Positions 1 to 64,000 of a stretch of DNA of 64,000 nucleotides are shown here, piece after piece. Below the pieces are notes generated by a model. That model worked only from the letters and a program-made list of their open reading frames with translations, made no database searches and was not told the origin of the DNA. The number at the start of each line of letters is the position of its first letter. Positions within the stretch are counted from its first letter, which is position 1. The stretch lies in the IMG/VR virus record IMGVR_UViG_3300049846_001037, positions 141,427 through 205,426 of that record, one strand, 5' to 3'. The position numbers and the translations under genes were made by a program.

Positions 1-892
1 TCGGGTCCACAGAATCGCTGAGGTCATACTTGATGTCTGCAAACTTACGAGCATCCACCTTGATAAACTTGTGGATAACCTTACTAGTTACTGACACCTC
101 AACAAAGCCCTTGTCCTCAGTGGCCTCATTGAAGTCCACCCTGTTGTTTGAGCCGCAGTAGACAATGAGTGGCTTCTCTGACAAGACCTGATATCTATGC
201 AGATGACCCATTGCAACATAAAGATAGTCCTTGCCTTCAAAGACGGACTTATCTACTACTGGTTCTGCCATCCTGTCAAAGTTGACCTGCTCTCCGCCCA
301 TCGTTGCGTTGTTGATGGAAAAGTGTCCAGCGAAGACAATGGGAGCATTCTTGTCTCTGGTCTCATAGACATCATTGATTGTTTGGACCATGTATTGCTC
401 GACTTCCTTTACATTCTCTAACCTCAACAGGCTTCTGATGGGATAGGGCATTGTCTGAACCTGCACCTTCTGTCCCTTAATGTTGAGGCTGACTATCTCT
501 GGCTTAGAAGACAGAACAAAGCTATCACTCTTGATCTTTGCCGACCTCTGTAGGAAGTTGATGATCCTGTCAACAGCCATGATAGAGTAAGACCTTCTAT
601 CTGACATGAAGACATCGTGGTTTCCCAGCACCACAACGGTAGGTATCTCGTTCTCGATGAGTTTCAGAATGCCCTCAGAGAAGGCATCCAGTTCATCTGG
701 TCCTGGGTTCTTTGTCCTAAAGATGTCGCCTGGTATCAGACAGAAGTCCATCTTGTTGCTTACGATATAGTCAATGGACTGCTGGAAGGTCTTCACGAAG
801 TCTAGGAACCTTGCATTGGCTCCACCCTTCTCGACCTTTCCCTGATACATACCAATGTGGATGTCGGCTATATGAGCAAACTTGAAATTCAA
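1..892 (-). CDS. sbcD: SbcD/Mre11-family metallophosphoesterase nuclease (runs off window edge)
   Basis: Not in the ORF track. Manual translation from TTG at 892 gives MNFKFAHIADIHIG...PGDIF...LGNHD, later GHLHRYQ. TTGA overlap with the stop of the upstream gene. Confidence 0.85.
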   Translation of the reverse strand, partial: MNFKFAHIADIHIGMYQGKVEKGGANARFLDFVKTFQQSIDYIVSNKMDFCLIPGDIFRTKNPGPDELDAFSEGILKLIENEIPTVVVLGNHDVFMSDRRSYSIMAVDRIINFLQRSAKIKSDSFVLSSKPEIVSLNIKGQKVQVQTMPYPIRSLLRLENVKEVEQYMVQTINDVYETRDKNAPIVFAGHFSINNATMGGEQVNFDRMAEPVVDKSVFEGKDYLYVAMGHLHRYQVLSEKPLIVYCGSNNRVDFNEATEDKGFVEVSVTSKVIHKFIKVDARKFADIKYDLSDSVDP

Positions 893-1437
893 ACCTTGGC
901 CCTCTTCATTATTTGAGTTGCGAAGATATCAATCTCTTTAACGTCTGTATTGTCAGGGTTATTGAAGAACATGTTCATGTCCTTGAGACAGTCATCTACA
1001 ACATGATCGTGTCCAGGGTGTTTCTTGAGCCAATCCCTGAGGTAGACCCTTAATTCGAAGTCTATCTCGTCACTGTGTCTTACTGGGTCAATCCTCGGCT
1101 TGCTTATGTTCTTGAGGATGGTATCAACGGCAAACTTGCTGCTGGTAACGTCAATATCGTCCTTGAACCTATCCAAGATTTCCTGTCTATCAAGACCCTC
1201 TTCGCCCATCATGAACTCAACGACTGAGCCAGATTGGTCACAACCAAAGCAATGGAACCTGTTTGTTCCAACATATATCTTGAACGAGCCAGTCTTCTCG
1301 TTATGGAATGGGCACCTCATTCCATAGCGGTCATCGGTCTCTTTCTTGGGGTTAAAACCATAGCTCTCTATGACATCAACAATCGAAAAACTCTTATTGA
1401 TGAAGTCTTGCAGAGCCTTGATTTGCTCCTTATTCAT
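889..1437 (-). CDS. CHC2 zinc-finger (DNA primase Zn-binding domain) protein without TOPRIM domain
   Basis: CPFHNEKTGSF...FHCFGC motif. Likely start MNKEQ at 1437, overlapping the helicase stop. Confidence 0.8.
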   Translation of the reverse strand: MNKEQIKALQDFINKSFSIVDVIESYGFNPKKETDDRYGMRCPFHNEKTGSFKIYVGTNRFHCFGCDQSGSVVEFMMGEEGLDRQEILDRFKDDIDVTSSKFAVDTILKNISKPRIDPVRHSDEIDFELRVYLRDWLKKHPGHDHVVDDCLKDMNMFFNNPDNTDVKEIDIFATQIMKRAKV

Positions 1438-2809
1438 CAATGATGCTCTCTGAGTTGGTCTTGTCTTCGGTGTCTTGAACCAAGGCTTTGGTAAAGTCAA
1501 TGGCCATAGACCAAGTAATACCAGCCGAAGTCCTACGAGCCTTGATTAGCTTTATGTTCATTAGATTGAACTCTGGCAGAGACCTGATATACATGGCGAA
1601 GTCTGGTTTCTCAGCCGCCACCTTTGATCTGCCGAAGTCAGTAACGGAGATGTCCTCGAACTTCTTGTCAAAGGTCTCGGTCTTGGCTTGGTGGGTGCTG
1701 ATAACAACAACGCCTCTGTTATCGTAGGTCTGAGCAAAGTCCTTGAACTCCATGATGATCTGAGCAACCTTGAGATTGTCCTTGTCCTCAACACTCGGAT
1801 AGTAAGGAGAGATATGCTCCAATGAGTCGATGACTATGACATCTGGGATGAAGTCATGCTTCAACTTCAAGTCCTCAATGTAACTCTCGACGGTGTTAAC
1901 GTTGTCTGAGGTCTTGAGGAACTTGGTGATGATCCTATTTGGACGCCTCTTGGTCTCTTCCACGAAGGCATCTAAAGCAGCCCTGTCTGCATCATTGAGA
2001 TATTCCCTACCATTCATGATGGAGCTGTAGTCTACGTTTGTGGCACGGGAGTAGATACGCTCATCGAACTCTGACGGCTGCATTTCGCAGGTCAACAGCA
2101 AGACGTTGGCTTTGTCTTTCCATAGGTTGTAGACGATGTTTGTCAACACCATCGACTTACCCTGGTTGATGTTGCCAAGAATCATGAGAACATCGCCGTA
2201 CCTCAGACCCTTGGTGTCATTGTCAAATCTGCGATGACCTATCTTGAATCGCTTCTCGTTTGAAATGTCCTTGGACTTGATATGCTCGATGTTTTCCTTG
2301 GACTGAGAGGTGGTGAAGCTATACTCGCCCTCGTCGTCAGAACTTATGGCATCGCTTATCTTCATGAACTGCTTGCCGAAGTTATTGATGTCTTTGGCAA
2401 GATCAGCCACCTTAGATATCTTGCTTCGGTCTATGGCAGTGTATTTGTTGAGGTTGTCGGTAAAGCTGGACTGCATCCAGGCCATACGCAGATTGTCAAC
2501 CAGAGCATTGAACTCGTTCTCGGTTGGCTTGTCCTCGGCCTCACCCACCTGCTTGATGACCTTGAACCTGATGAAGAGCTTTGCACCCATTGGGTTGCCC
2601 TGATTCTGCTCATATATCATCCTCATGCTCGGCACTTCCTTGTGGAGCATGTACCAATCAAAGTATTCTTTGATGATATGTGTGGCAACCTCGTCTTCCG
2701 TGAAAAGCTTCATGAAAGACTTATTCGACAAAGCCTTCTTCAAGCATTTCTCACTTACCGTCATCAGGTAAATGACCTTATTTTGGACCTCTTCCATCCC
2801 TAGCATCAT
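1430..2809 (-). CDS. dnaB: DnaB-like replicative helicase
   Basis: Walker A GNINQGKS, LTCEM, VIVIDSLE, STHQ and KARR motifs; 459 aa. Confidence 0.85.
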   Translation of the reverse strand: MMLGMEEVQNKVIYLMTVSEKCLKKALSNKSFMKLFTEDEVATHIIKEYFDWYMLHKEVPSMRMIYEQNQGNPMGAKLFIRFKVIKQVGEAEDKPTENEFNALVDNLRMAWMQSSFTDNLNKYTAIDRSKISKVADLAKDINNFGKQFMKISDAISSDDEGEYSFTTSQSKENIEHIKSKDISNEKRFKIGHRRFDNDTKGLRYGDVLMILGNINQGKSMVLTNIVYNLWKDKANVLLLTCEMQPSEFDERIYSRATNVDYSSIMNGREYLNDADRAALDAFVEETKRRPNRIITKFLKTSDNVNTVESYIEDLKLKHDFIPDVIVIDSLEHISPYYPSVEDKDNLKVAQIIMEFKDFAQTYDNRGVVVISTHQAKTETFDKKFEDISVTDFGRSKVAAEKPDFAMYIRSLPEFNLMNIKLIKARRTSAGITWSMAIDFTKALVQDTEDKTNSESIIDE

Positions 2810-3579
2810 TGTCCCACCTTGTTTCTGAAATCGTCATCAAAGACATTTGTGAAATGCCAATTCTTGCTGCTCATAATAGACAGCACACTTAGACCATAGC
2901 GGGTCTTTATCTCGTTCTTAACCTCTGGCTTTTCCCAGGGGCGGTTATTGATCGAGTCATAAAGGTTGGCAAGCAAGATGACTGGCTTACCACCACGCTT
3001 CTTCAATACATGTATCTCCAACAGTCTGCGGGCAGAATCCTTGTCTATCTCTGCCATCTCAGACTCTTTGCCGAGTTCGTCTAGGACAAGAATATCTACG
3101 GTTGAGAAAAGCTTGTCGTAATACTCCTTCACCTCATCTGCCTTGTAGCCCTTCTTCGAAAAGGCTTCGCAGATGATGGGGAAGAACTCATAGTGAACTG
3201 TGAACTTGTTTTTGACTGCTGCTTTTAGGATTTCAATGGATAGCATGGTCTTGCCGGTACCGTTGGGACCATACATGAGGAGGTTGTGTCCCTCGTTGAC
3301 GAAACGATGAATGTCCTGAGTGATGCCATGTATCTTCTTCTTGATAATGGCTTTCTCTTCATCGGTCTCTTTGAAGGAATCAAGCGTGAGGTCGTAGTAT
3401 TCTCTTGGGATGTTTGCTGCATCCAAGTTGGTGTACAGCATCATCTTCTTAAGACACTCGCATTGCACGGCGTCTTTCTCTACTTGGCCATCCTTCCACT
3501 CCCTTTCTGGGCTGAAAAGAAAACCCTTACCTTTACAGACCTTGCACTGTTCTCTCAGATACGTGAATTTGTTTTTCAT
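2806..3579 (-). CDS. DnaC/IstB-like AAA+ helicase loader
   Basis: N-terminal CxxC...CxC, Walker A GPNGTGKT, Walker B LVLDELG; adjacent to DnaB. Confidence 0.8.
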   Translation of the reverse strand: MKNKFTYLREQCKVCKGKGFLFSPEREWKDGQVEKDAVQCECLKKMMLYTNLDAANIPREYYDLTLDSFKETDEEKAIIKKKIHGITQDIHRFVNEGHNLLMYGPNGTGKTMLSIEILKAAVKNKFTVHYEFFPIICEAFSKKGYKADEVKEYYDKLFSTVDILVLDELGKESEMAEIDKDSARRLLEIHVLKKRGGKPVILLANLYDSINNRPWEKPEVKNEIKTRYGLSVLSIMSSKNWHFTNVFDDDFRNKVGQ

Positions 3580-4471
3580 TTAACCCTTCCAAGAATTTAT
3601 CCAATATTGCCCCGCTGTAGGTTTCCTTGATCTTTGCTACAGCCTCATCTCTTCCCATTCCCTGTTTCTCTACATAGTAACGATACAGTGACTCTATCTT
3701 TCCAAGCTTTTGTTGTTCCGAAAAAACTACTGGCTTGGCGATGGGTGAGTTGACAGGTATTCCACTAAACAAGGCTCTATGGGCGCTGTTCCTCTGGTTG
3801 CCATAGAACTTCATACTTGAGACATCTGCGAACCTATTGTGCTGGTGAGCCCTCTTGATGATGTGCTCGAACATCTTCTTGGTCTGTTCGGCAGTATCGC
3901 CAGTCCTCTGCATAATCTTCTTGAGAGCAGAGGCTTCTACGACCAAGTTGTAAGATGAGTAGTTGCCACCAAAAGTCTGGTTCAATATCTTGTAGTAGTA
4001 AAAGACAAGCGATGGAGCCGTTTCCTTTGTTGGTTCGCCTTCCTCAAAGTTAAATGGCTTTGACTCAGAACTCCTGCGGATTGCCTTGACCCTCTGTTCT
4101 TCTGAGGCGTTGATAGCCTCAAGCAGATGCGGTCTGTTGTCTGCAGGAATCAAACCAGCCGAAATGCACTTGTCGGCAAGTTCTATCATCTCTTCTTTCT
4201 TTAGGTCTTTGGGAAAGAGAAACGATACGCCATCCTTCCTCTTCTTGCGTTCTATCAGATTGCAAATAGCCAAAGCATTGATCTCTTCATGTACGACCTT
4301 TGCTGGCAGCTTGGTTATGCTTATTAGGTTCTCTAGCGGGACAGACTTGCTATCTCCGCTGGCTATCCTCATTAAAAAAAGCTGATAGTGGATGCCGAAG
4401 GCTGCAAGCGAGAGAAATGGCCCGTAGTTGTAGGTCATTTGCTCTATGTATCTATGTGACTTATCACTCAT
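3533..4471 (-). CDS. hypothetical protein, possible replication initiator
   Basis: 312 aa. Lies directly upstream of the loader and helicase; N-terminal segment looks wHTH-like. Confidence 0.4.
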   Translation of the reverse strand: MSDKSHRYIEQMTYNYGPFLSLAAFGIHYQLFLMRIASGDSKSVPLENLISITKLPAKVVHEEINALAICNLIERKKRKDGVSFLFPKDLKKEEMIELADKCISAGLIPADNRPHLLEAINASEEQRVKAIRRSSESKPFNFEEGEPTKETAPSLVFYYYKILNQTFGGNYSSYNLVVEASALKKIMQRTGDTAEQTKKMFEHIIKRAHQHNRFADVSSMKFYGNQRNSAHRALFSGIPVNSPIAKPVVFSEQQKLGKIESLYRYYVEKQGMGRDEAVAKIKETYSGAILDKFLEGLNEKQIHVSERTVQGL

Positions 4472-6285
4472 AGTAGGTCTTTGATGTTTTTGTGGTTAAG
4501 AACCAGTCTCTCAACCTGATCCTCAGCAAGTCCGTCAATCACCCTGTCGAAGAGTTTCTGCTTTCTAGTGTTAGCAGCCAGAACTCTTTCCTCGACAGTA
4601 TCCCTACAAATCAGGTTAAGGACAAATATCTTTTCACGCTCTTGACCGATTCTCTCAATACGACTAATTCTCTGCTCATTGGTGGCAGGGTTGAACGAGA
4701 GATCGTAGTTGATTATAACCCCAGCCTTCTGCAAATTCAAACCAGCCTTGCCTGCATCTGTCGATAAAAACAGCTTGACCTGCTCTTCTTCATCGTTGAA
4801 TTTTGCCATTAGCTTCTTGCGGGTATCACACAACTTGTCATCTTTATAGTAGGGACAATTGATACAAACAGCCTTCTTCTTCTCGTCATCTAAAAGTATA
4901 TCTAATTTTCTTTGCTCTAAGTTCTTGTTTTTCTTGAGGACATCACGCTCTATCTCTCTCTCATACTTGCAGTCATTCTTGACCTGTCCATGCAAGTGTA
5001 CGCTCTTCAACCCAATGTTCTGGGCAATGATGTCTCCCATTCTCTTGTATTGGGTAAAGATAACAATCTTCTCTTCTGGCGGGAAACCTTTGATGATATT
5101 TTTCAGTTCATCAAACTTAGAAGAAGTTATCTTTTGCCTTTCTATCACAAGATTGAGGGCATCGCAGACTTCCCTCAAATAAGTCATCTGCGCCATGGCA
5201 TGTATCTTCTTTATCTTGCCAGTCTCCATGTCCTCAAGAATGCCGCTCTTGATCTCCTCATACTTATCACGCTCTTCTTTGGTGAGTTCTATGTAGAAGT
5301 GATTGGTGACTCTCTCTGGAAGATCGTCAAGGACATCACGCTTCTTTCTTCTGAACATGACAAACGAGAGTTTCTTGTTAAGTTCATCTAGGTTCCTGAA
5401 CTTGCCTGGCACAATCTGCTTGTATTGGTTGACTTGGCAGTAGCGGTATTTGAAGGTAGTCTCGTCCACGCCAAAGATCTTGGGATTGATGAACTTCATG
5501 ATGGTGAACAAATCCATTACATCGTTCTCAATGGGTGTTCCCGTCAAACCGACTCTATGGGCGCAATTCAACTGCTCCATAGCCTTGAAGGTTTCGGTCT
5601 TGTAGTTCTTGATTCGCTGTATCTCATCGCATATCACGATGTCCCAAGCAGTCTTCTTTAGTTCCTCAATGTCCCTATACACCAAGTCATAGTTCATGAT
5701 GGTGAAGTTGGTCTGGCGGCCGTACTTAGCAAGGCGGTCTGGACCTGATGGGATAATCGTGTAGGAGTAGTCCGTAAAACGAGCCAACTGAATCGCCCAC
5801 TCATACTTGAGGGACGCTGGGGCAACCACAAGAATCCTCAGATCCTTTGGTGATTTGCGTATGTTCTGAGAAGCATGTGAAATGGATGTGATGGTCTTAC
5901 CAAGACCCATGTCCATGCCGAGTAAGCCGTTGCCGATGACATCAAGAAACTTAGAGCCCACCTTCTGAAAAGGATAGAGCTTCACATCAGGCTTTAGCCC
6001 AATGATCTGGTATTCAAGGTCTTTGTTTTCGGCAAGTTCTTTGGTTTTTTTGTATTCGTTGATTACGGAGACGTACTTCTGTCGGGCAGGCTCGGTCATG
6101 ACTGCTTCGAGCCCGTTTTCTTTGAGGATTTTCTTGAGGATGAAAAGGTCTAAAACAGGAAAGATCCAGACCTTCTCTTTGCGAAGATAAGTTCTAGAGG
6201 GTAGTTGTTGAGCTAATGCTGATATTGAATCGGAATACTCAAAGACGAACTTTAAGTTTTCCTCATCATACAAATCGATAACCAT
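4468..6285 (-). CDS. SNF2-family helicase/ATPase
   Basis: MDMGLGKT, VAPASLK, CDEIQ, LTGTPIEN, AGLNLQ and QRISRIERIGQ motifs. Confidence 0.9.
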   Translation of the reverse strand: MVIDLYDEENLKFVFEYSDSISALAQQLPSRTYLRKEKVWIFPVLDLFILKKILKENGLEAVMTEPARQKYVSVINEYKKTKELAENKDLEYQIIGLKPDVKLYPFQKVGSKFLDVIGNGLLGMDMGLGKTITSISHASQNIRKSPKDLRILVVAPASLKYEWAIQLARFTDYSYTIIPSGPDRLAKYGRQTNFTIMNYDLVYRDIEELKKTAWDIVICDEIQRIKNYKTETFKAMEQLNCAHRVGLTGTPIENDVMDLFTIMKFINPKIFGVDETTFKYRYCQVNQYKQIVPGKFRNLDELNKKLSFVMFRRKKRDVLDDLPERVTNHFYIELTKEERDKYEEIKSGILEDMETGKIKKIHAMAQMTYLREVCDALNLVIERQKITSSKFDELKNIIKGFPPEEKIVIFTQYKRMGDIIAQNIGLKSVHLHGQVKNDCKYEREIERDVLKKNKNLEQRKLDILLDDEKKKAVCINCPYYKDDKLCDTRKKLMAKFNDEEEQVKLFLSTDAGKAGLNLQKAGVIINYDLSFNPATNEQRISRIERIGQEREKIFVLNLICRDTVEERVLAANTRKQKLFDRVIDGLAEDQVERLVLNHKNIKDLL

Positions 6286-6543
6286 TTATAGAAACCTGTA
6301 TGGCCCCTTTAAACTAGCCCCTGAATTTCTCTTGTCAGGGTTATTGTTGACAGATCCTTTGTAGGATGGCGCAGTCTTACTTGGTTGACCGTGGTCCGTC
6401 TTCAAGTCATTCCATTCATTGAAGACCCCACATCCACATCTTGGACAATTCACATATGGCTTTTGACCAATCACGAAATTCGGAAAGGTTACATCCAGTC
6501 CACAGTTGTTACAGAGGATTGTGTTTGACTTGTCGCCCTTCAT
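6286..6543 (-). CDS. small zinc-ribbon protein
   Basis: CNNC...CPRC. Confidence 0.5.
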   Translation of the reverse strand: MKGDKSNTILCNNCGLDVTFPNFVIGQKPYVNCPRCGCGVFNEWNDLKTDHGQPSKTAPSYKGSVNNNPDKRNSGASLKGPYRFL

Positions 6544-6863
6544 GATATGAACACTCTCCCAAACCTATTGATTTCCATTTTAGCACGTCCAACATTACCA
6601 TCAAGGCTGAGGCATAGACCAAAAAAGCCATCTTCCATCAGCTTGCATATGACTATGACATCCTTGAAGTAGCATATCATCTCATTGAGGTCTTGCAGAT
6701 GCTTGAACGAAGACACGCAATTCGCTGCGAACAACTCGCTATCTATCTTTGAAGATCTCTTCCCGCTTCTATAAATCATGATGCCATCGTAGCCGCAAAA
6801 GAATGCTTCTTGGGCTCCGTCTACGTCCAAAACAATTTTTTCAAGTTTTTCTTGGCTTGTCAT
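6540..6863 (-). CDS. Roadblock/LC7 (MglB-like) domain protein
   Basis: LEKIVLDVDGAQEAFFCGYDGIMI and GNVGRAKMEI pattern; about 107 aa. Confidence 0.6.
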   Translation of the reverse strand: MTSQEKLEKIVLDVDGAQEAFFCGYDGIMIYRSGKRSSKIDSELFAANCVSSFKHLQDLNEMICYFKDVIVICKLMEDGFFGLCLSLDGNVGRAKMEINRFGRVFIS

Positions 6864-7323
6864 GTTCTTCCCACGGGTAAACCACCCACTCTTTTGCCTG
6901 AAGGTCGCCAATGTGGTAGGTTGGCTTATGGGTAGAGTGAGAGTCTAGGTGTAGACATGCCGTGTCTACGTTTTTGATGTCATTATCGACCTTGACGGCG
7001 GCCTTGATAGCAGCCTTGATCGTTTCACCACTTCTAATGACATTATCCACAAATAGAACTTTGTGGTGTGGCTTAATGAAACCTATTTGAGATATGTAGA
7101 GATCGCTCTCTGTTCTGCCTAACTTAGATCTAGTCTTCTTATCGTAGTTGAGGACCGAAACAACACCGTGCTTGGCTGATAGCATCTCGGAGAGAATGAC
7201 ACCTGGAATACAGCCGCCCCTATTTATGCTTACTACCCACTCATATTTTTTGTCGCCTATCTTCTCTCTTAATTGCTTTGTAAGACTATCAATATCCGCC
7301 CAAGTTAGGTGTTTCTCCTGCAT
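6841..7323 (-). CDS. type I phosphoribosyltransferase (purine salvage-like)
   Basis: SINRGGCIPG, PRPP loop VLFVDNVIRSGET, C-terminal WVVYPWE. Confidence 0.8.
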   Translation of the reverse strand: MQEKHLTWADIDSLTKQLREKIGDKKYEWVVSINRGGCIPGVILSEMLSAKHGVVSVLNYDKKTRSKLGRTESDLYISQIGFIKPHHKVLFVDNVIRSGETIKAAIKAAVKVDNDIKNVDTACLHLDSHSTHKPTYHIGDLQAKEWVVYPWEEHDKPRKT

Positions 7324-7975
7324 TAGTTGAAGCCCCTTTGATGATATTTATGGAACTAGAAGTTCCAAGTCTATTAGCACCGGCGTCTACTAACTGTTTT
7401 GCAAATTCATATGTTTTGATACCACCCGAAGCCTTAATCAAAATGCGGTCTCCGACATGGTTCTTGATCTTGAGAATGTCTTCTGCTGTTACATTGCGTG
7501 GACCATATCCAGTACACGTCTTGATGAAATCTATCTTGTGCCTAATGAGAAGGTCTGCAATCTTGAATAGTTCAATGTCTGTGAGGTAGCCAACTTCAAC
7601 AATGTACTTGATGGTGTTGCCGGTTTCACCCCTGATAGCCTTTATCTCCTGCTCAACATTTGCCCAAGCCCCACTCTTGATGGCTGAGATGTTTGCCACA
7701 ACGTCAAACTCATCTACGAAGACATCGTAGATAGAAACGACTTCTGTTTTTGCGTTGAATGAGAGATTGCCGTGTGGAAAGTCAACGACAGTGGCTATCT
7801 TGACTTCGGTATCATACTGGTCCAAAAAGTTTCTAGCAAATCCGACCCAATAAGGAGTTACACAAACTGAGTAGAACTTGTTATCAATTGCTTCTTGGCA
7901 CAAAGCCTTAATATCATTAGTTGTTGCGTCTGGCTTTAGAAAAGTATGATCAATGAGGGAGTTTATGGTAGACAT
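7289..7975 (-). CDS. deoC: deoxyribose-phosphate aldolase
   Basis: IDHTFLKP, VVDFPHG, FIKTCTG, IKASGGI and RLGTSS motifs. Confidence 0.92.
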   Translation of the reverse strand: MSTINSLIDHTFLKPDATTNDIKALCQEAIDNKFYSVCVTPYWVGFARNFLDQYDTEVKIATVVDFPHGNLSFNAKTEVVSIYDVFVDEFDVVANISAIKSGAWANVEQEIKAIRGETGNTIKYIVEVGYLTDIELFKIADLLIRHKIDFIKTCTGYGPRNVTAEDILKIKNHVGDRILIKASGGIKTYEFAKQLVDAGANRLGTSSSINIIKGASTNAGETPNLGGY

Positions 7976-8061
7976 GCCCTATTATACTTGTTTTCTATAA
8001 AGTTCTCAAAAGCAAAATCCCATGACTTTTACATCATGGGATCCTGCTTTTGATTTTTACC

Positions 8062-8751
8062 TTACGCTGCTGTGCCGTTCTGGGTTGGCATTACTGGATG
8101 TGGACCAGGCTGAATCTCGGCATCGCTTCTATCTTGGATTGAAGATGTTGGAAGACCAAATGGGCCAGAGAAAGCAGCGCCATTCTGCCAGTGATCTTCT
8201 GGAGCATTGGCCTCGGCGGTGTCAACAAGATTCTGATTGATGGTCTTGTCGTCAACTGAACCAGTGACTCTTGAAGTCTCAACACCCTTCTGGCTAATAG
8301 TTACATCTGCAGCCATAGTAGCGCTTACAGTCCTGACGGCACCAGGCAAATTGACGGGAAGTTCTACGTCAACCTGGGATCTGGTCAAGTTGCTGTAGTA
8401 TCCGTTAGCTGGTGAGCTAACTGCTGCAGATGTCGTCTGAGCAACCTTCTCTCCATTAACATCAGCAGAAGAATCATCTTGAATCGACTGTGGGTTAGTG
8501 GATGAGGTTGTAACAGCCTTGCTGGATCCAGTAGAGGCATCCTTAATCGTAGCAGACGGGCTGACGGCGGCATTCGAGAAGCTTTGTACGCCTCTGTCAA
8601 CAACGCCACCAAGCGAATTGTTTACAAATCCGCCTAGTCCGTTAATGTTCGAGTTTGAGCCTTGAGCAGTTCCAATGTTCTGAACGACGCCAATGGAAGC
8701 AAGTTGTCCTCTTGAAACTGGGGCTGTGATTTCTGGTTGGGTTCTGGCCAT
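8062..8751 (-). CDS. hypothetical Ser/Thr/Gly-rich protein
   Basis: 229-aa ORF with GAGG RBS and an upstream TTTATA-class promoter motif. Confidence 0.55.
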   Translation of the reverse strand: MARTQPEITAPVSRGQLASIGVVQNIGTAQGSNSNINGLGGFVNNSLGGVVDRGVQSFSNAAVSPSATIKDASTGSSKAVTTSSTNPQSIQDDSSADVNGEKVAQTTSAAVSSPANGYYSNLTRSQVDVELPVNLPGAVRTVSATMAADVTISQKGVETSRVTGSVDDKTINQNLVDTAEANAPEDHWQNGAAFSGPFGLPTSSIQDRSDAEIQPGPHPVMPTQNGTAA

Positions 8752-8852
8752 TTTTTCCTCCGATGGCTGAAATAACTAAAATAGAACTTTCTCAATATAA
8801 TACTTTTCTATAAAAAAAAGCCTATATTGAAAAAGTCTATTTAGTTATACTT

Positions 8853-9458
8853 TCATTCAGCGTTACGGCGGCCAAATGCTGGAGCCTTTTCAGCGGTCTT
8901 TGCAGCCACTCTAGGATCAACATTTTGCAGTCTTTCAATGACGGCAGCAGGAGGAGCCTCAACAAACATGTTGGTTATCTTGCTCTCGTCCTCAGTCGTA
9001 ACCTCAGAAACCTTTATTTTGCCCTCAATTGCAGCAACAAGCGGGTCATTGGCGGCTGACGCACCACGGGCTTCCTGTGGGCTGACTGCTTCCTTACCCT
9101 CTTGCTCAAAGTACTCCTTCGTATATCCAACGAAGATGCCATTGCTGGCCAAAAGGTTCTTGGTAATGTCGCTGATGCGGGCCTCGGTCTTGCAGAAGGG
9201 GCAGCGAACCTTATTGTCGTTCTTGTCAACCTCAGCGCTGAACGACTTCTGGCATTGCTGATTCTCGCAAGATGCCAAAATGCCATTGGGAGGAAGAACC
9301 AAGTCGCTCTTCTCCAAGATGTCCCTTCTATCCTTCATCATCTGCTTGGCAAATGACGTTACAGCAACCTCACCCTTACAGGTGGTGCAGATAACCTTGT
9401 CTGCATCTAGATCCAACTTGGCTTCTGAGGTGCCGCACTTCTCACAAGATACTATCAT
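8853..9458 (-). CDS. multi-zinc-ribbon protein
   Basis: Four Cys pairs: CEKC, CTTC, CENQQC, CPFC. Confidence 0.55.
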   Translation of the reverse strand: MIVSCEKCGTSEAKLDLDADKVICTTCKGEVAVTSFAKQMMKDRRDILEKSDLVLPPNGILASCENQQCQKSFSAEVDKNDNKVRCPFCKTEARISDITKNLLASNGIFVGYTKEYFEQEGKEAVSPQEARGASAANDPLVAAIEGKIKVSEVTTEDESKITNMFVEAPPAAVIERLQNVDPRVAAKTAEKAPAFGRRNAE

Positions 9459-9470
9459 GATTTTCTCCTG

Positions 9471-10016
9471 TTATATTAGTTCTAGCTGTGATATTGAGAG
9501 AACAATGCTGTTGATGTCACCGCTAAAGAACGATGAGCATATCTTGACCTTGGTCTCTCTATTTGTTGCCTTGTGTATTTCTTGAACGATACCCTCAAAG
9601 CCAGAGAATGGACCATCAGTTACCTTGACCCGATCCTCTATCTTGATGTTCTCGTTGTTTTCCTCTGCTCTATCATCGTGGCTGGAAATTTCCTGTAACA
9701 CTACCATCATCTCTTCATCGGGGACGTGAGCATACACTCTGCGTTTCTCTTTGACATCAGCCATATTCAAAATGCCTGGTATCAGAGATACAGTAGAGAA
9801 GACAGTTTCCTTGTCCATGTCTTCACATGCGATGAATACGTATCCAGGATATAGCTTCTCAGCGTAGTTGTAGAGCTTATCCTTGTAGAACCTACTCTTC
9901 TGAGATATGGGAACGATGACCTTCTTTCTTACTTCCCGTAACGTCTCAGTAGTCTCTATCGTATTCTTGATCTTCTGTTCAAACCCGCTTGTAATGTTTA
10001 CAACATACCAATTCAA
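9471..10016 (-). CDS. nusG: NusG-family transcription elongation/antitermination factor
   Basis: NWYVVNITSGFE, LYPGYVF, KOW motif RVKVTDGPFSGFEGIV. Confidence 0.88.
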   Translation of the reverse strand: MNWYVVNITSGFEQKIKNTIETTETLREVRKKVIVPISQKSRFYKDKLYNYAEKLYPGYVFIACEDMDKETVFSTVSLIPGILNMADVKEKRRVYAHVPDEEMMVVLQEISSHDDRAEENNENIKIEDRVKVTDGPFSGFEGIVQEIHKATNRETKVKICSSFFSGDINSIVLSISQLELI

Positions 10017-10031
10017 GTGTAGTCACCCCGC

Positions 10032-11327
10032 TTATCTCTCCCTTCTCTTCATACCTGGTATTTGGATGGGATTATTTTCAACCTTCTTGGGGGCGTTTGT
10101 TTCGCCTCCCGATGTGTCTATCGTAACATTAATTGACGGTGTGTTCTCAACAGGCCCATCGAGGCTAGAAACAGTCTTTCTCTCAATCTTCTTGGAACCA
10201 GGAGTGGTATTGAAAAGACCTCCAACGCCACCACTGCCAAAGTCAACATTGATACCATCATCAAGCCTATTCTGCTGGGTCTTGATCTTCTGGTATCCCT
10301 TCCTTACACTTCTCATCATCTCATCAATGTGTTCACTGGGCAAAGCAAGTCCATTGAAGAGAACGTAGACTCGCAGGAACTTCACGCTCTCGTCGTTGTA
10401 AACACCCCTAAAAAACATACCGCCGTCCAGATACGAGCTAACGTGATCAAAGACGGCGTTGATGGCCTTGGCTGAGTCAACGGTTTGAAGCGTCTTCTCT
10501 GAACCAACTATGATGACTCCGCAAGCGGAGGCTGTTTTGAGGTCGAAGCCATCCATAAAGAAATGCTTGGCTATGTTGTCGCTGACGGTCTCAGGCGTAA
10601 AGTCCTCGGCTATCTCAAAGTCTCCAATGGCGCAAACGCCACCAGTGCTTAGGAGTCTCTTTAGATCCTGCCTGTCGAGAGCAGACACATACTTGGATGG
10701 TTTCTGAGAGTATTCGTTGAACTTCCTGATGACCGAAACGATGGCGCTGTTTAGCGGTCCCCAGAAGTTTGCAGCCGTGGGAGCGAACTCATCTACGAGC
10801 TTGTTGTTGTCAACTACGATGAGTGGGCTAATGGCTGCTTGCTGGGCGTTCTGATGGATTTCCTTGAGGTTGTCTAGAGCGTTGACGAACACGAGGGTTG
10901 ATTCATTCATGAGTGGCAGCGTATAGATTGCGCCTACATTGAGACCCAATTCTGCGGCTATCTGCGAGACCACAATACCAAGTCCGCCACCTGTTCCACC
11001 ACCGCCACCAATGCAAACCAAGACCTGCTCTGTGTTCTCGTTGACCTTGCTTCGTATGAACTTTGCCACACCGTCATAAAAGTCGTCGATGGATTTTCTT
11101 ACAACGTTGGGGTCTTTACCTGCGCCGGTACCCTTTGTGATAGGCACCAAAAACTTGTTGTCTTCGCTGAGTTGCAGACCATCAAGATCCGCTTTAGCTG
11201 TGTTGATTGCTATGACGTTATTGAAGCCCTGGAATGCAAACTCCTGAGCAATGCGGCCACCAGCTTCACCAGCGCCTATGATTAGAACATTTTTGTTTAA
11301 GATAGAATCTACGTCCACTGTCACCAT
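10032..11327 (-). CDS. tubulin/FtsZ-family GTPase (TubZ/PhuZ/CetZ-like)
   Basis: IGAGEAGGRIA, AINTAKADL, GAGKDP, signature GGGGGTGGG, VVDNN, T7-like LDRQDL. Confidence 0.88.
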   Translation of the reverse strand: MVTVDVDSILNKNVLIIGAGEAGGRIAQEFAFQGFNNVIAINTAKADLDGLQLSEDNKFLVPITKGTGAGKDPNVVRKSIDDFYDGVAKFIRSKVNENTEQVLVCIGGGGGTGGGLGIVVSQIAAELGLNVGAIYTLPLMNESTLVFVNALDNLKEIHQNAQQAAISPLIVVDNNKLVDEFAPTAANFWGPLNSAIVSVIRKFNEYSQKPSKYVSALDRQDLKRLLSTGGVCAIGDFEIAEDFTPETVSDNIAKHFFMDGFDLKTASACGVIIVGSEKTLQTVDSAKAINAVFDHVSSYLDGGMFFRGVYNDESVKFLRVYVLFNGLALPSEHIDEMMRSVRKGYQKIKTQQNRLDDGINVDFGSGGVGGLFNTTPGSKKIERKTVSSLDGPVENTPSINVTIDTSGGETNAPKKVENNPIQIPGMKRRER

Positions 11328-11360
11328 GTTAGTCTCCTTAATTTGTATGACTTCATTATA

Positions 11361-12353
11361 TCAATTATTTTTGTGTTGCTTTGACTTATTTAAGCTACCC
11401 AATATTTTTCTTTCCTTAGCATTGATGGACCTTGGGAAATTGACGTTTAGCCTAAAGTAATGATCCCCTTGTTTTTTTACCCCATAACCCTTAGCGCATA
11501 CAACAGTATTGGGATTGGAGCATTCTGGGATTTCTACATCAGCCAAGCCATGTATGGTGCTTGCTTTTACTTTGCCACCCAATATGCACTGTAAGTAGTC
11601 AACATCAAGTATTGAGTAAATATCATTTCCATCTCTCTCATATTTCTCGTGGGGTTTTATCTCTATGTGAAGCAGCAGATCTCCATACTCACCCGTGCGT
11701 CCTTTGGTGTTGCCCCGTCCTGCAGCCCTGAGTATTTGTCCACTGGCAATGCCCTCAGGTATCTTGATTGACAACTCTGACTCTTTACGAACATAGATGT
11801 TTCCATGACACTTGCTGCACTTGATCTTCTTACCTTTTCCATGACAGGTATCACAGGTCTTTTGAATGGTCACAAAGCCATTGGACTGAACCTGAACGCC
11901 ACGTCCGCCACATGTCCCACACTCTTCATAGGCATAGTCGCCATGCTTCTCTTTGTGCGCCTCGCAGACATCGCAGATATCGTATTGGGCATACCTCACG
12001 TTCTTCTCGGACCCAAAGCAGGCCTCAAGAAACTCTATCTCAATGACCGCCTCAATGGTGGGATTGATGGTCTGAGTGGCTTTTTGCCTACGATAGAGTT
12101 CTTCGAATATGTCTTGCGGGGATGGGGGCCTGAATCCATGAGGGAAGCCACCAAAGTCTGGCTGCTGAGGTCTATCGGCTTCGCCATCAACTATCTTTTG
12201 GTAAGCCTCTGAGATTTCTTTGAACTTGGTCTCTGCGCCAGGATCCTTGTTGATGTCTGGGTGGTATTTCTTGGCCAACTTTCTATAAGCTGCCTTAACC
12301 TCATCTTGTGAGGCACCCTTTTTCAAGCCAAGGATTGAGTAGTAGTCCTTCAT
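11361..12353 (-). CDS. dnaJ: DnaJ chaperone
   Basis: J-domain with HPD, CxxCxGxG repeats and C-terminal domain. Confidence 0.92.
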
Positions 12354-12367
12354 ATTTTACACCCACA

Positions 12368-12406
12368 TAAAAAAGCCCAAGGCCACCTTGATGGCGACCT
12401 TGGGCT
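12368..12406 (-). terminator. intrinsic terminator after the DUF2997-like gene
   Basis: AAAAAAGCCCAAGG...CCTTGGGCT hairpin. Confidence 0.75.
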
Positions 12407-12426
12407 GTGTATCACATCATTGTTGC

Positions 12427-12636
12427 TTAGTTCTGGGTGCCACCGCCAACGATGTAAACATCGCTCGGCTGCTCGTTCTCGAAGAACTCGCCGGTCTTGG
12501 AGAACTTAGTCTCCCCCAAGGACTCCAAGAACTTATCGACCTTGGCGCACTTCGGACCCTTGATTCCATTGACTTCGGAGAAGATGTTTCCTTCCTTGTC
12601 AATGACGAACTTGATCTTCGCTGTAGTCTTTGACAC
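12427..12636 (-). CDS. DUF2997-like small protein
   Basis: IKFVIDKEGNIFSEVNGIKGPKC...LESLG...TGEFF pattern. Confidence 0.7.
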   Translation of the reverse strand: MSKTTAKIKFVIDKEGNIFSEVNGIKGPKCAKVDKFLESLGETKFSKTGEFFENEQPSDVYIVGGGTQN

Positions 12637-12669
12637 AACTAGCTCCTTTCTTTCTCGTGAGAGGTTGGT

Positions 12670-13035
12670 TTAGCCTACGAGCAAGGTCTCGTCGATCTCG
12701 CCCTCGATGACGATGCGGCCATCAGGAGTGACAGTGGCTTCGGACAATCCGGTGATGCCGTGTCCTGAGCGGCTGTTGATCTCCTTGTAAAGCTTGACCT
12801 GAGCGTACATCTGGTTGAGCTTGCTGAACAGAGCGTTGGCTCCGTAGCGCTCACCGGCCGAGAACTCGTACTTGCCATCGGCCAAGCGGGTGGCATTGAA
12901 GTTCTCAGTGCCGCTCTTGACGATGAGATCGATCTTGTTGGCGGCCTCGTTGTAGCTCCAGCCCAACTTCTCGATAGCCTGCTTGAGAGCAGACAAGTCA
13001 TTGATTACTGTTTTTACTCTAGCTGTCTGTGACAT
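12670..13035 (-). CDS. DUF1257 (Ycf35-like) protein
   Basis: MSQTARVKTVINDLSALKQAIEKLG...LNQMYA...DGRIVI; next to the DUF2997-like gene. Confidence 0.65.
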   Translation of the reverse strand: MSQTARVKTVINDLSALKQAIEKLGWSYNEAANKIDLIVKSGTENFNATRLADGKYEFSAGERYGANALFSKLNQMYAQVKLYKEINSRSGHGITGLSEATVTPDGRIVIEGEIDETLLVG

Positions 13036-13125
13036 GGTTCTTTCCTCCTTGGGGGTTTGTTCCCTTTTCTTGATTCTATTATATTACATTTTTATAGAAT
13101 ATCAAGATTTTTTTTGAGCTTTATT

Positions 13126-14391
13126 CTAAGCTGCTTTCAGTTGAGAAAACCCCTTTAGGCGGTTCTCAACGAAGTCCTTGTCTATATTATACGTCTTTTC
13201 CTTAGATCCTGGTATGGAAAACATCAAGTCATTTAAGACTTTTTCCATCACGGACCTCAATGCCCTAGCTCCTATCTTCATAGCCAAAGCATGTTCGACC
13301 ACTGCATCGAGAGCTTCTTCGGTGAAGTTCAGGGTCTTCTCGTCCATCTCAAACAGAGCCTTATATTGCTTCAAGACGGCATTCTTGGGCTCAGTGAGAA
13401 TCCTTCTTAGATCTTCTTTCTTTAGCTCGTCCAATGTGACTAGGACAGGAAGCCGACCAAGGAACTCTGGAATCAGACCATACTCAATAAGGTCTTCGTG
13501 AGTGACCATATGGAGCATTTTCTTCTTCTGTTCCTCTGCCTCTTTCTTGCTCAGGGACTCAGAACCGAACCCGATTCCAGACTTGTCCTTGTTCACCCTC
13601 GCTTCAATGGTGTCGATGATGTGTGCAAATGCGCCACCACAGATAAAGAGGATTTTGGACGTATCGATGAGAACGCTTGGTGCGCCTGGGTGCTTCCTTC
13701 CCAGGTCCACCGGAGCATTAGCCATAGTGCCTTCTAGCAGCTTCAACAAAGCCTGCTGGACACCCTCTCCCGACACGTCCCTTGACAAAGACGCCCCAGC
13801 ACCCATCTTCCTGATCTTGTCGATCTCATCAATGAAGATGATGCCAGTCTGAGCCCTTGCTATCTTCTCTTCTGGAGTCTTACCCTCTGCTTTCTGAACA
13901 AGCCTTGTCAGCATTGTCTCAACGTCATCACCGACATAGCCAGCCTGGCTAAAGGTGGTTGCATCAACGATGACGAATGGGACGCTGAAAAGATCCGCCA
14001 AATGCTTGACCATGTAGGTCTTGCCGCTACCACTGGGTCCAAGCATCAGGACGTTTGACTTGTCTATCTCCACATCCTCAAACTTCCTTGTTTGAGAATG
14101 CCTCAGCTTCTTATAGTGATTGTAGACAGCCGAGCAGAGGTATTTCTTTGCCTCTTCCTGACCTATGACGTAATTGTTCAGATGCTCCAACATTTCTGCT
14201 GGCGTATGCATCTTGATGGTGATGTTGCCTTCTGCTGCCTTTGTCTCGCCTTTGGAAAGACTGACGATGGCATGCATCTGCTCAATACAGTCATTGCAGA
14301 CTGCAATCTCACCCGAAGATGTGGAGAGGAGCTGCTTTACTTCCTCAGCTCCACGCCCACAGATAGCACACGATTTGCTTGGGGAAGCCAT
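13126..14391 (-). CDS. clpX: ClpX AAA+ unfoldase
   Basis: C4 Zn-binding domain, [16 protein letters not shown] pore loop, [25 protein letters not shown] loop, GARALRS. Confidence 0.95.
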
Positions 14392-14393
14392 TC

Positions 14394-16190
14394 TTAGTCC
14401 TTTCTGGTGTCCTTGGCGTCCACGAACACCAGTTTGTTGTCGCCCTTCTGGGCGGTGACTTCCTTACGAGCCTTCGATGAGTAACGAGCCCTGATACCGT
14501 CCTTCTTGTCCTTGTCCCAGCCGACCCAATCGTAGAGGTACTCGATGTCTTCCTCTGCGGTCTTGGAGAGTGGGATGCCCTCAGCGATAGCCCTGAAGAT
14601 GTGGGCATTCTTGAGCTTGCTCTTGTTCTCGTTCCAAGCGAAGATCAGAGCAGCCTTGATGGCTTCCTCGCACTCCGAGTTCGACCACTTATCGGTGGCG
14701 GCAGCAAAGCCCTTAACATCGAAGTCGTCTGGGTCATAACCCTTCTTGCGAAGGTGAATCGAGAAGGTCTCTTGACGCTCAGAAGCCTCAGGGAGCGAGA
14801 CGAAGAAGATCTCGTCAAAGCGACCCTTACGAGACAACTCTGGCGGTATCTGCCTGATGTTGTTGGCGGTGGCGACCACAAAGACGGGAGCCGTCTTGTC
14901 GTTCAACCACGTCAGCAAGGTGCCGACCACACGAGCGGTGGTGCCTGCATCTGACGAGTTGGACGAAGCCACACCAGCCAAGCCCTTCTCGATTTCGTCA
15001 ATCATGACCACGCAAGGCGACACGGCCTCGATGAGCTTGATGACCTCACGGACATTGGCTTCAGACGAACCCACAGTCTGGCTGAACACTTTGCCGACAT
15101 CGAAGCGAACCAGCGGCATAGCCAAGAGGTTGGCAGTAGCCTTTGCGGTGTATGACTTACCGCAACCTGGAGGGCCGACCAGCATCAGACCCTTCGGGGT
15201 ATCGATGCCGAACTTGTGGGCTTCCTCGGTGAAGACTGTCTGGCGCAGCTTGAGCCAGTTCTTCAACTCTTCCATGCCGCCCACGTCTTCCAACTTAACG
15301 TCCGACTCGTAGTATTCGAGCAAGCCGTTCTTGAGGATCATCTGCTTCTTTGACTCAAGCAAGAAGTCAGCCCTGATCTCCTCGAACTTGACCTGAGATA
15401 CGGTCACAACGTTGTCGATCTCTGGCAGAGAAAGACCCGTCAAGGACGTAAGTATCTTGCTGACCTCTTCGTGGGTGTATTCGGTTCTCCACGGAGCGCC
15501 TGCAGCCGAGACCTTGGAGGGATTCTTCTCGACAGTCGTCAAGATGGAATGCTGCGAGAGATAGTCCATGATTTCTTCCCTGGTGGGAAGATTCCAGTCG
15601 ATGACCGTGACGAGATTGCGCAGTTCAATTGGGATCTGCATGACTGGGCTGACAATGATGAGGCAGCGGCGAACCACGCTCTCTTCGTCATCATTGTGAA
15701 CCACGATGTCCTTCACCTTGCGGACAACACGAATGTCCTTGAGGTGAGGGTGGATGTCCTTGAGGACTACCACATGACAGTCGGCGTCATGCTTCTTGTT
15801 GGTGGGAACGTTGGTGGAGAAGAAGTTGAGAGCCGCCAAGGCGTCCTTGGATGCGTCATCGTCGGTCTTCTCTGGAACGACCAAGCCCTCGCTCTCCATC
15901 TTGCGATTGATGACGTTGATGTAGTGGTCTTCCTCATGCTCAAGGTTCTTCATGGCAGCATGGAGGGTACCCTTGGTGCAGGACCACTCGTAGTATCCAT
16001 AAGTCCTAGCCTGAGCCTTGTCTTTGTTCAGGTTCAGGGATGAGACGCACCTGCGGATATCCTGCATGGTGAATCGCTCATCGTTGGTGTTGATGTATAT
16101 AAGAGACGCACCGGAACGTATGTAATCAACTAGTTCCTGCGACACCATCGGCTTGCGGATATTCTTCTTTGCTTCAGCCATTGTTTTCAC
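14394..16190 (-). CDS. Ycf46-like AAA ATPase
   Basis: Degenerate N-terminal AAA ([10 protein letters not shown]), then [42 protein letters not shown]. Confidence 0.85.
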
Positions 16191-17160
16191 CCTCTGATTG
16201 TTGGAGTTTCTTCTTTGCAGCTCTTTCTGCGGCGAGTCTGTCGCCGTTTGTCACTAAGTCGCAGGTAGCCAATGGAGCCTGAGGATACAGGTTCTCGTAA
16301 ACATACTCAAGGTCTTCTGGCTTTTCAAGAACGAACAAGTCTTTTTTGTCGTAATAGCACAACTTGATTTCGCCATAGGGATTTACGTAGATCATGTCGT
16401 GGCGGGAACAGGCTCCACCAGTCATCCCCATCTCTCGCTGAATGCAGGAGTCCAAATAGATCCTGTCGTTCAGCATTGTCATGAGCGTTTCTCTTAACTT
16501 GTTGATCCGGTTATAGACGGTCTTTAGTGGCACGAAAAGCGGCTCTTGCATCAACAGATAGATGGTATCAGACACATCCAGAATTTCTTCGGCCAGACCG
16601 TTGTTGAGCTGCGTTACCATTCCATCGGTCAGCAGGATGTTGCAATTGAGCCTGCCAACATATTGCCTGATATACCTGAACGTGTCAAGTGCTTTCTGCT
16701 TTTCTTCTGGAGTCCTAGTCACAAAGTCGTTGATGGATATACCCATCAGGGCGATGTTGTTGAAGTCCAGTATGTCTTTGTATTGGGTAATGAAGTCGTA
16801 ATTGCAGAAGGTCACGAAGTCAATGCCCACCTCGTTACTCTTCTCCTTCAACCACTTGAAGTAGTAGATGTTTTTGTCAACCTTCGAGAAGTCAGGGTTC
16901 TTCTCAAACTTGAAGTCTGGATCCCGCTTCACGAAGTTGCCCGGCACAGCAACCTCACGCAACCCAATCTTCTTGGCTACTTCCACCAGACGCAAGAAGA
17001 ACTCTGGGTCTTTTTCTTTCTTGTTGGGATCAATGTCCTTCTTCAGATAGCAACCGTAACACTCATAGTCGCATTGCATCGTCGGATGGATTGAAAGTTG
17101 GTGTGGCTTTGGAATCATTCTTCTCACATGAGTTAGGATGTATGTTTTTAACACATCCAT
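16174..17160 (-). CDS. radical SAM protein
   Basis: CDYECYGC (CxxxCxxC) and C-terminal twitch-like C...YVNPYGEIKLC. Confidence 0.75.
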   Translation of the reverse strand: MDVLKTYILTHVRRMIPKPHQLSIHPTMQCDYECYGCYLKKDIDPNKKEKDPEFFLRLVEVAKKIGLREVAVPGNFVKRDPDFKFEKNPDFSKVDKNIYYFKWLKEKSNEVGIDFVTFCNYDFITQYKDILDFNNIALMGISINDFVTRTPEEKQKALDTFRYIRQYVGRLNCNILLTDGMVTQLNNGLAEEILDVSDTIYLLMQEPLFVPLKTVYNRINKLRETLMTMLNDRIYLDSCIQREMGMTGGACSRHDMIYVNPYGEIKLCYYDKKDLFVLEKPEDLEYVYENLYPQAPLATCDLVTNGDRLAAERAAKKKLQQSEGENNG

Positions 17161-17174
17161 GATATCTGTGTCAA

Positions 17175-17205
17175 GAAAAAAGAGACCCAGTTGCCTGGGT
17201 CTCTT
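17175..17205 (-). terminator. intrinsic terminator
   Basis: AAAAAAGAGACCCAG-ttgc-CTGGGTCTCTT. Confidence 0.75.
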
Positions 17206-17236
17206 CTCTTATTAGTGATACTTTGAAAAGTGATAC

Positions 17237-18829
17237 TTATGCTGATTCTTCCTCTAGTCTAATCTTGGTGATGTCAACAAGATCGATGTCTCTTGGCTTT
17301 AGCATTCCGAGGTCGCTCATATCGGGAGCAAAAACTCCATCACCATAGATTTGGTTGAGTTTTGAAACTCCTTGCTTGTAAGCGATCTCTGCATATCTCC
17401 TGCGCCTCTTGATGGCAGCAAGTTCAGCCTTGACCTCATTTTCTTTTTCTTGAATTGAATTGAGGCGTTCCTTCTTCTGCTCAACAACAGAGCCTTCAGA
17501 CTCAACCTCTTCGTGGGGGAACTTGTTTCCAATGTCCCTGAGAGAGATGATTCCAACATCCTCTGATTGCCCTGGTGCTGCTGGAGCGGCTGGATTCTTG
17601 GTTTGAATACCCTTCTGAATGTTTGACTTCTCTGCCTCTAGGTTCTTAATGACATCGTACCACCTAGAGAGGTCTTCGGTCTTCTTGATGTAGTCGATAT
17701 CAGCTTTGTATTCGCTGAACTCCTTGACTCTCTCTTCAACTTCAGCGAAAGCCTCACTGATGATAGCCTTCCACTTTCTAGGAGCAGCCCACTCTCTGTT
17801 TTCTGGAGCCACGCCCCTCTCAACATCATTGGTCTTAACAATGAGGGATGAGATGATCTTGTCTTTATCCTGCGGAGCATAGTCTATGAACAACTGTGCT
17901 TCCTTGTTGTGGGTGATAGCATCTAAGCCACCCATCCTAAGCGTCTTCTGTTGCTCGGCATCCGTGTAGTCAGGAACGTCCTTGAAGTGGAACCTGCTCT
18001 TCATCTGTCCGTCATACACGGGCTTCTGAATGCTCTCTCTGGATCCTGGAGATGTTATCTGGGAAACCTTGAGTGACTTGAAAGCCTTAACGTCCTTGGT
18101 GGCCATTGTGCCGATGATCTTTACAAGCGGCTCTGGCTCAGTCAAACCCTTGAGGGCAAACCAACCACCGGCGGCATCGGTCTCCTGGCTCAAGGCTGTA
18201 TACAACTCGTCAAGGCAAAGGATGAAGCGTCCAGAATACTTGACAGCGTTTTCTCTCAAGTCTCTCAATGGTCCTACTGAACCACCAAGCAATCCACCAG
18301 TCTGAGACAAGTTTCTTGCGTCTGTGAACATGAAGTGGTATTCGCTGACTGAGGAGGATGTTCTAAGTTGTGATGGGTCAGTCAAAACTCCACCACGGAA
18401 CCAAAGGAAGTCGTGAGACAAAGACCTCTCGGCCGCCATGATTCCAAGATACTTAAAGGTATATGACTTACCGAAACCTGCAGGGGCTCCAATGACACCA
18501 CCGACCTTACCTGTCTTGATGGAGTCCTTAATTGCATCTTGCATCTCAGCGGTGGGAGGACTGATCCTTGAGAGCTCATCCATCGTGAGGTATCTGCCTC
18601 TCTTGTTGATGGCATCAATAGCCTCGTTGGTATAGTCTTCAAAGCTAAATGTCGCTGGGAATGGATTGGGTAGAGAGGTTGGCAAAGGAAGAGCAAGTCT
18701 GGCCTCTTCGAGCCTCAAGGCATTTCTCTTTGTCTTCAGCTCGTTCCAATCCTTGTACTCTGCTTGCATGGTCAGAGTCTTGGCGGCAGCTTCAAACAAT
18801 TGCTTCTTTCTTAGAAGTTCCTTATTCAT
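17237..18829 (-). CDS. divergent ClpA/ClpB-like AAA+ domain with coiled coil
   Basis: GAPAGFGKS, ILCLDEL, IIGTMAT, SRF and a C-terminal coiled coil. Confidence 0.5.
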   Translation of the reverse strand: MNKELLRKKQLFEAAAKTLTMQAEYKDWNELKTKRNALRLEEARLALPLPTSLPNPFPATFSFEDYTNEAIDAINKRGRYLTMDELSRISPPTAEMQDAIKDSIKTGKVGGVIGAPAGFGKSYTFKYLGIMAAERSLSHDFLWFRGGVLTDPSQLRTSSSVSEYHFMFTDARNLSQTGGLLGGSVGPLRDLRENAVKYSGRFILCLDELYTALSQETDAAGGWFALKGLTEPEPLVKIIGTMATKDVKAFKSLKVSQITSPGSRESIQKPVYDGQMKSRFHFKDVPDYTDAEQQKTLRMGGLDAITHNKEAQLFIDYAPQDKDKIISSLIVKTNDVERGVAPENREWAAPRKWKAIISEAFAEVEERVKEFSEYKADIDYIKKTEDLSRWYDVIKNLEAEKSNIQKGIQTKNPAAPAAPGQSEDVGIISLRDIGNKFPHEEVESEGSVVEQKKERLNSIQEKENEVKAELAAIKRRRRYAEIAYKQGVSKLNQIYGDGVFAPDMSDLGMLKPRDIDLVDITKIRLEEESA

Positions 18830-19386
18830 TTACCTCTCCTGTCATCTCTAAAGGATATTTTTAGACTAGCCAAATGTGGGATAGCCTCAGAAGATCTGCC
18901 AGCCCCTTGTTGTGTGTATTTTTTGTAAGCATCTATCAACTGATTGTAGGCACTGTTTCTCATGCGATGAGATGTGTCTGGAACAACTGGCAACTCAAGT
19001 CTTGTATCGCCCGTCATGATGAGGTTGTTGATCTTCTGCTTGTCGCCACTCATCAGCACCTTGAGGTTTTGAGAAATCTGTTCGTAGACTCTTTGGGGAA
19101 CTTTGTCTGAGATGGTCAAGACGCCTTCTCTCAAATACCAGAAAGCACTCTGAGGATCCCAAGCATCTTTGGGAGCAAATTGACTGCGCAAAAAGTCCAT
19201 GAAGCTTTTGTCAACACTCAAAATTCCAAACTGAACATTCTCATTCAACTCAGGCACAAAGTAAGACATCGAAAAAGACCTGCCATCACCTCTTGGCTCA
19301 AAAATGATACTTTTGAAATGAGGGGTGATCTGGGACTTTCTGAGTAACTTACGGGATGCCTCTTTGATGTGTTGTCTATAGTTCAT
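18826..19386 (-). CDS. hypothetical protein
   Basis: 186-aa ORF with ATGA coupling to the downstream gene. Confidence 0.55.
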   Translation of the reverse strand: MNYRQHIKEASRKLLRKSQITPHFKSIIFEPRGDGRSFSMSYFVPELNENVQFGILSVDKSFMDFLRSQFAPKDAWDPQSAFWYLREGVLTISDKVPQRVYEQISQNLKVLMSGDKQKINNLIMTGDTRLELPVVPDTSHRMRNSAYNQLIDAYKKYTQQGAGRSSEAIPHLASLKISFRDDRRGK

Positions 19387-19455
19387 GCCAGAAATGCATT
19401 CTCCTGTAGTCTTTTCTATAGTACTATTTTATAAAAAATCGACATAAATCAGAGG

Positions 19456-19896
19456 CTACAGGAGACCCAGAATTCTGATTACTTCAAAAAAGATGGCGAC
19501 AGAATAGAAAACCCTGTCGGCAAAGGTGTCGGTGTAAAGGCTGAGATGTTCAAAGGCCCAAGGATGGACGGGTGAGAAGTGACCCTCACGGATATTGATG
19601 CGGTCCATCTTGTAGGAGGTCCAGGGGTTTTCCAGGTTCCAGCCCCAGCCCTTGATGACATCATAGAGCCCCAAGATATAGAAGCCAGTCAGAACGTTAA
19701 TGTAAACGCTGCCGTGATTGATATGGATCAGGTAAAAGGCGGTCAGGAAGGCAAAAACCTTCCTAAAGAAAGAGAACGGAATCCAGATATATGGACTTCC
19801 GTTCTCCGATGAAAGGGTCTTGGGGCCAATGTAAAAGATCAGAATCACGTCCAAAATGGCCGCAACGCCGATGAGTGACAGAACGATGGTATTCAT
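19456..19896 (-). CDS. hypothetical membrane protein
   Basis: Several hydrophobic segments. Confidence 0.5.
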   Translation of the reverse strand: MNTIVLSLIGVAAILDVILIFYIGPKTLSSENGSPYIWIPFSFFRKVFAFLTAFYLIHINHGSVYINVLTGFYILGLYDVIKGWGWNLENPWTSYKMDRINIREGHFSPVHPWAFEHLSLYTDTFADRVFYSVAIFFEVIRILGLL

Positions 19897-19926
19897 GGCA
19901 GACCCCTTTCATCTACCTGAATAGTA

Positions 19927-20160
19927 TCACTTTCCCTTTAACTTGTCAAGATGGGGCTGCAGTCTTTCCCTGAACTCTGGGGTATTGAAGGTTCTGAGCC
20001 CACCCAGACGGCGCTTAAACGTCTTTTCAGAAGGAAACTCAAAGGGTTTTTCGGCATGAGCCTTTTCAATGGTTTCGACAGCCAGATATCCGTGTTGAAT
20101 CTCAACTGTTGCCAGGATATCTAACAATTCCTCATCAGTAAATCTCTTTGGTCTTGCCAT
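19927..20160 (-). CDS. small HTH protein (homing-endonuclease-associated repeat-like)
   Basis: MARPKRFTDEELL...PSEKTFKRRLG pattern. Confidence 0.45.
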   Translation of the reverse strand: MARPKRFTDEELLDILATVEIQHGYLAVETIEKAHAEKPFEFPSEKTFKRRLGGLRTFNTPEFRERLQPHLDKLKGK

Positions 20161-21674
20161 GAAATTTGACCCCTATTCTTTCAGCGTATGTTTCTCTTGA
20201 AGCATTGACAGCAAACGAGCAGAAGAGTAACAGCATGATTATAGTAAAAAGAATCGCCGCAGGTATTGTCAGAACAACAATGATCAAACCTAACAGCAAA
20301 CCTGCCGTCAGATGGACAACATTGTTGATGCTTTTGAGGATTGATTCTTTGATGCTGTTTTTCATGGACGGATCACTTTGCTCCGTAAATGTCCTGCGAT
20401 ATCTTCCAGCCCGTTACAATGAAAGCGCCGTTGAAATGGTTTCCTACTGGCGCAACCACATAGCCCTCTCCAATGTAGGGCTTGATGTTGATGTCGTAGT
20501 CCTGCTTCTCTGTAAGAGAGTAGTCTCTATAGATGAGGTCTCTACCATCTATGAACAATCCGGGATTAGGATTCCTTGGTCTGCTCATCGAGTATCCTGT
20601 ATAGACCATCCTGCTGCACCGCATAGGCCAGAGCATGGTTCTCTTCAAAGTGTTTGATTATCTTTATTCTTCCCTTAAAGTCATCTCCTACAATTGACTT
20701 CACAACGAACATCGGATTGTGGAGATTGGGTATTTTCTTGAAGCAGTAAATCATCACAAAAGACCTTTCGACACTATTGTTCACAGCCTTCTCTGGACTC
20801 ATGAAGACATATCCATCCAAGTTCCTGTAGGTCTTTTGAATGAACACTTTGTAATAGGTTTGTTTAGGGGGCTTTTTCTTCTGCTTCTTCGTCATGTCAG
20901 ATCGCCCCAACAGAAGCTTTTTTTCCATCTCTCACTCCTTGTCTGTAGGCGTTGTATACATCATCGCCCCATTGTTCGAGTAGAAGGCATTTTGTGTCTT
21001 TTTGTTTTGAGAGGTCGTAAGCAGCACTGTAGATTACGAAAATCTGAAACGAGACTTCACTCTTTGAAAAGTCCTTGAAAGCCAGATCCATTTTGTTGGA
21101 CAAGCGTATACCGGCCTCTACACAGGAAAGGTCGTTAGATTGCTTTGAAAGAGTCTTCTCAAGATTCTTTTGGCGGGATAGATTTTGTGTGTGAAAGAAA
21201 AATCCTGTACCAACTAAAAGAACGAACATTGAAATGTTGAGCATCAAAAATGTCTTGTAGCTCTTAAGGAACGTGCTTTTGCCCTTAAGCATAAATCACC
21301 TCTTACTTCATTTGTTATTCTCCCTGTTGTGAGAGCGCCTGCTCCATCTGCTGCTCATAGTATCTTTGTTCCGCCAGCCTATCTATTTGTTCATCTCTCT
21401 TTTGTTTTAGACCCAAAACATACATCTTAAATTCCTGCAAACTTTTGTAGGGTGAGCCAACCACTTCATAGATAGTGGGATCACTTAAGGATGGTTCTCC
21501 TAGAATCCATCCATCAGGAGCCTTGATAGCACGATAACCCATGTACTCGGCCAGATTATTTACTTCTGCCAAGGTGCGCTCTTCGGTCTCGATGTTGTCT
21601 AGTTCATTGAGTAAGTCAGACCTCTTTCGCATGGATATCTCCTTTCTGTAATCCTTTTTTATAAAAGAAGGCAA

Positions 21675-21709
21675 CAAAAAAGCCCAGATAACTAAATATC
21701 TGGGCTTTT
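21675..21709. terminator. bidirectional-looking intrinsic terminator after the vWA gene
   Basis: AAAAAAGCCCAGATA...TATCTGGGCTTTT. Confidence 0.75.
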
Positions 21710-21731
21710 CTGCTTCGATTTGTGACCTAGA

Positions 21732-22448
21732 TTACTTAACTGGTTCTTCCTCTTTCTCCTTCTTTGAAACTGGAGCATAGAAGGATGTAGCTGCGAAGGA
21801 CATCTCGGCACTAGCCAGATTGACAGCGTAGTTTGAGATGGCGTTGGCGTTAGAGGCAAAGGCTCTCAAGACACCCTTTGAGGAGTGGCTGTCGAATGTT
21901 GCCATGTTGCCCACGCTCATGCGAGTCCTCGTGCTGACCTTGCTGAGATCCTGATTTGCACCAAGATAGGAGAAGGTCCAACGCTTGGTCTCATTCATCT
22001 TGCCGATGGCCGCAGCAAGGGACTCACTGTTATACTTCTTCGATGAGTTCTCTTCACCATCGCTGACCACAATGACCAACGAGGAAGTGTTCTCTTCGTT
22101 GATGTCCTTGCGCTCTTTGAGCTGGTCGATGGCATGACCTACGGCGTCGTACATGGCCGTGTTGCCATTGGGAATGTAATCCTCGCTGGTGATCTCTTTC
22201 AGCTTGTCAAGTGGGATGTGGGCAAAGACCGTCTGGACATCGCCACTGAACTTGATGAGCGAAACAAACGTGTCAATGTCTTCGGACTTGCTGCCGAAGT
22301 CCTTCTTGATCTGCTGGATCTGCTCATTGATGCCGGTGATGGTGGCATCTCTCACACCCGCCATTGAACCACTCTCATCAATGACAAACGTGATGTATGA
22401 AACCTTCTTAACCTTTTCTTTCGGCTTGATGAAATTATCTCTCTTCAT
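21732..22448 (-). CDS. von Willebrand factor A domain protein
   Basis: MIDAS motif DESGSM, TAMYDA, VVSDGEENSS, FSYLGANQD. Confidence 0.85.
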   Translation of the reverse strand: MKRDNFIKPKEKVKKVSYITFVIDESGSMAGVRDATITGINEQIQQIKKDFGSKSEDIDTFVSLIKFSGDVQTVFAHIPLDKLKEITSEDYIPNGNTAMYDAVGHAIDQLKERKDINEENTSSLVIVVSDGEENSSKKYNSESLAAAIGKMNETKRWTFSYLGANQDLSKVSTRTRMSVGNMATFDSHSSKGVLRAFASNANAISNYAVNLASAEMSFAATSFYAPVSKKEKEEEPVK

Positions 22449-24286
22449 TACCTTTCCTCCAGGAGTGAACGTGCATAATTATACCAATGGTTTTGGTATG
22501 GGTCTAACATTTGTTTGGGTTGTTTTAGAAAGTGATAGTGATGGATCCGTCTGATGAGACTGTGATTTCTGATGGGGAGATTGATGACTTGGACAGGCGA
22601 TTGATTGTGACATTTTCGCCATCGATAAGGAGGGTTACTTCTCTTTCTTGTGTTTCATAGTTCTCGTCCTCTACTTCTGCATAGAGGCTGAGTGTTTGCG
22701 AAAAGACTATTGGGCTAATCTCTTTGACTCCCCAACCTCTAACATCGAGGTCGAGTTTCCATTTGAGATTTGCTTGACCCTGGAATCTTTCGCCATTCCT
22801 TTCACTGACAACTTTAACGGGTGTTGAGAAAGTCCAATCATCGGACTGAGCCATCTTCCTTAGGGCCGCAATCTGCTTGATTGTTTTTCTGTAATCTTTT
22901 TTGGCCAATGTTGGGGAGGCACTTGACTGCCACTCCTTCACGAGATTCTTTTTTGTCTTGTCCCAAATCTGATTCAGAAAAGTGTTATTACTGATCTGCT
23001 TCCTGAGCATCCAAGTTCCATCTGGCCTTTGCTGGACAGATGGCTTATATTGGTCGGGAGCAGGGACTTCGTTGCCCTGAGCAGGCGCAGGACGAGAGGA
23101 CCGGTCTTGGTAGGCAAGTCCTGTATCTGGGTTCCACATGTCTGGTCTGGCTGAAATTATTTTGCTCATACAATAATAGCAAAATATAAAAAAATGCCAT
23201 TATTGCTAACTGAATGAAACGCTGCCTTCGTCCTTGATGATCGCCCTGAGGTTACGCCAACTGGAGGCTTTGAAGGTCTTGCCAGCCAAATCGGAGTCTT
23301 GGTCTTTCCCAAAACTCACAGAAATATAGGGCTCGGCAATGACCACCTTGCCACCGTGGGAGCCGATGAACTTTCGCATCTCGGCTTCATCTTGCTGGTC
23401 CTGCAGGCGAACTGCTTCTTGCTCTTGGGGTTTAAGCATGACATCCTCCTGTCAACTAAAATCTAGCAAAAACCCAAATACTTGTCAATAGCCCAATTTG
23501 ATTGCGCAACGAAAAAGACCCCACCCGTGAAGATGGGGTCTTTTCCCTTTATTTACTGGGCCAAAACCTGTTTGGCCACTGAGACGGTCTTCTCGAAGAC
23601 GGGGGTCACGGTAGCCTTCTTCTCAGCCTCGAAAGCCGAAGCAAAGCCATCCATCGAGATGTGGGAGTTAGCCCAGCCAGCCAGATCCATCTCAGCCTTC
23701 ACGAACTCGTTGAACTGAGCGATGAATTCGGGGTTCGAATTCAGCTTGTTCAGGGTCTCCCCGCTAGGGTCGGTCAGAGCGGCGACCACGTTCTGCATCA
23801 ACAGGCTACGCATGACTTCCTCCTGAGTTTTAGTTTACGAGACAACTATAACACCCCAGGATCCTACTTGTCAAGCCCCTTCTTATACCAACCTTTGGGT
23901 TGCCTCAAAGTAGCGGTCCTGATCACCCATTTTAAAGAAAAACCTTTCATTTTGAAGGCCTAATTCCTGTATCTTCTGACGAGCCGCCTCATTGACACCC
24001 TCAGGCCCGCCAAGCGGAACAGTGAAAATGTTGCCATGCTCATTGTATCTTCGGAAAGCAAAAACAACATCCTCAGAGGTTCTTTCCTTCTTATGGGGAT
24101 TTACCTCACTAGGATTGCCAGCGCTTTTTGAGACCACTTCCTTCTGCACTATGATGGCATTGGGTGGCAACTGGTTTCCAGGAATCGAGGAGTCGGCGGT
24201 CTTGTAAATAAATTTGCTGTAATCCATGTGAAAGTTCTCCGTGTTTTAAGTAAGATATCTATATATCACTAGCTTTTTATAAAAGG

Positions 24287-25009
24287 TTGCCTGTGGAAAA
24301 TACCATCAAACTAATGGAAGCCAACGACTGGTTCCCCACCGTCAAAGATGAGTCGGTTCAACTCTTCGTTTTGGACCCACCCTACAACGTTGGCTATGGC
24401 TACAATACCTTCAAAGATCGCAAGAAGCAATCTGATTATATCATGGAACAGGTCGAGATCCTACGCCAGTGTAGCAAGAAGCTCAAGGAAGGCGGCAGCA
24501 TCTTCTACCTGAACTATCCTGAGAGCGCTGCTGACGTATGGGCCAACGTCAACTTTCTGACCCGCTTCGAGATCATCACTTGGATCTACAACGTCCATTC
24601 TTCTGGTTCACCCGTCCGTAAAGCAACGAGGAGCTGGCTCTGGTTTTCTAAGGGAGACCCACTCATCAACCAGTCTGCTTTCGATGGTGAGTACCAGAAC
24701 CCAACCGACAAGCGTGTAGCCCAGAGAATCAAGGACGGCTTCAAACCTGCAGGCTATGACTGGTGGGAGATTCAGCAGGTCAAGAACGTCAGCAAGGAGA
24801 AGCGTGATCATCCTTGCCAGTTGCCAGAGAAGATGGTTGAGAAGATCATCTTGGGAGCATCTAACCCAGGCGATCTAGTCTGCGATGTCTACAGTGGTTC
24901 GGGCACCACAGCCATTGCAGCCATCAAGAACGGCAGGAAGTTTGACGGCTGCGATTTGGACAAGAAGTATGTTACTGAGTCAAACAACTTCCTCAAGACC
25001 CTAAAGTAA
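24287..25009 (+). CDS. DNA methyltransferase (N4-C/N6-A, beta class)
   Basis: DPPY precedes DVYSGSGTT; HPCQLP motif. It reads TTG CCT GTG GAA... on the PLUS strand with TAA at 25007-25009, so the minus label in the ORF track is wrong. Confidence 0.9.
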   Translation: MPVENTIKLMEANDWFPTVKDESVQLFVLDPPYNVGYGYNTFKDRKKQSDYIMEQVEILRQCSKKLKEGGSIFYLNYPESAADVWANVNFLTRFEIITWIYNVHSSGSPVRKATRSWLWFSKGDPLINQSAFDGEYQNPTDKRVAQRIKDGFKPAGYDWWEIQQVKNVSKEKRDHPCQLPEKMVEKIILGASNPGDLVCDVYSGSGTTAIAAIKNGRKFDGCDLDKKYVTESNNFLKTLK

Positions 25010-25356
25010 CTACTCCTCTTCCTCTTCTTCCTCAACCTGATCCAACGCATTGGATACCAACGGAAAGATGGTATCCAATTTTTCTTTTGCGTCTTCCCCG
25101 TTAGAGTTGCTTGGGTCGGAAATGGTCTCAACCATGTCAACGACCTGAAAGAGCGCCTGATATCTGTCTACAAGTCCAGGCCGCTCTGCAAAGGCTACGT
25201 CAGTCACAGTTCTTCTCTTGATGTTGTTTGAATCTGCCCCTTCGTCTAACTCGTTGGCTATATAGTCATCAACCTTGGCAACCATGATGTCGGCTGGCAA
25301 CTCAATGATGTACTCAACGACAACCTTTACCTCAGCCTTGTTTGACATTTGAACTC

Positions 25357-27906
25357 CTATTTGTTCAACGCTTTGATAGCTGCCCCTACTGCTGTGTCCA
25401 ACTTTGTATGTAGCTCTGTCAAAGTGGAGAAGGTAAAACTTTTCTGATAACCCTTTCCGTCGCTGCCTTCGATGTCTGAAAACACGTATATCTCAGGCTT
25501 CTTGATGTCGAACTTCTTGTGGGTACTGGTTGGATTATAGTAATAAACCTTTACAATGAATGAGAAGTCCCAACGAGTCTGGTAGTCTGATTCCAACTCA
25601 GAAAGATGCTCTGCCACTCTTGGAAGGTTCATTTGATACAAGTTGTGGTAGTCAATCTTATCATCGGGGACATCTTTCAATTCGCCAGGGAATGCTACCT
25701 TTACCTCTGCAATGGCATCCTTCGTGCACTCTGCCGATATTTCGCTCAACTTCTTATGTAGGCTTCCTGGGTACTTACCAGAAGAAAGCATGTCGTTTGC
25801 GGTTGTATGTCCTATTAAACCAAAAGCGCCGTTGACGTGGGACCAGAATCCACTGCGGCTCTGCCACTCAAGTTCAAAGTTATCCTCGTTTATCTCGTCT
25901 TCATTGAAAAAGTCAGCCAAAGAACAGAAAGAATCAGCGTGTTGGTTTAAGACCGATTTGATGACAATAGCAATATTGGGATTGCTCTCTATGTCATCAA
26001 GAGGTAAGTCTCTTAGATTCTCCTTGTCCTGAGCAGCCTTCTCAGCAGCCTGCTGTTCTGCAAGCTCTTTATTGGTCGTCAAGAGGTCGGCTCTTCTGAA
26101 TGAGATGATCATCGGGGCTCCAACCAATTCTCAGCTTCGTTAAGTACCACTGGATTTGACATGTTGTGGTCGGCTAAATCTGCCTCTTGTGACTTGACTA
26201 CACTAACCTCGTAGCTGCCATCACCCCTAATAGCCTGAACAACGCCATCAAACTCTGTCCCAAAATACTTAAACTTGACCTCGCTGCCTGCTGGGAACTT
26301 GGCATCCATAATCTTGTAGGTGGCATAGACAGCACCGGAGGGCAATACTCCGCCAGATAACTTTCCCTTGTAATAATAGGGAGCCATAGAGTTCAGCGTG
26401 TTACCTACGGCATCTAGGGTATTCTTGTAAATGTTCCTCTCTCTAGCTGGAACTGGCATGGCATATTTGTTGGAGTCAACATCTACCTCTCCAACAGAAT
26501 TGACAGTCCAAGACCTTTCTAGGTTAGCCATGATCGTAACAAGAAGGTGTTGCATAAATGCGCTAACCCTAGTGGTACTGATTTTTGAATCAACGCTATC
26601 ACCCTCTGGACCATTGTAAATGACAAGCGTAAGACGGACCAATCTCTTGTCCTCATCTACCTTCTTTAAGAGGTCGGCTTGTCTGTAAGAAATCATTGGG
26701 TGATGAACTCCGTCATGATGATCATGGTCTTATCGTTACGTCCTTGCATGGGCTCAATATTGACCATGATGAAACTGCTCTTGTGTATCTGCTTGAATGA
26801 TTCACAGACTCTCTTTATGACTTCATTATACTGCGAATTCACATCGTCGCCCAAGGCTTTCGTGTATAAGCCGTTGCCCTCTCGGTGCAGCCCATTCTCA
26901 ACCAGCGCTATCTTGAAGCTGTTTGCCATGTCGTCATTGCGGAGGATATCATATATGTCAAAGTAAACAATGGACTGCCAACCACCGTTGACAGACCTAG
27001 TGCCTCTTGTGGCATTGACATAGTACTCCTCATGCCTCTTGCTTATTTGTGATTCTACTGTTCTCATTTTTAGGTTTGCTTCTATTCCTCTGTCCTTAAT
27101 TTCCTCTTCATCAAATTTGAAGTTCTGATTGCGCCTCAAGTCCCTGATGTCTATAGGGAAGTCATTGGGCTTAGTGCTGATCTCTCTGGTCAAGATGGCA
27201 TCCCTTATGAGGTTGCCGCTGCGGTTGATATCGAAGACTACGTAAAATGATGGCGTGTGTATCCTGACCCAGTTTTGTTTTACCAACTCAAAGGATGGAG
27301 TCTCGCCCATACCCCTCTTGATGTCTGCCCTTATGGAGTCAGCGCTCGGCAAGTTATATCCCTTCTTCTGTAGCCACTCATAATGATCAAGCATCCACTC
27401 GGCATGAGTCATGTCGTTGACTGGATAGACGTTACCACTGGGATCGATCCAACCTGAATAGTTGACTCGACCCATCGTGGGGTTGCCTAAGCTTCTGAGT
27501 GAGATTGTTATCATGCCTTTGAGAATGTAAAAAGAATGGATTTGTCTACGTTGGAAACTTCCATTGTTGCATCTCCGAACCCCAATCTTGCGGCAATACC
27601 ACTAACAAGACCCTGGGCGTACTTTCGTCCTCTTTCTAGGTCGTAAGATGGAAAGTTCTTGTAGATGTTATTGGCTGAACTCTGGGGTATCTCGAACTTA
27701 TTGAACGCAAGGATATCTCTCATGAAATCTGACATCCCTTGATTGACAAACTCTGGATAATTACCCATCCATTTGCCGTCAACAATCTGCGCCACCTCTG
27801 GCCTAAAGGCTATCTGCACACCCTTATCACCTTCGACAAAGCCAATGATGCCGTAAGTCTTGGGATTTAAGCTTTCTAAAAGATCGGCGTGGCGGGATGA
27901 TAGCAT
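25357..27906 (-). other. operon of four hypothetical proteins (25357-26112, 26109-26696, 26693-27514, 27511-27906); three share an N-terminal (I/L)S-x-R-x-ADLL motif
   Basis: ATGA-coupled ORFs with N-termini MIISFRRADLL, MISYRQADLL, MITISLRSLG and MLSSRHADLL. Confidence 0.6.
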
Positions 27907-30900
27907 GGTTATGATACTACTTTTTTATAAAAAAGCCCCACCTATTTCGGTGAGGCTTCTTCATTCAATGATATTGTTATACTTACTTGCGTTTGAGGGC
28001 TACCCAGATAATCCCTAGCACCAGCAGGAAAAGCAGCCCATACATCAAACCAAAGGTCAGCTTAGAAAAGACGACCATGACCATGTAATAGAAAGTATGC
28101 GCAATTGTTCCAATGCCGTAACCTACGATGGCTACCAACAAGAACGAAGCAATGATCCATCCCGCCAACTTGTTCATTTAGGATCTCCCAGTAGCAACCT
28201 GCGTATCTTTCCTTCACCTACATGATCAAACCCAGTTCCCTCACAGTAGGGACAGGGGTCTCCAATCTTCTTCTTTGACCCACCATAACCATCACAAGTC
28301 TTACACTTCCACTGCTCAACCATGTAAAGGATGTTGGAGCCTACGTTTGTTCCCAGCCATTGAATGACCGTGTTGGCAACGAACAAGTCTCTCTTGGTGA
28401 CAGGTCCACGAAATGGTCTGCCCCCATCGCCATTGGTCAGAAGAGCAACAAGAGTCTGATGTCCTCTGTTGAACTCAAATGACTTTGCGAACAACCTCTC
28501 ACGTCCGCTGTGTATCTGCTGCAGCCGGTGAGCATCGTTACCCTGATAGGCTTTCTTGACTTTGATGGTCGTAGGCTTCACTTCTTCCCCTTAAACTTCT
28601 TGCATGCTTCTATCTCGCCGTCTTCCAATGCGGCGAAGCAAGGAACGCATTGCCACATCTTCTCTGATTCGAAATATCTCAGGAAGCCAACCTTCTTGCC
28701 GTACTTGCAGGGGTAAATCTTAGCCGTGTCCATGACCTCTGCCGTTGGCGTTACAGCCTGCAATGAGACACACAAAAATAGGGCTTTGAGTATCACGACA
28801 ACCTAGAAGTGATAGATGATACAGGTAAGCCCACCCAAAGCACCAAAGACCATATCCTCGGTTTTGATGTTGCTCTGGTTCTTTTCGGCATAGTAAGCCG
28901 ACACAGCAGTTCCTCCCGCCATACCCAAGAGGAGTTTGCCGATCAAGTACTTGGTTGCCCTGCCATCATTCCACATGCGGTAGGATTGCTCATCTCCCAC
29001 CCAAACCGAGACCAACTTGGCTGTGGTTATTTCGCTTTGTCCAGACATGCCAAGGTAAACATCGTAGAGGGTTGCGCTTGCATAGCCAGACACGTATGCC
29101 CAACCAATGTTTGCGTCATCCCATTTTACGGAGATGTCGGTTGCCGAAAGGTTGGACGAGAAAAGAAGTAGAAACCCTAAGACCCATGCTTTCATCTCAC
29201 AGCCTCTTCCTCTTTCCGCATCCAATGATCAAAAGCCTCAAGGGAAGCCTCAAGCAGTTCTTCCTTGAGTTCTGCGGTGGCATAGAAGTAGTCGAAGCCA
29301 ATGACTGGATGCTTGGGGAAACAGAGGTTGGGTCTCTGCTTGCCACGCATGAGGGCAACGCTGTTGAAGCCCAGTCGGCCCAACTCGTTCTCATAGGCTC
29401 CACTGATGAAGCCAATGATGTTCTCGTTGATGTTGGAGTCTTCGGGTATCGGATGAAACTTTATATTCACAAAACCCATGATATCACCCCTATTCAAAAG
29501 TAATCGCAGCGCCGAAAATCATCGTGGTTAGAGATATTCCAAGGACCACTATTGCTCCTAAGACTCCAAGGAAAATGCTTTTATCTAGCTTAAAGCACTC
29601 CTTGAAGACCATCAACATCTCATGGGCTTCATCTTGCTCTTGCCCAGTGATCTGTTGGATGGCTGTCTGGTAAGCCAAACTGTTCTCGTCCATGTCCTGT
29701 ATCTTGACCAATCTTTCCTCAAGCGACTTCAATGCCTCAAGGTTCTTCTCAAAATCAAGGTCTGGAGTCTTAAGCCAAATGGCGGACGAGGGAGCAAACT
29801 TGTCCTTGTTCTCAGACAACTTACTGTAAAAGGTATGAATGTATTCGCTCTTGGCCTTGATGGTTGATGACTTAACGCCCAGATCCCAGAAACTCTTGTA
29901 GTCACGCTTGTATTCGAAGGATACCATCACGGCGGCTATGCAAAAGTAAGTAAAGCAAATGAGACCAGTGACCATTGCTATGGCTCCCGCAGTGCCACCC
30001 TCGGTTCGTCCATAATTGTCTCTGCGATATGCTGCGATAACAAAAAAGACAAATGATATTGGAAGCAGGATTGATAGTGTGATTGTCAAAGCGTCCATCT
30101 TATTCTCCCTGTTGTTTGTGACCCTCACGGGCCAACCTGACTAACTCGATCATTTCTTGATGCGAAATGTCACTGCCGCCGCCGTCAGAGTCGCCCACCG
30201 AATAGAAGGCGTTGACAGCCACAGCTCTCCAAATCTCGTTAAGCCTCTCGTCCGTCATCTCAAATCCTCCCCAAAGATGCTATCAACATGCCCTAATGCT
30301 GTCAATCGGAATCTGACGAGTAAGTATAACTACTTACCCCAGATGTGTCTCCACAAACCTCGGAAGTTCCTATAAAAACCGATGTCAGTTACAAAGTCAC
30401 TGTAAAAGTCTTTGAAGTAAACCAGCAGGATGACTGGACCAAGAAGAGATGCAAGCAACCCCAAAACCAATCTTGTTACCACTGAGAAATTACGAGACTC
30501 CTCCCACCCAGCAATAAAAGCTGCGGGAAAAGAAACAAGCAGCATTAGGGCATAGCAAGAAACAACCCAAACCAAAAAGACCGGCACCATCACCAAGAGC
30601 AATGCGGCAGAGATAGACCATTGAAAGAATTTCGGATACCTTGGTTGAGTCTGTATTACCCCGAACTCTCTGTTGGGTGTGGCTTCTGCTGCTACCGCTG
30701 TCTCAAAGAGGATCTTATGAGAAAAGCTACCAGCCTCCTGCATCTTTTTAACAGGACGCATGACCTTCTTGATGCCTTTGATGAAATCATTTCTTCTCAT
30801 CGATGATCTCATATCGAGGCTCAAAACCCTTACGGGTCAATTGAGCATTCAATTCCTTGGCCGTCTTGTTATATTGGTCTGTGTAAATGGGAGGACATCC

Positions 30901-31416
30901 CTTGAGAGCCCTTTGGTGACTCATGTTCCTAAGCCATCTGTCTGGATTAGCGGCATCTGAACAAGGCATACAGAAGCCCATGAACTGAGGCTCATATCCA
31001 TCCTGCACCTTTTTCTCGTAATCCACATAGCCGCAAGGAACGCAGGGAGCAATGGAGCCCTTGTAGACCATCGTTCCTGTGGCCAACAGCAACGCCGCCA
31101 GAAATCCCCACAAGGCAACGACCCCAACGATCTCTTTTGTTTTCTTGGTCATATCTCCCCCGTCTTAACGAACTTCTGCAGAACAGGCAACAACATCTTT
31201 ACCTGCTCCTGATTGAGATGCATAGCTCCGTAGTCCACTATCTTGTTGGCGTTCATACCCATTTGAGGTCCAGTCTCAGTGACGCCAATCCATATAGCGG
31301 CCTGAGTAGCCAGAGAAGATGGCTGCAAGATGCACCGCTTCTCATAGCGGTCAATGAACGTGTAATAAGTGCCACCCGTGCTGTCCTTCTTCTTTTTCAG
31401 CGTTGCCTTTGGCGGC

Positions 31417-31686
31417 TTATGCAGGGCTCCCATCTTCTCTCCTTTTTCTGATCAATCTTCCCATGAATCGCCGGTCCACCTGTAGGGCTCCAGCCTCTAT
31501 GGCCTTCTTCTTGTATTCTTGGCTAACGTCAAAGTGTTCCTTTGGCGTTCCTGCATACTGCAACCACTTCCTGCTCAAACCTATCTTGTCAGCCATCGCC
31601 AACAACTCTTCGGAAGTGTCGGCTAACATGTGGCTCATGATCATCCGACCATACTTAGCCTTCATGTCGTCTACATAGACAGCCAT
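31417..31686 (-). CDS. DUF4031-like protein
   Basis: MAVYVDD...SHMLADTSEELLAMADKIGLSRKWLQ...HFDV. Confidence 0.7.
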   Translation of the reverse strand: MAVYVDDMKAKYGRMIMSHMLADTSEELLAMADKIGLSRKWLQYAGTPKEHFDVSQEYKKKAIEAGALQVDRRFMGRLIRKRREDGSPA

Positions 31687-32015
31687 TACTTTGCCGTTGA
31701 ACTGACAGCCTCAGGTGTAGCTATGGCCGTGGGCGTGAAGGTCGGCTGAGGCGTAGATGTGGGTCGGGGTGTGGGCTCGTATTTCACAACCGCCTGACAG
31801 ACCTGCCTTCTGTGATAGATGGTGAATCCGTCTTTTTTGTCAAAGGTAGAAACACTCACCGAGCCGAAAGGTTGCCAGCCCGCCTTGATCATTTCATTGG
31901 TCTCTGTCGTCACGGATTCTTCATCCCAGCCACAGACAGCCTTGTAGGCGGTTATCTTCTCAGCCAGTAGCGGTGCAGCCACAGCAAGAATCAAGAACAA
32001 GATAGCCTTTTTCAT
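31686..32015 (-). CDS. secreted DUF1737-like protein
   Basis: Signal peptide followed by NEMIKAGWQPFGSVSV...CQAVVK. Confidence 0.55.
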   Translation of the reverse strand: MKKAILFLILAVAAPLLAEKITAYKAVCGWDEESVTTETNEMIKAGWQPFGSVSVSTFDKKDGFTIYHRRQVCQAVVKYEPTPRPTSTPQPTFTPTAIATPEAVSSTAK

Positions 32016-35000
32016 TTACGCCTCCTTGATGATGATGAGACTGTCATCGCTCCAACCATGCATGAGGTTGGCATTGAAGAGGGCAGCATATTCCCCATCT
32101 CTCCTGCGCTGACCCTTCTTCCACGCCAGCGAATAGAGGGGCGTTCCATCGCAATCCCTGTCGTGGGAAGCAATGTAGCCCCTGACACCATGACTGTCGT
32201 GGTAGTCACAGTTGACCTCAACCAGAGTATCCAGAGGAATCTTGTGCTTGATCTCCAGATTGTTCTGCCTGACGGTCTTGCCATTGGCTTCAACAACATC
32301 GCTGATGCTCATGACTCTCATTTGCCACGCTCCAAAAAGAACAGGGAAGTACCTGGGTCTTCTATGCCCTTGCGGAGAAGTCTCATCTTATAGACCTCAT
32401 CCTCTATCTCTAACCATGCATTCCAGTAAACCAGCCTGACACCTGACTCTCTCAACTCAATGGTGTGACCATAGAGACGAGACTCTTTGAAGCCACAGAT
32501 TTCCTTCATGTGTTCAAGCTCTTTACCTTCTAAGCCCTGCAGCGTCTTACGGATGTGCTGCTTCATCAGCCGCCGATACCATCTCAGGGCTACGAACTGC
32601 TCTATCTTATAGAGAGCAATCCTGTAATAGAAGGCAATCTTGCTTAGACGCATGTCAGTAGCTAGCTCTGCTGCTTCGCCCTCTGCGACCCTCACCATAA
32701 GCCCCACCGCCATAGGTGCGACGGCGCTGACTCTCACTGCTAGTGGGAGTTGGAGTGGCCTCCCTCTTTTCCTTCTCTACCTGACCAGGGCTCTTGAGAT
32801 AGGGGTCAGGCTTCTTGCCCAATCGCTTTTCCATCTCATCTCCTACTGAGGTTCAACATTGACTTGGCAATCATACCTTTGCCCGTTCTTGCAGTCGTAG
32901 AGATACATGCCGCAATAGGCCGTGCCCATGCCAGCACACTCCACGATGGTCCCCGATGCCAGCCGATACTTGTGGTATCTGGAAGGATCCGATGGCATAT
33001 CACCCCAACCCTGATAAGCCCCATAGACACAGAAGCCTAAAAAGGCCGCTATACCCAGAATGGTCCAAGCCAATGCTTTTAGAAATTGTTTCACACTGAC
33101 CTCATGAGGGTATTGATATATTCCTTGGCCTTGCCGTAGCCCCAAGCATGGATGTACTTCTCATCCTTAGTCACATCCTCTTTGGGGAAGAGTGTCTTGG
33201 CATCGCTCTGGATGTTGGTCTGAGACCAGTCAATCATGATGACCCTTCGCCGCCAACCGATCTTGATGGGGCCTCGTGCTGTCGTCACCTCAAACCAAGG
33301 ATAGTGAGGACGGTCCCCATATTCCTCAGGTATCTCCTTGACATAGATGGGTTGCTGAAAGCAATCCAAAAGGTCAGCCTTCTCCCGCTTGATGTCTTCT
33401 TGAACCTCTGGGTCCAGCAGCTCGCTCTGAATCGACACGAATTCAGAGATCTTCTCACACATCTCTGACAGCAGGTTCTCCTCGTCTTTGGTCATCTTAC
33501 GCCCGGCCGCAATATGGATCTGGACGCCAAGCCTTCTGTTGCCAAAAGACTCGATGGAGGCTACCTTCTTGTACTTGAGACCTTTGCTCATGATGAAACT
33601 CCTTTGGATTCCAAAATCTCCAGAGCCCTGGTTCGCCGGTCCTGAGCATCGGCGTGATAATCGTCCCACGAATCAATGAGCCTTCGCCTCATCAGCGGGG
33701 TGAAAAAGATACCAGCAGCCGTGAAAGCCTGATGTAGCTCCTTGGCTTCTTCGTCAGTTAGCGTAATCACATCGCCCCCATCATCGTAAAAATCATCGTG
33801 TCATCGCTACTACTAGGCTCAACATACTTCATGTGCCATGCCACAAGGTTGCAGCCCTTTCCATCACTGGCTACCAGCACCTTGTTGCCTTCAAAGAGAT
33901 TGGTTCTTACCTCAAATGAAGCCTCGTAAGACTTGCCATTGTCCTCAGTCCACTGCACCCTAGCCACCCAACACCTAGCCGTCTCAATGACCTTGATGAC
34001 AGTGGCTTCATAGATCTTGTCACCAGCATCAATATGATGCTTCTCGTAAGCCAATACTCCAGAGATGGCGAAGCGTGGCTTTACATCATCTTTGGGAAAA
34101 CGCCAGTAGATCTTCGTTTCGTAATTCCCAGGCCTCATCCAGATGTTGGTGTCGAAGGTCGTCTCATAAGTCCGCTTATCATCTATCTTGACCCTATAAG
34201 TCGTCTCATAGTGATCGTCAACCCTGACACACTTGACAACGGGAGCCATCACAGAGTCTTTCCACTCAGGAAAATCCCCACAGCCAGTCAGCAGAAGGAA
34301 GCAAAGCCCAATGACGAACTTCGCCTTGAAGGCCCAGTCCCAGCGAATGAATTTCCACTCATAGTGAACATCAACCCTATCGCCAGTCATTTCTTCCTCT
34401 TCTTGGGAGCAGTCTTCTTGGGAGGATGCAGGTCTATCTTGATGCCCGTTCTCTTAACCCAAGCCTCATGACTCTCCAAGGGTTCATCTAATGGTCCAGG
34501 CGTTAACTTCTCGGACTTCTTCTTGGACTTCTTCTTGTCTTTCATTAAAGACTTCAGGCCGCCCCAAAGGAGCATCAATAGCACCAGCGGCACAAAAATA
34601 GGCCATGCAGGAGCCAGCAGGGTATTGTCACCCAGCGGGTCAGGGTCAATCTCTTCCATGAGCATCACAAAGGCAAAGCAGCCAGCAATCCAAAGCAAAA
34701 ACCAGAACATGTCTTCTCCTAGAAGTTGATGTATCGCCGCCAGCGGGGAGTCTTCATCATCCGGTCCTGCCAGTTCTCATAGAAGGGCTGGAAGAAAGGA
34801 TGTTTTCGGAAAAGGGGATTCTCCAACTCCGCATGACAGCCGCCACAGAACATGGTCTTGTGGTCGAACCTCTCGTGTGGGAAATGCAGTCCCACCACAC
34901 AGAGCAGTCTGCTGGCCTTGTAGTTCAAGATCTTGGAAAGCCTCGTCTTCTCGAATTCGCTCTGCTTGTCCCGAACCCATTCCCACGACCCTACCGCATG

Positions 35001-37411
35001 ATAAGGGATATCGTGAGGAAAGAGAGCCCCACCATAGAGACTCCCATGATCGGCAAAGAAGTAGCCGCCCTGATGAACCCTGCAATCCCGATTGACGCAG
35101 ACCTTGACTTCCCTCTCAGGATAGTCTTCCTTGTTGGGGTCGCTGACATGCTCATCCAACGTCTCGAACTTGCGACCCTTCTCGTCTACCATCAAAAGCT
35201 GCATGCAGACAGGGCAACGCCAGTCACTCTCCTGCCGCCAAAACCACCAGCCGATCAAGGAATAGGTGGGATTGAAGATCTGAAACCAAGGGAAGTTCAT
35301 AGCATCTTCTCCCAAGAACGCATCTTGATGGTGTAGTTTCCGTCTGCCTTCAACTGCTCGGCATAGTTCTCCGATACAAAACGCAGCCGAACCATATTCC
35401 ACTTCTTCTTGTAGAAGATGAAGCCACTGACATAGAAGTTGAAAGGAAAGCCAGGATACACTGTGTAGCTTGGGTTGACAATGTTGAAATGCTCTTTGCC
35501 CATTTGGAAAGAGAAGTTGCGCTGCCCATCTTCGGTGCCGAAACCAAAGACCTCAAAGGTCTCGTTGGAGAAGACATAGGACTCACCTTCGAATTGCCAC
35601 AACCGCATTACATTGGACTTCTCACGAGCCTTATCGATCTTGCCGTTGATCTCCCGCAAGATAGCCTTAGCCCACTTGTCCTTGTACTCAGGATTCAACT
35701 TGAGCCCCAAACCCTTCAGTACGGCTTCGAGGATCTCAGTGTCGGTTGGTAGTACCTGATCAGTCTTCATGCCTTCTCCTTCAATGTGGGCGGCGGAACC
35801 ATGCCACCTCAAACCATTCGACGAGCGAAGCGAGACACGCCACGCCCAAAATTTTCTAGACCTCTTTGACCCGACCAGCCTTGTAGATGAAGGACCGCTC
35901 TTCCTTGACATGCCTTCGAGCCATCCAGAGCAAAACACTCACCAGCCACTTGGGAGCCCACTCGGTAAGATAGATCCTCAGCAGATTTTCATCCTTGATA
36001 TTCATTTCTTCTTCCTTTCGATGGTGTAGTACTTCTTGAATATTTCAACGACGAGAGCAGGAACAATAAAGATAGCTATACTTAGGATGGCTGCAAACCC
36101 TAAGGCAAAAATCCAGTCAGTCCACTTAGGCTCAACATCAAAAGTCTTGAAGAGAACCATGATCCAGAGGTTGACAATAAACCAACCCAAAACCGTGGCA
36201 GCATAGATCACCTTCAAGAAGTTCCTAACCAAAGCAGTGTTCCTTTGGTCAGTCATCATGAAGTAAACTAATGCCGAACCTATCATCCAAAGTATGATCA
36301 TTTCTTATACCATGAGCTCTCGTTAAATACTTCCTTGCCATTCTTCTTGATGATGATCTTGATGAGGGTTCGCCCAGTATTGACCCACTCCTCAAAAACC
36401 AGATCCGTCTTCTTCTCTGGAGCAACCTCTTCAATGAAAAGAGCTACCTTGCCATCAATACCCTCTCGATACTCTCCCCTGTGAACTGCTGCTAGGTAAA
36501 TATCACATTTGCAATAGCACCTAGCTGTTCCTACGTCATCCACCTCATCCTTGATATTGAGATGTTTGACTTCGGTGATGAGAGCAAAACACTTCCCCGG
36601 CAGTAGTGATGAAAATGAACAGGAACCAAAACTAAATCTCTCACCCACCTTAGGTAAGAGAGCATAGTATTGAGACCAATCCCTATTCTCACCGTACACT
36701 CTTCTGCTCCGAATGACTGCTCTTAGACCAGACATCAGGATTGAGCAAAGAATACTTCGTGCCATCGGACATCATGCCGTAAGCCCGTATCTCCCTGCCA
36801 AGCCTTCCCGCTGCATCTCTGCCCATCTCCAAAGGATCATCACAGGGCAAGACCACAGTCATTCCTTTATCGTCAGAAGAACGGTAAGCACGGGCTGAGA
36901 ACTTATTGAAGTAATCAATAAGCGTCTGAGCCTCAAAAATATCACTTACCCTGACGATGAGATGTCTCACAGCAATCCCCTCTTGTCCGCAGACCAGACA
37001 TCAGAAAGCAATGACTCAAGGAAAGTCGAACACCTTGAGTTCTTGTAAGGCCCACTCAGGTAATACCACACCGTCGAAGACCCAACGAACTGATACCGTC
37101 CCGAAGGGTAAACCAAGTAATCCATCCAGTCCAGAGGATTCCAGAGACTCAGATGAAAAGTGACATCAATTACCTTGTCACTACGATCACCCTTAAAAGG
37201 CTTGACTGAGTGGACGGTGTACTTCATGGCTTCATCCTCTCTTTACACTGACAGACAATGCAAGGCTTCTCCTTGACATTGGGCCATTCCCCCGTTGCCT
37301 CTTTGTTCCTCTGCAAACAATTCACAGGCTTTGAACCAGCAGCCCTTAAACACTTCTTTGAGGCTAACTGCTCAATGTCCCAAGAATCCAACTTGAAAGC
37401 CTTAACCTTCT

Positions 37412-37879
37412 TCATGCTGCCTCCAACTGATAACCATATACCTTTAAAGCCTCAGTCATCTTGATGATCTCCCCGCCTCTGACCAAGTTCCAATAAGTTT
37501 TCTCTCCCTCTTTCACAATATGCTTCCAGCCATAATGCCCCTTCATGATGCGGACATAATGCTTCGTGAACTCAGGCCCATGCGATAGGCTCTTGTCTTC
37601 TAACTTCTTCATAAAGATATAGGCATGCGTCAACTCATGAATAAAGTTATCGTATACCCGCTTGTTACTCATGCCAGCTATTCTAAAGGTATTGAAGTTA
37701 ATATGACATTTTTGGGTTTGGTGATTGTAGGTGCAAGAAGCAGATACTCCCCTTCTCTTGCCACCCCCACCAAAGGCTTCACCAGGATCATAAAAGAACT
37801 TCAACGGGATATCAGGCAATTCCCGAAAGTATTGCTTCTTGACTCTGGCAAAGATTCGCTTGACCGTGGTTCGCCGCAC
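37412..37879 (-). CDS. SprT-like zinc metalloprotease
   Basis: HELTH (HExxH) followed by HGPEF. Confidence 0.75.
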   Translation of the reverse strand: MRRTTVKRIFARVKKQYFRELPDIPLKFFYDPGEAFGGGGKRRGVSASCTYNHQTQKCHINFNTFRIAGMSNKRVYDNFIHELTHAYIFMKKLEDKSLSHGPEFTKHYVRIMKGHYGWKHIVKEGEKTYWNLVRGGEIIKMTEALKVYGYQLEAA

Positions 37880-37957
37880 AGCATGCCCCTATTTGAAGCC
37901 AGGATGGTCAGGGATCAACCTTTGGACATAATCCCACATCAGCCCCCACCTTGTCAA

Positions 37958-38273
37958 GATAAATATCACTTGTTAGGTCGATTCTGTGGCGCAAAACCTG
38001 GAAAAAATAAAAATAGGGATTTGACTTTTTCGGGGGCTTTCGGAAAAAACTTTTTTAGCGATTTGGATAACCGCTGAGAGTACATACTCTGACACACTTT
38101 TTGACCCCCACCCCCTACTTTTTTGGGGCTTTTTTCCCCTTATATTTCAATGATTTTTGCCTCTTTTTGATGAAAATCCTTGTGTTTCAAGGCTTTTATA
38201 GCCCCCAATAGGGGTAGGAGGGGTGGGGAGGATGTCCCAGCAGGTAAGGGAAAGCCTGCAGATGTCATCCCTC
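37958..38273. other. non-coding junction with homopolymer tracts and an imperfect inverted repeat
   Basis: A/T tracts; CCCCCACCCCCTACTTTTTTGGGGC (about 38105-38129) versus GCCCCCAATAGGGGTAGGAGGGGTGGGG (38201-38228). Confidence 0.5.
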
Positions 38274-38289
38274 TACTTAAATTTAAGTA
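38274..38289. repeat. intergenic palindrome copy 1
   Basis: TACTTAAATTTAAGTA. Confidence 0.9.
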
Positions 38290-39419
38290 AGCAGATGACC
38301 GGTCGCAGCAGATCCTCTGGATGTTCTCCCGTAAAGACAAAGACCCCGCCGAGGTTGGCAGGGTCTCTGTGGGTGGGACGAGGTGGGGTGGTTCTACTTG
38401 GTGAGGTATCCATGCTTGGGGAGGTCGGTGGGGAGAGGCATGGAGAGCAGGGCAGAGATGGAAGGAACCTTCATCTTGCAGGGAGAGTGGGCGAGGTAGT
38501 CATACTTCTTGAACGCCAGTTCCTTGCCGTGGTGAGGGCAGTCCACGTAGTCGAAAGTGTAACCCTTCTTCTTGAGTTCGGCATGGAACAGGTCGAAGTC
38601 CTTCTTCGCTTGCTTGATGGCGGGGTCGCTGGGGTTCTGCTTGATGAGTTCATTGATTTCGTCCATTGCCATTGCGATAGCATGGGCAGACATCTTGGAA
38701 GCGATTGCCTTCTTCTCTTTGATGGTCAGCATGGTTTGTCTCCGAGAAGTGATATCTTTAATGTAACTTAGATGAGGGTTCTTGTCAAGGCATATTTAGG
38801 TCTTTGAACAGGAAGTCTTTGGGGAGTTTCCTGCCGCCGAGGTGGTCGTAGATGATGAGGCAAGGCAGGGACATGATGCCAGGCACGACGAAGGAGTTGA
38901 TGAGGAGGGTCATGGGCATGGAGAAGTGAAGATGCTGGTAGCAGATGTTCCCCACAGCGAACCAGATGAGGAAGAGGACCATGAGGAAGATGCGTTGTTT
39001 GTTGTTCATGGTATTACTCCTGAGTGATGAGTAAAGTATAACAATAAAGATAGCACATGTCAAGGGGTTATCTGCCGTTGACATCGGTCCAGTAGTCATC
39101 ATCGCAACGCTCGTCCATGTTATTTCCCCCTCTTGTTGGCTTCATTGCGGAGTTTGGTCATGACTTCGAGGGCACGGGCAAGGATGGCGGCTTCGCTCTG
39201 ATGACCCAGCATGAAGACACCCAGCGAATGAACAGCATCCAACATCTCGTCATTGGGAATGGTGGGAATGCTTTGTTCCAGTTCCGCCAGCATCGCCATC
39301 TTCTCGTTGTAGACTTGGGTATCCATTGGGTTTCTCCTTAGTTGATAAAGTAATTATACTAATAAAGATAGCACATGTCAAGGGGGAGATGTTCGCCCGC
39401 TGCGAGGGAGGGGCGTTGT

Positions 39420-39435
39420 TACTTAAAGATAAGTA
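39420..39435. repeat. intergenic palindrome copy 2
   Basis: TACTTA-AAGA-TAAGTA. Confidence 0.9.
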
Positions 39436-40712
39436 AGGAGTGCAGGGCTGCAGGATCTGGCTGCGATGAGGTTGGCACAGCAAAAGACCTTCCGTGTTAG
39501 GGAAGGTCTTTGCGGGTCTTCTCTTTCTCTACCCTCTTGAGTATTTTGAGGGCGACTTGTTCTGCTTCTTCCAGCGTCATCAGAACCTTTTTCCTTACGT
39601 CATTCTTTTCTATCAGGCAGACATAAGGTTGTCGTAGACGTGGAAAGCGTATTTCTACTGTTTGTTTCTTTGGCATGGTGTCATCAGAGTGGGATGGAGA
39701 GTTCGTGGATGAGGACTTCGGTTCCGCTTTGGAGGAGGATGATATCTTCGTCGGTTCCTCCTCTTGCCACCTTGTCCCAGCGAGAGCAGGTGCCGTGGTC
39801 GGGGTCATGCCAGTAGACCACATCGCCACGCTTTACCCTGTCTGTGGATTTGAGGCGGCGTTTGGGGCATTTGGAGCAGGGACCATCTTCGCCCAGTTCG
39901 GACTGCTTGACTTTGTTGCCACAGAGCGAGCAGTATTCTTCGCCCTGAGGGTCATAGTTCCGTTTGTGGGGTTGCTTCTTGTCGGAGTTCATGTCTGCCT
40001 CAGAGGACGATGACTTCTTTCTCGTTGCGACCACCGAGGTAAGCGAAGACTTTGCTCTTATCAATCTTGATGGTCTTCACTTTGCCCTGTTTGCCAAAGC
40101 GATTAGCGAACCAAGTTGCTTTGGTCTTAGAGAGCGAGTAAGACATTCCGTTAGGGGATTTGTCGTAGCCCCGATGGATGGTGAGGAAGTCAGGGAGATT
40201 GGCGAGTTCAAGGCGGTCCTCATCGCTCATAAAGTATTCTTTGTTGGGGACTTGAGCCGTGAGGAGTTTCTTCCAGTCCTTGATGTTCTGCCAGATGTTC
40301 TCCGAGTCAATCCAGATGGAGCCGAGCAGACCCCAATAAGTCTTAGGCTCAGTAATGCGGTTGCGGATTTTGTTGAAAGCCCACAGACGATACGGACGCT
40401 CATGCCAGAAGACATAGGCATGGAAATCTCCTTCGGCAAGGCATTTGTCACACGCTTCCTGCTTCTGCTTCAACTGCTCGTTGTAGAGGGCGTTATGCTG
40501 AGGGGTGTAGAAGATTTCCTGCACCAAAGGATGCTGAATCGCCTGCCCGAAAGGTCCGTCCATCAGACAGACGTAGAGTTCGGGGGCGAGTTCTTCTTTA
40601 CGGGCGAGGACTTCCTGAAAGTTAATCATGTAGTAAGTATAACCTATTAAGCATAGCTTGTCAAGACGTGGGGCAAATAGACATGAGTGGCTGGTGATCC
40701 CTGGGAGCTAGT

Positions 40713-40728
40713 TACTTACATTTAAGTA
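40713..40728. repeat. intergenic palindrome copy 3
   Basis: TACTTA-CATT-TAAGTA. Confidence 0.9.
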
Positions 40729-42135
40729 GGAAGAGGAGGTGGCTGCAGATCCGGTCATCTGGGTGGTTGGCACAAGCAAAAGGGACTCCGATGTTTTGGA
40801 GTCCCTTTGGGTCTTAGTAGATTTCGAGTTCGTCTAGTTCTTGGGAAGTTGGGGTGGAGAATTCCTTGAGGGAGTAGCGTCTTCCTGAGTCTCTGGGCGG
40901 GTTCATGCCGCTTGTTTCTTGGACTCGGTTCCATGTGGCTATGAGTTGTTCGCCGTAGGGGCGGGACTCCACAAGGACTTTGAAAGTATTACCTTCGGAG
41001 GATTGAACAGTCATGGTCTGGAGGGTAGCGACAATGTATCCGCCTTCCCAGTTCCATGAATGATTCTTTGCTTTGGTCATCACTCTGCCCTTGCAGTCGA
41101 AGGAGTCGCCCTTGAAGAAGACGACGGCACCATGACGGGCTTTGATGCGTCGGACTTCGGTTGGTGTAACTTCCCTGTGTTTGCCTTGAGGGGGCAAAGG
41201 AAGTTCGAGGCAGTCGGGGTGGATGTTGAGTCCCATGACTATTTTCTCCTGCGGCGGCGATAAATCATTAGCAAAACTCCCCATCGAGGAAGAAGTTGCC
41301 TGATTGGTCGTTCCACTCATTCTCCCGTGATGCCCTCTGGAATTTGGCACCAATCTGTTTCCTGTCCCTGATGAGTTTGAGCAGGTCTACTGGGGTGGAG
41401 ACATCCGAGCCATTGTCGTTGGTGAGAGTATAACCTTCTTTTGCCAGCCGCTCAACACGGGCGTACCACGAGCGGACATCCACAACGCCGTTAGCCTTGT
41501 CGCCACGGAAGGTGAATTGCCAGCCTGCTGATGACTTGCCCAGATGAACGGGCTCACCAGAGACGAAGACTTCGGGAGTCATGTAGAAGTTCGTGCCCAT
41601 GTTCAGCCCTGAAAAGAGATGCCTTCGGGGTGGCTGTAGAGCGTTTCGCTCATCCAGCGTCCCATTCCCTTATACCGCTTGTCTTCGTCATCGACAAGGG
41701 CAAAAGAGGTCAGGACGTAGGACCACTTGTTGTTCATGAGGTTGCGGCTCTGCTCGTTCCACTTGGCGATGAGGGCTTCGCCAACCTTCTGGGAGACGAC
41801 GAGGATCTGCTCGTTGAAGGTCTCGTTGGTCGGGGTGTGGGTGTTGGTGTAGTTCATCAGGAGCATCTGCATGGCTTAGTCCTCCTCTTCCGCTTCGATG
41901 TCCACTTCGGGGTCTTCGAGCGTCAGATTGTTCTTGTTGACCTTCATCTTCTCCCACTTCTTCATGGCGTCCTTCTCGTTCTTGGCGGTGACGGTCACTT
42001 GTTCGGTGGCGAGGTAACGGACGGTGAGGTTGAAGGTCTTCATGGCGGTTCTCCTTGAGTGATGACTACATCATAGTCTAATAAAGCTAGCTTGTCAAGA
42101 CCGAGGTGAGCTGCGAGGGATCCCCGTGAGCTGTT

Positions 42136-42151
42136 TACTTAAAGATAAGTA
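42136..42151. repeat. intergenic palindrome copy 4
   Basis: TACTTA-AAGA-TAAGTA. Confidence 0.9.
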
Positions 42152-43294
42152 AGAAGATGTCCGGTCATCAGAAGTTGGTTGGTGGCACAAGCAAAAGCCC
42201 CGCCGTGTTAGGGCAGGGCTTTGCTTGGGATTACTGGGTTTTAGTAGGAGATGGACACATCGAAGTCGCCGTGTTCGTTGGTGGCTTCGAGGAGGGACTG
42301 GAGGGTTTCCTTGTCTTCGGGGTTGAGGTTGCGGAGGGTCTTGTTCAGTTCGTCCACTTTCTGCTTGGAGATGTAGTAGAGCCCGTTGTCGTTCATCGGG
42401 AAATGCTTCTCGATGAAGTCGGCGGAGGAGGAGCCGTTCAGCAGGCTGTGGTGTTCGATGCGATAGATGCTGACGGACATGGCGTTCTCCTTATCGGTGA
42501 ATGTTCATGGGAAGATTCTTCTTCAAGCGTTCATTGACCACCGCCGTCAAGAACACTTTCCCGAACCCTGACTTCGGGACCACCTTTTGTATCAGTTTCT
42601 TTTCTCCTTGCATGGTGATGAAGGTATCCACCTTGAAGTGTTCTTCCATTTTAGCCTTTGAGCCGTAGACTTCTACCACAGCCCCTTGCAGAACCTTGGT
42701 CAGTTCCTCATGCTTCTCATTGATAATATCACATTCCCTCTTATTAGGGAAGTTCTTCATGGGGAAGGAGATGCTATATTCTCCTTCGACAGAGTTAACA
42801 CCGCCAAAGAGGCGAAGGGACTTGCGGAAGATGAAGTCATCCAGTTTAGCCAGTTTGGATTCCAGCAGGTTGATGCCGTAGATGACGTAGGCGTTGGCGA
42901 TGGGCAACACGATGGAAAGCACCGCCGCCAGAGCCAAGCCCGAAGCCATCGCCGTCTTACCCATAGCAAGGGCGGCAAGGCAGAGGAACGAGAAGAAGAT
43001 GAAGGGGCTTCTCATGGCTTCACCTCATTGAAGGGAATGATTTCTGCCTTGATGTTCATTTCACCCAGTATTCTGATGATAATATCACATTCACTTTTTG
43101 GCAACGGGTTGATATCTTCAATAATAGTGCTAGGCTCCCCATCGAAGTCGTGGTAAGCAAAGGTGCCATCTTCGAGAGTGTAGCGTATCTGGAACATGGA
43201 GTTCTCCTTGAGTTAATGTAATTATATAAAATTAAAGATAGCTTGTCAATGGGGTTGGAGCAGGTGAGCTGGCTGGTGATCATGGGGAGCTGTT

Positions 43295-43310
43295 TACTTA
43301 CATTTAAGTA
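43295..43310. repeat. intergenic palindrome copy 5
   Basis: TACTTA-CATT-TAAGTA. Confidence 0.9.
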
Positions 43311-44364
43311 GGGAGGGAGCCCGCTGCAGATCTGCGAGTGGGTCGTCGTGAAAAGCAAAAGCCCCTCTAGAGTTCAGAGGGGCTTCGGCGTTTAAGGCTG
43401 GAGATGGTTTATTGCATGGAGGCGAAGGACTTCTGGAGGGCGAGTTTGAAGCATCGGCATTGTTCGGGGTCGAGGGAGAAGGCGAAATTGAGGCTGGGGT
43501 CTTCGAGGGCTATGCGGTTCTTCTCGGCGGCTGGCTTATCGCCAATGGTTGAGTAGTTGCTGTTCTCGTCCACGCACCACCAGAAGGTTTCGGGGTCGCT
43601 GGACTGGAAGGAACTCTCGTCCACGATGTCGCCCAGACGAATCCATTCCTTGAGGCGACGGGCACCGTTCTTGCCTTCGAGGTAAGCCCTGATGGCTTCG
43701 ACGGCTTCGCCCTGTTCGTTGTGGTCAGCGAGAACATGGATGGTGAAGTCATGCTTCTTGCTGTTGCGGAACTTGAAGGAAGTCTGGACCAGATTCTTCT
43801 GAGCCAACTTCCTGATGGACTTGGGGATGGCTCCGAACTCGAACTCGGCAGAGCCCATGTAGTCGAGGCTCATGTAGTCGGAGACCTTCTCACCTGCGTA
43901 GAACGTGACCTTGGGTTTGCATCGCTGGACGAGCCACATGGTCTACTCCTTTCCTTCGAGGATGATGTCTCCAGCCTTAGGCTTGCCGAAGTTTTGCTTC
44001 ATCGGCTTGCCCATGTTGCCACCGACACGGACGAAGATATCGTGGTCGGCATGATGGACTTCAATGACTGTGGCGGCATTGGTGTGGATACCGCCGTTCT
44101 TGCTGTGAGCCGCAACATCTCCCTGCCCATAGCGGAAATGGTCAGAGTGTTGGTAGGCGGCAACGTGTTGGATAGCGTCAGCCAGCTTCTTGCCGAACTC
44201 AGGGTCGTTCTTGATGGCATCGAGGGCATCCACCATCACAACCAACGTGGCATTGTATCCCATGACGTGTCTCCTTTGAGTGATGGAGTAAGTATAACTA
44301 ATTGGCCGATGCTTGTCAACGCATCTCCGCCTGCGAGCTGCTGGGGATCACCGGCTGCAGTGCT

Positions 44365-44380
44365 TACTTAAATTTAAGTA
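44365..44380. repeat. intergenic palindrome copy 6
   Basis: TACTTAAATTTAAGTA. Confidence 0.9.
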
Positions 44381-45478
44381 GGCGGCCGTCTTCCTCGCAG
44401 CGGGCTGGGACATCTCGGCGCAGCAAAAAGCCCACACCTGCTGGGGTATGGGCTTGCGGCAACAGACTGCTGGAGATGATTACTTCTTCAACGCCTTGTC
44501 AATCATCTCTTGGACTTCTTTGACTATTTTATCTTTGGCTGTCTTCTCAATGGTGGCTCGGAACATGGGACGAAGGGACTCACGCTCGTAGTCGCTCACC
44601 TTTAAGCCTGCGAGGATTTCGTCTTCCACTTTGCGTAGCGTAGGAATCATCTGTTCAAAGGTCTTGAGCATCTGAACACGCAGAAACTCATTGACCTGCT
44701 CAATTTGTTTATGAACAGATTCTTGTTCCATCTCTTTTAGTGTGTTGAGTAGGTCAGCCATTGGGCACCTTCATTGAAGCAAGACAATCTTTGCAGGTGA
44801 CTTTCTTCCAGTCAAAGGAAGATTGGGGGTCATCGTATTTCATGCCATCGTAGTCGCAGAGGATGTAGGATTCATCTTCTCCACTTGATTGGGAGCAGGT
44901 CTCTCCAGCGGCGGCATGCACGACCTTCATGGCTTCTGCTCCTTGTAGTTCACCATCTCTGCGATCTTTTTCAGGAGCTCATAGTTGTCCTGAACGCCCA
45001 CCACATTACCGAGGTAGTGAGCGTTAGCCTTGACCCACGCCTTGCGTTCCACTTCTTCCATTGAGAAGCAGACCCCACGCAGAGTTCCTTCACGCAGTTC
45101 CTTCTTGGAAATCTTGATGGGGTTGCGCCAGTCCTTGCCCACAATCCAAGACTGGGTGGTTTCCCCGTCAATGGTGTGAGGACGCCAATGTTCCTTCCAG
45201 ATGGGTCCGCCAGTTGAGCGACCCTGAGCATCTTTGGCGTAGACTCTGTGGTTGTCTTCGAAGATGTAGATGGTTGAGCCGATCATTTTTGACTCCTGAG
45301 ATATTCCTGATGCATCTTGCGAATGTGTTTGGTGTTTTGGCGTTTAGTATACAGCCCAGAAGCCACAAGGAAAAGGATGAAGACCAGCCATGTGATATCC
45401 ATTACTTGGCTCCTTTGAATTTCTTCTTGGCTTTCTTGTATTTGCGTAGGCGGCTCATGACACATCCTATAAGGGGGC

Positions 45479-45579
45479 GGTGAGAGACCGAACCCACTTT
45501 TAATGGCAGAGGGGCGGATTCGAACCGCTCTCCCTATCTCTAGGGCGACTTTCCATCGTCCATCTCTGGGGCTCTCACC
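45479..45579 (-). ncRNA. tRNA-like RNA lacking an anticodon loop, enclosed in an outer stem
   Basis: CAGAG-ATG-GAC GATGGAAA GTC-G-CCCTA GAGA TAGGG-AGA-GCGG TTCGAAT CCGC-CC-CTCTG-CCA (45568 to 45504). Outer stem GGTGAGAG/CTCTCACC. Directly downstream of the promoter at 45587-45615. Confidence 0.6.
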
Positions 45580-45663
45580 TGTCATCAGTATAACTTTCTG
45601 GGAGACCCTTGTCAATGACGCCAGCAGCTCTGGGGACGCCGCTGCTGATCCCCGGGAGCTGGT

Positions 45664-45679
45664 TACTTAAATTTAAGTA
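45664..45679. repeat. intergenic palindrome copy 7
   Basis: TACTTAAATTTAAGTA. Confidence 0.9.
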
Positions 45680-45769
45680 AGCCAGGACATCACGGGCTGC
45701 GGCGGAGATGTGGCGCAAAAATAAGCCCCCTTATTTTATATAAAACTATTAGATTATAAGGGGGTTCAC

Positions 45770-46273
45770 ATGGAAACTAAAAAGTGTTCTAAATGCCATA
45801 TAACAAAGTCTATTGATAACTTTTACGCTTCACACGTTGACAGAACATGTATTGATTGCCACAGAAAAAGGAACAAGGAATACAAGAAATTACACCCAGA
45901 GATAATTAGGGCTCAAAAGCAAAGATATAAAGAAAGGGGCAAGGGGGCAAAGGCATACGCCAGATCGATGAGTAAACTAGAGTTCAGGTTTAGAAGGTGG
46001 GAAATAAATGCCAAGAAAAGAGGAATAGTATGGGACTTAACATTCGATGATATTAAAGATATGCCTATGACATGTTTTTACAGTGAAATGGAACTTACTC
46101 TAAAACCAAATCAATTAAATACAATCTCTCTAGATAGAAAAAACAGTGATTTAGGCTATACAAAAACCAACGTTGTATTCGCCTCTGCAAAAATCAACAG
46201 AATGAAAAGCGACATGAGCATTAACGATTTTTTAATGCTATGTAAACTTGTCACAAATAAATGCCCTGGCTGA
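45770..46273 (+). CDS. HNH-type homing endonuclease-like protein
   Basis: N-terminal CSKC...CIDC; C-terminal ISLDRKNSDLGYTKTNVV...INRMK. AT-rich and opposite in orientation to its neighbours. Confidence 0.7.
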   Translation: METKKCSKCHITKSIDNFYASHVDRTCIDCHRKRNKEYKKLHPEIIRAQKQRYKERGKGAKAYARSMSKLEFRFRRWEINAKKRGIVWDLTFDDIKDMPMTCFYSEMELTLKPNQLNTISLDRKNSDLGYTKTNVVFASAKINRMKSDMSINDFLMLCKLVTNKCPG

Positions 46274-48021
46274 TTTTTACGTCAGCCAGGGCGGTTTCCT
46301 GCGGCGGTCTGTCCAAGTCCCAGAGGGCGGGAGAGACCTATGCGGCAGGAAAGGGGTTCAAGTCTCTATATTTGTTCATACAGCAGAGCGGGGCTAAACT
46401 TTATTTTCTTCTTGGCAAAATTACACCTTAGCCACTTATCATCTATGCGTGACCTTTCAGCCTTTTTCTTGCGATTCTTCATTGCCTTTTCAACAGCCTT
46501 ATTTCTTTGAGCAATATACTCATCTGTTAAAAAGACATCATCATCCCAGTTATTGATTCTCATGTTGCGCCTAGAAGATGCCCTTACGGGCGAAGGCTCG
46601 GCGTTCTGCCCTGTTGCGGGGGACTGGGGCATTGTGCAGGTTCGCCACCATGTTGCCCAGTTCACGTTGGACGGCTTCGCTCTTGCGCTTGAGGGTGTAG
46701 AGCGAGAAGGTGGTCTTGATGGCGTAGAGCAGTCGGCGGAAGAACTTCATGGCTTGCTCCTTTTCTTAGAGGCTTGCTTGCGGCTCTGGACCATGTGGTG
46801 AGCGTCCCGTAAGGCTGAGTTTATCTTGGCGAACATCGGGTCGTCAAGAGTAAACCCCATGCCGAAAAGCAATTCGACCAGTTTGCTTAACTTGGTGTGA
46901 AACTCAGCCAGTTCCTTGTCGGTAAGAGCCTGAGCCCTCATGTATTTGGCGTAGAGGTCGGTGAGTTTCATGGTTCGGTCAGCCCGTCAAAGGCTCCCTT
47001 CTTGATGCAGGCAGAGCAGTTGTCCTTGCCGTTGCGTGTGACCTTGCCGCAAGTCAGGCAGAGGTCTTGCGATCTGACGGGCGTGTAGACAGTCCCGCAA
47101 GAGGGGCACTCATCATCGCAGGTGGAGTCCCAGTCGCTCGTCCACTTCTCCCTGCACTTTTTGCAATGGTAGTGGTTGCGGAAACGCATGACTGCTTCTT
47201 CGTGGAGTGTGTTGCTCATGGCTTACCCCTTCACGTTGATGGGCAGGCGGGTGTAGGAGTAGCCCTTCGTGGTGAGTTCGAAGGCGTAGTGGACTTCCTT
47301 GATGGAGCAGATGAAGCCAAAGGGACGCTTGGTGGCTTTGACGAAGGTAGCCCCATGCTGTTCGACCAGAGGCTTCATCACGTTGCCGTAATCGTTGATG
47401 TTCTCGTAAGCCCTCTCGTCCATCCAACGGGAGTAGAGGTTGCAGAGGGCATCTTCCAGTTTCTTGGACTCGAAGATGGTCTTAGCCACCCTCTTGATGC
47501 CGTTGATGATGGTGTCGGTTTCGGCTGGGGTCATTTTGACCTTGAGCCAAGAGGGGCAGGGAGTAGGCTTGTGAGGCATGGCATTCTCCTTTGAGTTACC
47601 CCTATACTAAACCATTTACTTTAGCTTGTCAATAGACCCGCAAATCATTTTTGCTCATCAGGTCCATTTCTTGGGGCGTAGGCGTGACCTTTATACCTGC
47701 CATGCGTTCCCCCAGTAAGCCAGTATCCACACGCCAGCCTGCACATTCTTCTGCGATGTTCTGGGGTATCATCTGTTCGTTCTCACCGAACCTGTTGGCA
47801 TCATCGCATATCTTCTTGGCTTCTGTCTCGGTATACAGACCTGCCTGATGCAAGTCATTGGTATAGCCGTTGGAAGCAGGTCGCCACCAGCAGGCAATAC
47901 CCTTTGGATGTTCATGTTCAATTGACCTGATGTAGTAAAGCATTGGTTCCTCCAGTTGTTCCCAGTCTAACCTGCGGAAGTCACGTCGTCAAGCCCTCTG
48001 GGGATCAGGAGGGGGTGTTCC

Positions 48022-48037
48022 TACTTAAATTTAAGTA
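48022..48037. repeat. intergenic palindrome copy 8
   Basis: cc-TACTTAAATTTAAGTA-gg. Confidence 0.9.
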
Positions 48038-49550
48038 GGTACTGCAGAGCTGCAGGGCGGCACTGCAGGGCGCAAAGAAAAAGCCCCCGTGTTGCTGGGG
48101 GCTTATTCTTGGGAGCCTATCTTTTTCCAGTCCATTAGGGCTTGGCTATATCTGGGTTGTTCATCGTAATCATCATCGTAGTTATTTCCCCATTTGTTGC
48201 CCCTAACAGCCCCATCCACCTGCCTTAGCCGGTCACGCATTTGCCTATTCTCTTCTTGAAGGAAATGAAGAAGTTCCATCATCTCCTTAACCTTCTTTGG
48301 GGTGGTGGGAGGAACATGAGTCAACTCTTCCTCTAAGTCCCGAACAGTCTTCTCCAGTTCATCGACGGTATGTTCGTAGGTCTTTATTTCTTTATCCTTG
48401 TCATCGATCTCTTTCTGCATCTTGCCTTTCTCTTTTTCATGTTCAGAATCTTTTTCTTCTAACTTGTTCTCCAGAGAGGTGATGGTATCCCGTGCAGAAT
48501 CAAGTTCCTGTTCTAAGACAGGAACCTTTTCTGCTTCCTTCTTCAACTCCTCGTATGTGTGGAGATGGTCTAGAAGTCCCATTTACTTGAGGTGAGGGAA
48601 TTGTTCTTTCTCCCACTCCATCCCTTTCGTGAAGGCTCGGTGTATCCAGAAGAAGCAGATGCCAGCGATGAAGAATGGCAGGGTGATGGCTCTTGCGAAC
48701 TTCTCTCGGTTGCTCATTTCTTTTCTCCGATGATGGGAGGCAGGATGATGACCTTCTCACAGACCTTGGAGTAGGTATTGCCGCTCTTGCATCTCCAGAT
48801 GTTCAAGCAGCCCTCTGGCGTTCCCTCATAGCCGGTGCCGATGGCTTCGCAGTCATCCTCTCGGCCGTCCATGAAGGTGATGTGGAAATACTTGGGAGGC
48901 GTATCCTCACAGCCAGCCAAGAACCCCACGCAGAGGAGAGCAAGAAAAAGATTCTTCATCGGCTCACCTCGTAGTAGTTGCATTCATGTTCGTTGCAGGC
49001 TTGATGCTTGGGAGTCCAGATGAGTCCAAAGAGGTGAGGCTCGACCATCTGCCAGTTGTAGCGGGCATAGCCGACACGAGCTTCGGAACGGACGAAACGC
49101 ATCTTCTCACAGCCCAGTCCGATGGTGCCATAGAGTTTCGGAGCGATGTAGAACTTGGGGATGAAGAGGTAGAGGACCAGAGCCGCCAAGCCCCAGCCAG
49201 CCCAGTCGTTGATGAAGGTAGACACGGCTTCGGCATGGGGAATGGTGAGGCAGAGCAGGAGCGTGGTGCCGCCATAGAGGATCATCAGAAGGTCGTAGAT
49301 GTTGATGTAGCCATCCTTAGCCAGTCGCCCACGCAAGAGGCGATAGGTAGGACGAGCCAGCAGCACAGCAGAGAAGATGTAGAGCGGCAGGAGGCTTCTC
49401 ATGACTTCACCTCAAACTCTTTAGAGGAATAGGAGTAGTCGGGGTTCGTCTTCGTTGCTATGAACTTGTCAGCCGCTTCTTGGCTCAGGAAAATATCCTC
49501 CACCTCTGGAGACTCCCATGCCAAACAATGCTTGAAGACAACATAGACCT

Positions 49551-49901
49551 TCATGACTTCACCTTGAGAAGTTCTTGCATCTTGTTATGCATCTTCATCT
49601 TGTGGTCGGAGTGACCAGAGCAGGCTTGCATCTTGGGCGGGATGAAGTCGGGGTTGTGTTCCAGCCAAGCGAGAACATCGTAGCCGTTCTCGTCATCAGG
49701 GCTGTGGCTGAGTTGCCAGTCGATATGGACTTCGGAGAGCAGACCCTTCCAGTTACGGAGCATCATGATGCCATCGTAGTAGTTACGGGCATAGATGAGT
49801 TGGGTCTTGCCTGCGGCGATGTTGGCTCCATCCTCGGTATAGTCGGGGATGATGTCTTGCCAACGCTTCTGATCGTCGATGATGAGGATGACTTTCATCA
49901 C
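49551..49901 (-). CDS. stand-alone receiver-fold protein (cyclic-phosphate-processing REC-like)
   Basis: ILIIDDQKR...ARNY...HIDWQL...NGYDVLAWLE...CSGH pattern. Confidence 0.55.
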   Translation of the reverse strand: MMKVILIIDDQKRWQDIIPDYTEDGANIAAGKTQLIYARNYYDGIMMLRNWKGLLSEVHIDWQLSHSPDDENGYDVLAWLEHNPDFIPPKMQACSGHSDHKMKMHNKMQELLKVKS

Positions 49902-50590
49902 GCCACCTTCCTGTAACCCTTGGAGTGGACCTTGACCTTCACCACCTTGCGGGCTTCTTCTTCGGTGTAGTCGTCCTTGGAATCCTGAACGCCACGCTCA
50001 ATGCGACCCCACTTGGCGGTGAACAGACCATTGGGGTTGGCGTAGATTTCCCAAAACTTGTTGTGGTTGCCCTTGGTGCATTCGTAGCGACCCTCGAAAT
50101 CCAGACGGCGGACGGGCTTGGCGGTGGACTTGCTGACCTTGGTGATTTTGCCGTCCTTCAACTTGAGGTAGACCTTAACACCTTCCTCGGCGTCTGTCAC
50201 GTTCTCCCTCTTGAGCTCTTTGCCCAACTTGGAGAGTTCGTGGATGTTGGCTCCCATCAGCACTTCGTAGATGGCAGGGATGGGAGCGTCAAAGGTCTCC
50301 TTGACGATTTCGAGGAAGTCACGGAGCGAGGTCTCCTTGGAAACCTTGTCCATCATCTTGCCAGCCTTCTTAGAGCCCAGCAAGAAGGCAGACGAATTGG
50401 GCAGGCAACCCTTGGACTTGAGGTACGCCTCGATGATCTTGTCACGCTCAGGGGTCCGTTCCTCAGAACCGACATACCCGCCAATCTTCTCCCCAGCCGT
50501 GAAGGCTTTGAAGAAATCGGATTCCGTCAGGTCCGAAGAAAGACCCCCCAAGACCTTGGCTTTGTCGATGACGTTGTTGTTGGTCAACAT
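49898..50590 (-). CDS. WGR-domain protein
   Basis: C-terminal ECTKGNHNKFWEI...FTAKWGRI...KGYR. Confidence 0.7.
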   Translation of the reverse strand: MLTNNNVIDKAKVLGGLSSDLTESDFFKAFTAGEKIGGYVGSEERTPERDKIIEAYLKSKGCLPNSSAFLLGSKKAGKMMDKVSKETSLRDFLEIVKETFDAPIPAIYEVLMGANIHELSKLGKELKRENVTDAEEGVKVYLKLKDGKITKVSKSTAKPVRRLDFEGRYECTKGNHNKFWEIYANPNGLFTAKWGRIERGVQDSKDDYTEEEARKVVKVKVHSKGYRKVA

Positions 50591-50714
50591 GGTATTCTCC
50601 TGAGTTATGAGCAAAGTATAACTAATTAATGATAGCTTGTCAAGAGGATTGTTATTGTATTTTTGTAAAGAGACTCCATCTGGGAGCCCTGGGATCCTAG
50701 CTCCCGTCGTAGGC

Positions 50715-50730
50715 TACTTAAAAATAAGTA
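50715..50730. repeat. intergenic palindrome copy 9
   Basis: TACTTA-AAAA-TAAGTA. Confidence 0.9.
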
Positions 50731-50833
50731 AGGGCAGCAGGTGGCAGCGGGCGGAGGTGGCAGGCTGCTCTGGGCGCAAAGAAAAAGCCCTCCGTTTCCA
50801 GAGGGCTTCTTCTTGCTTGGGTTGGCGAGGGTG

Positions 50834-51034
50834 TTAGTGGCGGCGGAGGTTCATGCCGAGCCGCTTCATGGCGACCAGGAGCGGGACGTACTTGAGGTTG
50901 GAGCCGTTCTTGCTGTTGACGCTCTTGAGGACCGCCTTGAGGCTCTTGGTGGGCGTGACCATCGCCACCAGCTTCTGGATGCGCTCCTTGGTGTAGATGG
51001 CGGGGCGACCACGCTTGCTCGTCTGCTTCTTCAT
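50834..51034 (-). CDS. small basic DNA-binding protein (AT-hook-like KRGRP plus helical domain)
   Basis: MKKQTSKRGRPAIYTKERIQ...YVPLLVAMKRLG; has its own promoter and terminator. Confidence 0.5.
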   Translation of the reverse strand: MKKQTSKRGRPAIYTKERIQKLVAMVTPTKSLKAVLKSVNSKNGSNLKYVPLLVAMKRLGMNLRRH

Positions 51035-52690
51035 GGCGTTCTCCTACGTTTGTGAGGGTTTAGTCCCTCGGTGGTGGATGATGGATGTATCTTAACCTTT
51101 TCGTTAGCGCTTGTCAAGGGTTATTGTTATCAACCCCAGACAATTTTCTTTATCTGCTTGACAAGGGCTTTTTGGTCAGCAGGGGTCAACTGGCTGAACA
51201 GGGTCATGTGGTCGGGAATCATCTCAGCCATGACGGAGCCAACGTTCTTCCCACCAGTCAACTGATGGACTTCATAGACCATGCGTTGCCCGATGGTCTT
51301 GGCTTCCTTCAACGCCTCTTCCAATGTCACGGCTGGCTTCTTCATGTCGGCGTTCCCTTCTGGATGTTGTAGATAGCCTTGAGCACCCACTCCTCAGTCC
51401 AACGGGAATTGCAGTTGTCGCAGGAGACATGGGCGTAGGCGTGTTCCATGTCGATAGGCTCGATGGCGTCAAGGGCTGTGGTGCCGCCGTCGAAGCCGCA
51501 GACAGGGCAGGCATAGTCTTGCAGATATTTCTTGGAAGCCTTAGCCTCTTCCTCGTCTTGGAGTTTAGCCAAGTGACCTTCGACCTCAGCCTGAACCTGC
51601 TCTGGGTCATCGGGCTTCTCAACGAGTTGTCCTGCCTTGTTGCGTGCCATGTCATCATCCTAGATATGGACAGCGCCCTTGTCAATGCTGATGTGGCTCA
51701 GACGCTCACAGAGTTTCTTGATGCTCTGTCCTGTGGAAGCCCTCTCGTAGACTTCGTTGAGGATGAGTTCGGCTGCTTTCTGGAGAAGACCTCGGTCATC
51801 GTAAGCCCGCAGGTTGGTGCAGTAGGATGCGTCATCCACTTGCTCCCAGCCTGCTCCCGAATCACGCATGACATCGAATCGCAGCAGAGGCTCATCATCG
51901 GGGTCTTCGGGGCGGTAGTCGCCATTGATGCCTTCGGCGCAATCCCAGCAGATCTCAACACGGACATTGTTGCGGGTGACAGAGATGATGGGGCAATCGG
52001 ACTCCACATCTTCCTGCATGAGCATCCGGCGGAAGTCTTCCTTGGATTGGTGAACCTTGTCCCCGATGGCATCAAAGGGCATGGCTTACCTCTCGATCTT
52101 GATGTTGAGGGTCTTAGCCAGAGCCTTGGCTTCCTTCTGTTCCGCTTGCGTCACGCCCTCGTTCAGAGCCTTGACTTGCAGAGCATAGTATCGCCAGTGC
52201 TTCTTCTCGTTGGAGAGCATGGTGCGGACCTGCTTCTCCAAGAGCAGCATCTCCTTACGGGTCAGGGTGGTGGTCACACCCCCGCCGTTGGCATTGATGA
52301 GCCTGACATAGAACATCTTCTTGCGGCCGTCCTTGAAGGGCTTGACGGAGATGTTGGGCTTCTTCATGGCTTACGCCCTCCGTGTGGGGGTCATCCAGTC
52401 GGGATACTTCACCGCCCAGTCCAAGCCCACCGTGCGGCAGAACTTGGTCAGCGCCCGCTTGCCGCCCGTCAGCAGAAGGCCAGCGTGGCCGACATAGGGG
52501 GTGTGGGTCCGCCTCATGGTCACGCCCATCTCCTTCGCCACGTCCTTCATGGTGTTCCAAGGGTAGGTCGTCCCCTTGACGTAGGAGAGGTCCAACTCGA
52601 ACTGCTTCTTCGTGGGCTTCTGCTGCTTGGTAGCCATGACTGTCTCTGAGTTTGAGTATGGGATTAGTATAACTTGTTTATGCTAGCTTG

Positions 52691-53215
52691 TCAAGCATAG
52701 TAGAGGCAGGGGATGATTTCTTTTTTCTGCTTGAGGTAGGCGGAGACCCGATGCCAGCCATCTTGGAAAAGACCGTCATCCTTGTAGGACGAGAAGATGG
52801 TAGGGAAGTCGGTGGTCTTATGGCGAGGGATGCCTTCCCCTTCCCGCTCGTTCAACCACTCCTTGAGGGTATCATGACCGCTTTTCAAAGCCTTGAAGGA
52901 CTTCATCAGGGCGGCTTCGATCTCGGAACGGGGAACCATCGCCAAGCCAAACTTGACTTTCCCGTAATGCTTGTCGAAGAAGTCCATGTTCTTGAGGATG
53001 AACTTGTGGATAAGAGGTGAGGGGTCATCCTTGCCGAACAGGACTCCCTGATGCTCTTGTAGCTTTTTTGTCAGAGGTGGCATCTTCCATGCTTCCCCAT
53101 CCACAGCCATGTACCAGATCATCGCCCTCTTAGCCCCCAGAGGGAGTTGGGAGAAGGGCATGACCTTGCCGTATTTCTTGGCGAGGTGTCTGTTCCAGCA
53201 GTTGAGGTTAGCCAC
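52691..53215 (-). CDS. possible ParB/Srx-like domain protein
   Basis: PTIF...LFQDGWHRVSAY...IIP resembles the ParB-N DGxHR motif. Confidence 0.35.
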   Translation of the reverse strand: MANLNCWNRHLAKKYGKVMPFSQLPLGAKRAMIWYMAVDGEAWKMPPLTKKLQEHQGVLFGKDDPSPLIHKFILKNMDFFDKHYGKVKFGLAMVPRSEIEAALMKSFKALKSGHDTLKEWLNEREGEGIPRHKTTDFPTIFSSYKDDGLFQDGWHRVSAYLKQKKEIIPCLYYA

Positions 53216-53658
53216 GGGGTTTCCATCCTTTCAGCCGCTTGGTGCAATCGGAGTTCCAGCCCAGTTCCCGCCAAGCCTTGCGGCAGGACTCAACACGGGT
53301 CATCCCCTGCTTCTCGTACTTGAAGGCGAGTTCGTTGCATTGACGCAGACGCATCAGGCGGGTGTATTCCTTCTCCCCAATGCGGCGGCGAAAGGCTTTC
53401 TCGGTCTGTTGGCTCTGGTATTCGCCCCAAGAGAGTCCCGTCTTCTTCTCGAAGTCCTTGTGGGACTGGTCCAGAGCCTTCTCAGCCAACTTAACAGCGT
53501 CAAGCAGGTCATAATACTTCTTGGCGGCGGTGTGGACGTTGGCTTTGGCGGACTTGAGGATTTGGGCTTTGGTGGACATGGGCTTCTCCCTTGAGTTGAA
53601 CCCATGATAAACTAATTCCCTGAACTTGTCAACGCCCGCTGCGAGGAGGTGGCTCGTT

Positions 53659-53674
53659 TACTTAAATTTAAGTA
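53659..53674. repeat. intergenic palindrome copy 10
   Basis: TACTTAAATTTAAGTA. Confidence 0.9.
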
Positions 53675-54040
53675 GTCTTCAGGATCCTGCAGAGCTCTGC
53701 AGCTGCAGCCTTAAGCAAGAAACCCCATCAAGCTTTCTGATGGGGTTCTCGTGGGAATCTGCTGATGTCTATTCGTTCTGGTGTGTGGCTGGGACTATAT
53801 CGTTCTTGTTTCTTGTAGAGCCTATTTGCAGGTATCCCGTATTTCCTGCCCTCGAACATTACCCTACACCAGTCTTTATCTTTCTGGGTGAACACCGCAA
53901 CAACTTCTACTTTCCTGACTGGGGGAGAGCTAAGTCTTTTGTCCCCATCTACGAAGGCATAGTCGGTGTAGGCTATGCTGGACTTCTCTGCCGAGGGTTT
54001 GTTGTGGTGGGTCAGTTTAATGAACCCCGGCACTTTGTCT

Positions 54041-54811
54041 TCATTCGTTACTGGGTTTCTCTCCAGTTTCCTGAATCTCTTGTTCGATGACATTTGCTCC
54101 CCCAGAGGCGTTGGAAAAGAGAATCTTCCTAGCCTCATTATTTTCGTTGGCTTCAATCTCAATCTCTTTCATCCCGTTGGCTTCGTGAGCATGACCAAAG
54201 AGATGGAGAAATAGATTCTTGAAGAACGGATATTCATTACGCAAGGCGCTGCCGAACAATCTGGTGTAAAGGCAGTTGTAGCCGATGTGTTGTCCGCCAT
54301 AGTTGTGGTCGAGGACTTGGCTAGGCGGGGCGTGGGTAATCAGAACATTGATGTTGGGGCCGAGCTGATGCAGGAGTTCATTGAAGTCGAACTCCTCTAG
54401 CTCCTCATGCCACTCTTTGATAAGCGGGTGGATACCGACGGCCAAGCCAACGGACAAGCCATCCACTTCAACCACACGAGCGCCCTTGAATTGGGTGATG
54501 GCGTTGGGGAAAGCTTTTGAGAAGTCGCAGAAGTCGTGGTTCCCATTGACGATGATGAGAACCCGATGCGGGATTCGGTCAAGCAGAGGCTTCAAGGCAT
54601 TGATAGCCCATTGAAGTTGGTGGGCTCCCTCAGCCTCTCTGTCTATTTTACGAAATCCGTTGGCTAAGAGAGTCATGTATTTTACATGGGTAGGCGCAAT
54701 GTCCCCACTCAAGACAATCCAATCAAAGGACTGCCCTGAGGCAATAATCTTCCACAGGATCTTTAGAATCCCATGAAGGTCGGAAAGATGAAGGATGCGA
54801 AGGGTTCTCAT
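54041..54811 (-). CDS. calcineurin-like metallophosphoesterase
   Basis: SDLHG, SGD, GNHD, THAPP and FGHAH motifs. Confidence 0.85.
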   Translation of the reverse strand: MRTLRILHLSDLHGILKILWKIIASGQSFDWIVLSGDIAPTHVKYMTLLANGFRKIDREAEGAHQLQWAINALKPLLDRIPHRVLIIVNGNHDFCDFSKAFPNAITQFKGARVVEVDGLSVGLAVGIHPLIKEWHEELEEFDFNELLHQLGPNINVLITHAPPSQVLDHNYGGQHIGYNCLYTRLFGSALRNEYPFFKNLFLHLFGHAHEANGMKEIEIEANENNEARKILFSNASGGANVIEQEIQETGEKPSNE

Positions 54812-54907
54812 AGTGGGGTCATTGTATTACATCTGGCTGGTTCGTCAAGTGGCCAATTTTACAAAAGGGGCTTGCTCGCTGGTGGTTTTGATGGCTCGCT
54901 ACCGATT

Positions 54908-54923
54908 TACTTAAATTTAAGTA
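54908..54923. repeat. intergenic palindrome copy 11
   Basis: TACTTAAATTTAAGTA. Confidence 0.9.
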
Positions 54924-55127
54924 GAGACTCGCCTGCAGCTAAGCCCGGATATACTGCAGTGCGCTTAAGAGCCCCATTGGGAAATAAGGGTTTTCAGACG
55001 CCTAGCTGCAGGGATCTGCAGATATGTGCCGCTAATCTCCTGGGCACGAGCTTAGTACGCCTGGGCACAACAAAAAAGCTCCCCAGCTTGAGGGAGCTTT
55101 CTTGTGCGGCTACGGGCTTACGCTTTC

Positions 55128-55370
55128 TTAGGCTACTACGGCTTCTGGCTTCTTAGCCGCATTTGCCTTTTTAATTTCGGCGTATTTCTTGGGTATCTTC
55201 AACCCATAACGCCTGATGGCTCGATTGATGGAGACATAGGGCCATTTATGACCGCCTTCCATCTTCTCGGTCTTCTCTCGGCATTGCTCCTTGATGGGCT
55301 TGCCAAGAGTCTCCTTAATTCTTATCATTTCCTTGATGTCATCTTCCGTGTAACATATGGGGCGAGGCAT
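55128..55370 (-). CDS. small basic DNA-binding protein, apparent paralog of 50834-51034
   Basis: MPRPICYTEDDI...YVSINRAIRRYGL. Confidence 0.45.
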   Translation of the reverse strand: MPRPICYTEDDIKEMIRIKETLGKPIKEQCREKTEKMEGGHKWPYVSINRAIRRYGLKIPKKYAEIKKANAAKKPEAVVA

Positions 55371-56670
55371 TGCTAAACCTCCAACAAGTTGGGATACAGT
55401 CTTACCTTATTATACTTTTAGTGGGACGAAAGCACAAGTTTTTTTGTGGAAGAATGACGGACGCCCTCTACATTGTCAAAGGCACCCCATAGTTTTCCAT
55501 AACCGGCTTTTTCGGGGAGGCGTTTCAATACACGCAACAGAACATGACCTTTGCCAGACACAGAACGATTACCGTCCGTAATTGAGAACTTGTCTTTCCC
55601 CAACGAAAGTATCATCACGCTGGTCTTGTTTATCCAAAGCCTCTCGAACTCCAGTAGGAGCTTGGCTTCGTATTGGCTTGGCTTGAAATATGCGGGCATC
55701 TCTTCTCCTGAGTATCAGTAACTCATTATACTCAGGAAAAGAGATCCTTTCAAAAAAATCTTATCGAACCCGCAGTTTCTTGCCGCTCTTCCCACGTCGG
55801 ATGAGGCTCATGACATCCTCCTTCGGTTGATATCACTTCTTAGAAGAAGCCGTTGTACTTCACAGCTTCCCTGATGCTGTTGACGATCCGTGCCTTCGCA
55901 GCCCTGTCGAAGTTCTCCATCACGTTGTTCATGATGCCACTGGAGGTGACGGCTCGGCTGCTCTCGTTCAGGACGTTCTCCGTGAGGTGTTTCAGGAACC
56001 GCTCCAGCTTCTCTGACTCAGGAACCTTCTTGTTCTCCTGCAGAGCCTTGGCCATGTCGATGTAGAGCCCCAGCCACTTGTGGTAAGCAGCGTGGTCGCA
56101 GGCATTGGAGCCCCACGTCAGGAACTTATGCATGTCCTCAGCAGCCTTCTCCTTGTAGGACGCCATCAAGGCGGACATGCCCTGATGTTCCGTCCACATC
56201 CAGTTGATGCAGGCTTGCAGGTTGAGCTTGGACTTCTTCTTCACTGTAGCCATGACATCTCCTACTTAGAGCGAATGGGCTTGGCTTGAGGACGCCCCTT
56301 CTTCTTGCAGTTCGGGCAGGGCTTCTTGCGTTTGTCGTTGGCTTTCTCCAACTTCCTCAGTTCAGCCTGAGGTGTAGTTCGGGAGAACTCAGCCTTCCCC
56401 GTCTTGGGGTTGAATTCGATCTTGATCATTGGATGTACTCCTCAGCAGCGTCCATCGCCATCTGGGCTTTGCCTTGACCATGAGCAGCATAGCGGGTCTC
56501 CTCGACCAACCAACGCTTGGTGCCCATCTTACCAGGCAGCGGAATCTTCACCGTGAGGACTCCCACCCCATTGTAGGTCATCACTTGGAACTTGATGCCG
56601 CTCTTATGCTCGGCCGTGAAGTCCGTCTCTGGGCGATGGACATCAGGCACCCACTTCAGTTTGGGTCGCT

Positions 56671-56958
56671 TCATTGCTCCACCTCTTTGGTCAGAGATTG
56701 GCAGAGTTGGTAGTAGCTGCCATTGCCTAAAGCTGTGGGACTGCCATAGAGCTTCCAGCCATCCTGGAGCATTTGGTTGACTCGCCTGCTCAGGTCATCC
56801 TCGCTGCTATCGCAGACCATCGAGTAGACCGTCACCTTCTTCGGCACCTTCTGCTCCTTCGCCCCAGACAACTGGAAGGGGACGAAGACCGCCAAGAAGA
56901 CGAGACACATCAGCGATGCCCAACCTTGTGGCGTGAGACGCTTGAAGAACTTCTTCAT
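56671..56958 (-). CDS. membrane-anchored DUF1737-like protein
   Basis: TM segment followed by LSRRVNQMLQDGWKLYGSP...LCQSLTK. Confidence 0.55.
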   Translation of the reverse strand: MKKFFKRLTPQGWASLMCLVFLAVFVPFQLSGAKEQKVPKKVTVYSMVCDSSEDDLSRRVNQMLQDGWKLYGSPTALGNGSYYQLCQSLTKEVEQ

Positions 56959-56968
56959 GGCTGGCTCC

Positions 56969-57505
56969 TCAGATGAACTTCACCTTGATGGCGACGATGT
57001 TGCCCTTGGCGTCTTCACGGGTGTAGGCGGTGTAGGAGCCATCGCCGTAACCGCTGCTCGACACGGCTCCGTGAGGCATGACGCCACCGTGGTTCTCGTG
57101 GTTGGGGTCTTCCTCGTTGCCGCAGGTGAGGGAGCAGGCGGCAGCGTAGAAGGGAGCCCCGCCATCCTTGTCCTTGTCCTTCGCCATCTTCTCCCATTGC
57201 TTGGTGATCTTGCCCACCGACTCCGAAGCCTTGCGGTAGAACTTGTCATCGAAGATGGACATCTGACCGCTGTCCACGCCGCAGTCGATGTTGAGGGCGA
57301 TCCACTTGTCGGCAGGCTTCGCCTTGGCGTGGGTCACGACCAGGCTGGCGACACGTCCCTCACGGTTGAGGTTGGCGGTAGCCTTCCACTCGCCCTTGAG
57401 GACGCCGCTGACGGTACCGGCGCAGATGGTGCCCTTCTCGTAGCAAGGGTCGGAGATGCGGACTTTGCCGGTCTCGATGGTGAAGGTTCCGATGGACTTC
57501 TTCAT
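56969..57505 (-). CDS. DUF4241-like protein
   Basis: GKVRISDPCY, GVDSGQMSIFD and SSGYGDGSY motifs. Confidence 0.55.
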   Translation of the reverse strand: MKKSIGTFTIETGKVRISDPCYEKGTICAGTVSGVLKGEWKATANLNREGRVASLVVTHAKAKPADKWIALNIDCGVDSGQMSIFDDKFYRKASESVGKITKQWEKMAKDKDKDGGAPFYAAACSLTCGNEEDPNHENHGGVMPHGAVSSSGYGDGSYTAYTREDAKGNIVAIKVKFI

Positions 57506-59044
57506 GGTCTACTCCTGAGAAAAGTCGATGCTGATGTTCTTGATGTTGCGGAACGCCTTCCACAAGGCATTCTCCTGCTTCTCGACCATCTCACGGGAGC
57601 CACGCAGAGTCAACCCCAGATTGATGTCGTAGGTGCGGTTCTTCGTCTGCTGGAAGTTGAAGCCCCCACCCGTGACCCTGAACTTCTTGGGGAACCCCTT
57701 GGGCAGACGGCTGTTGACCCGCTCACGAGCCTTCTGCTCGAAGGTCTCGTCATCGAAACGCTGTTCGAAAGGGATCTTGATGGTGACATCCACGATGGTC
57801 TTCATGGCTTACTCTCCCTCAGGATGCAGGAACTCTTGGATGTCGTCCGCCTTCCAGTCGCCCTGCTTCTTAGCCCTGATGCGGAATGCCTTCTCGTTGA
57901 GACGTTGGTTGCTGACGGGCATGGAGACCCCAGTCAGGGAAGTCCTCTCAGCGAAGCCCTCGTTCATCTCCGCCACAGCATCATCCAGCGTGATGGTCTT
58001 GGGTATGGGCTTGGTGGAGAGGATTTCCACCTGAACGACGGTCCTGTAGAAAGCCATGTCAGACTCCGGAGAAGGGCTTGCAACGGGTGACTCTGGTCAG
58101 TTTTCTGCCACCAGTCAACTCGGTGATGAGTTCGACTTCACCCTCTAAGGAGTGAGTGGAACCGAACTGAGGAACTGAGGCGTGGGACTTCAAGGAGCGA
58201 GTCCACACGAAGATGTTGCCTTCACGGTCTTCGAACATGAGGGTGTAGTTGTGGGCATTCACAGCCCCTCGTGTCTCCTTGACGTAGACCACCTTACCCG
58301 TGAAGATTGCCTTCATGGCTACACCAGAGAGCAGGCAACACGGTGGGCGGCCAGCAAGTCGGCAGCACCCTCATCGCCATCACCGTTGGTGTAATCGTAC
58401 TTCTTCTCCAGGTTCTTGGACCATTGGCGGTAGAACGCCATGTCGGGCAGGTCATCGTGTCCCGTGAAGCAGGTCTCGTCGTCATCAGCGCCAGGGCAGG
58501 TCGAGAGCAGTTCCACCTCAGGCTTTTCCTCCTGCCCCAGCTCCCAGCCCATCTGCTTGAGCAAACGGACCATCTCGTTGGCGACCACGGTCTCGTTCTT
58601 GCTGAGTTTGTAGATGACCTGCATGGCTTCCTCCTGCTCTTGAGTTGACTCCATACTAACTTAAAGAGTACTACTTGTCAAGCCACCACGGTCAGCCCCC
58701 GCTTCATCTGCTTCTCCCACTCATCCGAATAGGCTTTGGGACGCAACAGGTTCTTTTGCTTGGGATGACCATTGCGATAAGCCCAACGGCAGACATTCTC
58801 AGCATAGTTGCGACCATTACGCCTGACACCCATCTTCCCCAGAAACTTCTCCTCAGCATGTCGAGGGTTCTTGGCTCGTAGGGGCTTATGAGTCCAACAG
58901 CACATGTCGCTGTGGATGATGGCGAAGACATAGTAACGGGGCATGGGGTTCTCCAAGTGATGTCTTAGTATAACTTCCCAGCAGCCACTCGTCAACCGTC
59001 GGCCGCAGCCAACTGCCGTCGTTGGGATCTGGGAGCCCCTTGTC

Positions 59045-59060
59045 TACTTAAATTTAAGTA
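59045..59060. repeat. intergenic palindrome copy 12
   Basis: TACTTAAATTTAAGTA. Confidence 0.9.
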
Positions 59061-59462
59061 AGCGCCGATGTCCGGTCGTTGGGCGATGAGCTCTACCCAG
59101 AAAACAGAAAAGCCCCACCCTTTCGGATGAGGCTCTTCTGTGCACCCGGCGTACCACCCTATGCTGATCCATGGGTCATAGGGAACCCGTCTTACACTTA
59201 ATACCGATGCTTGATGGCGGCGAATTGGGCGAAGGTGAGGGTAGGCTTGATGCCCTTCAACTGGCAGTAAGCCTTCCACAACTCTCTGTCGCAGGTGTAT
59301 TCGCCAGGAGTCGGCTCACACTCGATGTTGTCGATGAACTGAGCCGCTGTGTGGGAGTCGATGTCCTCCACACGCTCGAAGCCCCAGATGTCTTTGAGGT
59401 AATTGCGGCTCTCCCTCGAAAGGGGAAAAGCCGTCTTGAGGGTGGCGGACATCTTTGACTCC

Positions 59463-59561
59463 TTAGTGGTTGAAGTGCTGTACCACCGCTGCCCCGATGA
59501 CGAACAGGATGGCGATGACGATGACCAGTTCGACCAAGGTGAAGCCTCGTTGGTTACGCAT
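59463..59561 (-). CDS. 32-aa mini type IV prepilin (class III signal peptide plus hydrophobic helix only)
   Basis: MRNQRG/FTLVELVIVIAILFVIGAAVVQHFNH*; GAGG RBS; below the length cutoff of the ORF track. Confidence 0.8.
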   Translation of the reverse strand: MRNQRGFTLVELVIVIAILFVIGAAVVQHFNH

Positions 59562-60950
59562 GACTACCTCGAAGGGGAACGATGGACTTGCTGACGCCAG
59601 ATGTGGGCGGTGATGGTTCGGTCAGCCTCCATCTTCTTGTCCAGAAGCTTGTTGTACTTCCTCCGTCCATAGGCTTGGGCGGCGATGAGCTTGCGGCAGA
59701 GAGCAGCCAGCCTCTTGACATTGCGAGGCGTAGGGTTCTTGAGAGCCGCTTGGATGACTGCCTCTTGCTGCGTCATGTCCGACTCCTACTAGATGAGCTT
59801 CTTGCGGCGGAGTTTGGTCCGCAGGTTCTTGAGAGCCTTGATCTGGTTGCGGAGCTGAACGCCCTCCAGGCTGTGACCCAGATCGTGGATGCTGACGTTC
59901 TGGAGGTAGGTCTTGTACTTCTTCTCCAAGACCTTGATCTCTTCGTTGATGACATCGCTCACACGGAGTCCCATGACTTACCTCAAGAGGGATTGGAGTT
60001 GCGTCATTTCCTCGGTCAGAGTTTCATGGCGGCGTTTGGGACTGTTCCAAGAATCAAGATAGTCCCTGTCCACCAGAGCCGCAGCAGCATCCTTGACGGC
60101 TCGTTGGATATGCTTCTGAGGAACCTCAACCTTCATCTTGAGAAGGTCCAAGACCACACCAACCAAGACAGTTGGATTGTAGTCGTTTGCCTTGATCTTG
60201 TCAAGCGCCCTGCTCAGGTTGTTCTCAGTCAGAGATGCCCTGTTGCGACGGAAGTAGTCCATCTCGTCTTGGACATCATCGCAGGCAGTGCTCTGTTCGC
60301 CCCAGGCTCCCATGACTTACCTCAGATGCTTCGGTTGGCGGTTGACCCACTTCTGCCATTGAGCGAAGGTCATGTCCGCAGGCAGGTTGTGGAAGGCGAG
60401 GTACTTCTCGGTGATGCTGTGGTCATCGGGCCAGACTTCCTTGGGCTCCTCTTCACGGTTCTCGATGAAGAGCGCCACCCAGCCCAGAGGCAACTGGCTG
60501 ATGTCCTTGATGCCCTTGGGCTCCCCATCGTACATCTGCTTGATGTACTTGATCTCCGATGGGGTCAGCGTGGTCGTCACCTTGTTGCGAGAGTGGAGCT
60601 GCTTCTTGAAGGCTTCGATCTGAGCCTTCTTCTTCTTGGCGTCTTTCCGCAGATGCTTGACGGTCTTCCGCAGCTCGTCCATGATCTGACCAGCGAGGTC
60701 ATCGTCGGGCTTGGCAATGTGGACAGCGTGGTTTTGGTGAGGCATGGCGTTCCTCCTTGATGTTGAACCCATCATAAACCAAACGCCTTAACTTGTCAAT
60801 AGTAGCCCTTCAGCCTAATGAGAGACCAGCGAAGTTTATATAGATTGGTGAGGGCTTCATCAATGGTCTTGATGAACACAGGGCATCCAGCAGTCCTCTT
60901 GAGTCTCTGCATCTTCGTTATCTCTTTGCTGACGATTTCTCCATTGGCTG

Positions 60951-61571
60951 TCATTTGACCTCCAATGCCCTGACCTTCTTTGCGATGACTTTATGCATCC
61001 CAGGGTTGATGAGCAGAGCCTCTGGAACAATGCCATGTCGAACCCTATTACGAGCATGACCCATATCCTCGTTGGTCATGTCCTCAGTCCAAGGAACATG
61101 CTTGTTCTCGGCATAGATGATCAGGTCAGATTTTGTGGTAAGGAGGAAAGGACGGACGACATTCTTATTGCGGTAGGGGATGAGTTTGGGAACCCCATGA
61201 CAGGCACCCATCAGCCATGTCTCAATCTGGTCATCGAGATGATGGGCGGTGATGACTGGGACTTCAAGGCTATGGAAAAACTTGTAGCGTTCATCTCGCC
61301 AGTATTCTTCCCAAGACTTGCTCTTAGGCTTGTCCGAAGAAATCCTCTGAGCAATCATCCCAGTCAGTCCCATCTGGGTGAGGAAGTCCAGAGCCTTGGC
61401 GGAAGTCTCAGTGCCGTGGTCAAAGAAGACAGGGGCAATACGCCGCTTGCCATTGACCCCATGCTTGAGGAAGTGATAGACGGCCATGGAGTCTACGCCA
61501 CCAGAGACGGCAACGTAATGCAACTGGTCATATTGAGGAAGGCTTCCGAGAATCTTTAGCATAGCGCCCAC
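60951..61571 (-). CDS. tilS: tRNA(Ile)-lysidine synthase, catalytic domain only
   Basis: PP-loop AVSGGVDS, RDERY, TAHHLDDQIET, RPFL, EDMTN, RNRVRH. Confidence 0.85.
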   Translation of the reverse strand: MGAMLKILGSLPQYDQLHYVAVSGGVDSMAVYHFLKHGVNGKRRIAPVFFDHGTETSAKALDFLTQMGLTGMIAQRISSDKPKSKSWEEYWRDERYKFFHSLEVPVITAHHLDDQIETWLMGACHGVPKLIPYRNKNVVRPFLLTTKSDLIIYAENKHVPWTEDMTNEDMGHARNRVRHGIVPEALLINPGMHKVIAKKVRALEVK

Positions 61572-62000
61572 ACCGTCCTGTCTGCCCGCATCTCCACCAA
61601 CCTAGCCCTCTCAGCCTTCTCGTTGGTGTCAGCGAAGTAGAAGTGGTCAGCCTTGTAAGGGTTGTACTTCACCTGCCGCAGTTTGGCTTCGGAGCTCAAC
61701 ACTACACCAAACTCAGGTATCTTGCCAATGACGAAGGCGTGGACATTCTTACGCTTCTGCTCAAGGACTCGCTTATGCCCACCCGGACGAACACGGAATT
61801 CCACATTCGTCACAACCACAGACTTCTCATGCCCCACAACCTTGCCCCCAACCATCAGAGACCAGATGGACTTATGCAGGTTGTAGTAGATGTAGGTCTT
61901 CATGTCGTCCTCCTTGAGATGGGTTAATATAACTTAAGGAGAAAGACATGTCAAACTCCTATCTGCGATCCTGCAGGGACATGGCACCACCTCCTTTCTC

Positions 62001-62016
62001 TACTTAAATTTAAGTA
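62001..62016. repeat. intergenic palindrome copy 13
   Basis: TACTTAAATTTAAGTA. Confidence 0.9.
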
Positions 62017-62098
62017 ACCGACTTCCTCCTCCCGTGTTAGCACCGACGACAGCCCAAAACAAAAAACCCCCAGTCGTTAGACTGAGGGCTTTTTGTAG

Positions 62099-62362
62099 TT
62101 TGCTGTGGGAACACCGGATTTCTACCGGACTGGTCAGACACCTCTTTTCATAATCCACTTAGTCAGGGCGGGTATCCAGTTCTCGACTAAGTGGTGTAAC
62201 ATATTTCAATCTATAATATAAATAGGTTTTTCCCAACCTTGGCCCTTCTCCTATTTCCCATATGGAAATATGAGTTGGGTTAGAAAGGGGAACGCCTCGT
62301 ATTGTCGGCAGATGGTGATCAAGCCACCCACCGACTGACCTTTGGGCTAGTTCCACAGCAAA
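62099..62362 (-). ncRNA. unclassified structured RNA of about 265 nt
   Basis: Terminal stem TTTGCTGTGGAAC/GTTCCCACAGCAAA plus several internal hairpins. Own promoter (TATAAT at 62382-62387) and terminator (62061-62094). Confidence 0.6.
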
Positions 62363-62799
62363 TTGTTAAAGACCTATCCCTATTATACTGGTTCCTTAGG
62401 GATTTACAACTACTTCTGGCGGTTGATGCGGCGGGAGATTCGCCCCATCTTGTTGAGAGCCTTACGCTTCCTGTTGCGGTTGGCGTAGGTCTTCCCGTTG
62501 GTCGTCTGGTTCTTGCTCTTGGGGCGGAAGAAGTTGAACATTACTTGCTCCAGGGATTGGACAAGGCATCAGCCACCTTGTCGCAGGGAACCTCGGTATA
62601 GATGGGGCCGCTGATTCCCCTGAACCCACTCACCGCAAAGCAGAGTTGAGTCCGCTTGTCCTGAACATACTTCAGGTTGCGGGTGATGGTTCGGTCCTCT
62701 GCGGGGTTGGGGCCGAAGCCTCCATTGAACGCCACCGCAAAGAGGACCAACAGCACGATGTTGAGAACGAGCAGCACCTTGTTCATGGTAGACCCTTTC

Positions 62800-63057
62800 T
62801 TAATCGATCTGAGTGATGACCACGGTTCCGCTTACTTCCACGAGCTTCTTGGTTGCCTCATCCTCGAAGCAGTAGCCATCGGACTGGGATTGGTTGCTCA
62901 CGTTGCCGGTAGCCACCCATGAGCCAACCTTTTGACCCCCGCTATAGAGGTCCACCCGATGACGCTTCCCCAGCGAGTTCCACTGGGCCATCGTGGCATC
63001 CTTACAGCCACTCACCAACAGAGCGGCCAGAGCGATGAACAACAGATGCTTTCGCAT
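62800..63057 (-). CDS. small lipoprotein
   Basis: Signal peptide with lipobox LVSGC. Confidence 0.55.
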   Translation of the reverse strand: MRKHLLFIALAALLVSGCKDATMAQWNSLGKRHRVDLYSGGQKVGSWVATGNVSNQSQSDGYCFEDEATKKLVEVSGTVVITQID

Positions 63058-63075
63058 GACTTCCCCTTTCAGAAA

Positions 63076-63170
63076 TGGTAGGGGTAGAGGGATTCGAACC
63101 CCCGACGATTTCCATCAAGCCAATCTCTCGACTGTCCGATGGCCCCAGGTACCGCTCCAGGCATACCCCT
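63076..63170 (-). ncRNA. atypical tRNA-like RNA (95 nt, CCA-ended) with no canonical anticodon loop
   Basis: Acceptor AGGGGTA/TACCCCT plus A-CCA; D arm CCT-GGAGCGGTACCT-GGG; T arm GGGGG-TTCGAAT-CCCTC; anticodon arm CCATC-GGA-CAGTC-GAGA-GATTG-GCTT-GATGG. Confidence 0.7.
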
Positions 63171-63176
63171 ATAAAA

Positions 63177-63253
63177 TGGTGGTCCCGGCAGGACTCGAAC
63201 CTGCGACCAAGCGATTATGAGTCGCCTGCTCTAACCAACTGAGCTACGGGACC
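63177..63253 (-). tRNA. tRNA-Ile2 (CAU, lysidine-modified)
   Basis: GGTCCCGTAGCTCAGTTGGTTAGAGCAGGCGACTCATAATCGCTTGGTCGCAGGTTCGAGTCCTGCCGGGACCACCA. The anticodon arm GGCGA-CTCATAA-TCGCT is ileX-type rather than Met-type. Confidence 0.9.
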
Positions 63254-63894
63254 ATTTACTTATTATACTTTAAGACGCCCGTAAACGTCAATTAGTTTTT
63301 GGTGTTTTTCAGAGGCTTGAGGCTTGCCTTGACCTTGCGGAGCTTGTTGCCCATCTCCGCCTTGCCCACCACCTCGTTGATGACACGGGTGGTCTCGATG
63401 CTCTTGGCGACCTTCTGTATTCGCTTGAGGAACTGCTTGATCCCCTGCTCACCAGCAAAGGTCTCCACAGACCCGCTGGAATGGAACATGTCGATGCGGT
63501 TGTCGCTCATCACGATGGTCGTCTGCATGGTCTTACTCCTGTTGCCCATTGTAGCCGAGATATTCGAGCTGACGCCTGATGATCTTCACCAGCGTCTCAT
63601 CGCCCTTGGCTTCGGCTTCTTTGAGTTGTTCCAGTAGGATATTCATAGTGGGGTAAGTATAATCTTTTGAGAAATGTCTGTCAATAGAAAAATGCAAAAA
63701 GCCCTCCCCAATTTCTGAGGAGGGCTTCTTGTTTAGGGCTCTTCTACTTCTTGGTCTTCTTTACCTGCTCGTAGGTAACGTGGGCGCAGGGGAAGTAGGG
63801 CGTTCCAGTTCCCTGCCAAGACTTCCCCTTGCATTTCGGGCAGGTCTTGACCTTGTGCTTGTTGGAGCCAGCAATGAAGCCCATGTCATCCTCC

Positions 63895-64000
63895 TACTTC
63901 TTAGCCATGCTCAGAGCCACCTTGAGAGCCTTCTCCTTGATGGCGGCTCCCGAACCGAACTGGGTGGCGTTGAACCGAGCCTCGTCCTTGCTCTTGAAGG
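63895..64000 (-). CDS. C-terminus of a DUF932-like protein (5' part outside window)
   Basis: ...DEARFNATQFGSGAAIKEKALKVALSMAKK*. Confidence 0.45.

What the first reader, a model, noticed from the sequence alone, without database searches (positions are those of the whole stretch)
38274..62016. Thirteen-copy element: terminator / GC arm / TACTTA-N4-TAAGTA / GC arm / sigma70 promoter, partitioning the early region
Seen: 13 intergenic copies at 38274, 39420, 40713, 42136, 43295, 44365, 45664, 48022, 50715, 53659, 54908, 59045 and 62001. The 6-bp arms are invariant; the 4-bp centre varies (AATT x8, AAGA x2, CATT x2, AAAA x1). I saw no copy in 1-38 kb or inside genes. Each lies about 36-47 bp from the terminator of the preceding unit (copy 11 about 145 bp; at copy 7 the hairpin is the one before the HNH gene). 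Twelve of 13 lie upstream of a TTGACA/TTGACG promoter. The flanks are GC-rich and reuse short words (CTGCAG, GATC, GAGCTG, CCGGTC, CGCCCGCTGCGAGG), which can appear on either side in inverted form (copy 2 left resembles copy 6 right). Spacing is 1.07-1.42 kb for the first seven copies and mostly wider afterwards. Known analogues: dimeric HTH operators, parS-type centromeres, REP/BIME gyrase sites, and promoter/stem-loop cassettes that shuffle genes in T4-like phages. Inference: a dedicated protein-DNA system that switches on, insulates or anchors the early region, or cassette borders for gene exchange. I do not recognise the motif.
Basis: partly seen in the sequence, partly recalled or inferred. 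Interest (0 to 1): 0.85.

Follow-up and report, generated by a model that had tools for sequence, protein, structure and literature searches.

The report
Conserved palindrome between phage early operons
An uncultured freshwater jumbo phage and its relatives carry the same exact 16-18 bp palindrome in the untranscribed gap between the terminator of one early operon and the promoter of the next, which most likely is the docking site of a phage-encoded dimeric protein that controls or insulates the whole early region.

Summary
There are 13 exact TACTTA-N4-TAAGTA copies at the stated coordinates, against 0 expected, and none elsewhere in the window even with 3 mismatches. The genes run on the minus strand. 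Each copy lies 42-52 bp after an intrinsic terminator (12 of 13) and 26-71 bp before a near-consensus sigma70 promoter (12 of 13).

Metagenomic relatives sharing 30-84% protein identity have the same layout and the same invariant arms: 42 copies in 8 loci, at orthologous junctions, with diverged spacers. One sister lineage carries TACTTG-TATA-CAAGTA throughout, a symmetric change in both arms. This pattern indicates a site read by a co-evolving homodimeric protein.

The "GC arms" do not pair with each other and are AT-rich in a 27% GC relative. The roughly 100-bp module is absent from some junctions, and about half of the strong promoter-like matches, mostly inside operons, lack it. Whole operons are gained or lost between neighbouring cores.

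Best reading: a shared operator or boundary site added to PeSL-like terminator/promoter cassettes. The binding protein is not identified. Two small paralogous three-helix proteins are weak candidates. Whether the site represses, insulates or promotes recombination cannot be decided from sequence.

The parts
38274..38289 (.). core c1, TACTTAAATTTAAGTA. Last copy of the array, with no promoter after it.
39420..39435 (.). core c2 (centre AAGA on the + strand)
40713..40728 (.). core c3 (centre CATT)
42136..42151 (.). core c4 (centre AAGA)
43295..43310 (.). core c5 (centre CATT)
44365..44380 (.). core c6 (centre AATT)
45664..45679 (.). core c7 (centre AATT)
48022..48037 (.). core c8 (centre AATT)
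50715..50730 (.). core c9 (centre AAAA)
53659..53674 (.). core c10 (centre AATT)
54908..54923 (.). core c11 (centre AATT). No clear terminator within 110 bp upstream.
59045..59060 (.). core c12 (centre AATT)
62001..62016 (.). core c13 (centre AATT). The whole ~100-bp module is absent at the orthologous junction of relative L206.
38338..38369 (-). intrinsic terminator hairpin before c1 (stem end 48 bp from the core)
39484..39510 (-). terminator before c2 (48 bp)
40779..40808 (-). terminator before c3 (50 bp)
42194..42222 (-). terminator before c4 (42 bp)
43358..43386 (-). terminator before c5 (47 bp)
44428..44455 (-). terminator before c6 (47 bp)
45726..45764 (-). hairpin plus T-tract before c7 (46 bp; 9-bp stem, 21-nt loop)
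48081..48104 (-). terminator before c8 (43 bp)
50783..50810 (-). terminator before c9 (52 bp)
53720..53748 (-). terminator before c10 (45 bp)
59107..59138 (-). terminator before c12 (46 bp)
62062..62093 (-). terminator before c13 (45 bp)
39353..39381 (-). promoter after c2, TTGACA-17-TATAAT (38 bp from core to -35)
40636..40664 (-). promoter after c3, TTGACA-17-TATACT (48 bp)
42070..42098 (-). promoter after c4, TTGACA-17-TATGAT (37 bp)
43221..43249 (-). promoter after c5, TTGACA-17-TATAAT (45 bp)
44291..44319 (-). promoter after c6, TTGACA-17-TATACT (45 bp)
45587..45615 (-). promoter after c7, TTGACA-17-TATACT (48 bp)
47964..47992 (-). promoter after c8, TTGACG-17-TAGACT (29 bp)
50615..50643 (-). 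promoter after c9, TTGACA-17-TATACT (71 bp)
53604..53632 (-). promoter after c10, TTGACA-17-TATCAT (26 bp)
54821..54848 (-). promoter after c11, TTGACG-16-TACAAT (59 bp)
58967..58995 (-). promoter after c12, TTGACG-17-TATACT (49 bp)
61926..61954 (-). promoter after c13, TTGACA-17-TATATT (46 bp)
50834..51034 (-). candidate binder only: 66-aa, pI 11.8 protein with an RGRP..YT motif and a predicted three-helix bundle. It is the last gene before c9.
   Evidence: pLDDT 80; no significant fold match
55128..55370 (-). candidate binder only: 80-aa paralogue of the 66-aa protein. It is the last gene before c11.
   Evidence: Atlas leads to resolvase/transposase-type HTH, below the reliable score; hhalign 88%, E 3e-6

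Best explanation
The 16-bp palindrome, which extends to 18 bp as T-TACTTA-WWTW-TAAGTA-A, is the recognition site of a sequence-specific homodimeric DNA-binding protein. That protein is most likely encoded by the phage lineage itself.

The sites lie in the only stretches of the early region that are not transcribed: the gap after an intrinsic terminator and before the next sigma70 promoter. A protein bound there would not be swept off by RNA polymerase.

From these 13 positions the protein most likely acts on the whole 24-kb block of strong host-type promoters. It could shut the block off by acting upstream of the promoters or by spreading or sliding along the DNA. It could also act as a boundary that keeps one operon's transcription from running into the next.

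The underlying terminator/promoter unit is a PeSL-like cassette. The palindrome with its two spacers is a roughly 100-bp optional insert in that cassette.

Shown here: the anatomy, the conservation, the symmetric change in a sister lineage, the presence/absence of the module, and the restriction to the promoter-dense region.

Inferred: that a protein binds, that it is phage-encoded, that its effect is on transcription, and the direction of that effect.
For: - Chance is excluded: 13 copies against 0 expected.
- All copies sit between a terminator and a promoter on the coding strand.
- Across relatives with 30-84% protein identity, 42 copies in 8 loci have invariant arms, with T at -1 and A at +1.
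- At orthologous junctions the terminator, core, -35 and -10 are conserved. The spacers are not.
- Lineage L270 has the same layout with TACTTG-TATA-CAAGTA: 5 exact copies plus 7 with one outermost mismatch. This is a concerted, symmetric change of both half-sites in all copies.
- The 10-bp centre-to-centre spacing of the half-sites and the AT-rich centre fit a dimer on one face of the helix.
- The core-to-(-35) distances show weak 10.5-11 bp phasing (Rayleigh p 0.007-0.01 in the window, 0.02-0.05 over all copies).
- Sigma70-like promoters are enriched only in 37-64 kb (34 found against 12 expected, and 9 against 3.5). They are at chance level in 18-38 kb (22 against 22).
- The 18-mer is not a widespread bacterial operator. 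A scan of 185,579 genomes gave 58 scattered single hits.
- Relatives range from 27% to 52% GC, which argues against one host factor.
- Two conserved small basic three-helix paralogues are encoded in the early region.
Against: - No binding protein is identified. Pfam and PHROGs find no HTH in the window (and the precomputed Pfam lists). Fold searches of both candidates are not significant.
- About 14 strong promoter-like matches in 38-64 kb lack the site.
- Some terminator/promoter junctions lack it, in the window at about 63.7 kb and in L206 at the c13 junction. It is therefore not required by any single promoter.
- The promoters are already near consensus, so activation seems unnecessary. A site centred at -70 to -115 does not occlude RNA polymerase.
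- The site is tied more tightly to the terminator (47 +/- 2.7 bp) than to the promoter (45 +/- 12 bp).
- The total absence of degenerate copies in the window-type lineages is unusual for a transcription-factor operator set.
- The remaining 141 kb of the genome could not be read.
Confidence: 0.55

Rival explanations
1. The site is a recombination site at cassette borders. It would be either a short invariant patch for homologous exchange, as in PeSLs of T4-like phages, or the target of a dedicated recombinase. It would let whole early operons be inserted, deleted or swapped between co-infecting relatives.
For: - Operon-level gains and losses between the window, L206, L207, L201, L188, L163 and L270 are bounded by cores.
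- An extra 338-aa gene unit in L206 is flanked by two cores.
- The module itself is cleanly present or absent.
- The window-type lineages have no decayed copies. The sister lineage L270 has seven copies with one outermost mismatch.
- The layout of 6-bp arms around a 4-bp centre resembles recombinase core sites (my own knowledge).
- PeSL cassettes are known to work this way (PMC2839356, PMC4122927).
- The candidate proteins give weak leads to resolvase/transposase-type HTH domains.
Against: - No recombinase is seen in the window.
- Any unit that carries its own promoter and terminator would show indels at its borders whether or not the palindrome is involved.
- 16-18 bp is short for homologous exchange, and the promoters (about 30 bp alike) already offer longer homology.
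- The concerted arm change in L270 points to a trans-acting reader, although a recombinase would also be one.
Confidence: 0.15
2. The sites are loading sites for a ParB/KorB-like clamp, or a dispersed centromere. A CTP-dependent clamp would load at the palindromes and slide to silence the region. Alternatively, an adaptor would tie this DNA to the phage tubulin filament for positioning.
For: - The site is a 16-bp exact palindrome in many identical copies, like parS and OB.
- KorB operators lie 4-10 bp or 45 to over 1000 bp upstream of their promoters (PMC11790492). Here the distance is 26-71 bp.
- Silencing by spreading would also cover the promoters that have no site.
- The phage encodes a tubulin homologue.
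- An unrelated Saprospiraceae plasmid-like contig has four copies of the same palindrome around parA and a small RHH-like gene.
Against: - No ParB-family or TubR-like gene is detected in the 64 kb read.
- There is no sequence likeness to parS or OB.
- A centromere does not need to sit at every operon border or to be confined to the early region.
- The plasmid's proteins have no homologue in the window.
Confidence: 0.1
3. The site is bound by a host factor, such as a global regulator, a nucleoid protein or a type II topoisomerase, that the phage exploits downstream of its heavily transcribed units.
For: - The site sits just after strong transcription units, where positive supercoils build up.
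- The 4-bp centre between symmetric arms matches the 4-bp stagger of type IIA topoisomerases (my own knowledge).
- No phage-encoded binder has been found.
Against: - The arms are invariant across phages of 27-52% GC, which presumably infect different hosts.
- One lineage switched both arms in concert.
- The flanks show no 10.5-bp composition periodicity.
- The motif shows no enrichment or conserved context in 185,579 bacterial and archaeal genomes.
- Gyrase sites are degenerate, not exact.
Confidence: 0.08
4. The signal is a structure in DNA or RNA: a hairpin promoter for a virion RNA polymerase as in N4-like phages, a cruciform, or an RNA stem-loop in read-through transcripts.
For: - The core can form a 6-bp stem with a 4-nt loop.
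- The L270 change (A-T to G-C) keeps the pairing.
- Centre position 9 and the promoter-side flank are polar.
Against: - If pairing alone mattered, copies would drift independently with compensatory changes. Instead every copy in a genome is identical.
- The stem is short and AT-rich, and the flanks do not extend it (z-scores mostly near 0).
- The site lies downstream of terminators, so it is rarely transcribed.
- The last copy (c1) is followed by terminators, not genes.
- No RNA polymerase gene is seen in the window.
Confidence: 0.05
5. The element is a selfish miniature mobile element (MITE-like) that has spread among intergenic gaps.
For: The roughly 100-bp module is present or absent at orthologous junctions. 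Words are reused in either orientation.
Against: - Comparison of filled and empty sites shows no terminal inverted repeats or target-site duplication.
- The spacers are not conserved among copies.
- The core is kept exact across deeply diverged phages.
- Placement is strictly 42-52 bp after terminators.
Confidence: 0.03

Closest known systems
PeSL (promoter-early stem-loop) cassettes of T4-like phages (PMC2839356, PMC4122927)
   Same: Both are short composite intergenic units with a strong sigma70-like promoter and a stem-loop terminator. Both are repeated many times in a region of small orphan genes. In both, insertions, deletions and replacements between related phages are bounded by the units.
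   Different: This phage is not T4-like. Here most junctions carry an extra ~100-bp insert with an invariant 16-18 bp palindrome at a fixed distance from the terminator. PeSLs have no such element. Junctions without the insert (window ~63.7 kb; L206 ~1470) look like plain PeSLs. Recombination at these sites was not tested.
KorB operators (OB) of plasmid RK2 (PMC11790492)
   Same: Both are 16-bp palindromic sites present in many identical copies. Both lie upstream of the promoters they would control, at tens of bp or further. Both would serve one global regulator of many operons.
   Different: There is no sequence likeness. No ParB-family gene is found in the 64 kb read. The sites here are tied to terminators and to a phage early region. 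Sliding or spreading is untested.
Stoperators of Cluster A mycobacteriophages (PMC9283540, PMC6550527)
   Same: Both are more than twenty copies (here 13) of one short site in short intergenic gaps of a phage genome. Both would be read by one phage protein that acts on transcription. Specificity differs between lineages in both.
   Different: Stoperators are asymmetric 13-mers bound by a monomer. They depend on orientation, are spread over the whole genome of temperate phages, and lie in the path of transcription. The present site is a palindrome in untranscribed gaps of one region of a jumbo phage.
REP/BIME elements of enterobacteria
   Same: Both are repeated extragenic palindromes located after operons.
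   Different: REPs are GC-rich imperfect palindromes of 35-40 bp that fold and are transcribed (my own knowledge). Here the palindrome is AT-rich and 16 bp long, the flanks do not pair, and the site lies beyond the terminator.

Membership tests
PeSL-type composite terminator/promoter cassette | Strong sigma70-like promoter and terminator stem-loop combined in one short intergenic unit | tested here: met
   12 of 13 copies have a hairpin plus T-tract, and 12 of 13 have TTGAC(A/G)-16/17-TAnnnT.
PeSL-type composite terminator/promoter cassette | Many copies in a region of small orphan genes, with indels between relatives bounded by the units | tested here: met
   About 75 mostly unannotated small genes lie in 38-64 kb. 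Unit gains and losses fall at the junctions.
PeSL-type composite terminator/promoter cassette | Recombination between units (mini-circles, chimeric junctions) | not testable with these tools
   This needs inverse PCR or long reads. Laying contigs of four other samples showed no joints, but coverage was fragmentary.
PeSL-type composite terminator/promoter cassette | Occurs in T4-like myoviruses and is homologous to their PeSLs | tested here: not met
   There is no DNA match to any deposited phage, and protein matches are only distant and to unrelated phages. The relation is analogy, not membership.
KorB OB / ParB parS sites | 16-bp palindrome in several near-identical copies on one replicon | tested here: met
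KorB OB / ParB parS sites | Cognate ParB-family CTPase encoded by the replicon | tested here: inconclusive
   No ParB-like Pfam family appears among the called genes of window 1-64 kb. The other 141 kb of the contig were not readable.
KorB OB / ParB parS sites | Sequence related to parS (TGTTNCACGTGAAACA) or OB (TTTAGCSGCTAAA) | tested here: not met
   The core is TACTTAAATTTAAGTA. The OB sequence is taken from PMC11790492. The parS consensus is from my own knowledge.
Stoperators (Cluster A mycobacteriophages) | Asymmetric 13-mer with orientation linked to the direction of transcription | tested here: not met
   The site is a perfect palindrome in its 12 arm positions. Only the centre and one flank are polar.
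Stoperators (Cluster A mycobacteriophages) | Sites distributed across the genome within transcribed intergenic gaps | tested here: not met
   The sites are confined to 38-62 kb and lie after terminators.
REP/BIME | GC-rich imperfect palindrome that folds into a stable stem-loop | tested here: not met
   Only the 6-bp AT-rich core pairs. In 12 of 13 elements the z-score of the fold lies between +0.4 and -2.7.
MITE | Terminal inverted repeats and target-site duplication | tested here: not met
   The filled site (window c13) was compared with the empty site (L206 ~1470).
N4-type hairpin promoters | Hairpin with a 5-7 bp stem and 3-nt loop directly upstream of early genes, plus a virion RNA polymerase | tested here: inconclusive
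   The stem is 6 bp, but the loop is 4 nt. A sigma70 promoter follows each copy and c1 precedes no gene. No RNA polymerase gene is in the window. The family's features are from my own knowledge.

The most novel reading that the evidence does not exclude
The palindrome with its fixed-distance flanking words is the DNA part of a dedicated phage boundary system. A lineage-specific protein would occupy every untranscribed gap of the early region. It would divide the region into insulated domains or silence it from a distance, in the manner of a clamp or an insulator. The same sites would serve as the joints at which whole operons are exchanged between phages. This would be a bacteriophage counterpart of insulators combined with integron-like cassette borders.
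Probability: 0.18. Interest if true: 0.8.

Novelty: new variant of a known kind. Interest (0 to 1): 0.58.

Why it matters
Control of early transcription in jumbo phages that rely on the host polymerase is poorly understood. Most models come from a few cultured phages.

This is a clean regulatory signal that can be footprinted by comparing genomes. It is shared by a whole uncultured freshwater phage lineage. A natural specificity switch (TACTTA/TAAGTA against TACTTG/CAAGTA) could be used to find and prove the binding protein.

If the protein silences or insulates a 24-kb block from sites upstream of promoters, it adds a phage example to the few known cases of long-range or boundary-type regulation in bacteria. 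If the sites are joints for exchange, they extend the PeSL idea beyond T4-like phages.

The compact terminator / operator / strong-promoter unit could also serve as a part for synthetic circuits.

Tried and rejected
- Near-identity search of deposited phages: no match.
- Protein searches of deposited phages with five window proteins: only distant or unrelated hits, or none.
- Protein-based locus searches in IMG/VR returned only the source contig.
- Laying contigs of four other freshwater samples on 40.5-46.4 kb gave only short fragments. It showed no joints and no pile-ups of ends, so nothing can be said about nicks or circles. One fragment carried a core with unrelated flanks.
- Folding of the 13 elements showed no arm-to-arm pairing.
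- The flanks show no 10.5-bp composition periodicity. This speaks against a gyrase-wrapping signal.
- The genome-wide scan for the 18-mer gave scattered chance hits, with no host operator family.
- Proteins of the Saprospiraceae plasmid and of the 152-kb phage that also carry the palindrome have no homologue in the window or its relatives.
- Pfam and PHROGs scans of about 50 window proteins found no DNA-binding domain in the early region.
- Fold searches of the two candidate proteins were not significant. A profile search against solved structures found nothing.
- Rfam found nothing at the two possible non-coding RNAs.
- Literature searches for the motif found nothing.

Full report
**1. Observation**

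A pattern search finds exactly 13 copies of TACTTA-N4-TAAGTA at the coordinates given. None is expected in 100 shuffles that preserve dinucleotide content. The centres are AATT x8, AAGA x2, CATT x2 and AAAA x1. Allowing three mismatches to the commonest form adds nothing. There are therefore no decayed copies and no copy in 1-38 kb. All copies lie between called genes.

**2. Source**

The window is the last 64 kb of a 205,426-bp contig from a freshwater sediment metagenome (JGI Ga0499941_000003 = IMGVR_UViG_3300049846_001037). Window position 64000 is the contig end.

The contig is a jumbo phage with no cultured relative. The region 1-38 kb encodes:
- a DnaB-like helicase and a DnaC-like loader;
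- an SNF2-type helicase;
- two AAA+ ATPases;
- a tubulin homologue, a NusG-like protein and a DnaJ.

An exact scan of IMG/VR finds the AATT-centred core in this contig only at the eight window positions.

**3. Anatomy**

Genes in 38-64 kb are on the minus strand. Read in the direction of transcription, each element has this order:
- a GC-stem hairpin followed by a T-tract that usually ends in ...TTTGC(T)TGYGCC;
- a spacer;
- the core;
- a second spacer;
- TTGAC(A/G), then 16-17 bp, then TAnnnT;
- AAGGAG;
- ATG.

The end of the hairpin stem lies 42-52 bp before the core in 12 of 13 copies. That group of 12 includes copy 7, which has its own hairpin with a 21-nt loop. Copy 11 has no convincing terminator nearby.

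The gap from the core to the -35 element is 26-71 bp (mean 45 +/- 12). It shows a weak 10.5-11 bp periodicity, with Rayleigh p 0.007-0.01 for the window and 0.02-0.05 for all loci. These values are not corrected for the periods scanned. Copy 1 ends the array and is followed by more terminators, not by a promoter.

Sigma70-type consensus matches are enriched only in this region: 34 found against 12.3 expected in 37-57 kb, and 9 against 3.5 in 56.5-64 kb. In 18-38 kb the count is 22 against 22.4 expected. This is the basis for calling the region the early region. It is an inference from sequence, not from expression data.

**4. What the element is not**

The two "GC arms" do not pair with each other. 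Folded as single strands, 12 of 13 elements have z-scores between +0.4 and -2.7, and only the 6-bp core stem recurs. The flanks show no helical periodicity in composition.

The element is not attached to promoters as such. About 14 further strong promoter-like matches on the coding strand of 38-64 kb have no core. Most of them lie inside operons without an upstream terminator.

It is also not present at every junction. At about 63.7 kb the T-tract of a terminator runs almost directly into TTGACA. The promoters of the tRNA genes and of a non-coding unit at 62.4 kb also lack it.

**5. Relatives**

A composite pattern scan of public metagenome contigs and two protein look-ups recovered related phage fragments from other samples:

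| Locus | Cores found | Note |
|---|---|---|
| L206 | 9 in 20.7 kb | from a 90-kb contig |
| L207 / L208 | 9 in 11.5 kb | |
| L163 / L204 | 3 / 1 | |
| L201 / L188 | 3 / 2 | |
| L190 | 2 | 27% GC |
| L270 | variant core | from a 50-kb contig |

Their genes are 30-84% identical in protein to window genes and are largely syntenic. All show the layout terminator, spacer, core, spacer, promoter.

Across 42 copies the twelve arm positions never vary. The base before the core is mostly T and the base after it mostly A. The centre is A/T-rich. Its third base, read in the direction of transcription, is always T, while the symmetric partner of that base varies.

Alignments of orthologous junctions show conserved terminator hairpins, T-tracts, cores, -35 and -10 elements. 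The spacers are unalignable but of similar length. In L190 the flanks are AT-rich, so GC-rich arms are not a defining feature.

**6. A natural specificity switch**

L270 is the most distant syntenic relative. It has no TACTTA..TAAGTA copy. Instead it has five copies of TACTTGTATACAAGTA and seven more with one mismatch at an outermost base. These sit in the same position between terminator and promoter.

Both half-sites changed (A to G, and T to C), and every copy in the genome changed together. Independent hairpins would drift separately. A concerted, symmetric change is what a homodimeric reader with altered specificity predicts.

Two further points argue for a phage-encoded reader over a host factor:
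- the lineages span 27-52% GC;
- the 18-mer has no conserved context in 185,579 bacterial and archaeal genomes.

This is inference, not proof.

**7. The module is optional and the units are mobile**

At the junction orthologous to copy 13, L206 has the terminator T-tract abutting TTGACA. The window therefore carries a roughly 101-bp insert there: spacer, core and spacer. The insert has no terminal repeats and no target duplication.

Between relatives, whole units are present or absent. Examples are an extra 338-aa gene flanked by two cores in L206, three novel small units in L207, and the absence of the c6-c5 unit from L206. Some genes also sit in different units.

This matches the behaviour described for PeSL cassettes of T4-like phages (PMC2839356, PMC4122927). 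It would also be expected of any self-contained transcription unit.

**8. Unexplained fine structure**

Short palindromic words sit at fixed distances from the dyad:
- GATC is centred 23-25 bp away on the promoter side in 7 of 13 window copies, 4 of 9 in L206 and 4 of 9 in L207.
- CTGCAG is centred 23-25 bp away on the terminator side in five window copies.
- CGCTGCGAG lies exactly 25.5 bp from the dyad. It is on the terminator side in window c6, L206 and L270, and is mirrored on the promoter side in window c2 and c10.

On the promoter side, many copies read AACAGCTCAC-N3-GATCAC. This is two or three G(A/C)TC(A/C)C repeats about 10 bp apart, and it never appears on the other side.

These words are lineage-specific and are absent from L201, L188 and L190. 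They suggest a larger nucleoprotein complex or a second factor.

**9. Candidate readers**

No gene of the window carries a recognised DNA-binding domain (and the precomputed Pfam lists).

Two small basic proteins are paralogues of each other (hhalign probability 88%, E 3e-6):
- the 66-aa protein at 50834-51034, with an RGRP..YT motif;
- the 80-aa protein at 55128-55370.

The 66-aa family was found in L206, L207, L188 and L270, and the 80-aa family in L206, L201 and L270.

The 66-aa protein is predicted as a three-helix bundle with pLDDT 80. The 80-aa protein gives four helices at pLDDT 69.

The Atlas search of the 80-aa protein gives leads to resolvase/transposase-type HTH families, but below the score that can be trusted. 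Fold and sequence searches against solved structures are not significant. These proteins are leads only.

**10. Mechanism**

The best-supported reading is a protein recognition site placed in the only untranscribed DNA of the early region. That placement explains three observations:
- the site follows terminators;
- promoters inside operons lack it;
- the array ends with a copy that has no promoter.

From there the protein could act on transcription of the whole block. The options are shut-off from upstream positions on one face of the helix, spreading or sliding as shown for KorB (PMC11790492), or a barrier to read-through. I put 0.55 on this family of transcription-control and boundary models. 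The rivals are:

| Rival reading | Confidence |
|---|---|
| Recombination joint | 0.15 |
| ParB/KorB-like clamp or centromere | 0.10 |
| Host factor, including topoisomerase | 0.08 |
| DNA/RNA structure or hairpin promoter | 0.05 |
| Selfish miniature element | 0.03 |

**11. Comparison with known systems, and novelty**

The terminator/promoter unit works like a PeSL cassette. It is not homologous to PeSLs, and it carries an extra invariant palindrome that they lack.

The site set works like KorB operators or mycobacteriophage stoperators (PMC9283540), but it fails their defining features wherever these could be tested. There is no sequence likeness and no ParB gene in the DNA read. The site is palindromic where stoperators are asymmetric, and untranscribed where stoperators are transcribed. 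REP/BIME, MITE and N4-type hairpin promoters do not fit.

The motif was not found in the literature searched. I rate it a new variant of a known kind, of moderate to good interest. A concrete experiment is suggested by the natural specificity switch.

Noticed in passing
window 45480-45590 (-): A structured, tRNA-like RNA candidate with a GGTTCGAATCC T-arm and paired ends GGTGAGAG/CTCTCACC lies directly after the c7 promoter. ARAGORN does not call it, and Rfam gives only tRNA-Sec at E 0.67. It is conserved in L207 (after core 3883) and in L188 (before core 1765).
   Followed up: partly
window 62140-62400 (-); L206 1130-1470: A stretch of about 270 nt without an ORF has its own promoter (62409-62382) and terminator (62093-62062). 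It is conserved in relative L206 and matches no Rfam family. It may be a new non-coding RNA.
   Followed up: partly
A homologue lies elsewhere and in the other orientation in L188. L206 and L207 have no gene at this junction. It looks like a mobile insertion.
   Followed up: partly
window 9471-16190 (-): A cluster of unusual phage genes: NusG-like (9471-10016), tubulin homologue (10032-11327), DnaJ (11361-12353), ClpX-like AAA+ (13126-14391) and a second AAA+ ATPase (14394-16190).
   Followed up: no
window ~38000: GC skew changes sign at 38 kb, from about -0.2 to +0.17, although the coding strand stays the same. The early-region mRNAs are C-rich.
   Followed up: no
window 63076-63170 (-): ARAGORN calls a 95-nt tRNA-Pro(CGG) next to tRNA-Met. 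It is over-long, and Rfam does not report it at the gathering score. It may have an insertion or be a miscall.
   Followed up: no
L228 1490-3100 (uncultured Saprospiraceae MAG contig): Four copies of TACTTA-N4-TAAGTA, plus half-sites, surround a parA gene, a 98-aa RHH-like gene and a large Rep-like gene. This looks like a plasmid centromere or operator with the same palindrome. Its proteins have no homologue in the window.
   Followed up: partly
L027 2006 and 7319 (= L055, L007, L032; IMGVR_UViG_3300042937_001586, 152 kb): An unrelated large phage has two exact copies of the 16-mer 5,313 bp apart. One of them sits within a 26-bp perfect palindrome. It shares no proteins with the window.
   Followed up: partly
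L241, L257, L268 (Clostridia/Oscillospiraceae MAGs): The same 18-mer lies about 25 bp upstream of a conserved promoter-like sequence in three gut Clostridia genomes. It may be an unrelated host operator.
   Followed up: no
window 40000-40629 (-): The 209-aa early protein is 42-45% identical to hypothetical proteins of Mycobacterium phages such as Archie and Faith1, and matches phrog_4776 at E 1e-63. It is a gene shared with otherwise unrelated phages.
   Followed up: no

What the first reader, a model, noticed from the sequence alone, without database searches (positions are those of the whole stretch)
39376..62016. Palindrome-to-promoter distances are helically phased
Seen: gaps between the -35 hexamer and the palindrome for copies 2-13 are 38, 48, 37, 45, 45, 48, 29, 71, 26, 59, 49 and 46 bp. 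They cluster at 26-29, 37-38, 45-49, 59 and 71, in steps of about 10-11 bp, which puts site centres near -71, -81, -91, -102 and -114. Established: class I activators such as CRP and Fis work at about -61, -71, -82, -92 and -102, on the same helix face as RNAP alpha-CTD. Inference: the bound protein contacts RNAP or bends DNA toward it, which favours a transcription-factor role over a pure recombination site. With n=12 and up to 3 bp scatter this is suggestive only.
Basis: partly seen in the sequence, partly recalled or inferred. Interest (0 to 1): 0.65.

Follow-up and report, generated by a model that had tools for sequence, protein, structure and literature searches.

The report
Terminator-linked palindromic operator, not helically phased
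A 16-bp palindrome repeated 13 times in the early region of a freshwater jumbo phage is a conserved protein-binding site that sits a fixed ~47 bp after each transcription terminator, and its distance to the next promoter shows no helical phasing once 40 more copies from related phages are counted.

Summary
The measured gaps are exact: 38, 48, 37, 45, 45, 48, 29, 71, 26, 59, 49 and 46 bp. In this genome alone they look phased (Rayleigh R=0.60, p=0.010 at 10.5 bp). Four spacers are paralogous, which weakens this to p=0.03-0.14.

I found seven related phages in metagenomes with the same architecture. Their 40 additional palindrome-to-promoter gaps are not phased (R=0.18, p=0.27; V-test against this genome's phase p=0.26). 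Only a weak preference (R about 0.2) remains possible.

The window is the early end of a 205-kb uncultured phage. The motif is T-TACTT-N6-AAGTA-A. The outer pentamers are invariant in all 62 copies across eight phages, and the centre is lineage-specific (AAATTT, ATATTT or GTATAC).

Every copy follows an intrinsic terminator, 43-53 bp after the stem in 12 of 13. The distance to the promoter is loose (14-97 bp), and the promoters are near-consensus sigma-70 types that need no activator. About ten copies across the phages have no promoter at all.

I read it as the operator of a dimeric DNA-binding protein built into PeSL-like terminator-promoter cassettes. Its likely role is early-gene shut-off or insulation. 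The binder is unidentified. One weak candidate is a 66-aa protein with an RGRP arm and a three-helix domain.

The parts
38274..38367 (-). Cassette 1, the last in the direction of transcription. Terminator stem 38340-38367; palindrome 38274-38289 (perfect), 50 bp after the stem. No sigma-70 promoter follows.
39353..39509 (-). Cassette 2. Terminator stem 39485-39509; palindrome 39420-39435 (centre AAAGAT), 49 bp after the stem; gap 38; promoter TTGACA-17-TATAAT at 39381-39353.
40636..40807 (-). Cassette 3. Terminator stem 40780-40807; palindrome 40713-40728 (centre ACATTT), 51 bp after the stem; gap 48; promoter 40664-40636.
42070..42221 (-). Cassette 4. Terminator stem 42195-42221; palindrome 42136-42151, 43 bp after the stem; gap 37; promoter 42098-42070.
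43221..43386 (-). Cassette 5. Terminator stem 43358-43386; palindrome 43295-43310, 47 bp after the stem; gap 45; promoter 43249-43221 (12 of 12).
44291..44454 (-). Cassette 6. Terminator stem 44429-44454; palindrome 44365-44380, 48 bp after the stem; gap 45; promoter 44319-44291.
45587..45767 (-). Cassette 7. Long-loop terminator 45723-45767; palindrome 45664-45679, 43 bp after the stem; gap 48; promoter 45615-45587.
47964..48104 (-). Cassette 8. Terminator stem 48081-48104; palindrome 48022-48037, 43 bp after the stem; gap 29; weaker promoter 47992-47964 (9 of 12).
50615..50809 (-). Cassette 9. Terminator stem 50784-50809; palindrome 50715-50730 (centre AAAAAT), 53 bp after the stem; gap 71; promoter 50643-50615. 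It precedes the WGR-domain gene.
53604..53747 (-). Cassette 10. Terminator stem 53721-53747; palindrome 53659-53674, 46 bp after the stem; gap 26; promoter 53632-53604.
54821..55102 (-). Cassette 11, the exception. Terminator stem 55073-55102 lies 149 bp upstream. A CTGCAG-rich stretch follows, then palindrome 54908-54923; gap 59; promoter 54848-54821. It precedes the Metallophos gene. The same unusual layout occurs in phages B, C, F and G.
58967..59136 (-). Cassette 12. Terminator stem 59109-59136; palindrome 59045-59060, 48 bp after the stem; gap 49; promoter 58995-58967.
61926..62091 (-). Cassette 13, the first in the direction of transcription. Terminator stem 62064-62091; palindrome 62001-62016, 47 bp after the stem; gap 46; promoter 61954-61926.
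50834..51034 (-). Tentative candidate binder. A 66-aa basic protein (pI 11.8) with an invariant N-terminal RGRPxIYT arm and a predicted three-helix domain. It is encoded directly upstream of cassette 9.
   Evidence: Homologues occur in phages B, D, F and H; the gene lies immediately upstream of a palindrome cassette in D and F and upstream of one in B. AF2 pLDDT is 80. The best fold match is the phage Sf6 small-terminase HTH domain, Z=4.1, rmsd 2.5 A over 51 residues, followed by many HTH domains at Z about 3. These Z values are below the tool's own level of significance. There is no Pfam hit.

Best explanation
The repeat is the operator of a dimeric, sequence-specific DNA-binding protein. It is built into composite terminator-operator-promoter cassettes that separate the early transcription units of a family of uncultured freshwater jumbo phages.

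Shown:
- The recognised unit is T-TACTT-N6-AAGTA-A. The two inverted pentamers lie 11 bp centre to centre, one helical turn apart, around an AT-rich centre.
- It lies 43-53 bp downstream of an intrinsic terminator stem.
- It lies a loosely constrained 14-97 bp upstream of a near-consensus host sigma-70 promoter.
- Sometimes no promoter follows at all.
- The spacing to the promoter carries no helical phase.

Inferred:
- Because the promoters are intrinsically strong, the bound protein most likely acts negatively or architecturally. It could shut off or silence the early units once a phage sigma factor takes over. It could also insulate units by backing up the terminator as a roadblock, much as a stoperator does.
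- It is unlikely to be a face-specific activator.
- The binder is probably phage-encoded. A weak candidate is the 66-aa RGRP-arm three-helix protein at window 50834-51034.
For: Motif and distribution:
- 13 copies against 0.15 expected, all in the early array and none in the other 181 kb.
- Half-site spacing is exactly 6 bp in 13 of 13 copies, with none at 0-5 or 7 bp.
- All variation within this genome falls in the central 6 bp.
- Flanking positions -1 (T) and +16 (A) are also conserved, extending the symmetry to 18 bp.

Conservation across relatives:
- The identical 16-mer occurs in phages B, C, D, E and G, whose proteins are 35-92% identical and whose early regions range from 27 to 53% GC.
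- Phage F has TACTTGTATACAAGTA in the same position. Phage H has TACTTATATTTAAGTA.
- In alignments of corresponding intergenic regions, only the terminator T-run, the palindrome and the -35/-10 boxes are conserved.

Coupling to the terminator:
- All 13 copies here follow a terminator, 12 of them at 43-53 bp.
- Across phages the terminator distance has median 47 and IQR 43-52. The distance to the -35 has median 38 and IQR 29-48.
- The T-run shows through at -44 to -48 when 39 copies are aligned on the palindrome.
- About nine intergenic strong promoters that lack an upstream terminator also lack the palindrome.

Phasing: uniform in 40 new copies.

Promoters and later transcription:
- The promoters match the consensus at 9-12 of 12 positions.
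- A phage sigma factor is encoded at genome position 90.8 kb.

Other readings made less likely:
- The hairpin is weak, -2.7 to -5.6 kcal/mol.
- No integrase or resolvase is detected.
Against: - No binder has been shown. None of HTH_3, HU, ParB, HTH_17 or RHH_1 is detectable in the genome, and there is no HTH Pfam hit among 62 early proteins.
- The candidate rests on a motif and fold matches at Z=3-4, which the tool rates as non-specific.
- Promoters and terminators are consensus predictions. No RNA data exist for this phage.
- The sign of regulation is inferred, not shown.
- A site 14-97 bp upstream of the -35 is an unusual position for a simple repressor.
- A weak phase preference (R about 0.2) cannot be excluded. 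Pooled n=52 gives p=0.06, but that includes the discovery set.
- Phages D and E were first found with a pattern that required the exact palindrome. This inflates the apparent sequence conservation. Phages B, C, F, G and H were found by protein homology.
Confidence: 0.6

Rival explanations
1. One reading: a class I-type activator (CRP/Fis-like) binds the palindrome on the same helix face as RNAP and contacts the alpha-CTD or bends DNA toward it.
For: - The 12 gaps of this genome give R=0.60, p=0.010 at 10.5 bp.
- Site centres of -69.5 to -114.5 lie near the classical class I positions.
- Two hand-picked groups of corresponding promoters differ by about 10-12 bp steps: 26/27/36/38 and 29/37/49/60.
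- Pooled n=52 gives p=0.06.
Against: - 40 independent copies give R=0.18, p=0.27, and a V-test against the predicted phase gives p=0.26.
- A true R of 0.4 or more is rejected at p=0.01.
- Systematic grouping of units across phages by their first downstream protein gives p=0.57.
- Gaps as short as 14-18 bp and as long as 89-97 bp occur.
- Near-consensus -35 and -10 boxes need no activator.
- About ten copies across the phages (9 of the 54 tabulated, plus one in phage H) lack a promoter.
- The spacing to the terminator is tighter than the spacing to the promoter.
- Four of the 12 spacers are paralogues.
Confidence: 0.07
2. The palindrome is mainly a recombination or linker site. It mediates shuffling, duplication and loss of early gene cassettes, in the manner of PeSLs or integron attC sites.
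For: - Cassette content and order differ between relatives, with breakpoints at the intergenic modules.
- One gene (45770-46273) is inverted relative to its homologue in phage D.
- The centre variant is homogenised within each genome: GTATAC in all 13 F copies, and the asymmetric ATATTT, in one orientation, in 6 of 8 H copies. This suggests gene conversion between copies.
- PeSLs are documented to recombine (PMC2839356).
Against: - No integrase or resolvase is detected.
- 16-18 bp is short for homologous exchange.
- The symmetric core gives no directionality.
- Invariant outer pentamers with a tolerant centre, and an exact 6-bp spacing, fit a protein operator.
- This role is not exclusive of the operator role.
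Confidence: 0.13
3. The site is bound by a host protein, such as a nucleoid-associated protein or global regulator, that the phage exploits.
For: - No recognisable DNA-binding family is detected in the phage.
- The outer pentamers are identical in all eight phages.
- The site is an AT-rich island in GC-rich DNA.
Against: - The phages carrying the site range from 27 to 53% GC in the early region, which suggests different hosts.
- The lineage-specific centres are homogeneous within each phage.
- A scan of 185,579 species genomes for the palindrome followed by TTGACA gave only 4 scattered single hits and no regulon-like cluster.
- The host is unknown, so this reading cannot be tested directly.
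Confidence: 0.15
4. The palindrome acts as a nucleic-acid structure, either a DNA cruciform or an RNA hairpin, rather than as a duplex protein site.
For: - It is a perfect inverted repeat.
- Symmetry is kept in the F variant, where the centre changes from AAATTT to GTATAC.
Against: - The stem is only 6-8 AT-rich bp, -2.7 to -5.6 kcal/mol as ssDNA.
- It lies downstream of strong intrinsic terminators and upstream of promoters, so it is mostly untranscribed.
- Variants within this genome, and the main H variant, break the central symmetry without compensation.
Confidence: 0.03

Closest known systems
PeSLs (promoter-early stem-loops) of T4-like phages (PMC2839356, PMC4122927)
   Same: Both are composite intergenic cassettes: an effective stem-loop terminator, an AT-rich stretch, a strong sigma-70-like early promoter and a Shine-Dalgarno sequence. 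Both are repeated between small ORFan genes in a plastic early region. In both, cassettes are shuffled between relatives.
   Different: PeSLs have no discrete, invariant palindromic operator, only an AT-rich region next to the -35. Here a 16-18-bp palindrome lies a fixed ~47 bp after the terminator and a variable distance before the promoter. This phage is not T4-like: it has a DnaE-type polymerase, nearly all genes on one strand, and no close relative in the phage databases.
Stoperators of cluster A mycobacteriophages (PMC9283540)
   Same: In both, many copies of one protein-binding site are spread through intergenic spaces of a phage genome. Some are not at promoters, so the bound protein is thought to stop elongation as well as repress.
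   Different: Stoperators are asymmetric 13-14-bp sites. They are bound by a monomeric immunity repressor, oriented with respect to transcription, and spread across the whole genome of temperate phages. Here the site is a palindrome restricted to the early array and always behind an intrinsic terminator. No integrase or recognisable repressor is present.
phiC31 conserved inverted repeats bound by the c repressor, and KorB OB operators of plasmid RK2 (from my own knowledge, not checked here)
   Same: Both involve a dozen or more identical palindromic operators at variable distances from promoters, used for global control of a replicon.
   Different: The cognate proteins are known there and unknown here. 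No ParB/KorB-like domain is detected. The fixed spacing to a terminator is not a described feature of those systems.
Phage 434-type operators (ACAA-N6-TTGT) of dimeric HTH repressors (own knowledge)
   Same: Both have conserved outer half-sites one helical turn apart and a non-conserved AT-rich centre that can tune affinity.
   Different: 434 operators overlap the promoters they control. These sites lie 14-97 bp upstream of the -35.
Class I CRP/Fis activator sites
   Same: Both are palindromic sites upstream of the -35. In this one genome the centres happen to fall near -71, -81, -91, -102 and -114.
   Different: There is no phase in 40 further copies. The promoters are consensus-strength. Some sites occur without a promoter.

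Membership tests
Class I activator site (CRP/Fis type) | Site centres restricted to one helix face (about -61.5, -71.5, -82.5, -92.5), i.e. gaps phased at about 10.5 bp | tested here: not met
   This genome: R=0.60, p=0.010. 40 copies in 7 relatives: R=0.18, p=0.27; V-test p=0.26. Cross-phage groups sharing the downstream gene: p=0.57.
Class I activator site (CRP/Fis type) | Target promoters are weak without the activator (poor -35 box or UP element) | tested here: not met
   All 12 promoters have a TTGAC(A/G) -35 box, 11 of them a 17-bp spacer (copy 11 has 16 bp), and 9-12 of 12 consensus matches.
Class I activator site (CRP/Fis type) | The bound protein contacts the RNAP alpha-CTD | not testable with these tools
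   Binder unknown; no RNA or biochemical data.
PeSL-type regulatory cassette | Stem-loop terminator directly upstream of a strong sigma-70-like early promoter and SD, repeated in intergenic spaces | tested here: met
   13 terminators and 12 promoters. The same layout occurs in relatives.
PeSL-type regulatory cassette | Flanks small ORFan genes in a plastic region that is shuffled between relatives | tested here: met
   62 early ORFs gave matches to only 26 Pfam families (E<=0.01), many of them weak coiled-coil-type hits, so most ORFs have no match. Conservation among relatives is patchy.
PeSL-type regulatory cassette | Host phage belongs to the T4-like myoviruses | tested here: not met
   DnaE-type polymerase with best phage hits at about 33% identity. 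No close relative in INPHARED or IMG/VR.
PeSL-type regulatory cassette | Recombination between copies (mini-circles) | not testable with these tools
   Only contig-level DNA runs are available.
Stoperator | Asymmetric site in one orientation relative to transcription | tested here: not met
   8 of 13 copies are perfect palindromes. Only phage H has a one-base asymmetry.
Stoperator | Bound by the immunity repressor of a temperate phage | tested here: not met
   No integrase, resolvase or HTH_3 repressor detected in a record estimated 90% complete.
Operator of a dimeric HTH-type protein | Inverted half-sites one helical turn apart; outer bases conserved, centre tolerant | tested here: met
   TACTT-N6-AAGTA in 13 of 13 copies, with no other spacing from 0 to 7 bp. 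The centre varies within and between phages.
Operator of a dimeric HTH-type protein | Cognate DNA-binding protein identified | tested here: inconclusive
   The candidate 66-aa RGRP-arm three-helix protein has pLDDT 80 and a best fold match to the Sf6 TerS HTH at Z=4.1, with no Pfam hit. This is not significant on its own.
Site-specific recombination site | Recombinase encoded nearby, and inverted arms around an asymmetric crossover spacer | tested here: not met
   No PF00589 or PF00239 match in the genome. The centre AAATTT is symmetric.

The most novel reading that the evidence does not exclude
The palindrome is a terminator-tethered operator, a kind of transcription-unit punctuation not described before. 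A small phage protein, possibly the RGRP-arm three-helix protein, would sit a fixed ~47 bp downstream of each intrinsic terminator and work with it. It could act as a roadblock or boundary that seals early units, or switch the whole early array off at once. This would occur in a previously undescribed family of freshwater jumbo phages, with lineage-specific operator centres co-evolving with the binder.
Probability: 0.25. Interest if true: 0.6.

Novelty: new variant of a known kind. Interest (0 to 1): 0.4.

Why it matters
The specific claim, helical phasing implying class I activation, fails its own test and should not be carried forward. What remains is still useful. It is a clean, strongly conserved operator with about 13 copies per genome in an uncultured jumbo-phage family. 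Its geometry points to the terminator, not the promoter. That gives a concrete handle on how large virulent phages organise and shut down their early host-takeover genes. It also extends the PeSL concept of self-contained regulatory cassettes beyond T4-like phages. The binder is unknown, and finding it would be straightforward with the site in hand.

Tried and rejected
**Searches for relatives**
- Megablast of 8 kb against phage records: no match.
- Exact 16-mer scan of IMG/VR: 56 loci, essentially all single chance hits with no homology to the early region.
- The search for related loci with the DnaB-like helicase: nothing.
- The search for related loci with the PP-loop protein: 14 IMG/VR loci from other phages, none with the palindrome.
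- Scan of species genomes for the palindrome plus TTGACA: 4 scattered hits and no host clue.
- Paper search for the 16-mer: none.

**Expression data**
- The look-up of sequencing runs: only freshwater and sediment DNA runs and no RNA.

**Search for the binder**
- No HTH_3, HU, ParB_N, HTH_17 or RHH_1 in the genome.
- No HTH Pfam hit among 62 early proteins.
- The most conserved early protein (93 aa, 55418-55699) folded poorly (pLDDT 61, alpha-beta3-alpha topology) and had no PDB match.
- Foldseek of the 66-aa candidate found nothing. A profile search of PDB sequences found nothing.
- Complex prediction of the 66-aa protein as a homodimer returned no verdict. This is not evidence either way.

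**Phasing side-test**
- The hand-picked groups of corresponding promoters hinted at conserved phase (p=0.05). The hint vanished with systematic grouping (p=0.57).

Full report
**Context.** The window is the last 64 kb of a single-contig virus record of 205,426 bp. The record is linear and estimated about 90% complete. Nearly all genes lie on the minus strand.

The genome encodes a DnaE-type polymerase, helicases, ribonucleotide reductase, an SbcC-like protein and a sigma factor. It has no close relative in the phage or IMG/VR collections. Runs that hold the sequence are freshwater and freshwater-sediment metagenomes, and none is RNA.

Window 38-64 kb is a higher-GC array (about 52% against 45%) of some 65 small genes with few Pfam matches. 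This is a typical early, host-takeover region.

**The observation.** TACTTAAATTTAAGTA, allowing up to 2 mismatches, occurs 13 times, against 0.15 expected from shuffles. All copies lie between 38274 and 62016, and none lies elsewhere in the genome.

On the minus strand each copy sits in the same layout:
- gene end
- GC-rich hairpin plus T-run
- a spacer
- the palindrome
- a second spacer
- TTGAC(A/G), a 17-bp spacer (16 bp in copy 11), then TATAMT-like -10 box
- ACTCAAGGAGA and the ATG

Copy 1 has a terminator but no promoter.

**Phasing in this genome.** The Rayleigh test gives R=0.60, p=0.010 at 10.5 bp, with a broad optimum at 10.9 bp. Two cautions apply.
- Copies 3, 4, 5 and 7 share a paralogous spacer (family D7, 72-87% identical over 46 nt). 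Counting them once gives p=0.03-0.14.
- A best R this high somewhere between 5 and 20 bp arises in 13% of random sets.

**More copies.** No further copies exist in this genome, so I looked for relatives.
- A metagenome scan for the palindrome followed by TTGACA found contigs with 2-3 copies each. Their ORFs are 35-62% identical to this phage's early proteins. These are phage D (GC about 37%) and phage E (GC 27%).
- A homologue search with the most conserved early protein (93 aa) led to contigs of phages B, C, D and F, extended by walking along the B and F contigs, and of phage G.
- A homologue search with the 66-aa protein led to phage H.

B, C, D, E and G carry the identical 16-mer in the same terminator-palindrome-promoter layout. 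F carries TACTTGTATACAAGTA (13 copies) and H mostly TACTTATATTTAAGTA.

Their gaps are:

| Phage | Gaps (bp) |
|---|---|
| B | 54, 37, 32, 38, 41, 42, 26, 36, 71, 53 |
| C | 29, 44, 27 |
| D | 18, 32, 24, 43, 44, 15, 37, 97, 16 |
| E | 28 |
| F | 48, 60, 35, 36, 51, 24, 53, 26, 33 |
| G | 35 |
| H | 26, 14, 89, 32, 35, 49, 43 |

These 40 copies give the following results.
- R=0.18, p=0.27 at 10.5 bp, and no better at 10 or 11 bp.
- A V-test against the phase seen in this genome gives p=0.26.
- If the true concentration were R=0.6, such a low value would essentially never occur. For R=0.4 the probability is 0.01, and for R=0.3 it is 0.08.
- The pooled 52 copies give p=0.06, but that figure includes the discovery set.
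- Units in different phages that share the same first downstream protein differ by indels that are not multiples of a turn (p=0.57). An earlier hand-picked grouping had hinted otherwise (p=0.05).

Some phage D copies were found with a pattern that limited the gap to 24-54 bp. That range spans about three turns, so it does not bias the phase. Only a weak preference cannot be excluded.

**What the element is.** The half-sites TACTT and AAGTA are separated by exactly 6 bp in all 13 copies, and no other spacing from 0 to 7 bp occurs in the genome. Their centres are 11 bp apart, one helical turn.

All sequence variation within this genome is in the central 6 bp. Across eight phages the pentamers are invariant while the centre is AAATTT, ATATTT or GTATAC. 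Positions -1 (T) and +16 (A) are also conserved, which gives an 18-bp symmetric unit.

In alignments of corresponding intergenic regions from A, B, C and F, only the T-run, the palindrome and the -35/-10 boxes stand out. The spacers differ in both sequence and length. As ssDNA the palindrome folds weakly, at -2.7 to -5.6 kcal/mol. This is the signature of an operator for a dimeric protein, not of a structural hairpin.

**Coupling to the terminator.** All 13 copies follow an intrinsic terminator. In 12 the stem ends 43-53 bp before the palindrome (sd about 3). The exception is cassette 11, at 149 bp, and it has the same odd layout in phages B, C, F and G.

Over 54 copies in six phages, the terminator distance has median 47 and IQR 43-52. 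The distance to the promoter has median 38 and IQR 29-48. Nine of these copies have no promoter, as does one more in phage H. They include the last copy of the array in A, B and F.

Aligned on the palindrome, 39 high-GC copies still show the T-run at -44 to -48, although the spacer sequence itself is not conserved. Conversely, about nine strong intergenic promoters that directly abut the preceding gene, with no terminator, have no palindrome. The palindrome therefore belongs to the boundary of the transcription unit rather than to the promoter as such. Why the ~47-bp length is kept is unexplained.

**Mechanism.**

*Shown:* a conserved dimer-type operator; fixed spacing to terminators; loose, unphased spacing to near-consensus sigma-70 promoters; a phage sigma factor elsewhere in the genome.

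*Inferred:* consensus promoters need no activator. The bound protein therefore most likely represses or silences the early units when transcription switches to the phage sigma, or insulates units by backing up the terminator in a stoperator-like way (PMC9283540).

A phage-encoded binder is favoured. The site is shared by phages with 27-53% GC, and each lineage has its own homogeneous centre. However, no standard DNA-binding family is detectable in the genome.

One candidate emerged, the 66-aa basic protein at 50834-51034.
- It has an invariant RGRPxIYT N-terminal arm.
- It has a confident three-helix model, pLDDT 80.
- Its best structural match is the HTH domain of the phage Sf6 small terminase (Z=4.1, rmsd 2.5 A over 51 residues), followed by many HTH domains at Z about 3.
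- These Z values are below the level the tool calls specific, and Foldseek, Pfam and PDB-sequence searches were blank. It is only a lead.

**Comparison with known systems.** The cassettes work like the PeSLs of T4-like phages, which combine a terminator stem-loop, an AT-rich stretch, a strong early promoter and an SD between ORFans, and which drive modular shuffling (PMC2839356, PMC4122927). Cassette content is indeed shuffled among the relatives here.

The differences are the discrete invariant operator, its fixed distance from the terminator, and a phage lineage that is not T4-like. Multi-copy operators at variable distance from promoters are also known from three other systems: cluster A stoperators, which are asymmetric and bound by a monomeric repressor (PMC9283540), phiC31 CIRs, and RK2 KorB sites (the last two from my own knowledge). 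I therefore rate this as a new variant of a known kind.

**Verdict.** The numbers are right, and the helical-phase reading is not supported. The element is a terminator-linked palindromic operator within PeSL-like early cassettes of an undescribed freshwater jumbo-phage family. Its binder and its sign of action are still open.

Noticed in passing
window 37950-38270 (minus strand); L100:17060-17400; L111:13610-13950: Just downstream of the last palindrome lies a ~250-bp non-coding stretch. It is far better conserved between phages A, B and F than the neighbouring proteins. It has long invariant blocks, including a DnaA-box-like TTATCCAAA and A/T tracts. There is no Rfam match. It could be an origin, a non-coding RNA or the switch to middle transcription.
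   Followed up: partly
window 38000-62300, within 70 bp of the palindromes: CTGCAG is concentrated at the cassettes: 14 of 17 sites against 1.4 expected, p=4e-13. It often occurs as 2-3 tandem copies on the terminator side at +20 to +25 from the palindrome centre. The same enrichment is seen in phages B, C, F and H but not in the low-GC phage D.
   Followed up: partly
window 38000-64000 against the rest of the genome: GATC is about 2.3-fold depleted in the early region (15-18 per 10 kb against about 40). Yet 14 of the 45 remaining sites sit beside palindromes, and 7 of those lie at a fixed offset of -23 to -25 from the centre on the promoter side. This suggests restriction avoidance in the first-entering DNA, together with a retained, possibly methylation-related motif.
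   Followed up: partly
window 45470-45585 (minus strand): The promoter of cassette 7 is followed by a tRNA-like 3' portion (T-arm, acceptor and CCA-like end) instead of an obvious ORF start. Neither ARAGORN nor Rfam calls it.
   Followed up: no
window 45770-46273 (+ strand): This is the only opposite-strand gene inside the array, a 167-aa cysteine-rich basic protein. Its homologue in phage D (L074:3-368, 48% identity) is co-oriented with the array, so an inversion has occurred in one lineage.
   Followed up: no
G000:C1:90768-90914 and 89026-89160 (outside the window): The phage encodes a sigma factor: a 257-aa ORF with a Sigma70_r4 match at 59.8 bits. A second, weak sigma-like ORF may also be present. 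This implies host-RNAP redirection after the early phase.
   Followed up: no
L112:12276 and L098:4868: TACTTAAGTA, the two pentamers abutted without the 6-bp centre, occurs once each in phages B and F. Both occurrences lie at the same orthologous place, upstream of the DUF932 gene and downstream of a promoter-less palindrome.
   Followed up: no
L115 (phage H, NCBI assembly contig): In phage H, 6 of 8 copies carry the same one-base asymmetric centre (ATATTT), all in the same orientation relative to transcription. This points to concerted evolution of the copies within a genome.
   Followed up: partly
window 48103-61903: The early array carries an RNA/DNA-repair-like gene set. The members are a PP-loop ATPase (60951-61571), a Metallophos phosphoesterase (54041-54811), a WGR-domain protein (49898-50590), a cREC_REC protein, DUF4241 and an L5 gp82-like protein. 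Relatives add DNA and RNA ligases and prepilin-type N_methyl peptides.
   Followed up: no
window 63076-63253: Two tRNA genes, Pro-CGG and Met-CAT, lie at the upstream end of the array. At 63695-63731/63656-63684 there is one terminator-promoter junction without a palindrome.
   Followed up: no

What the first reader, a model, noticed from the sequence alone, without database searches (positions are those of the whole stretch)
59463..59561. Phage-encoded 32-aa mini-pilin
Seen: MRNQRG/FTLVELVIVIAILFVIGAAVVQHFNH with an RBS, inside an early operon. Established: G/FTLxE is the prepilin peptidase (PilD) cleavage and methylation motif; the hydrophobic alpha1-N helix drives type IV pilus and T2SS pseudopilus assembly; many phages use pili as receptors. 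Inference: a headless pilin that poisons pilus assembly or titrates PilD, giving superinfection exclusion or blocking competence and motility. This would differ from known inhibitors that target the PilB ATPase.
Basis: partly seen in the sequence, partly recalled or inferred. Interest (0 to 1): 0.75.

Follow-up and report, generated by a model that had tools for sequence, protein, structure and literature searches.

The report
Headless mini-pilin gene in a jumbo phage
A large uncultured freshwater phage carries a real, conserved 32-codon gene that encodes only the membrane-helix start of a bacterial pilus subunit. Similar tiny genes sit unstudied in cultured Aeromonas phages, so the idea that phages use them to tamper with host pili is plausible and testable, but unproven and not entirely new.

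Summary
The ORF is real: window 59463-59561, minus strand, 32 aa, with a GAGG RBS. It scores 40.1 bits against Pfam N_methyl (cut-off 21.2). It lies in a tight string of small same-strand genes in a 205-kb virus record from freshwater sediment.

It is not a one-off truncation. Three related phages carry 35-, 37- and 48-aa versions at the same place, and a fourth contig has a 36-aa version. The leader Gly, Phe+1 and Glu+5 are invariant in all five, and none has a pilin head domain.

The phage has no prepilin peptidase, pilus ATPase, platform protein or secretin, so any processing must use host enzymes.

Independent mini-pilins of 27-31 aa exist at the nrdB-nrdD locus of cultured T4-like Aeromonas phages. 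Those are under clear purifying selection, and GenBank notes flagged two of them in 2003 and 2010. Sztanko et al. 2026 noted a ~60-aa truncated PilA family in Pseudomonas phages and proposed the same hypothesis.

The most likely function is a host-processed, helix-only pilin mimic that disturbs host type IV pili or type II secretion from within the inner membrane. A pilin-pool signalling mimic is a serious rival. The function is untested and the host is unknown.

The parts
59463..59561 (-). Mini-pilin ORF, 32 codons plus TAA stop
   Evidence: Pfam N_methyl 40.1 bits
59544..59561 (-). Leader MRNQRG: class III signal peptide, net charge +2, ending in Gly(-1). The predicted prepilin-peptidase cut lies between 59544 and 59543.
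   Evidence: Sequence; N3, Q4 and G6 invariant in 5 family members; the cut itself is inferred
59466..59543 (-). Predicted mature peptide of 26 aa: F+1, E+5, a 21-residue hydrophobic helix, then QHFNH. Corresponds to the pilin alpha1-N transmembrane segment only.
   Evidence: (GRAVY 1.94)
59567..59570 (-). GAGG ribosome-binding site, 5 nt upstream of the ATG
   Evidence: the same GGAGGTAGTC-ATG context occurs in L003 and L218
59198..59452 (-). Downstream 84-aa partner gene (RBS AAGGAG at 59459-59464). No signal peptide or TM segment. Invariant DNIECEPTPGEYxCDRELWxAYC core. Stays next to the mini-pilin in 4 phages.
   Evidence: no family or fold match
59564..59776 (-). Upstream 70-aa gene of unknown function. 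Its stop directly abuts the mini-pilin RBS.
59789..60313 (-). Two further small genes of the same string (61 aa and 111 aa)
60317..60775 (-). First gene of the string (152-aa ORF; JGI aa starting at 60745)
60771..60799 (-). Sigma-70-type promoter-like site TTGACA-17-TATGAT (11 of 12 matches), heading the gene string. No terminator-like site on this strand before 59198.
   Evidence: consensus match only

Best explanation
It is a genuine phage gene for a helix-only (alpha1-N-only) prepilin. The basic leader and hydrophobic helix insert it into the host inner membrane, N-terminus inside. The host prepilin peptidase cuts after Gly6 and probably methylates Phe+1. The resulting 26-residue peptide joins the pool of membrane-resident pilins and pseudopilins. 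It keeps the F1 and E5 contacts that subunits use to dock into a growing filament, but has no globular head. It would therefore act as a defective subunit that stalls, weakens or caps host type IV pili and/or the type II secretion pseudopilus during infection. The likely benefit is fewer functional pili on infected cells: exclusion of pilus-dependent competitors, or less loss of progeny on infected cells. Shown: the gene, the motif, its conservation, headlessness across relatives, and the absence of phage-encoded machinery. Inferred: cleavage, membrane residence, the target and the benefit.
For: The motif is highly significant. Five family members from four samples are all 32-48 aa; M1, N3, Q4, G6, F7, T8, L9, E11, L12, I14, V15 and A17 are invariant, including the three residues that define prepilin processing and assembly. 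RBS and tight gene coupling are conserved. GC and GC3 equal those of the neighbours, so it is not a fresh scrap of host DNA. Pairwise pN/pS is 0.32-0.76, with the constraint concentrated in codons 1-18. The phage lacks PilD, PilB, PilC and secretin homologues, so a pilin-type leader only makes sense against host machinery. There is independent recurrence: one 27-31-aa N_methyl ORF in each T4-like Aeromonas phage genome searched, at the nrdB-nrdD locus across three genera, with pS 0.72 against pN 0.19. A 59-aa form occurs in Pseudomonas phage G1. Phage-encoded pilins are known to enter host pili (P-FimU, PMC12952977). From my own knowledge (Strom and Lory 1991, not checked here): E5 is needed for assembly and methylation but not for cleavage, so its invariance points beyond a pure protease decoy.
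Against: There are no functional or expression data. The host is unknown, so the presence of pili, T2SS or PilD in it is assumed. The C-terminal half evolves almost neutrally (pN/pS about 0.8-0.9). Overall constraint is weaker than on the neighbours (0.21-0.36 for the partner gene). The family is small (5 sequences). Whether a 26-residue peptide can be picked up by the assembly platform is unknown. Short N_methyl frames also occur at about 2% in bacterial genomes (2 of 88), so phage enrichment is not demonstrated.
Confidence: 0.45

Rival explanations
1. Pilin-pool signalling mimic. The membrane-resident helix is read by a host sensor kinase that monitors the inner-membrane pilin inventory (PilS-PilR type or PleC type). 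The kinase wrongly senses a full pool, which shuts off pilin transcription or triggers retraction and c-di-GMP reprogramming.
For: In Caulobacter, 17 residues of the mature PilA transmembrane helix are sufficient to signal through TM1 of PleC. The synthetic peptide reduced pilus-phage phiCbK susceptibility by 77% and attachment by 71% (PMC7196804). [quoted passage not shown] The mature peptides here (24-41 aa) are exactly that segment.
Against: The Caulobacter pilin is an Flp/Tad-type pilin with a different motif. No sensor kinase can be examined because the host is unknown. A transcriptional route is slow for a virulent phage. The invariance of the cleavage site is equally well explained by the assembly model.
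Confidence: 0.2
2. Prepilin-peptidase decoy. The peptide is made in excess and titrates PilD, so host prepilins and pseudopilins stay unprocessed.
For: A perfect leader and cleavage motif. Promoter-like sites and a good RBS suggest high expression.
Against: A cleavable substrate is turned over rather than inhibitory. Invariant E5 and a long hydrophobic helix are not needed for a decoy (own knowledge). The Aeromonas versions have only a 3-residue leader.
Confidence: 0.08
3. A small membrane peptide with a job unrelated to pili. It could be a membrane anchor or regulator working with the conserved 84-aa partner, or a role in lysis timing, membrane permeability or injection immunity. The pilin-type N-terminus would serve only as an insertion device inherited from a captured pilin gene.
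For: The mini-gene and the 84/87-aa gene stay adjacent in four phages while the upstream genes change. The partner is more conserved than the peptide. The peptide's tail is free to vary.
Against: The partner is absent next to the L004 copy and next to the Aeromonas and Pseudomonas phage minis. A generic TM anchor would not need invariant G-1, F+1 and E+5. Independent phage lineages converge on the same motif.
Confidence: 0.17
4. Non-functional remnant of a captured host pilin gene that happens still to be open.
For: Near-neutral tail; variable length (32-48 aa); weak overall constraint. P0017, a 106-aa pilin from a metagenome, matches the whole 32 aa including the ...QHF[NS]H end, so a full-length ancestor type exists.
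Against: It has stayed open, with a start codon, RBS and translational coupling, in five diverged phages whose synonymous divergence is 0.3-0.6. Its composition matches the phage. The Aeromonas phage analogues show saturated synonymous change with the peptide preserved.
Confidence: 0.07

Closest known systems
Mini-ORFs of T4-like Aeromonas phages (Aeh1ORF040c, 28 aa; PX29p038, 31 aa; unannotated copies in phiAS5, phiWae14, avDM12-TAAL, AsFcp_2 and Ah1)
   Same: Large, apparently virulent phages. 27-31-aa ORFs consisting of a very short leader, G/FTLIEL and one hydrophobic helix. Own RBS and tight packing. One copy per genome. No head domain.
   Different: An independent lineage: similarity is confined to the motif. 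They have a 3-5-residue leader, the classical G14 and P21/22, a different locus (nrdB-nrdD) and no 84-aa partner. They are known only from GenBank notes; I found no study of them.
Truncated P-PilA (~60 aa) of virulent Pseudomonas phages (Sztanko et al., Cell Rep 2026, PMC12952977). Probably the family of vB_PaeM_G1 orf026, 59 aa; that link is my inference, as the paper's table was not available.
   Same: A phage-encoded pilin N-terminus without a head, in non-temperate phages. The authors proposed the same two ideas: incorporation without phage-binding sites, or inhibition of assembly.
   Different: About twice as long, with a ~30-residue hydrophilic tail. Also untested experimentally.
P-FimU prophage minor-pilin mimics (F10-like Pseudomonas phages)
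   Same: A phage-encoded type IV pilin-class protein that uses the host machinery and alters phage susceptibility.
   Different: P-FimU is a full-length, functional minor pilin. It replaces FimU at the pilus tip without impairing pilus function. It is prophage-expressed. The window's peptide has no head and cannot replace a subunit's surface.
CIP peptide: the 17-residue transmembrane part of Caulobacter PilA
   Same: A helix-only pilin fragment that is biologically active by itself and lowers pilus-phage susceptibility.
   Different: An experimental fragment of a host Flp-type pilin, not a natural gene. It acts by signalling through PleC, not by assembly.
Phage inhibitors of the pilus motor (Tip, Aqs1, Zip, PlzR)
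   Same: Phage proteins that reduce type IV piliation for superinfection exclusion (reviews and papers listed).
   Different: They are soluble cytoplasmic proteins acting on PilB or PilZ, with no pilin motif. No relation to them was tested here.

Membership tests
Type IV pilin / pseudopilin superfamily (class III signal peptide; Pfam PF07963, TIGR02532) | Score above the curated cut-off of the N-terminal methylation-motif models | tested here: met
   PF07963 40.1 bits against 21.2; TIGR02532 25.6 against 16.3
Type IV pilin / pseudopilin superfamily (class III signal peptide; Pfam PF07963, TIGR02532) | Short basic leader ending in Gly(-1), Phe(+1), Glu(+5), then a ~20-residue hydrophobic helix | tested here: met
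   MRNQRG / FTLVE...; invariant in 5 relatives; mature GRAVY 1.94
Type IV pilin / pseudopilin superfamily (class III signal peptide; Pfam PF07963, TIGR02532) | C-terminal globular head (alpha1-C packed on a beta-sheet) | tested here: not met
   Only 5 residues follow the hydrophobic helix. Relatives are 35-48 aa. All full-length NCBIfam pilin models score far below their cut-offs.
Type IV pilin / pseudopilin superfamily (class III signal peptide; Pfam PF07963, TIGR02532) | Cleavage and N-methylation by a prepilin peptidase | not testable with these tools
   Needs expression in a PilD-positive host and mass spectrometry
Type IV pilin / pseudopilin superfamily (class III signal peptide; Pfam PF07963, TIGR02532) | Polymerisation into a filament by an ATPase-platform machine encoded with it | tested here: not met
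   The phage genome has no Peptidase_A24, T2SSE, T2SSF or Secretin match. Polymerisation by host machinery was not testable.
Phage-encoded pilin mimics (P-FimU / P-PilA, Sztanko et al. 2026) | Encoded in a phage genome and carrying a prepilin N-terminus | tested here: met
Phage-encoded pilin mimics (P-FimU / P-PilA, Sztanko et al. 2026) | Full pilin fold able to replace the host subunit in a working pilus | tested here: not met
   No head domain
Phage-encoded pilin mimics (P-FimU / P-PilA, Sztanko et al. 2026) | Blocks adsorption of pilus-dependent phages | not testable with these tools
   Bench assay required
Truncated P-PilA of Pseudomonas phages (~60 aa) | Sequence kinship beyond the shared motif | tested here: inconclusive
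   tblastn gives 44-48% identity over 27 residues, E 0.3-0.8, motif region only. Tails are unrelated.
Flp/Tad (type IVc) pilins | G/XXXXEY processing motif | tested here: not met
   The motif is G/FTLVEL, i.e. type IVa/T2SS-like
Split pilin of the Geobacter PilA-N / PilA-C type (own knowledge) | An adjacent gene for an exported C-terminal head domain | tested here: not met
   The 84-aa neighbour has no signal peptide or TM segment and no pilin-like fold or family. It is absent beside the L004 copy and the Aeromonas phage copies.

The most novel reading that the evidence does not exclude
Large virulent phages in several unrelated lineages encode helix-only pilin peptides that act as forged 'pilin inventory' signals. 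They would hijack host membrane sensor kinases (PilS- or PleC-like) to switch off pili and rewire surface-sensing and c-di-GMP programmes within minutes of infection. That would be a natural counterpart of the synthetic CIP peptide, and a new class of phage host-takeover micro-protein.
Probability: 0.2. Interest if true: 0.85.

Novelty: new variant of a known kind. Interest (0 to 1): 0.6.

Why it matters
If these peptides act on host pili or type II secretion, they would be the smallest known natural modulators of type IV filament systems, at about 25 residues. They would also work from inside the pilin pool rather than on the motor ATPase. That would add a phage strategy for receptor control. 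It would give a natural template for peptide inhibitors of pili, which matter for adhesion, motility, competence and secretion. It would also show what the alpha1-N helix can do on its own. Because near-equivalents exist in cultured Aeromonas phages with tractable hosts, the question can be tested directly rather than only in a metagenomic phage. The finding also shows that genuine 27-35-codon genes are being left unannotated in published phage genomes.

Tried and rejected
- The query was too short for the search for related loci and the search for homologous proteins.
- Flanking genes found no IMG/VR relatives, and no INPHARED phage is similar at the DNA level.
- Searches used a mistyped DNA pattern (15 Ns instead of 13) and are void. 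The corrected family pattern (verified locally) found nothing more in metagenome contigs or viral contigs.
- A leader-based pattern found only an unrelated 121-aa phage pilin.
- tblastn with the 27-aa Aeromonas peptide returned nothing, not even itself, presumably because of low-complexity masking. It was replaced by a DNA search.
- Read laying on four other runs showed only a pile-up of unrelated GC-rich community pilin genes on the conserved motif, plus a few short phage pieces. This added no new alleles.
- No RNA run was listed.
- Host inference failed. ClpX is 41-50% identical to many phyla. The tubulin-like protein matches only Bacillus phage G at 24%. The SNF2 helicase is uninformative. 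The QHFxH pilin signature is absent from 185k species genomes.
- The partner protein has no Pfam or PHROG family and no Atlas lead. Its AF2 model is of moderate confidence (pLDDT 68) and has no fold match in PDB or BFVD.
- Considered and rejected: a split pilin of the Geobacter type; a read-through fusion with the downstream gene (the frame relation is not conserved: 13 nt in the window and L003, 12 nt in L004); an Flp-type pilin.
- Phage enrichment of short forms over bacteria could not be shown (about 5% against about 2% in small samples).
- Kilmury and Burrows 2016 and the supplement of Sztanko et al. were not available.

Full report
**1. Observation**

- A GAGG ribosome-binding site (59567-59570) sits 5 nt before the ATG and directly abuts the TAG stop of the upstream 70-aa gene.
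- The ORF's own TAA overlaps the AAGGAG site of the next gene, which starts 10 nt later.
- JGI's pipeline called the gene independently.
- It scores 40.1 bits (E = 2.2e-10) on Pfam N_methyl, whose cut-off is 21.2, and passes TIGR02532.
- With 2,499 six-frame ORFs of 25 aa or more in the genome, the corrected expectation is about 5e-7.
- It is the only such motif in the genome.

**2. Context**

The window is the last 64 kb of a 205,426-bp IMG/VR virus record, linear and about 90% complete. It came from a freshwater-sediment metagenome.
- The phage encodes a tubulin/FtsZ-family protein, ClpX, DnaJ, an AAA ATPase, a DnaB-like helicase and an SNF2 helicase.
- It has no integrase or resolvase.
- It resembles no cultured phage, and its host could not be inferred.

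The gene sits in a 10-kb block of small minus-strand genes of unknown function.
- The block is richer in GC (0.53; GC3 about 0.8) than the genome as a whole (0.47). The mini-gene's composition matches its neighbours'.
- Sigma-70-type promoter-like sites are enriched there: 13 found against 5.0 +/- 2.0, mostly on the gene strand.
- One site, at 60799-60771, precedes the string 142/152 aa - 111 - 61 - 70 - mini - 84, with no terminator-like site in between.
- 'Early operon' is therefore reasonable but unproven. No RNA run was listed.

**3. Relatives**

An exhaustive HMMER search of 1.84 billion representatives found two other tiny proteins, 35 aa (73% identity) and 36 aa (58%).
- The 35-aa one lies on a 7.2-kb contig of a distinct phage from the same sample. 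Gene order is the same, and the neighbours are 62-92% identical.
- Searching with the conserved 84-aa downstream neighbour found two more phages. Each has an N_methyl gene immediately upstream.
- In L219 that gene is 37 aa. In L218 it was called as 58 aa, but the internal ATG, which has the family's GGAGGTAGTC-ATG context, gives 48 aa.

In the five-way alignment M1, N3, Q4, G6, F7, T8, L9, E11, L12, I14, V15 and A17 are invariant. That set includes the leader Gly, Phe+1 and Glu+5.

Pairwise pN/pS is 0.32-0.76, against 0.21-0.36 for the partner gene in the same phage pairs. The constraint sits in codons 1-18, and the tail is close to neutral.

A 106-aa metagenomic pilin (P0017) matches the whole peptide, including its ...QHF[NS]H end. 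This suggests descent from a small full-length pilin. That signature is absent from 185k species genomes.

**4. The same idea elsewhere**

tblastn found prepilin-like N-termini in 68 cultured-phage records.

In Aeromonas phage phiAS5 the match fell in an unannotated gap, which holds a 27-aa ORF with its own RBS.
- The region is shared by eleven T4-like Aeromonas phage records. In the more distant ones only the mini-ORF stretch still aligns.
- Aeh1, Ah1, AsFcp_2, avDM12-TAAL, phiWae14 and PX29 each carry a 27-31-aa version at the nrdB-nrdD locus.
- There is exactly one N_methyl match in each of the four genomes searched: PX29, phiAS5, Aeh1 and AsFcp_2.
- Between phiAS5 and Aeh1, synonymous sites are saturated (pS 0.72) while pN is 0.19 and length is kept. 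That is clear protein-level selection.
- GenBank notes on Aeh1 and PX29 already say 'similar to N-terminal sequence of ... pilin'. I found no paper that follows this up.

Pseudomonas phage G1 has a 59-aa version.

A generic motif scan of IMG/VR gave 105 complete ORFs, with mature lengths from 25 to 380 aa. There is a tail of very short forms and a recurrent 64-aa family.

As a control, 88 N_methyl matches in five bacterial genomes lay in open frames of 139-494 aa, apart from two (40 and 56 aa) in one acidobacterial MAG. Short forms are therefore rare in bacteria too, and I cannot claim they are enriched in phages.

**5. What it cannot be**

It is not a pilin in the structural sense, because only five residues follow the helix. 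The phage brings no peptidase, ATPase, platform protein or secretin.

It is not a split pilin. The 84-aa neighbour has no export signal and no recognisable fold, and it is missing next to the L004 copy and the Aeromonas phage copies. Nor is it an Flp-type pilin.

**6. Mechanism**

The anatomy is a +2 leader, Gly-1, Phe+1, Glu+5 and a 21-residue helix, which is exactly the alpha1-N transmembrane segment that anchors pilins in the inner membrane before assembly.

I judge the most likely mechanism (0.45) to run as follows:
- the host peptidase processes the peptide;
- it joins the pilin pool;
- it acts as a defective subunit in type IV pili and/or the T2SS pseudopilus.

The invariance of Glu+5 fits this. 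From my own knowledge, Glu+5 is needed for assembly rather than for cleavage.

A strong rival (0.2) has direct precedent. Seventeen residues of the Caulobacter pilin helix signal through the sensor kinase PleC, and the synthetic peptide cut pilus-phage susceptibility by 77% (PMC7196804). PilS likewise reads membrane PilA.

Other rivals:
- a PilD decoy (0.08);
- an unrelated membrane role together with the conserved partner (0.17);
- a decaying remnant (0.07).

All steps after 'the gene exists and is conserved' are inference.

**7. Novelty**

Phage-encoded pilin mimicry is established for P-FimU. Sztanko et al. (PMC12952977) already noted truncated ~60-aa PilA genes in virulent Pseudomonas phages and proposed incorporation or assembly inhibition.

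This window adds a new, unrelated family at the extreme of truncation, from an uncultured jumbo phage, with a conserved partner gene.

I rate it a new variant of a known kind, of moderate-to-good interest, mainly because it is now directly testable.

Noticed in passing
L128:704-787 (phiAS5, HM452126.1 ~126211-126294); also L136:461-544, L133:437-523, L134:637-723, L135:637-723: Conserved 27-28-aa prepilin-motif ORFs with an RBS are unannotated in the GenBank records of Aeromonas phages phiAS5, phiWae14, avDM12-TAAL, AsFcp_2 and Ah1. Aeh1 and PX29 annotate theirs.
   Followed up: yes
L217:920-1015 (PX29) versus L134:637-723 (AsFcp_2): PX29 and AsFcp_2 are 99.8% identical over 6 kb elsewhere. 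At the nrdB-nrdD locus they carry different mini-pilin alleles (31 aa against 28 aa) and different neighbouring genes, so the locus is mosaic.
   Followed up: partly
window 59198-59452 (-): An 84-aa protein with an invariant DNIECEPTPGEYxCDRELWxAYC core (three Cys) stays adjacent to the mini-pilin in four phages. It has no family or fold match, and could be a functional partner.
   Followed up: partly
window 10032-11327 (-): A tubulin/FtsZ-family GTPase gene (Pfam Tubulin, E = 1.6e-13). Its only cultured-phage relative is Bacillus phage G, at 24% identity. It may be a divergent phage tubulin.
   Followed up: partly
window 11361-16190 (-): A cluster of chaperone- and unfoldase-like genes: a full-length DnaJ, ClpX with its zinc finger, and a further AAA ATPase.
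   Followed up: partly
window 54000-64000: The block of small genes has GC 0.53 and GC3 about 0.8, against 0.47 for the genome. It is enriched in near-consensus sigma-70-type promoter-like sites on the gene strand (13 against 5.0 +/- 2.0).
   Followed up: partly
window 63076-63253 (-): Two adjacent tRNA genes, Met(CAT) and Pro(CGG). The tRNA-Pro call is 95 nt long, which is unusually long.
   Followed up: no
window 60951-61903 (-): A PP-loop ATPase (PF01171) overlaps a Mycobacterium phage L5 gp82-like gene (PF25735). The PP-loop gene lies directly upstream of the mini-pilin in L218, and close to it in L219.
   Followed up: no
L025, L086, L111, L117 (IMG/VR): A recurrent 64-aa phage prepilin family (59-aa mature, with Cys residues in a short tail) occurs on four viral contigs from different samples.
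   Followed up: no
G005:C13:125181-125261 and G005:C29:30314-30391 (Pyrinomonadaceae MAG): Bacterial N_methyl matches in open frames of only 56 and 40 aa. The first lies beside a cluster of normal pilin genes. Bacteria may have their own headless pilins.
   Followed up: no
window 59505-59549: At 80% likeness, this 45-nt stretch attracts dozens of unrelated GC-rich pilin gene fragments from freshwater, wetland and sediment metagenomes. The motif is conserved even at the DNA level, which can mislead read-recruitment analyses.
   Followed up: yes

What the first reader, a model, noticed from the sequence alone, without database searches (positions are those of the whole stretch)
62099..62362. Independently transcribed structured RNA of about 265 nt with T-loop-like arm and possible pseudoknot
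Seen on the minus strand: promoter TTGTAA-16-TATAAT; 13-bp closing stem; GGTCA/TGACC inner stem; 12-bp hairpin GTCGGTGGGTGG/CCATCTGCCGAC; CCCAAC/GTTGGG enclosing TATTTCC/GGAAATA, with CCCTT able to pair across to AAGGG (pseudoknot); an alternative CATATTTC/GAAATATG pairing; 10-bp hairpin CCACTTAGTC/GACTAAGTGG; CCGG-TAGAAAT-CCGG just before the closing strand; then a terminator. There is no credible ORF. The topology echoes the tRNA-like domain of tmRNA, but G3-U70 and CCA are absent. Inference: a possibly new phage ncRNA class, located between tilS and the tRNA pair.
Basis: partly seen in the sequence, partly recalled or inferred. Interest (0 to 1): 0.75.

Follow-up and report, generated by a model that had tools for sequence, protein, structure and literature searches.

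The report
New structured phage RNA beside tRNA-Ile2/TilS
The flagged stretch is a real gene for a folded non-coding RNA of about 280 bases plus terminator, with its own promoter; it matches no catalogued RNA family, occurs only in a small group of uncultured freshwater and soil phages, always next to a tRNA and its modifying enzyme, and its function is unknown.

Summary
On the minus strand there is a sigma-70-type promoter (62409-62382), a core of about 280 nt (62374-62097) and a strong intrinsic terminator (62094-62056).

I found three full homologues in metagenome contigs (L093/L094, L095, L096) and one probable distant homologue (L103). All lie after a conserved basic 43-aa ORF. Wherever downstream DNA is available, they lie upstream of an N-domain-only TilS gene.

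A covariance-model alignment of the four sequences gives:
- 87% of cells paired, against 41-49% in slid controls;
- 27 pairs changed on both sides, against 5-8 in the controls;
- 0 of 500 shuffles reaching the observed values.

G·U pairs outnumber A·C pairs 35 to 8, which fits the promoter strand. The 65-aa ORF exists only in the window. It is cut by stops in every homologue and frameshifted in sister strains.

Rfam 15 gives no match for any member. ARAGORN finds no tmRNA. The genome has no Ro or reverse transcriptase gene.

A different pseudoknot is supported: the P5 loop pairs with GGYGUCU, with one compensatory G-C to A-U change.

Verdict: a new structured ncRNA family of narrow range. My best guess is a trans-acting folded RNA tied to the phage's tRNA(CAU)/TilS module, but this is inferred, not shown.

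The parts
62382..62409 (-). Sigma-70-type promoter, TTGTAA-16-TATAAT. The likely transcription start is about 62375/62374.
   Evidence: A TATAAT at the same aligned place is present in L095 and L096. In sister strain X3 the -35 hexamer becomes TTGAAA, which is closer to consensus.
62365..62374 (-). Conserved 5' leader GGUCUUUAAC (consensus GKUCUUUGAY).
   Evidence: 7 of 10 columns are invariant in four sequences. The same leader opens the divergent RNA of L103 and L099.
62350..62364 (-). P1 closing stem, 5' strand.
   Evidence: It pairs with 62097-62112. 96% of cells are paired and two pairs switch U-A to C-G.
62341..62349 (-). Conserved junction UAGCCCAAA between P1 and P1a.
   Evidence: 8 of 12 columns (23-34) are invariant.
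62304..62340 (-). P1a 5' strand (GGUC, 62340-62337) followed by hairpin P2 (12 bp, loop CUUGAUCA).
   Evidence: P2 has 8 of 12 pairs changed on both sides, and three G·U pairs in the window. P1a changes C-G to A-U in L095.
62280..62303 (-). Conserved stretch AAUACGAGGCGUUCCCCUUUCUAA. It holds a GAGGCGU motif and a C/U-rich tract that resembles an anti-Shine-Dalgarno sequence.
   Evidence: Identical in the window, L093 and L095. L096 keeps UUCCCUCC. Its pairing partner is ambiguous: P3a/P3b versus the pseudoknot.
62243..62279 (-). P4 long hairpin (P4a CCC/GGG, P4b with apical loop AUAUG).
   Evidence: There are compensatory changes in 8 of 13 pairs. The strain variant at 62263 falls in the loop.
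62224..62239 (-). P4c hairpin AGGUU-GGGAAA-AACCU, with a GNRA-like loop.
   Evidence: 94% of cells are paired and the closing pair changes A-U to C-G in L095. L103 has a similar hairpin with loop AGGAAA.
62195..62223 (-). Variable AU-rich single-stranded linker.
   Evidence: Only 7 of 34 columns are invariant. Three of the four listed strain differences lie here, including indels of +2 and -1.
62155..62194 (-). P5 hairpin (10 bp, loop of about 20 nt). Loop bases 62177-62171 (GGAUACC) form the 5' strand of the pseudoknot.
   Evidence: P5 has 5 of 10 pairs changed on both sides. The pseudoknot has 100% of cells paired.
62132..62154 (-). Junction AUUAUGAAAAGA, then the pseudoknot 3' strand GGUGUCU (62142-62136), then the P1a 3' strand GACC (62135-62132).
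   Evidence: The window has A...U where the three homologues have G...C at the same pseudoknot pair. 8 of 12 junction columns are invariant.
62114..62128 (-). P6 hairpin CCGG-UAGAAAU-CCGG, whose loop fits the T-loop sequence signature.
   Evidence: 6 of 7 loop columns are invariant. One stem pair changes C-G to U-A in two sequences.
62097..62112 (-). P1 closing stem, 3' strand.
62056..62094 (-). Intrinsic terminator: A-tract, 10-bp GC-rich stem, UAAC loop, U-run.
   Evidence: Homologous terminators are present in L093, L095 and L103.

Best explanation
Shown: this is a separate gene for a structured non-coding RNA of a family that is not in Rfam. Host-type RNA polymerase would start at about 62375 from a sigma-70-like promoter and stop at a strong intrinsic terminator at about 62056.

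The RNA folds as follows:
- A long closing stem, P1.
- A three-way junction of P1, the T-loop-like hairpin P6 and the short helix P1a.
- Beyond P1a, hairpins P2, P4, P4c and P5.
- A pseudoknot between the P5 loop and the strand just 5' of P1a.

The stems covary, while the junctions and the P4c and P6 loops are nearly invariant. The gene is single copy. It sits in a conserved module: tRNA(CAU), three small ORFs (the last a very basic 43-aa peptide), this RNA, then an N-domain-only TilS.

Inferred: the RNA acts in trans through its three-dimensional fold, as a binding partner or scaffold for a protein or RNA of the translation apparatus. Candidates are the co-conserved basic 43-aa peptide, the minimal TilS or its tRNA(CAU), or the ribosome. 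I think this more likely than a simple antisense regulator. The partner and the effect are unknown.
For: Gene boundaries:
- Promoter and terminator in the window.
- The same terminator, followed by a further TTGACA promoter for the next gene, in L093 and L095, and the same arrangement in L103.

Homologues:
- nhmmer E-values of 8e-54, 5e-38 and 8e-9.
- Covariance-model scores of 290, 285, 262 and 213 bits.

Structure:
- 86.6-87.8% of cells paired, against 38-49% with partners slid.
- 27 pairs with changes on both sides, against 5-8 in the slid controls.
- 0 of 500 shuffles reaching the observed values.
- RNAalifold independently recovers P1, P2, P4b, P4c, P5 and P6.
- Every homologue folds better than its shuffles, z = -4.6 to -7.5.

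Strand: 35 G·U pairs against 8 A·C pairs. The model scores 285 bits on the minus strand and 22 bits on the plus strand.

Not coding:
- No Pfam or PHROG family and no homologue for the 65-aa ORF.
- All frames hold at least 4 stops in the homologues.
- Indels of +2 and -1 in sister strains.

Fold-dependent function: leader 7/10, J1/1a 8/12, J5 8/12 and P6 loop 6/7 columns are invariant while the stems vary, and a pseudoknot is present.

Module: tRNA(CAU) upstream in every contig that reaches that far, and TilS N-domain downstream in 3 of 3. The 43-aa peptide is conserved.
Against: - There are only four distinct full-length sequences plus one divergent one, all from one narrow phage clade. The covariation statistics therefore rest on few independent events, and the synteny could simply be inherited.
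- There is no expression evidence. The single 'RNA' run that holds the sequence is probably DNA.
- No partner was identified. Phages with a related minimal TilS (PA5oct and IMG/VR relatives) lack the RNA, so TilS does not generally need it.
- The conserved C/U-rich tract, the AU-rich linker and the U-tail would also suit a base-pairing sRNA.
- P3a/P3b and the pseudoknot compete for the same strand and cannot be resolved with four sequences.
Confidence: 0.6

Rival explanations
1. A base-pairing regulatory sRNA. The conserved single-stranded C/U-rich tract (UUCCCCUUUCU), or the conserved 5' leader, pairs with Shine-Dalgarno regions of host or phage mRNAs and blocks translation. The rest of the fold gives stability, and the AU-rich linker plus U-tail bind a chaperone such as Hfq.
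For: - A C/U-rich tract is kept in the four aligned members; L096 has CCUCC, and L103 has a comparable UUCACCUUUU stretch read from its sequence, unaligned.
- The leader is conserved across both clades.
- The AU-rich linker and Rho-independent terminator are typical sRNA features.
- Phage genes nearby use SDs such as AGAAAGGG and GAAAGGGG, which are complementary to the tract.
Against: - Ten covarying helices, a pseudoknot and invariant junctions are far more structure than antisense sRNAs need.
- No significant target was found in the phage genome. The best leader complement is 12 of 13 to the consensus and only 11 of 13 to the window's own leader.
- The host is unknown, so host targets could not be tested.
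Confidence: 0.2
2. A cis-acting leader (riboswitch or T-box-like tRNA sensor) whose terminator controls read-through into the downstream TilS operon, for example by sensing tRNA(CAU).
For: - The RNA is upstream of TilS in 3 of 3 contigs with downstream DNA.
- It ends in a terminator.
- It carries a T-loop-like hairpin, as do the tRNA-elbow binders of T-boxes (my own knowledge).
- An AUG or AUA triplet sits in the conserved junction after P5.
Against: - A near-consensus TTGACA promoter lies between the terminator and the next gene in the window, L093, L095 and L103.
- The next gene differs between members: gp82-like, a 190-aa ORF, or TilS itself.
- No conserved antiterminator alternative was found. 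The P5/terminator similarity in the window is absent from L095.
- The Rfam T-box model and all riboswitch models are silent at E <= 10.
- RNA-tRNA duplex prediction is no better than shuffles.
Confidence: 0.08
3. A tmRNA-like or tRNA-like molecule that is processed at P1, receives CCA and is aminoacylated.
For: The topology matches the tRNA-like domain of tmRNA: paired ends, a T-arm-like hairpin directly before the 3' strand, a helix leading to a pseudoknotted body. tRNA genes lie nearby.
Against: - ARAGORN finds no tmRNA, and the Rfam tmRNA and tRNA models give no hit on the region.
- P1 is 13-16 bp with a bulge rather than 7 bp.
- There is no G3·U70 and no encoded CCA in any member.
- No tag-like ORF is conserved.
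Confidence: 0.03
4. A protein gene: the 65-aa ORF at 62159-62356 is the product.
For: An open frame of 65 codons with a GTG start exists in the window.
Against: - No Shine-Dalgarno sequence precedes the GTG.
- No family and no homologue among 5.8 billion proteins.
- The frame is interrupted by at least 4 stops in all homologues.
- Sister strains carry +2 and -1 indels inside it.
- Substitutions are compensatory in stems, not codon-patterned.
Confidence: 0.01
5. A DNA-level element (replication origin, packaging site or operator array) made of inverted repeats and an AT-rich core.
For: Both strands fold well, as for any set of inverted repeats. There is an AT-rich segment in the middle, and the locus is 1.9 kb from the end of the record.
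Against: - G·U pairs (35) greatly exceed A·C pairs (8), so pairing is kept at the RNA level on one strand only.
- The GC-skew turning points lie at about 55-60 kb and about 180 kb, not here.
- A promoter and terminator bracket the element in every member.
Confidence: 0.02

Closest known systems
tRNA-like domain of tmRNA (SsrA)
   Same: The 5' and 3' ends pair. A hairpin with a T-loop-like 7-nt loop sits immediately before the 3' strand. A second helix leads from the junction into a body that contains a pseudoknot. The gene lies near tRNA genes.
   Different: P1 is 13-16 bp, not 7 bp. There is no G3·U70, no CCA and no tag reading frame. ARAGORN and the Rfam tmRNA model are negative. SmpB dependence was not examined.
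ROOL and GOLLD, large ornate phage/prophage RNAs
   Same: They are phage-encoded, elaborately structured with pseudoknots, of unknown function, and often near tRNA islands. One GOLLD lies downstream of a Met-tRNA (bioRxiv 10.1101/2024.12.08.627333, read).
   Different: This RNA is two to three times smaller. The Rfam models for ROOL and GOLLD give no hit at E <= 10. Multimer or cage formation is untested. The range is far narrower.
Phage T4 stable RNAs RNAC and RNAD
   Same: They are small stable phage RNAs of still unknown function (PMC9697503, read). From my own knowledge, they are encoded in the T4 tRNA region.
   Different: From my own knowledge, the T4 RNAs are about 120-140 nt and are processed from the tRNA transcript. 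There is no sequence match to any phage in INPHARED. PMC9697503 classes the T4 RNAs as late; this RNA has a sigma-70-type promoter.
Bacterial Y RNA-like RNAs (YrlA)
   Same: The ends pair in a long stem, and the RNA carries a module with tRNA-like features, including a T-arm mimic.
   Different: The genome has no Ro/TROVE protein. The Rfam models are silent.
T-box leaders
   Same: Size of about 250-300 nt, multi-helix fold, a T-loop motif and a terminal terminator, upstream of a tRNA-related gene.
   Different: The Rfam T-box model gives no hit. There is a separate promoter after the terminator. No conserved antiterminator was found, and no specifier or NCCA pairing could be demonstrated.

Membership tests
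tmRNA | Detected by ARAGORN or the Rfam tmRNA covariance model | tested here: not met
   ARAGORN reports only two tRNAs in the window. Rfam at E <= 10 shows no tmRNA hit on 61900-62500.
tmRNA | 7-bp acceptor stem with G3·U70 and a 3' CCA (or a site for its addition) | tested here: not met
   P1 is 13-16 bp with a bulge. Its third pair is U-A or C-G. No CCA follows the 3' strand in any of the four members.
tmRNA | Conserved tag-peptide reading frame | tested here: not met
   No frame is open in all members. Each frame holds at least 4 stops in the homologues.
Y RNA / YrlA | Partner Ro (TROVE) protein encoded in the genome, and a match to the Rfam model | tested here: not met
   PF05731 is absent from the 205-kb record, with positive controls found. 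No Rfam hit. A host-encoded Ro cannot be excluded.
Retron msr-msd or other RT-associated ncRNA | Adjacent reverse transcriptase gene | tested here: not met
   PF00078 is absent from the genome. The neighbouring genes are a gp82-like gene and TilS.
T-box riboswitch | Match to Rfam RF00230, and a terminator that directly gates the downstream gene | tested here: not met
   No hit at E <= 10. A TTGACA promoter lies between the terminator and the next gene in all members.
ROOL / GOLLD / OLE / raiA / 6S / RNase P / SRP RNA | Match to the family's covariance model | tested here: not met
   None of the 4227 Rfam 15 models reaches its gathering score. At E <= 10 only terminator-driven leader hits appear in the window. 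At E <= 2 nothing falls on the RNA in L094, L096 or L103.
T-loop motif (structural motif, not a family) | G-C closing pair, U at loop position 1 and A at position 5 able to form the reverse-Hoogsteen pair, purine at position 4 | tested here: inconclusive
   The sequence signature is met in the window, L093 and L095 (G-C closure, U-A-G-A-A-A-U). In L096 the closing pair is G·G. The three-dimensional form is not testable with these tools.
Protein-coding gene | Reading frame conserved among homologues | tested here: not met

The most novel reading that the evidence does not exclude
The RNA is a new class of tertiary-structured phage RNA that works directly with the phage's own AUA-decoding module. 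It might dock tRNA(CAU) through its T-loop and GNRA elements and present it to the C-domain-less TilS. It might form a small RNP with the adjacent arginine/lysine-rich 43-aa peptide. Or it might be a ribozyme. In any of these cases it would be an RNA cofactor for tRNA modification or translation takeover, for which there is no precedent.
Probability: 0.12. Interest if true: 0.85.

Novelty: categorically new. Interest (0 to 1): 0.62.

Why it matters
Large bacterial and phage RNAs with many covarying helices, a pseudoknot and invariant junctions have repeatedly turned out to be ribozymes, riboswitches or RNP or RNA-only machines. New classes of this kind are now rare and mostly orphan.

This one is small enough (about 280 nt) for chemical probing and cryo-EM. 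It has clear boundaries and sits in a defined module of tRNA(CAU) plus a minimal TilS, which gives concrete partners to test.

It adds to the unexplained link between phage tRNA islands and ornate RNAs such as ROOL, GOLLD and T4 RNAC/RNAD.

Its weakness is its narrow range: a handful of uncultured freshwater, soil and sediment phages, with no cultured host. 'New' here means a new RNA family. Whether its mechanism is new is unknown.

Tried and rejected
- Direct DNA searches with the RNA found nothing: blastn against INPHARED phages; exact-pattern scans of IMG/VR with four patterns; two scans of GTDB genome contigs.
The 15-mer IMG/VR scan gave 69 chance hits.
- Anchoring on the downstream gp82-like gene failed. 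Relatives at 55-66% identity (L009-L017, L088-L090) lack the RNA, and that gene is itself strain-variable.
- Anchoring on TilS in IMG/VR and in cultured phages (L007, L008, PA5oct) found no RNA.
- What did work was anchoring on the upstream 81-aa and 43-aa ORFs.
- A protein-alignment scan of IMG/VR with the 81-aa family found nothing.
- The origin-of-replication idea is rejected on GC skew and the G·U excess.
- Ro, RT and tmRNA ideas are rejected.
- A regulated-terminator idea based on the P5/terminator similarity is rejected because L095 lacks that similarity.
- The anticodon 'specifier' idea (AUG or AUA after P5) is not supported. L103 has AUU there, and duplex prediction with tRNA(CAU) is no better than shuffles.
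- A target search for the leader and loops in the phage genome was uninformative.
- No RNA-seq evidence could be obtained.
- The CM did not align L103 globally. It gave only colinear local hits, so L103 is called a probable distant homologue, not a proven one.

Full report
**Setting.** The window is the last 64 kb of a 205,426-bp IMG/VR virus record, about 90% complete. Near-identical DNA occurs in freshwater, sediment, soil, wetland and sludge metagenomes. The genome carries 29 tRNA genes. Around the finding, all credible genes lie on the minus strand. In transcription order they are:
- tRNA(CAU), 63253-63177;
- an odd 95-nt tRNA-like gene, 63170-63076;
- ORFs of 85, 81 and 43 aa;
- the candidate RNA;
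- a gene like mycobacteriophage L5 gp82 (PF25735);
- a 206-aa PP-loop protein that passes the NCBIfam TilS N-domain cut-off.

**The observation.**
- The scan finds TTGTAA-16-TATAAT at 62409-62382, and a second, stronger promoter (TTGACA-17-TATATT, 61954-61926) after the terminator.
- The terminator (62094-62056) is an A-tract, a GC-rich 10-bp stem and a U-run. It is the only thing Rfam leader models latch onto.
- Without the terminator, the 264-nt stretch folds to -91 kcal/mol against -69 ± 5 for shuffles (z = -4.6).
- The plus strand folds equally well, so stability alone does not prove an RNA.

**Not a protein, not a known RNA.**
- The 65-aa ORF has no Shine-Dalgarno sequence, no Pfam or PHROG family and no relative among 5.8 billion proteins.
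- Rfam 15 at gathering thresholds finds only tRNA(CAU) in the window. At E <= 10 nothing but terminator look-alikes falls on the region.
- ARAGORN finds no tmRNA.
- The genome encodes neither a Ro/TROVE protein nor a reverse transcriptase.

**Finding homologues.** Direct DNA searches failed. Anchoring on the downstream gp82-like gene or on TilS also failed. The upstream 81-aa ORF did have relatives at 84%, 85% and 74% identity. Their contigs hold the RNA directly after the 43-aa ORF:
- L093, which is identical to L094 over the RNA;
- L095, from a 90-kb contig;
- L096, cut off within the terminator, so its RNA core is complete.

Scores were blastn 80% and 71%, and nhmmer E-values of 8e-54, 5e-38 and 8e-9.

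A further clade (L097-L103) was reached through the 43-aa ORF family. It has the small ORFs in swapped order. After them comes a 360-nt non-coding stretch with the following features:
- it opens with the same 13-nt leader;
- it has a P2-like hairpin with loop GUUGAUCG;
- it has a long AU-topped hairpin;
- it has a hairpin with loop AGGAAA;
- it has a 9-bp hairpin with a 21-nt loop;
- it has a GGAUUGAAAUCC element;
- it ends in a terminator followed by a TTGACA promoter.

This stretch folds with z = -6.1. The model does not align it globally and gives only colinear local hits. I therefore call it a probable distant homologue.

**Structure and covariation.** I built a covariance model from a four-sequence alignment with a hand-derived structure and realigned the members to it. 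They scored 290, 285, 262 and 213 bits.

| Measure (model-fitted alignment) | Observed | Partners slid 1-3 columns |
|---|---|---|
| Cells forming standard pairs | 86.6% | 41-49% |
| Pairs with changes on both sides | 27 | 5-8 |
| Covariation score | 0.43 | 0.08-0.15 |

None of 500 column shuffles reaches the observed values. P1, P1a, P2, P4a/b, P4c, P5 and P6 each carry at least one compensatory change. P2 has eight.

RNAalifold, run without my structure, recovers P1, P2, P4b, P4c, P5 and P6. The alignment was fitted to the model, which favours the structure, and four sequences are few. Even so, the contrast with the slid controls is large.

G·U pairs (35) far outnumber A·C pairs (8), so pairing is maintained on the promoter strand only. 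The model scores 22 bits on the opposite strand.

**A different pseudoknot.** In the homologues GGUUGG belongs to the separate hairpin P4c.

Instead, seven bases of the P5 loop (GGAURCC) are complementary to GGYGUCU, which lies 13 nt 3' of P5. All cells pair. The window has A and U where the other three have G and C, and L096 has a U·G wobble. This pseudoknot competes with the nested helices P3a/P3b, for which L096 is largely unpaired in P3a. I cannot decide between alternative states and a single pseudoknotted state.

**What varies and what does not.**
- Between the window and sister strains in two runs, four differences are listed inside the RNA. They fall in the P4b loop and the AU-rich linker, and include +2 and -1 indels that would frameshift the ORF.
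- By contrast, 22 listed differences fall in the 390 nt upstream.
- Caveat: 6 of the 30 differences in that contig were not displayed.
- Across the four homologues, overall identity (82%, 72%, 61%) is no higher than for the flanking genes.
- The leader, the P1/P1a junction, the junction after P5 and the P4c and P6 loops are nearly invariant, while the stems change.
- No reading frame is open in all members.

**Gene organisation.** In the window and L095 the RNA has a sigma-70-type promoter at the same aligned place, and L096 keeps the TATAAT there. In L093 that promoter is weak and an upstream TAGAAT may serve, by my reading of the sequence. Every member has the terminator followed by a near-consensus TTGACA promoter for the next gene.

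The next gene differs between members:
- gp82-like in the window (absent from some sister strains);
- a 190-aa ORF in L095;
- TilS itself in L093.

This argues against a leader or riboswitch role. The wider module, tRNA(CAU) ... RNA ... N-domain-only TilS, is kept wherever the contigs reach.

**Interpretation.** Shown: a single-copy gene for a structured RNA of a family absent from Rfam, bracketed by a promoter and a terminator (transcription itself was not observed).

Inferred: a fold-dependent, trans-acting role, probably as a binding partner within the translation-related module. The conserved, very basic 43-aa peptide next door, the minimal TilS and tRNA(CAU) are the obvious candidates.

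The main rival is a base-pairing sRNA that uses the conserved C/U-rich, anti-Shine-Dalgarno-like tract or the 5' leader. I found no target, and the host is unknown.

**Comparison with known RNAs.**
- The tmRNA-like topology is real, but every defining tmRNA feature tested is unmet.
- The closest analogies in kind are ROOL, GOLLD and T4 RNAC/RNAD, which are structured or stable phage RNAs of unknown function. ROOL and GOLLD often lie near tRNA islands, and from my own knowledge the T4 RNAs lie in its tRNA region.
- There is no homology to any of them.

**Verdict.** It is a new RNA family with good comparative support. Its range is narrow, it has no expression data, and its function is unknown.

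Noticed in passing
window 63076-63170 (-): A 95-nt tRNA-like gene directly after tRNA(CAU). ARAGORN calls it tRNA-Pro(CGG), but the Rfam tRNA model does not report it. It has a 7-bp acceptor stem, a canonical T-arm (UUCGAAU) and an encoded ACCA, with a long insertion in the anticodon/variable region. Its fold is no more stable than shuffles (z = -0.3). It is absent from L093, where only 16 nt separate tRNA(CAU) from the 85-aa gene.
   Followed up: partly
window 63177-63253 (-) and 60951-61571 (-): tRNA(CAU) is 100%, 91% and 90% identical in L093, L095 and L103. It always lies upstream of a TilS that consists of the N-terminal catalytic domain only (206 aa; TIGR02432 105 bits, cut-off 93.6). 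This is probably a phage tRNA-Ile2 plus its lysidine synthetase. The nearest cultured relatives of this TilS are Pseudomonas jumbo phages PA5oct and MIJ3 (46.5% aa).
   Followed up: partly
window 61556-61903 (-): The L5-gp82-like gene is strain-variable. Contigs in two metagenome runs join 61562 to 61910 and 61566 to 61971, skipping it, and L093 has TilS directly after the RNA.
   Followed up: partly
window 61959-62017 (-); L093 4783-4860: Between the RNA terminator and the next promoter lie a perfect 17-nt palindrome (TTACTTAAATTTAAGTA), a strong Shine-Dalgarno sequence and a mini-ORF (MSLQDRR* in the window, MSLQPSIIWV* in L093) that runs into the -35 of the next promoter. This could be an operator or leader-peptide arrangement. 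It is conserved in L093 but not in L095.
   Followed up: no
window 62410-62541 (-): The 43-aa ORF just upstream of the RNA encodes a very basic peptide (about a third Lys/Arg), conserved in six homologues with 22 invariant positions and no known family. A sister strain carries an in-frame 9-nt insertion near its 3' end. It is a candidate RNA-binding partner.
   Followed up: partly
L096 1931-2055; L093 2946-3019; L095 3445-3516: The relatives carry unusual tRNAs in the same module: a 125-nt tRNA (possible intron) in L096, a tRNA-Ile(UAU) in L093, and a tRNA with an irregular anticodon loop in L095.
   Followed up: no
window about 48600-64000 (genome 190-205 kb): The last 15 kb of the record has 51-54% G+C against 47% for the genome. 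The cumulative GC skew turns at genome positions of about 55-60 kb and about 180 kb.
   Followed up: no
window 62237-62260 (-): Exact 22-23-nt matches occur to an AlaRS-like gene (L091) and a NuoG-like gene (L092). In those genes the shared letters encode (W/V)EIGEGP. I judge these to be chance matches.
   Followed up: yes
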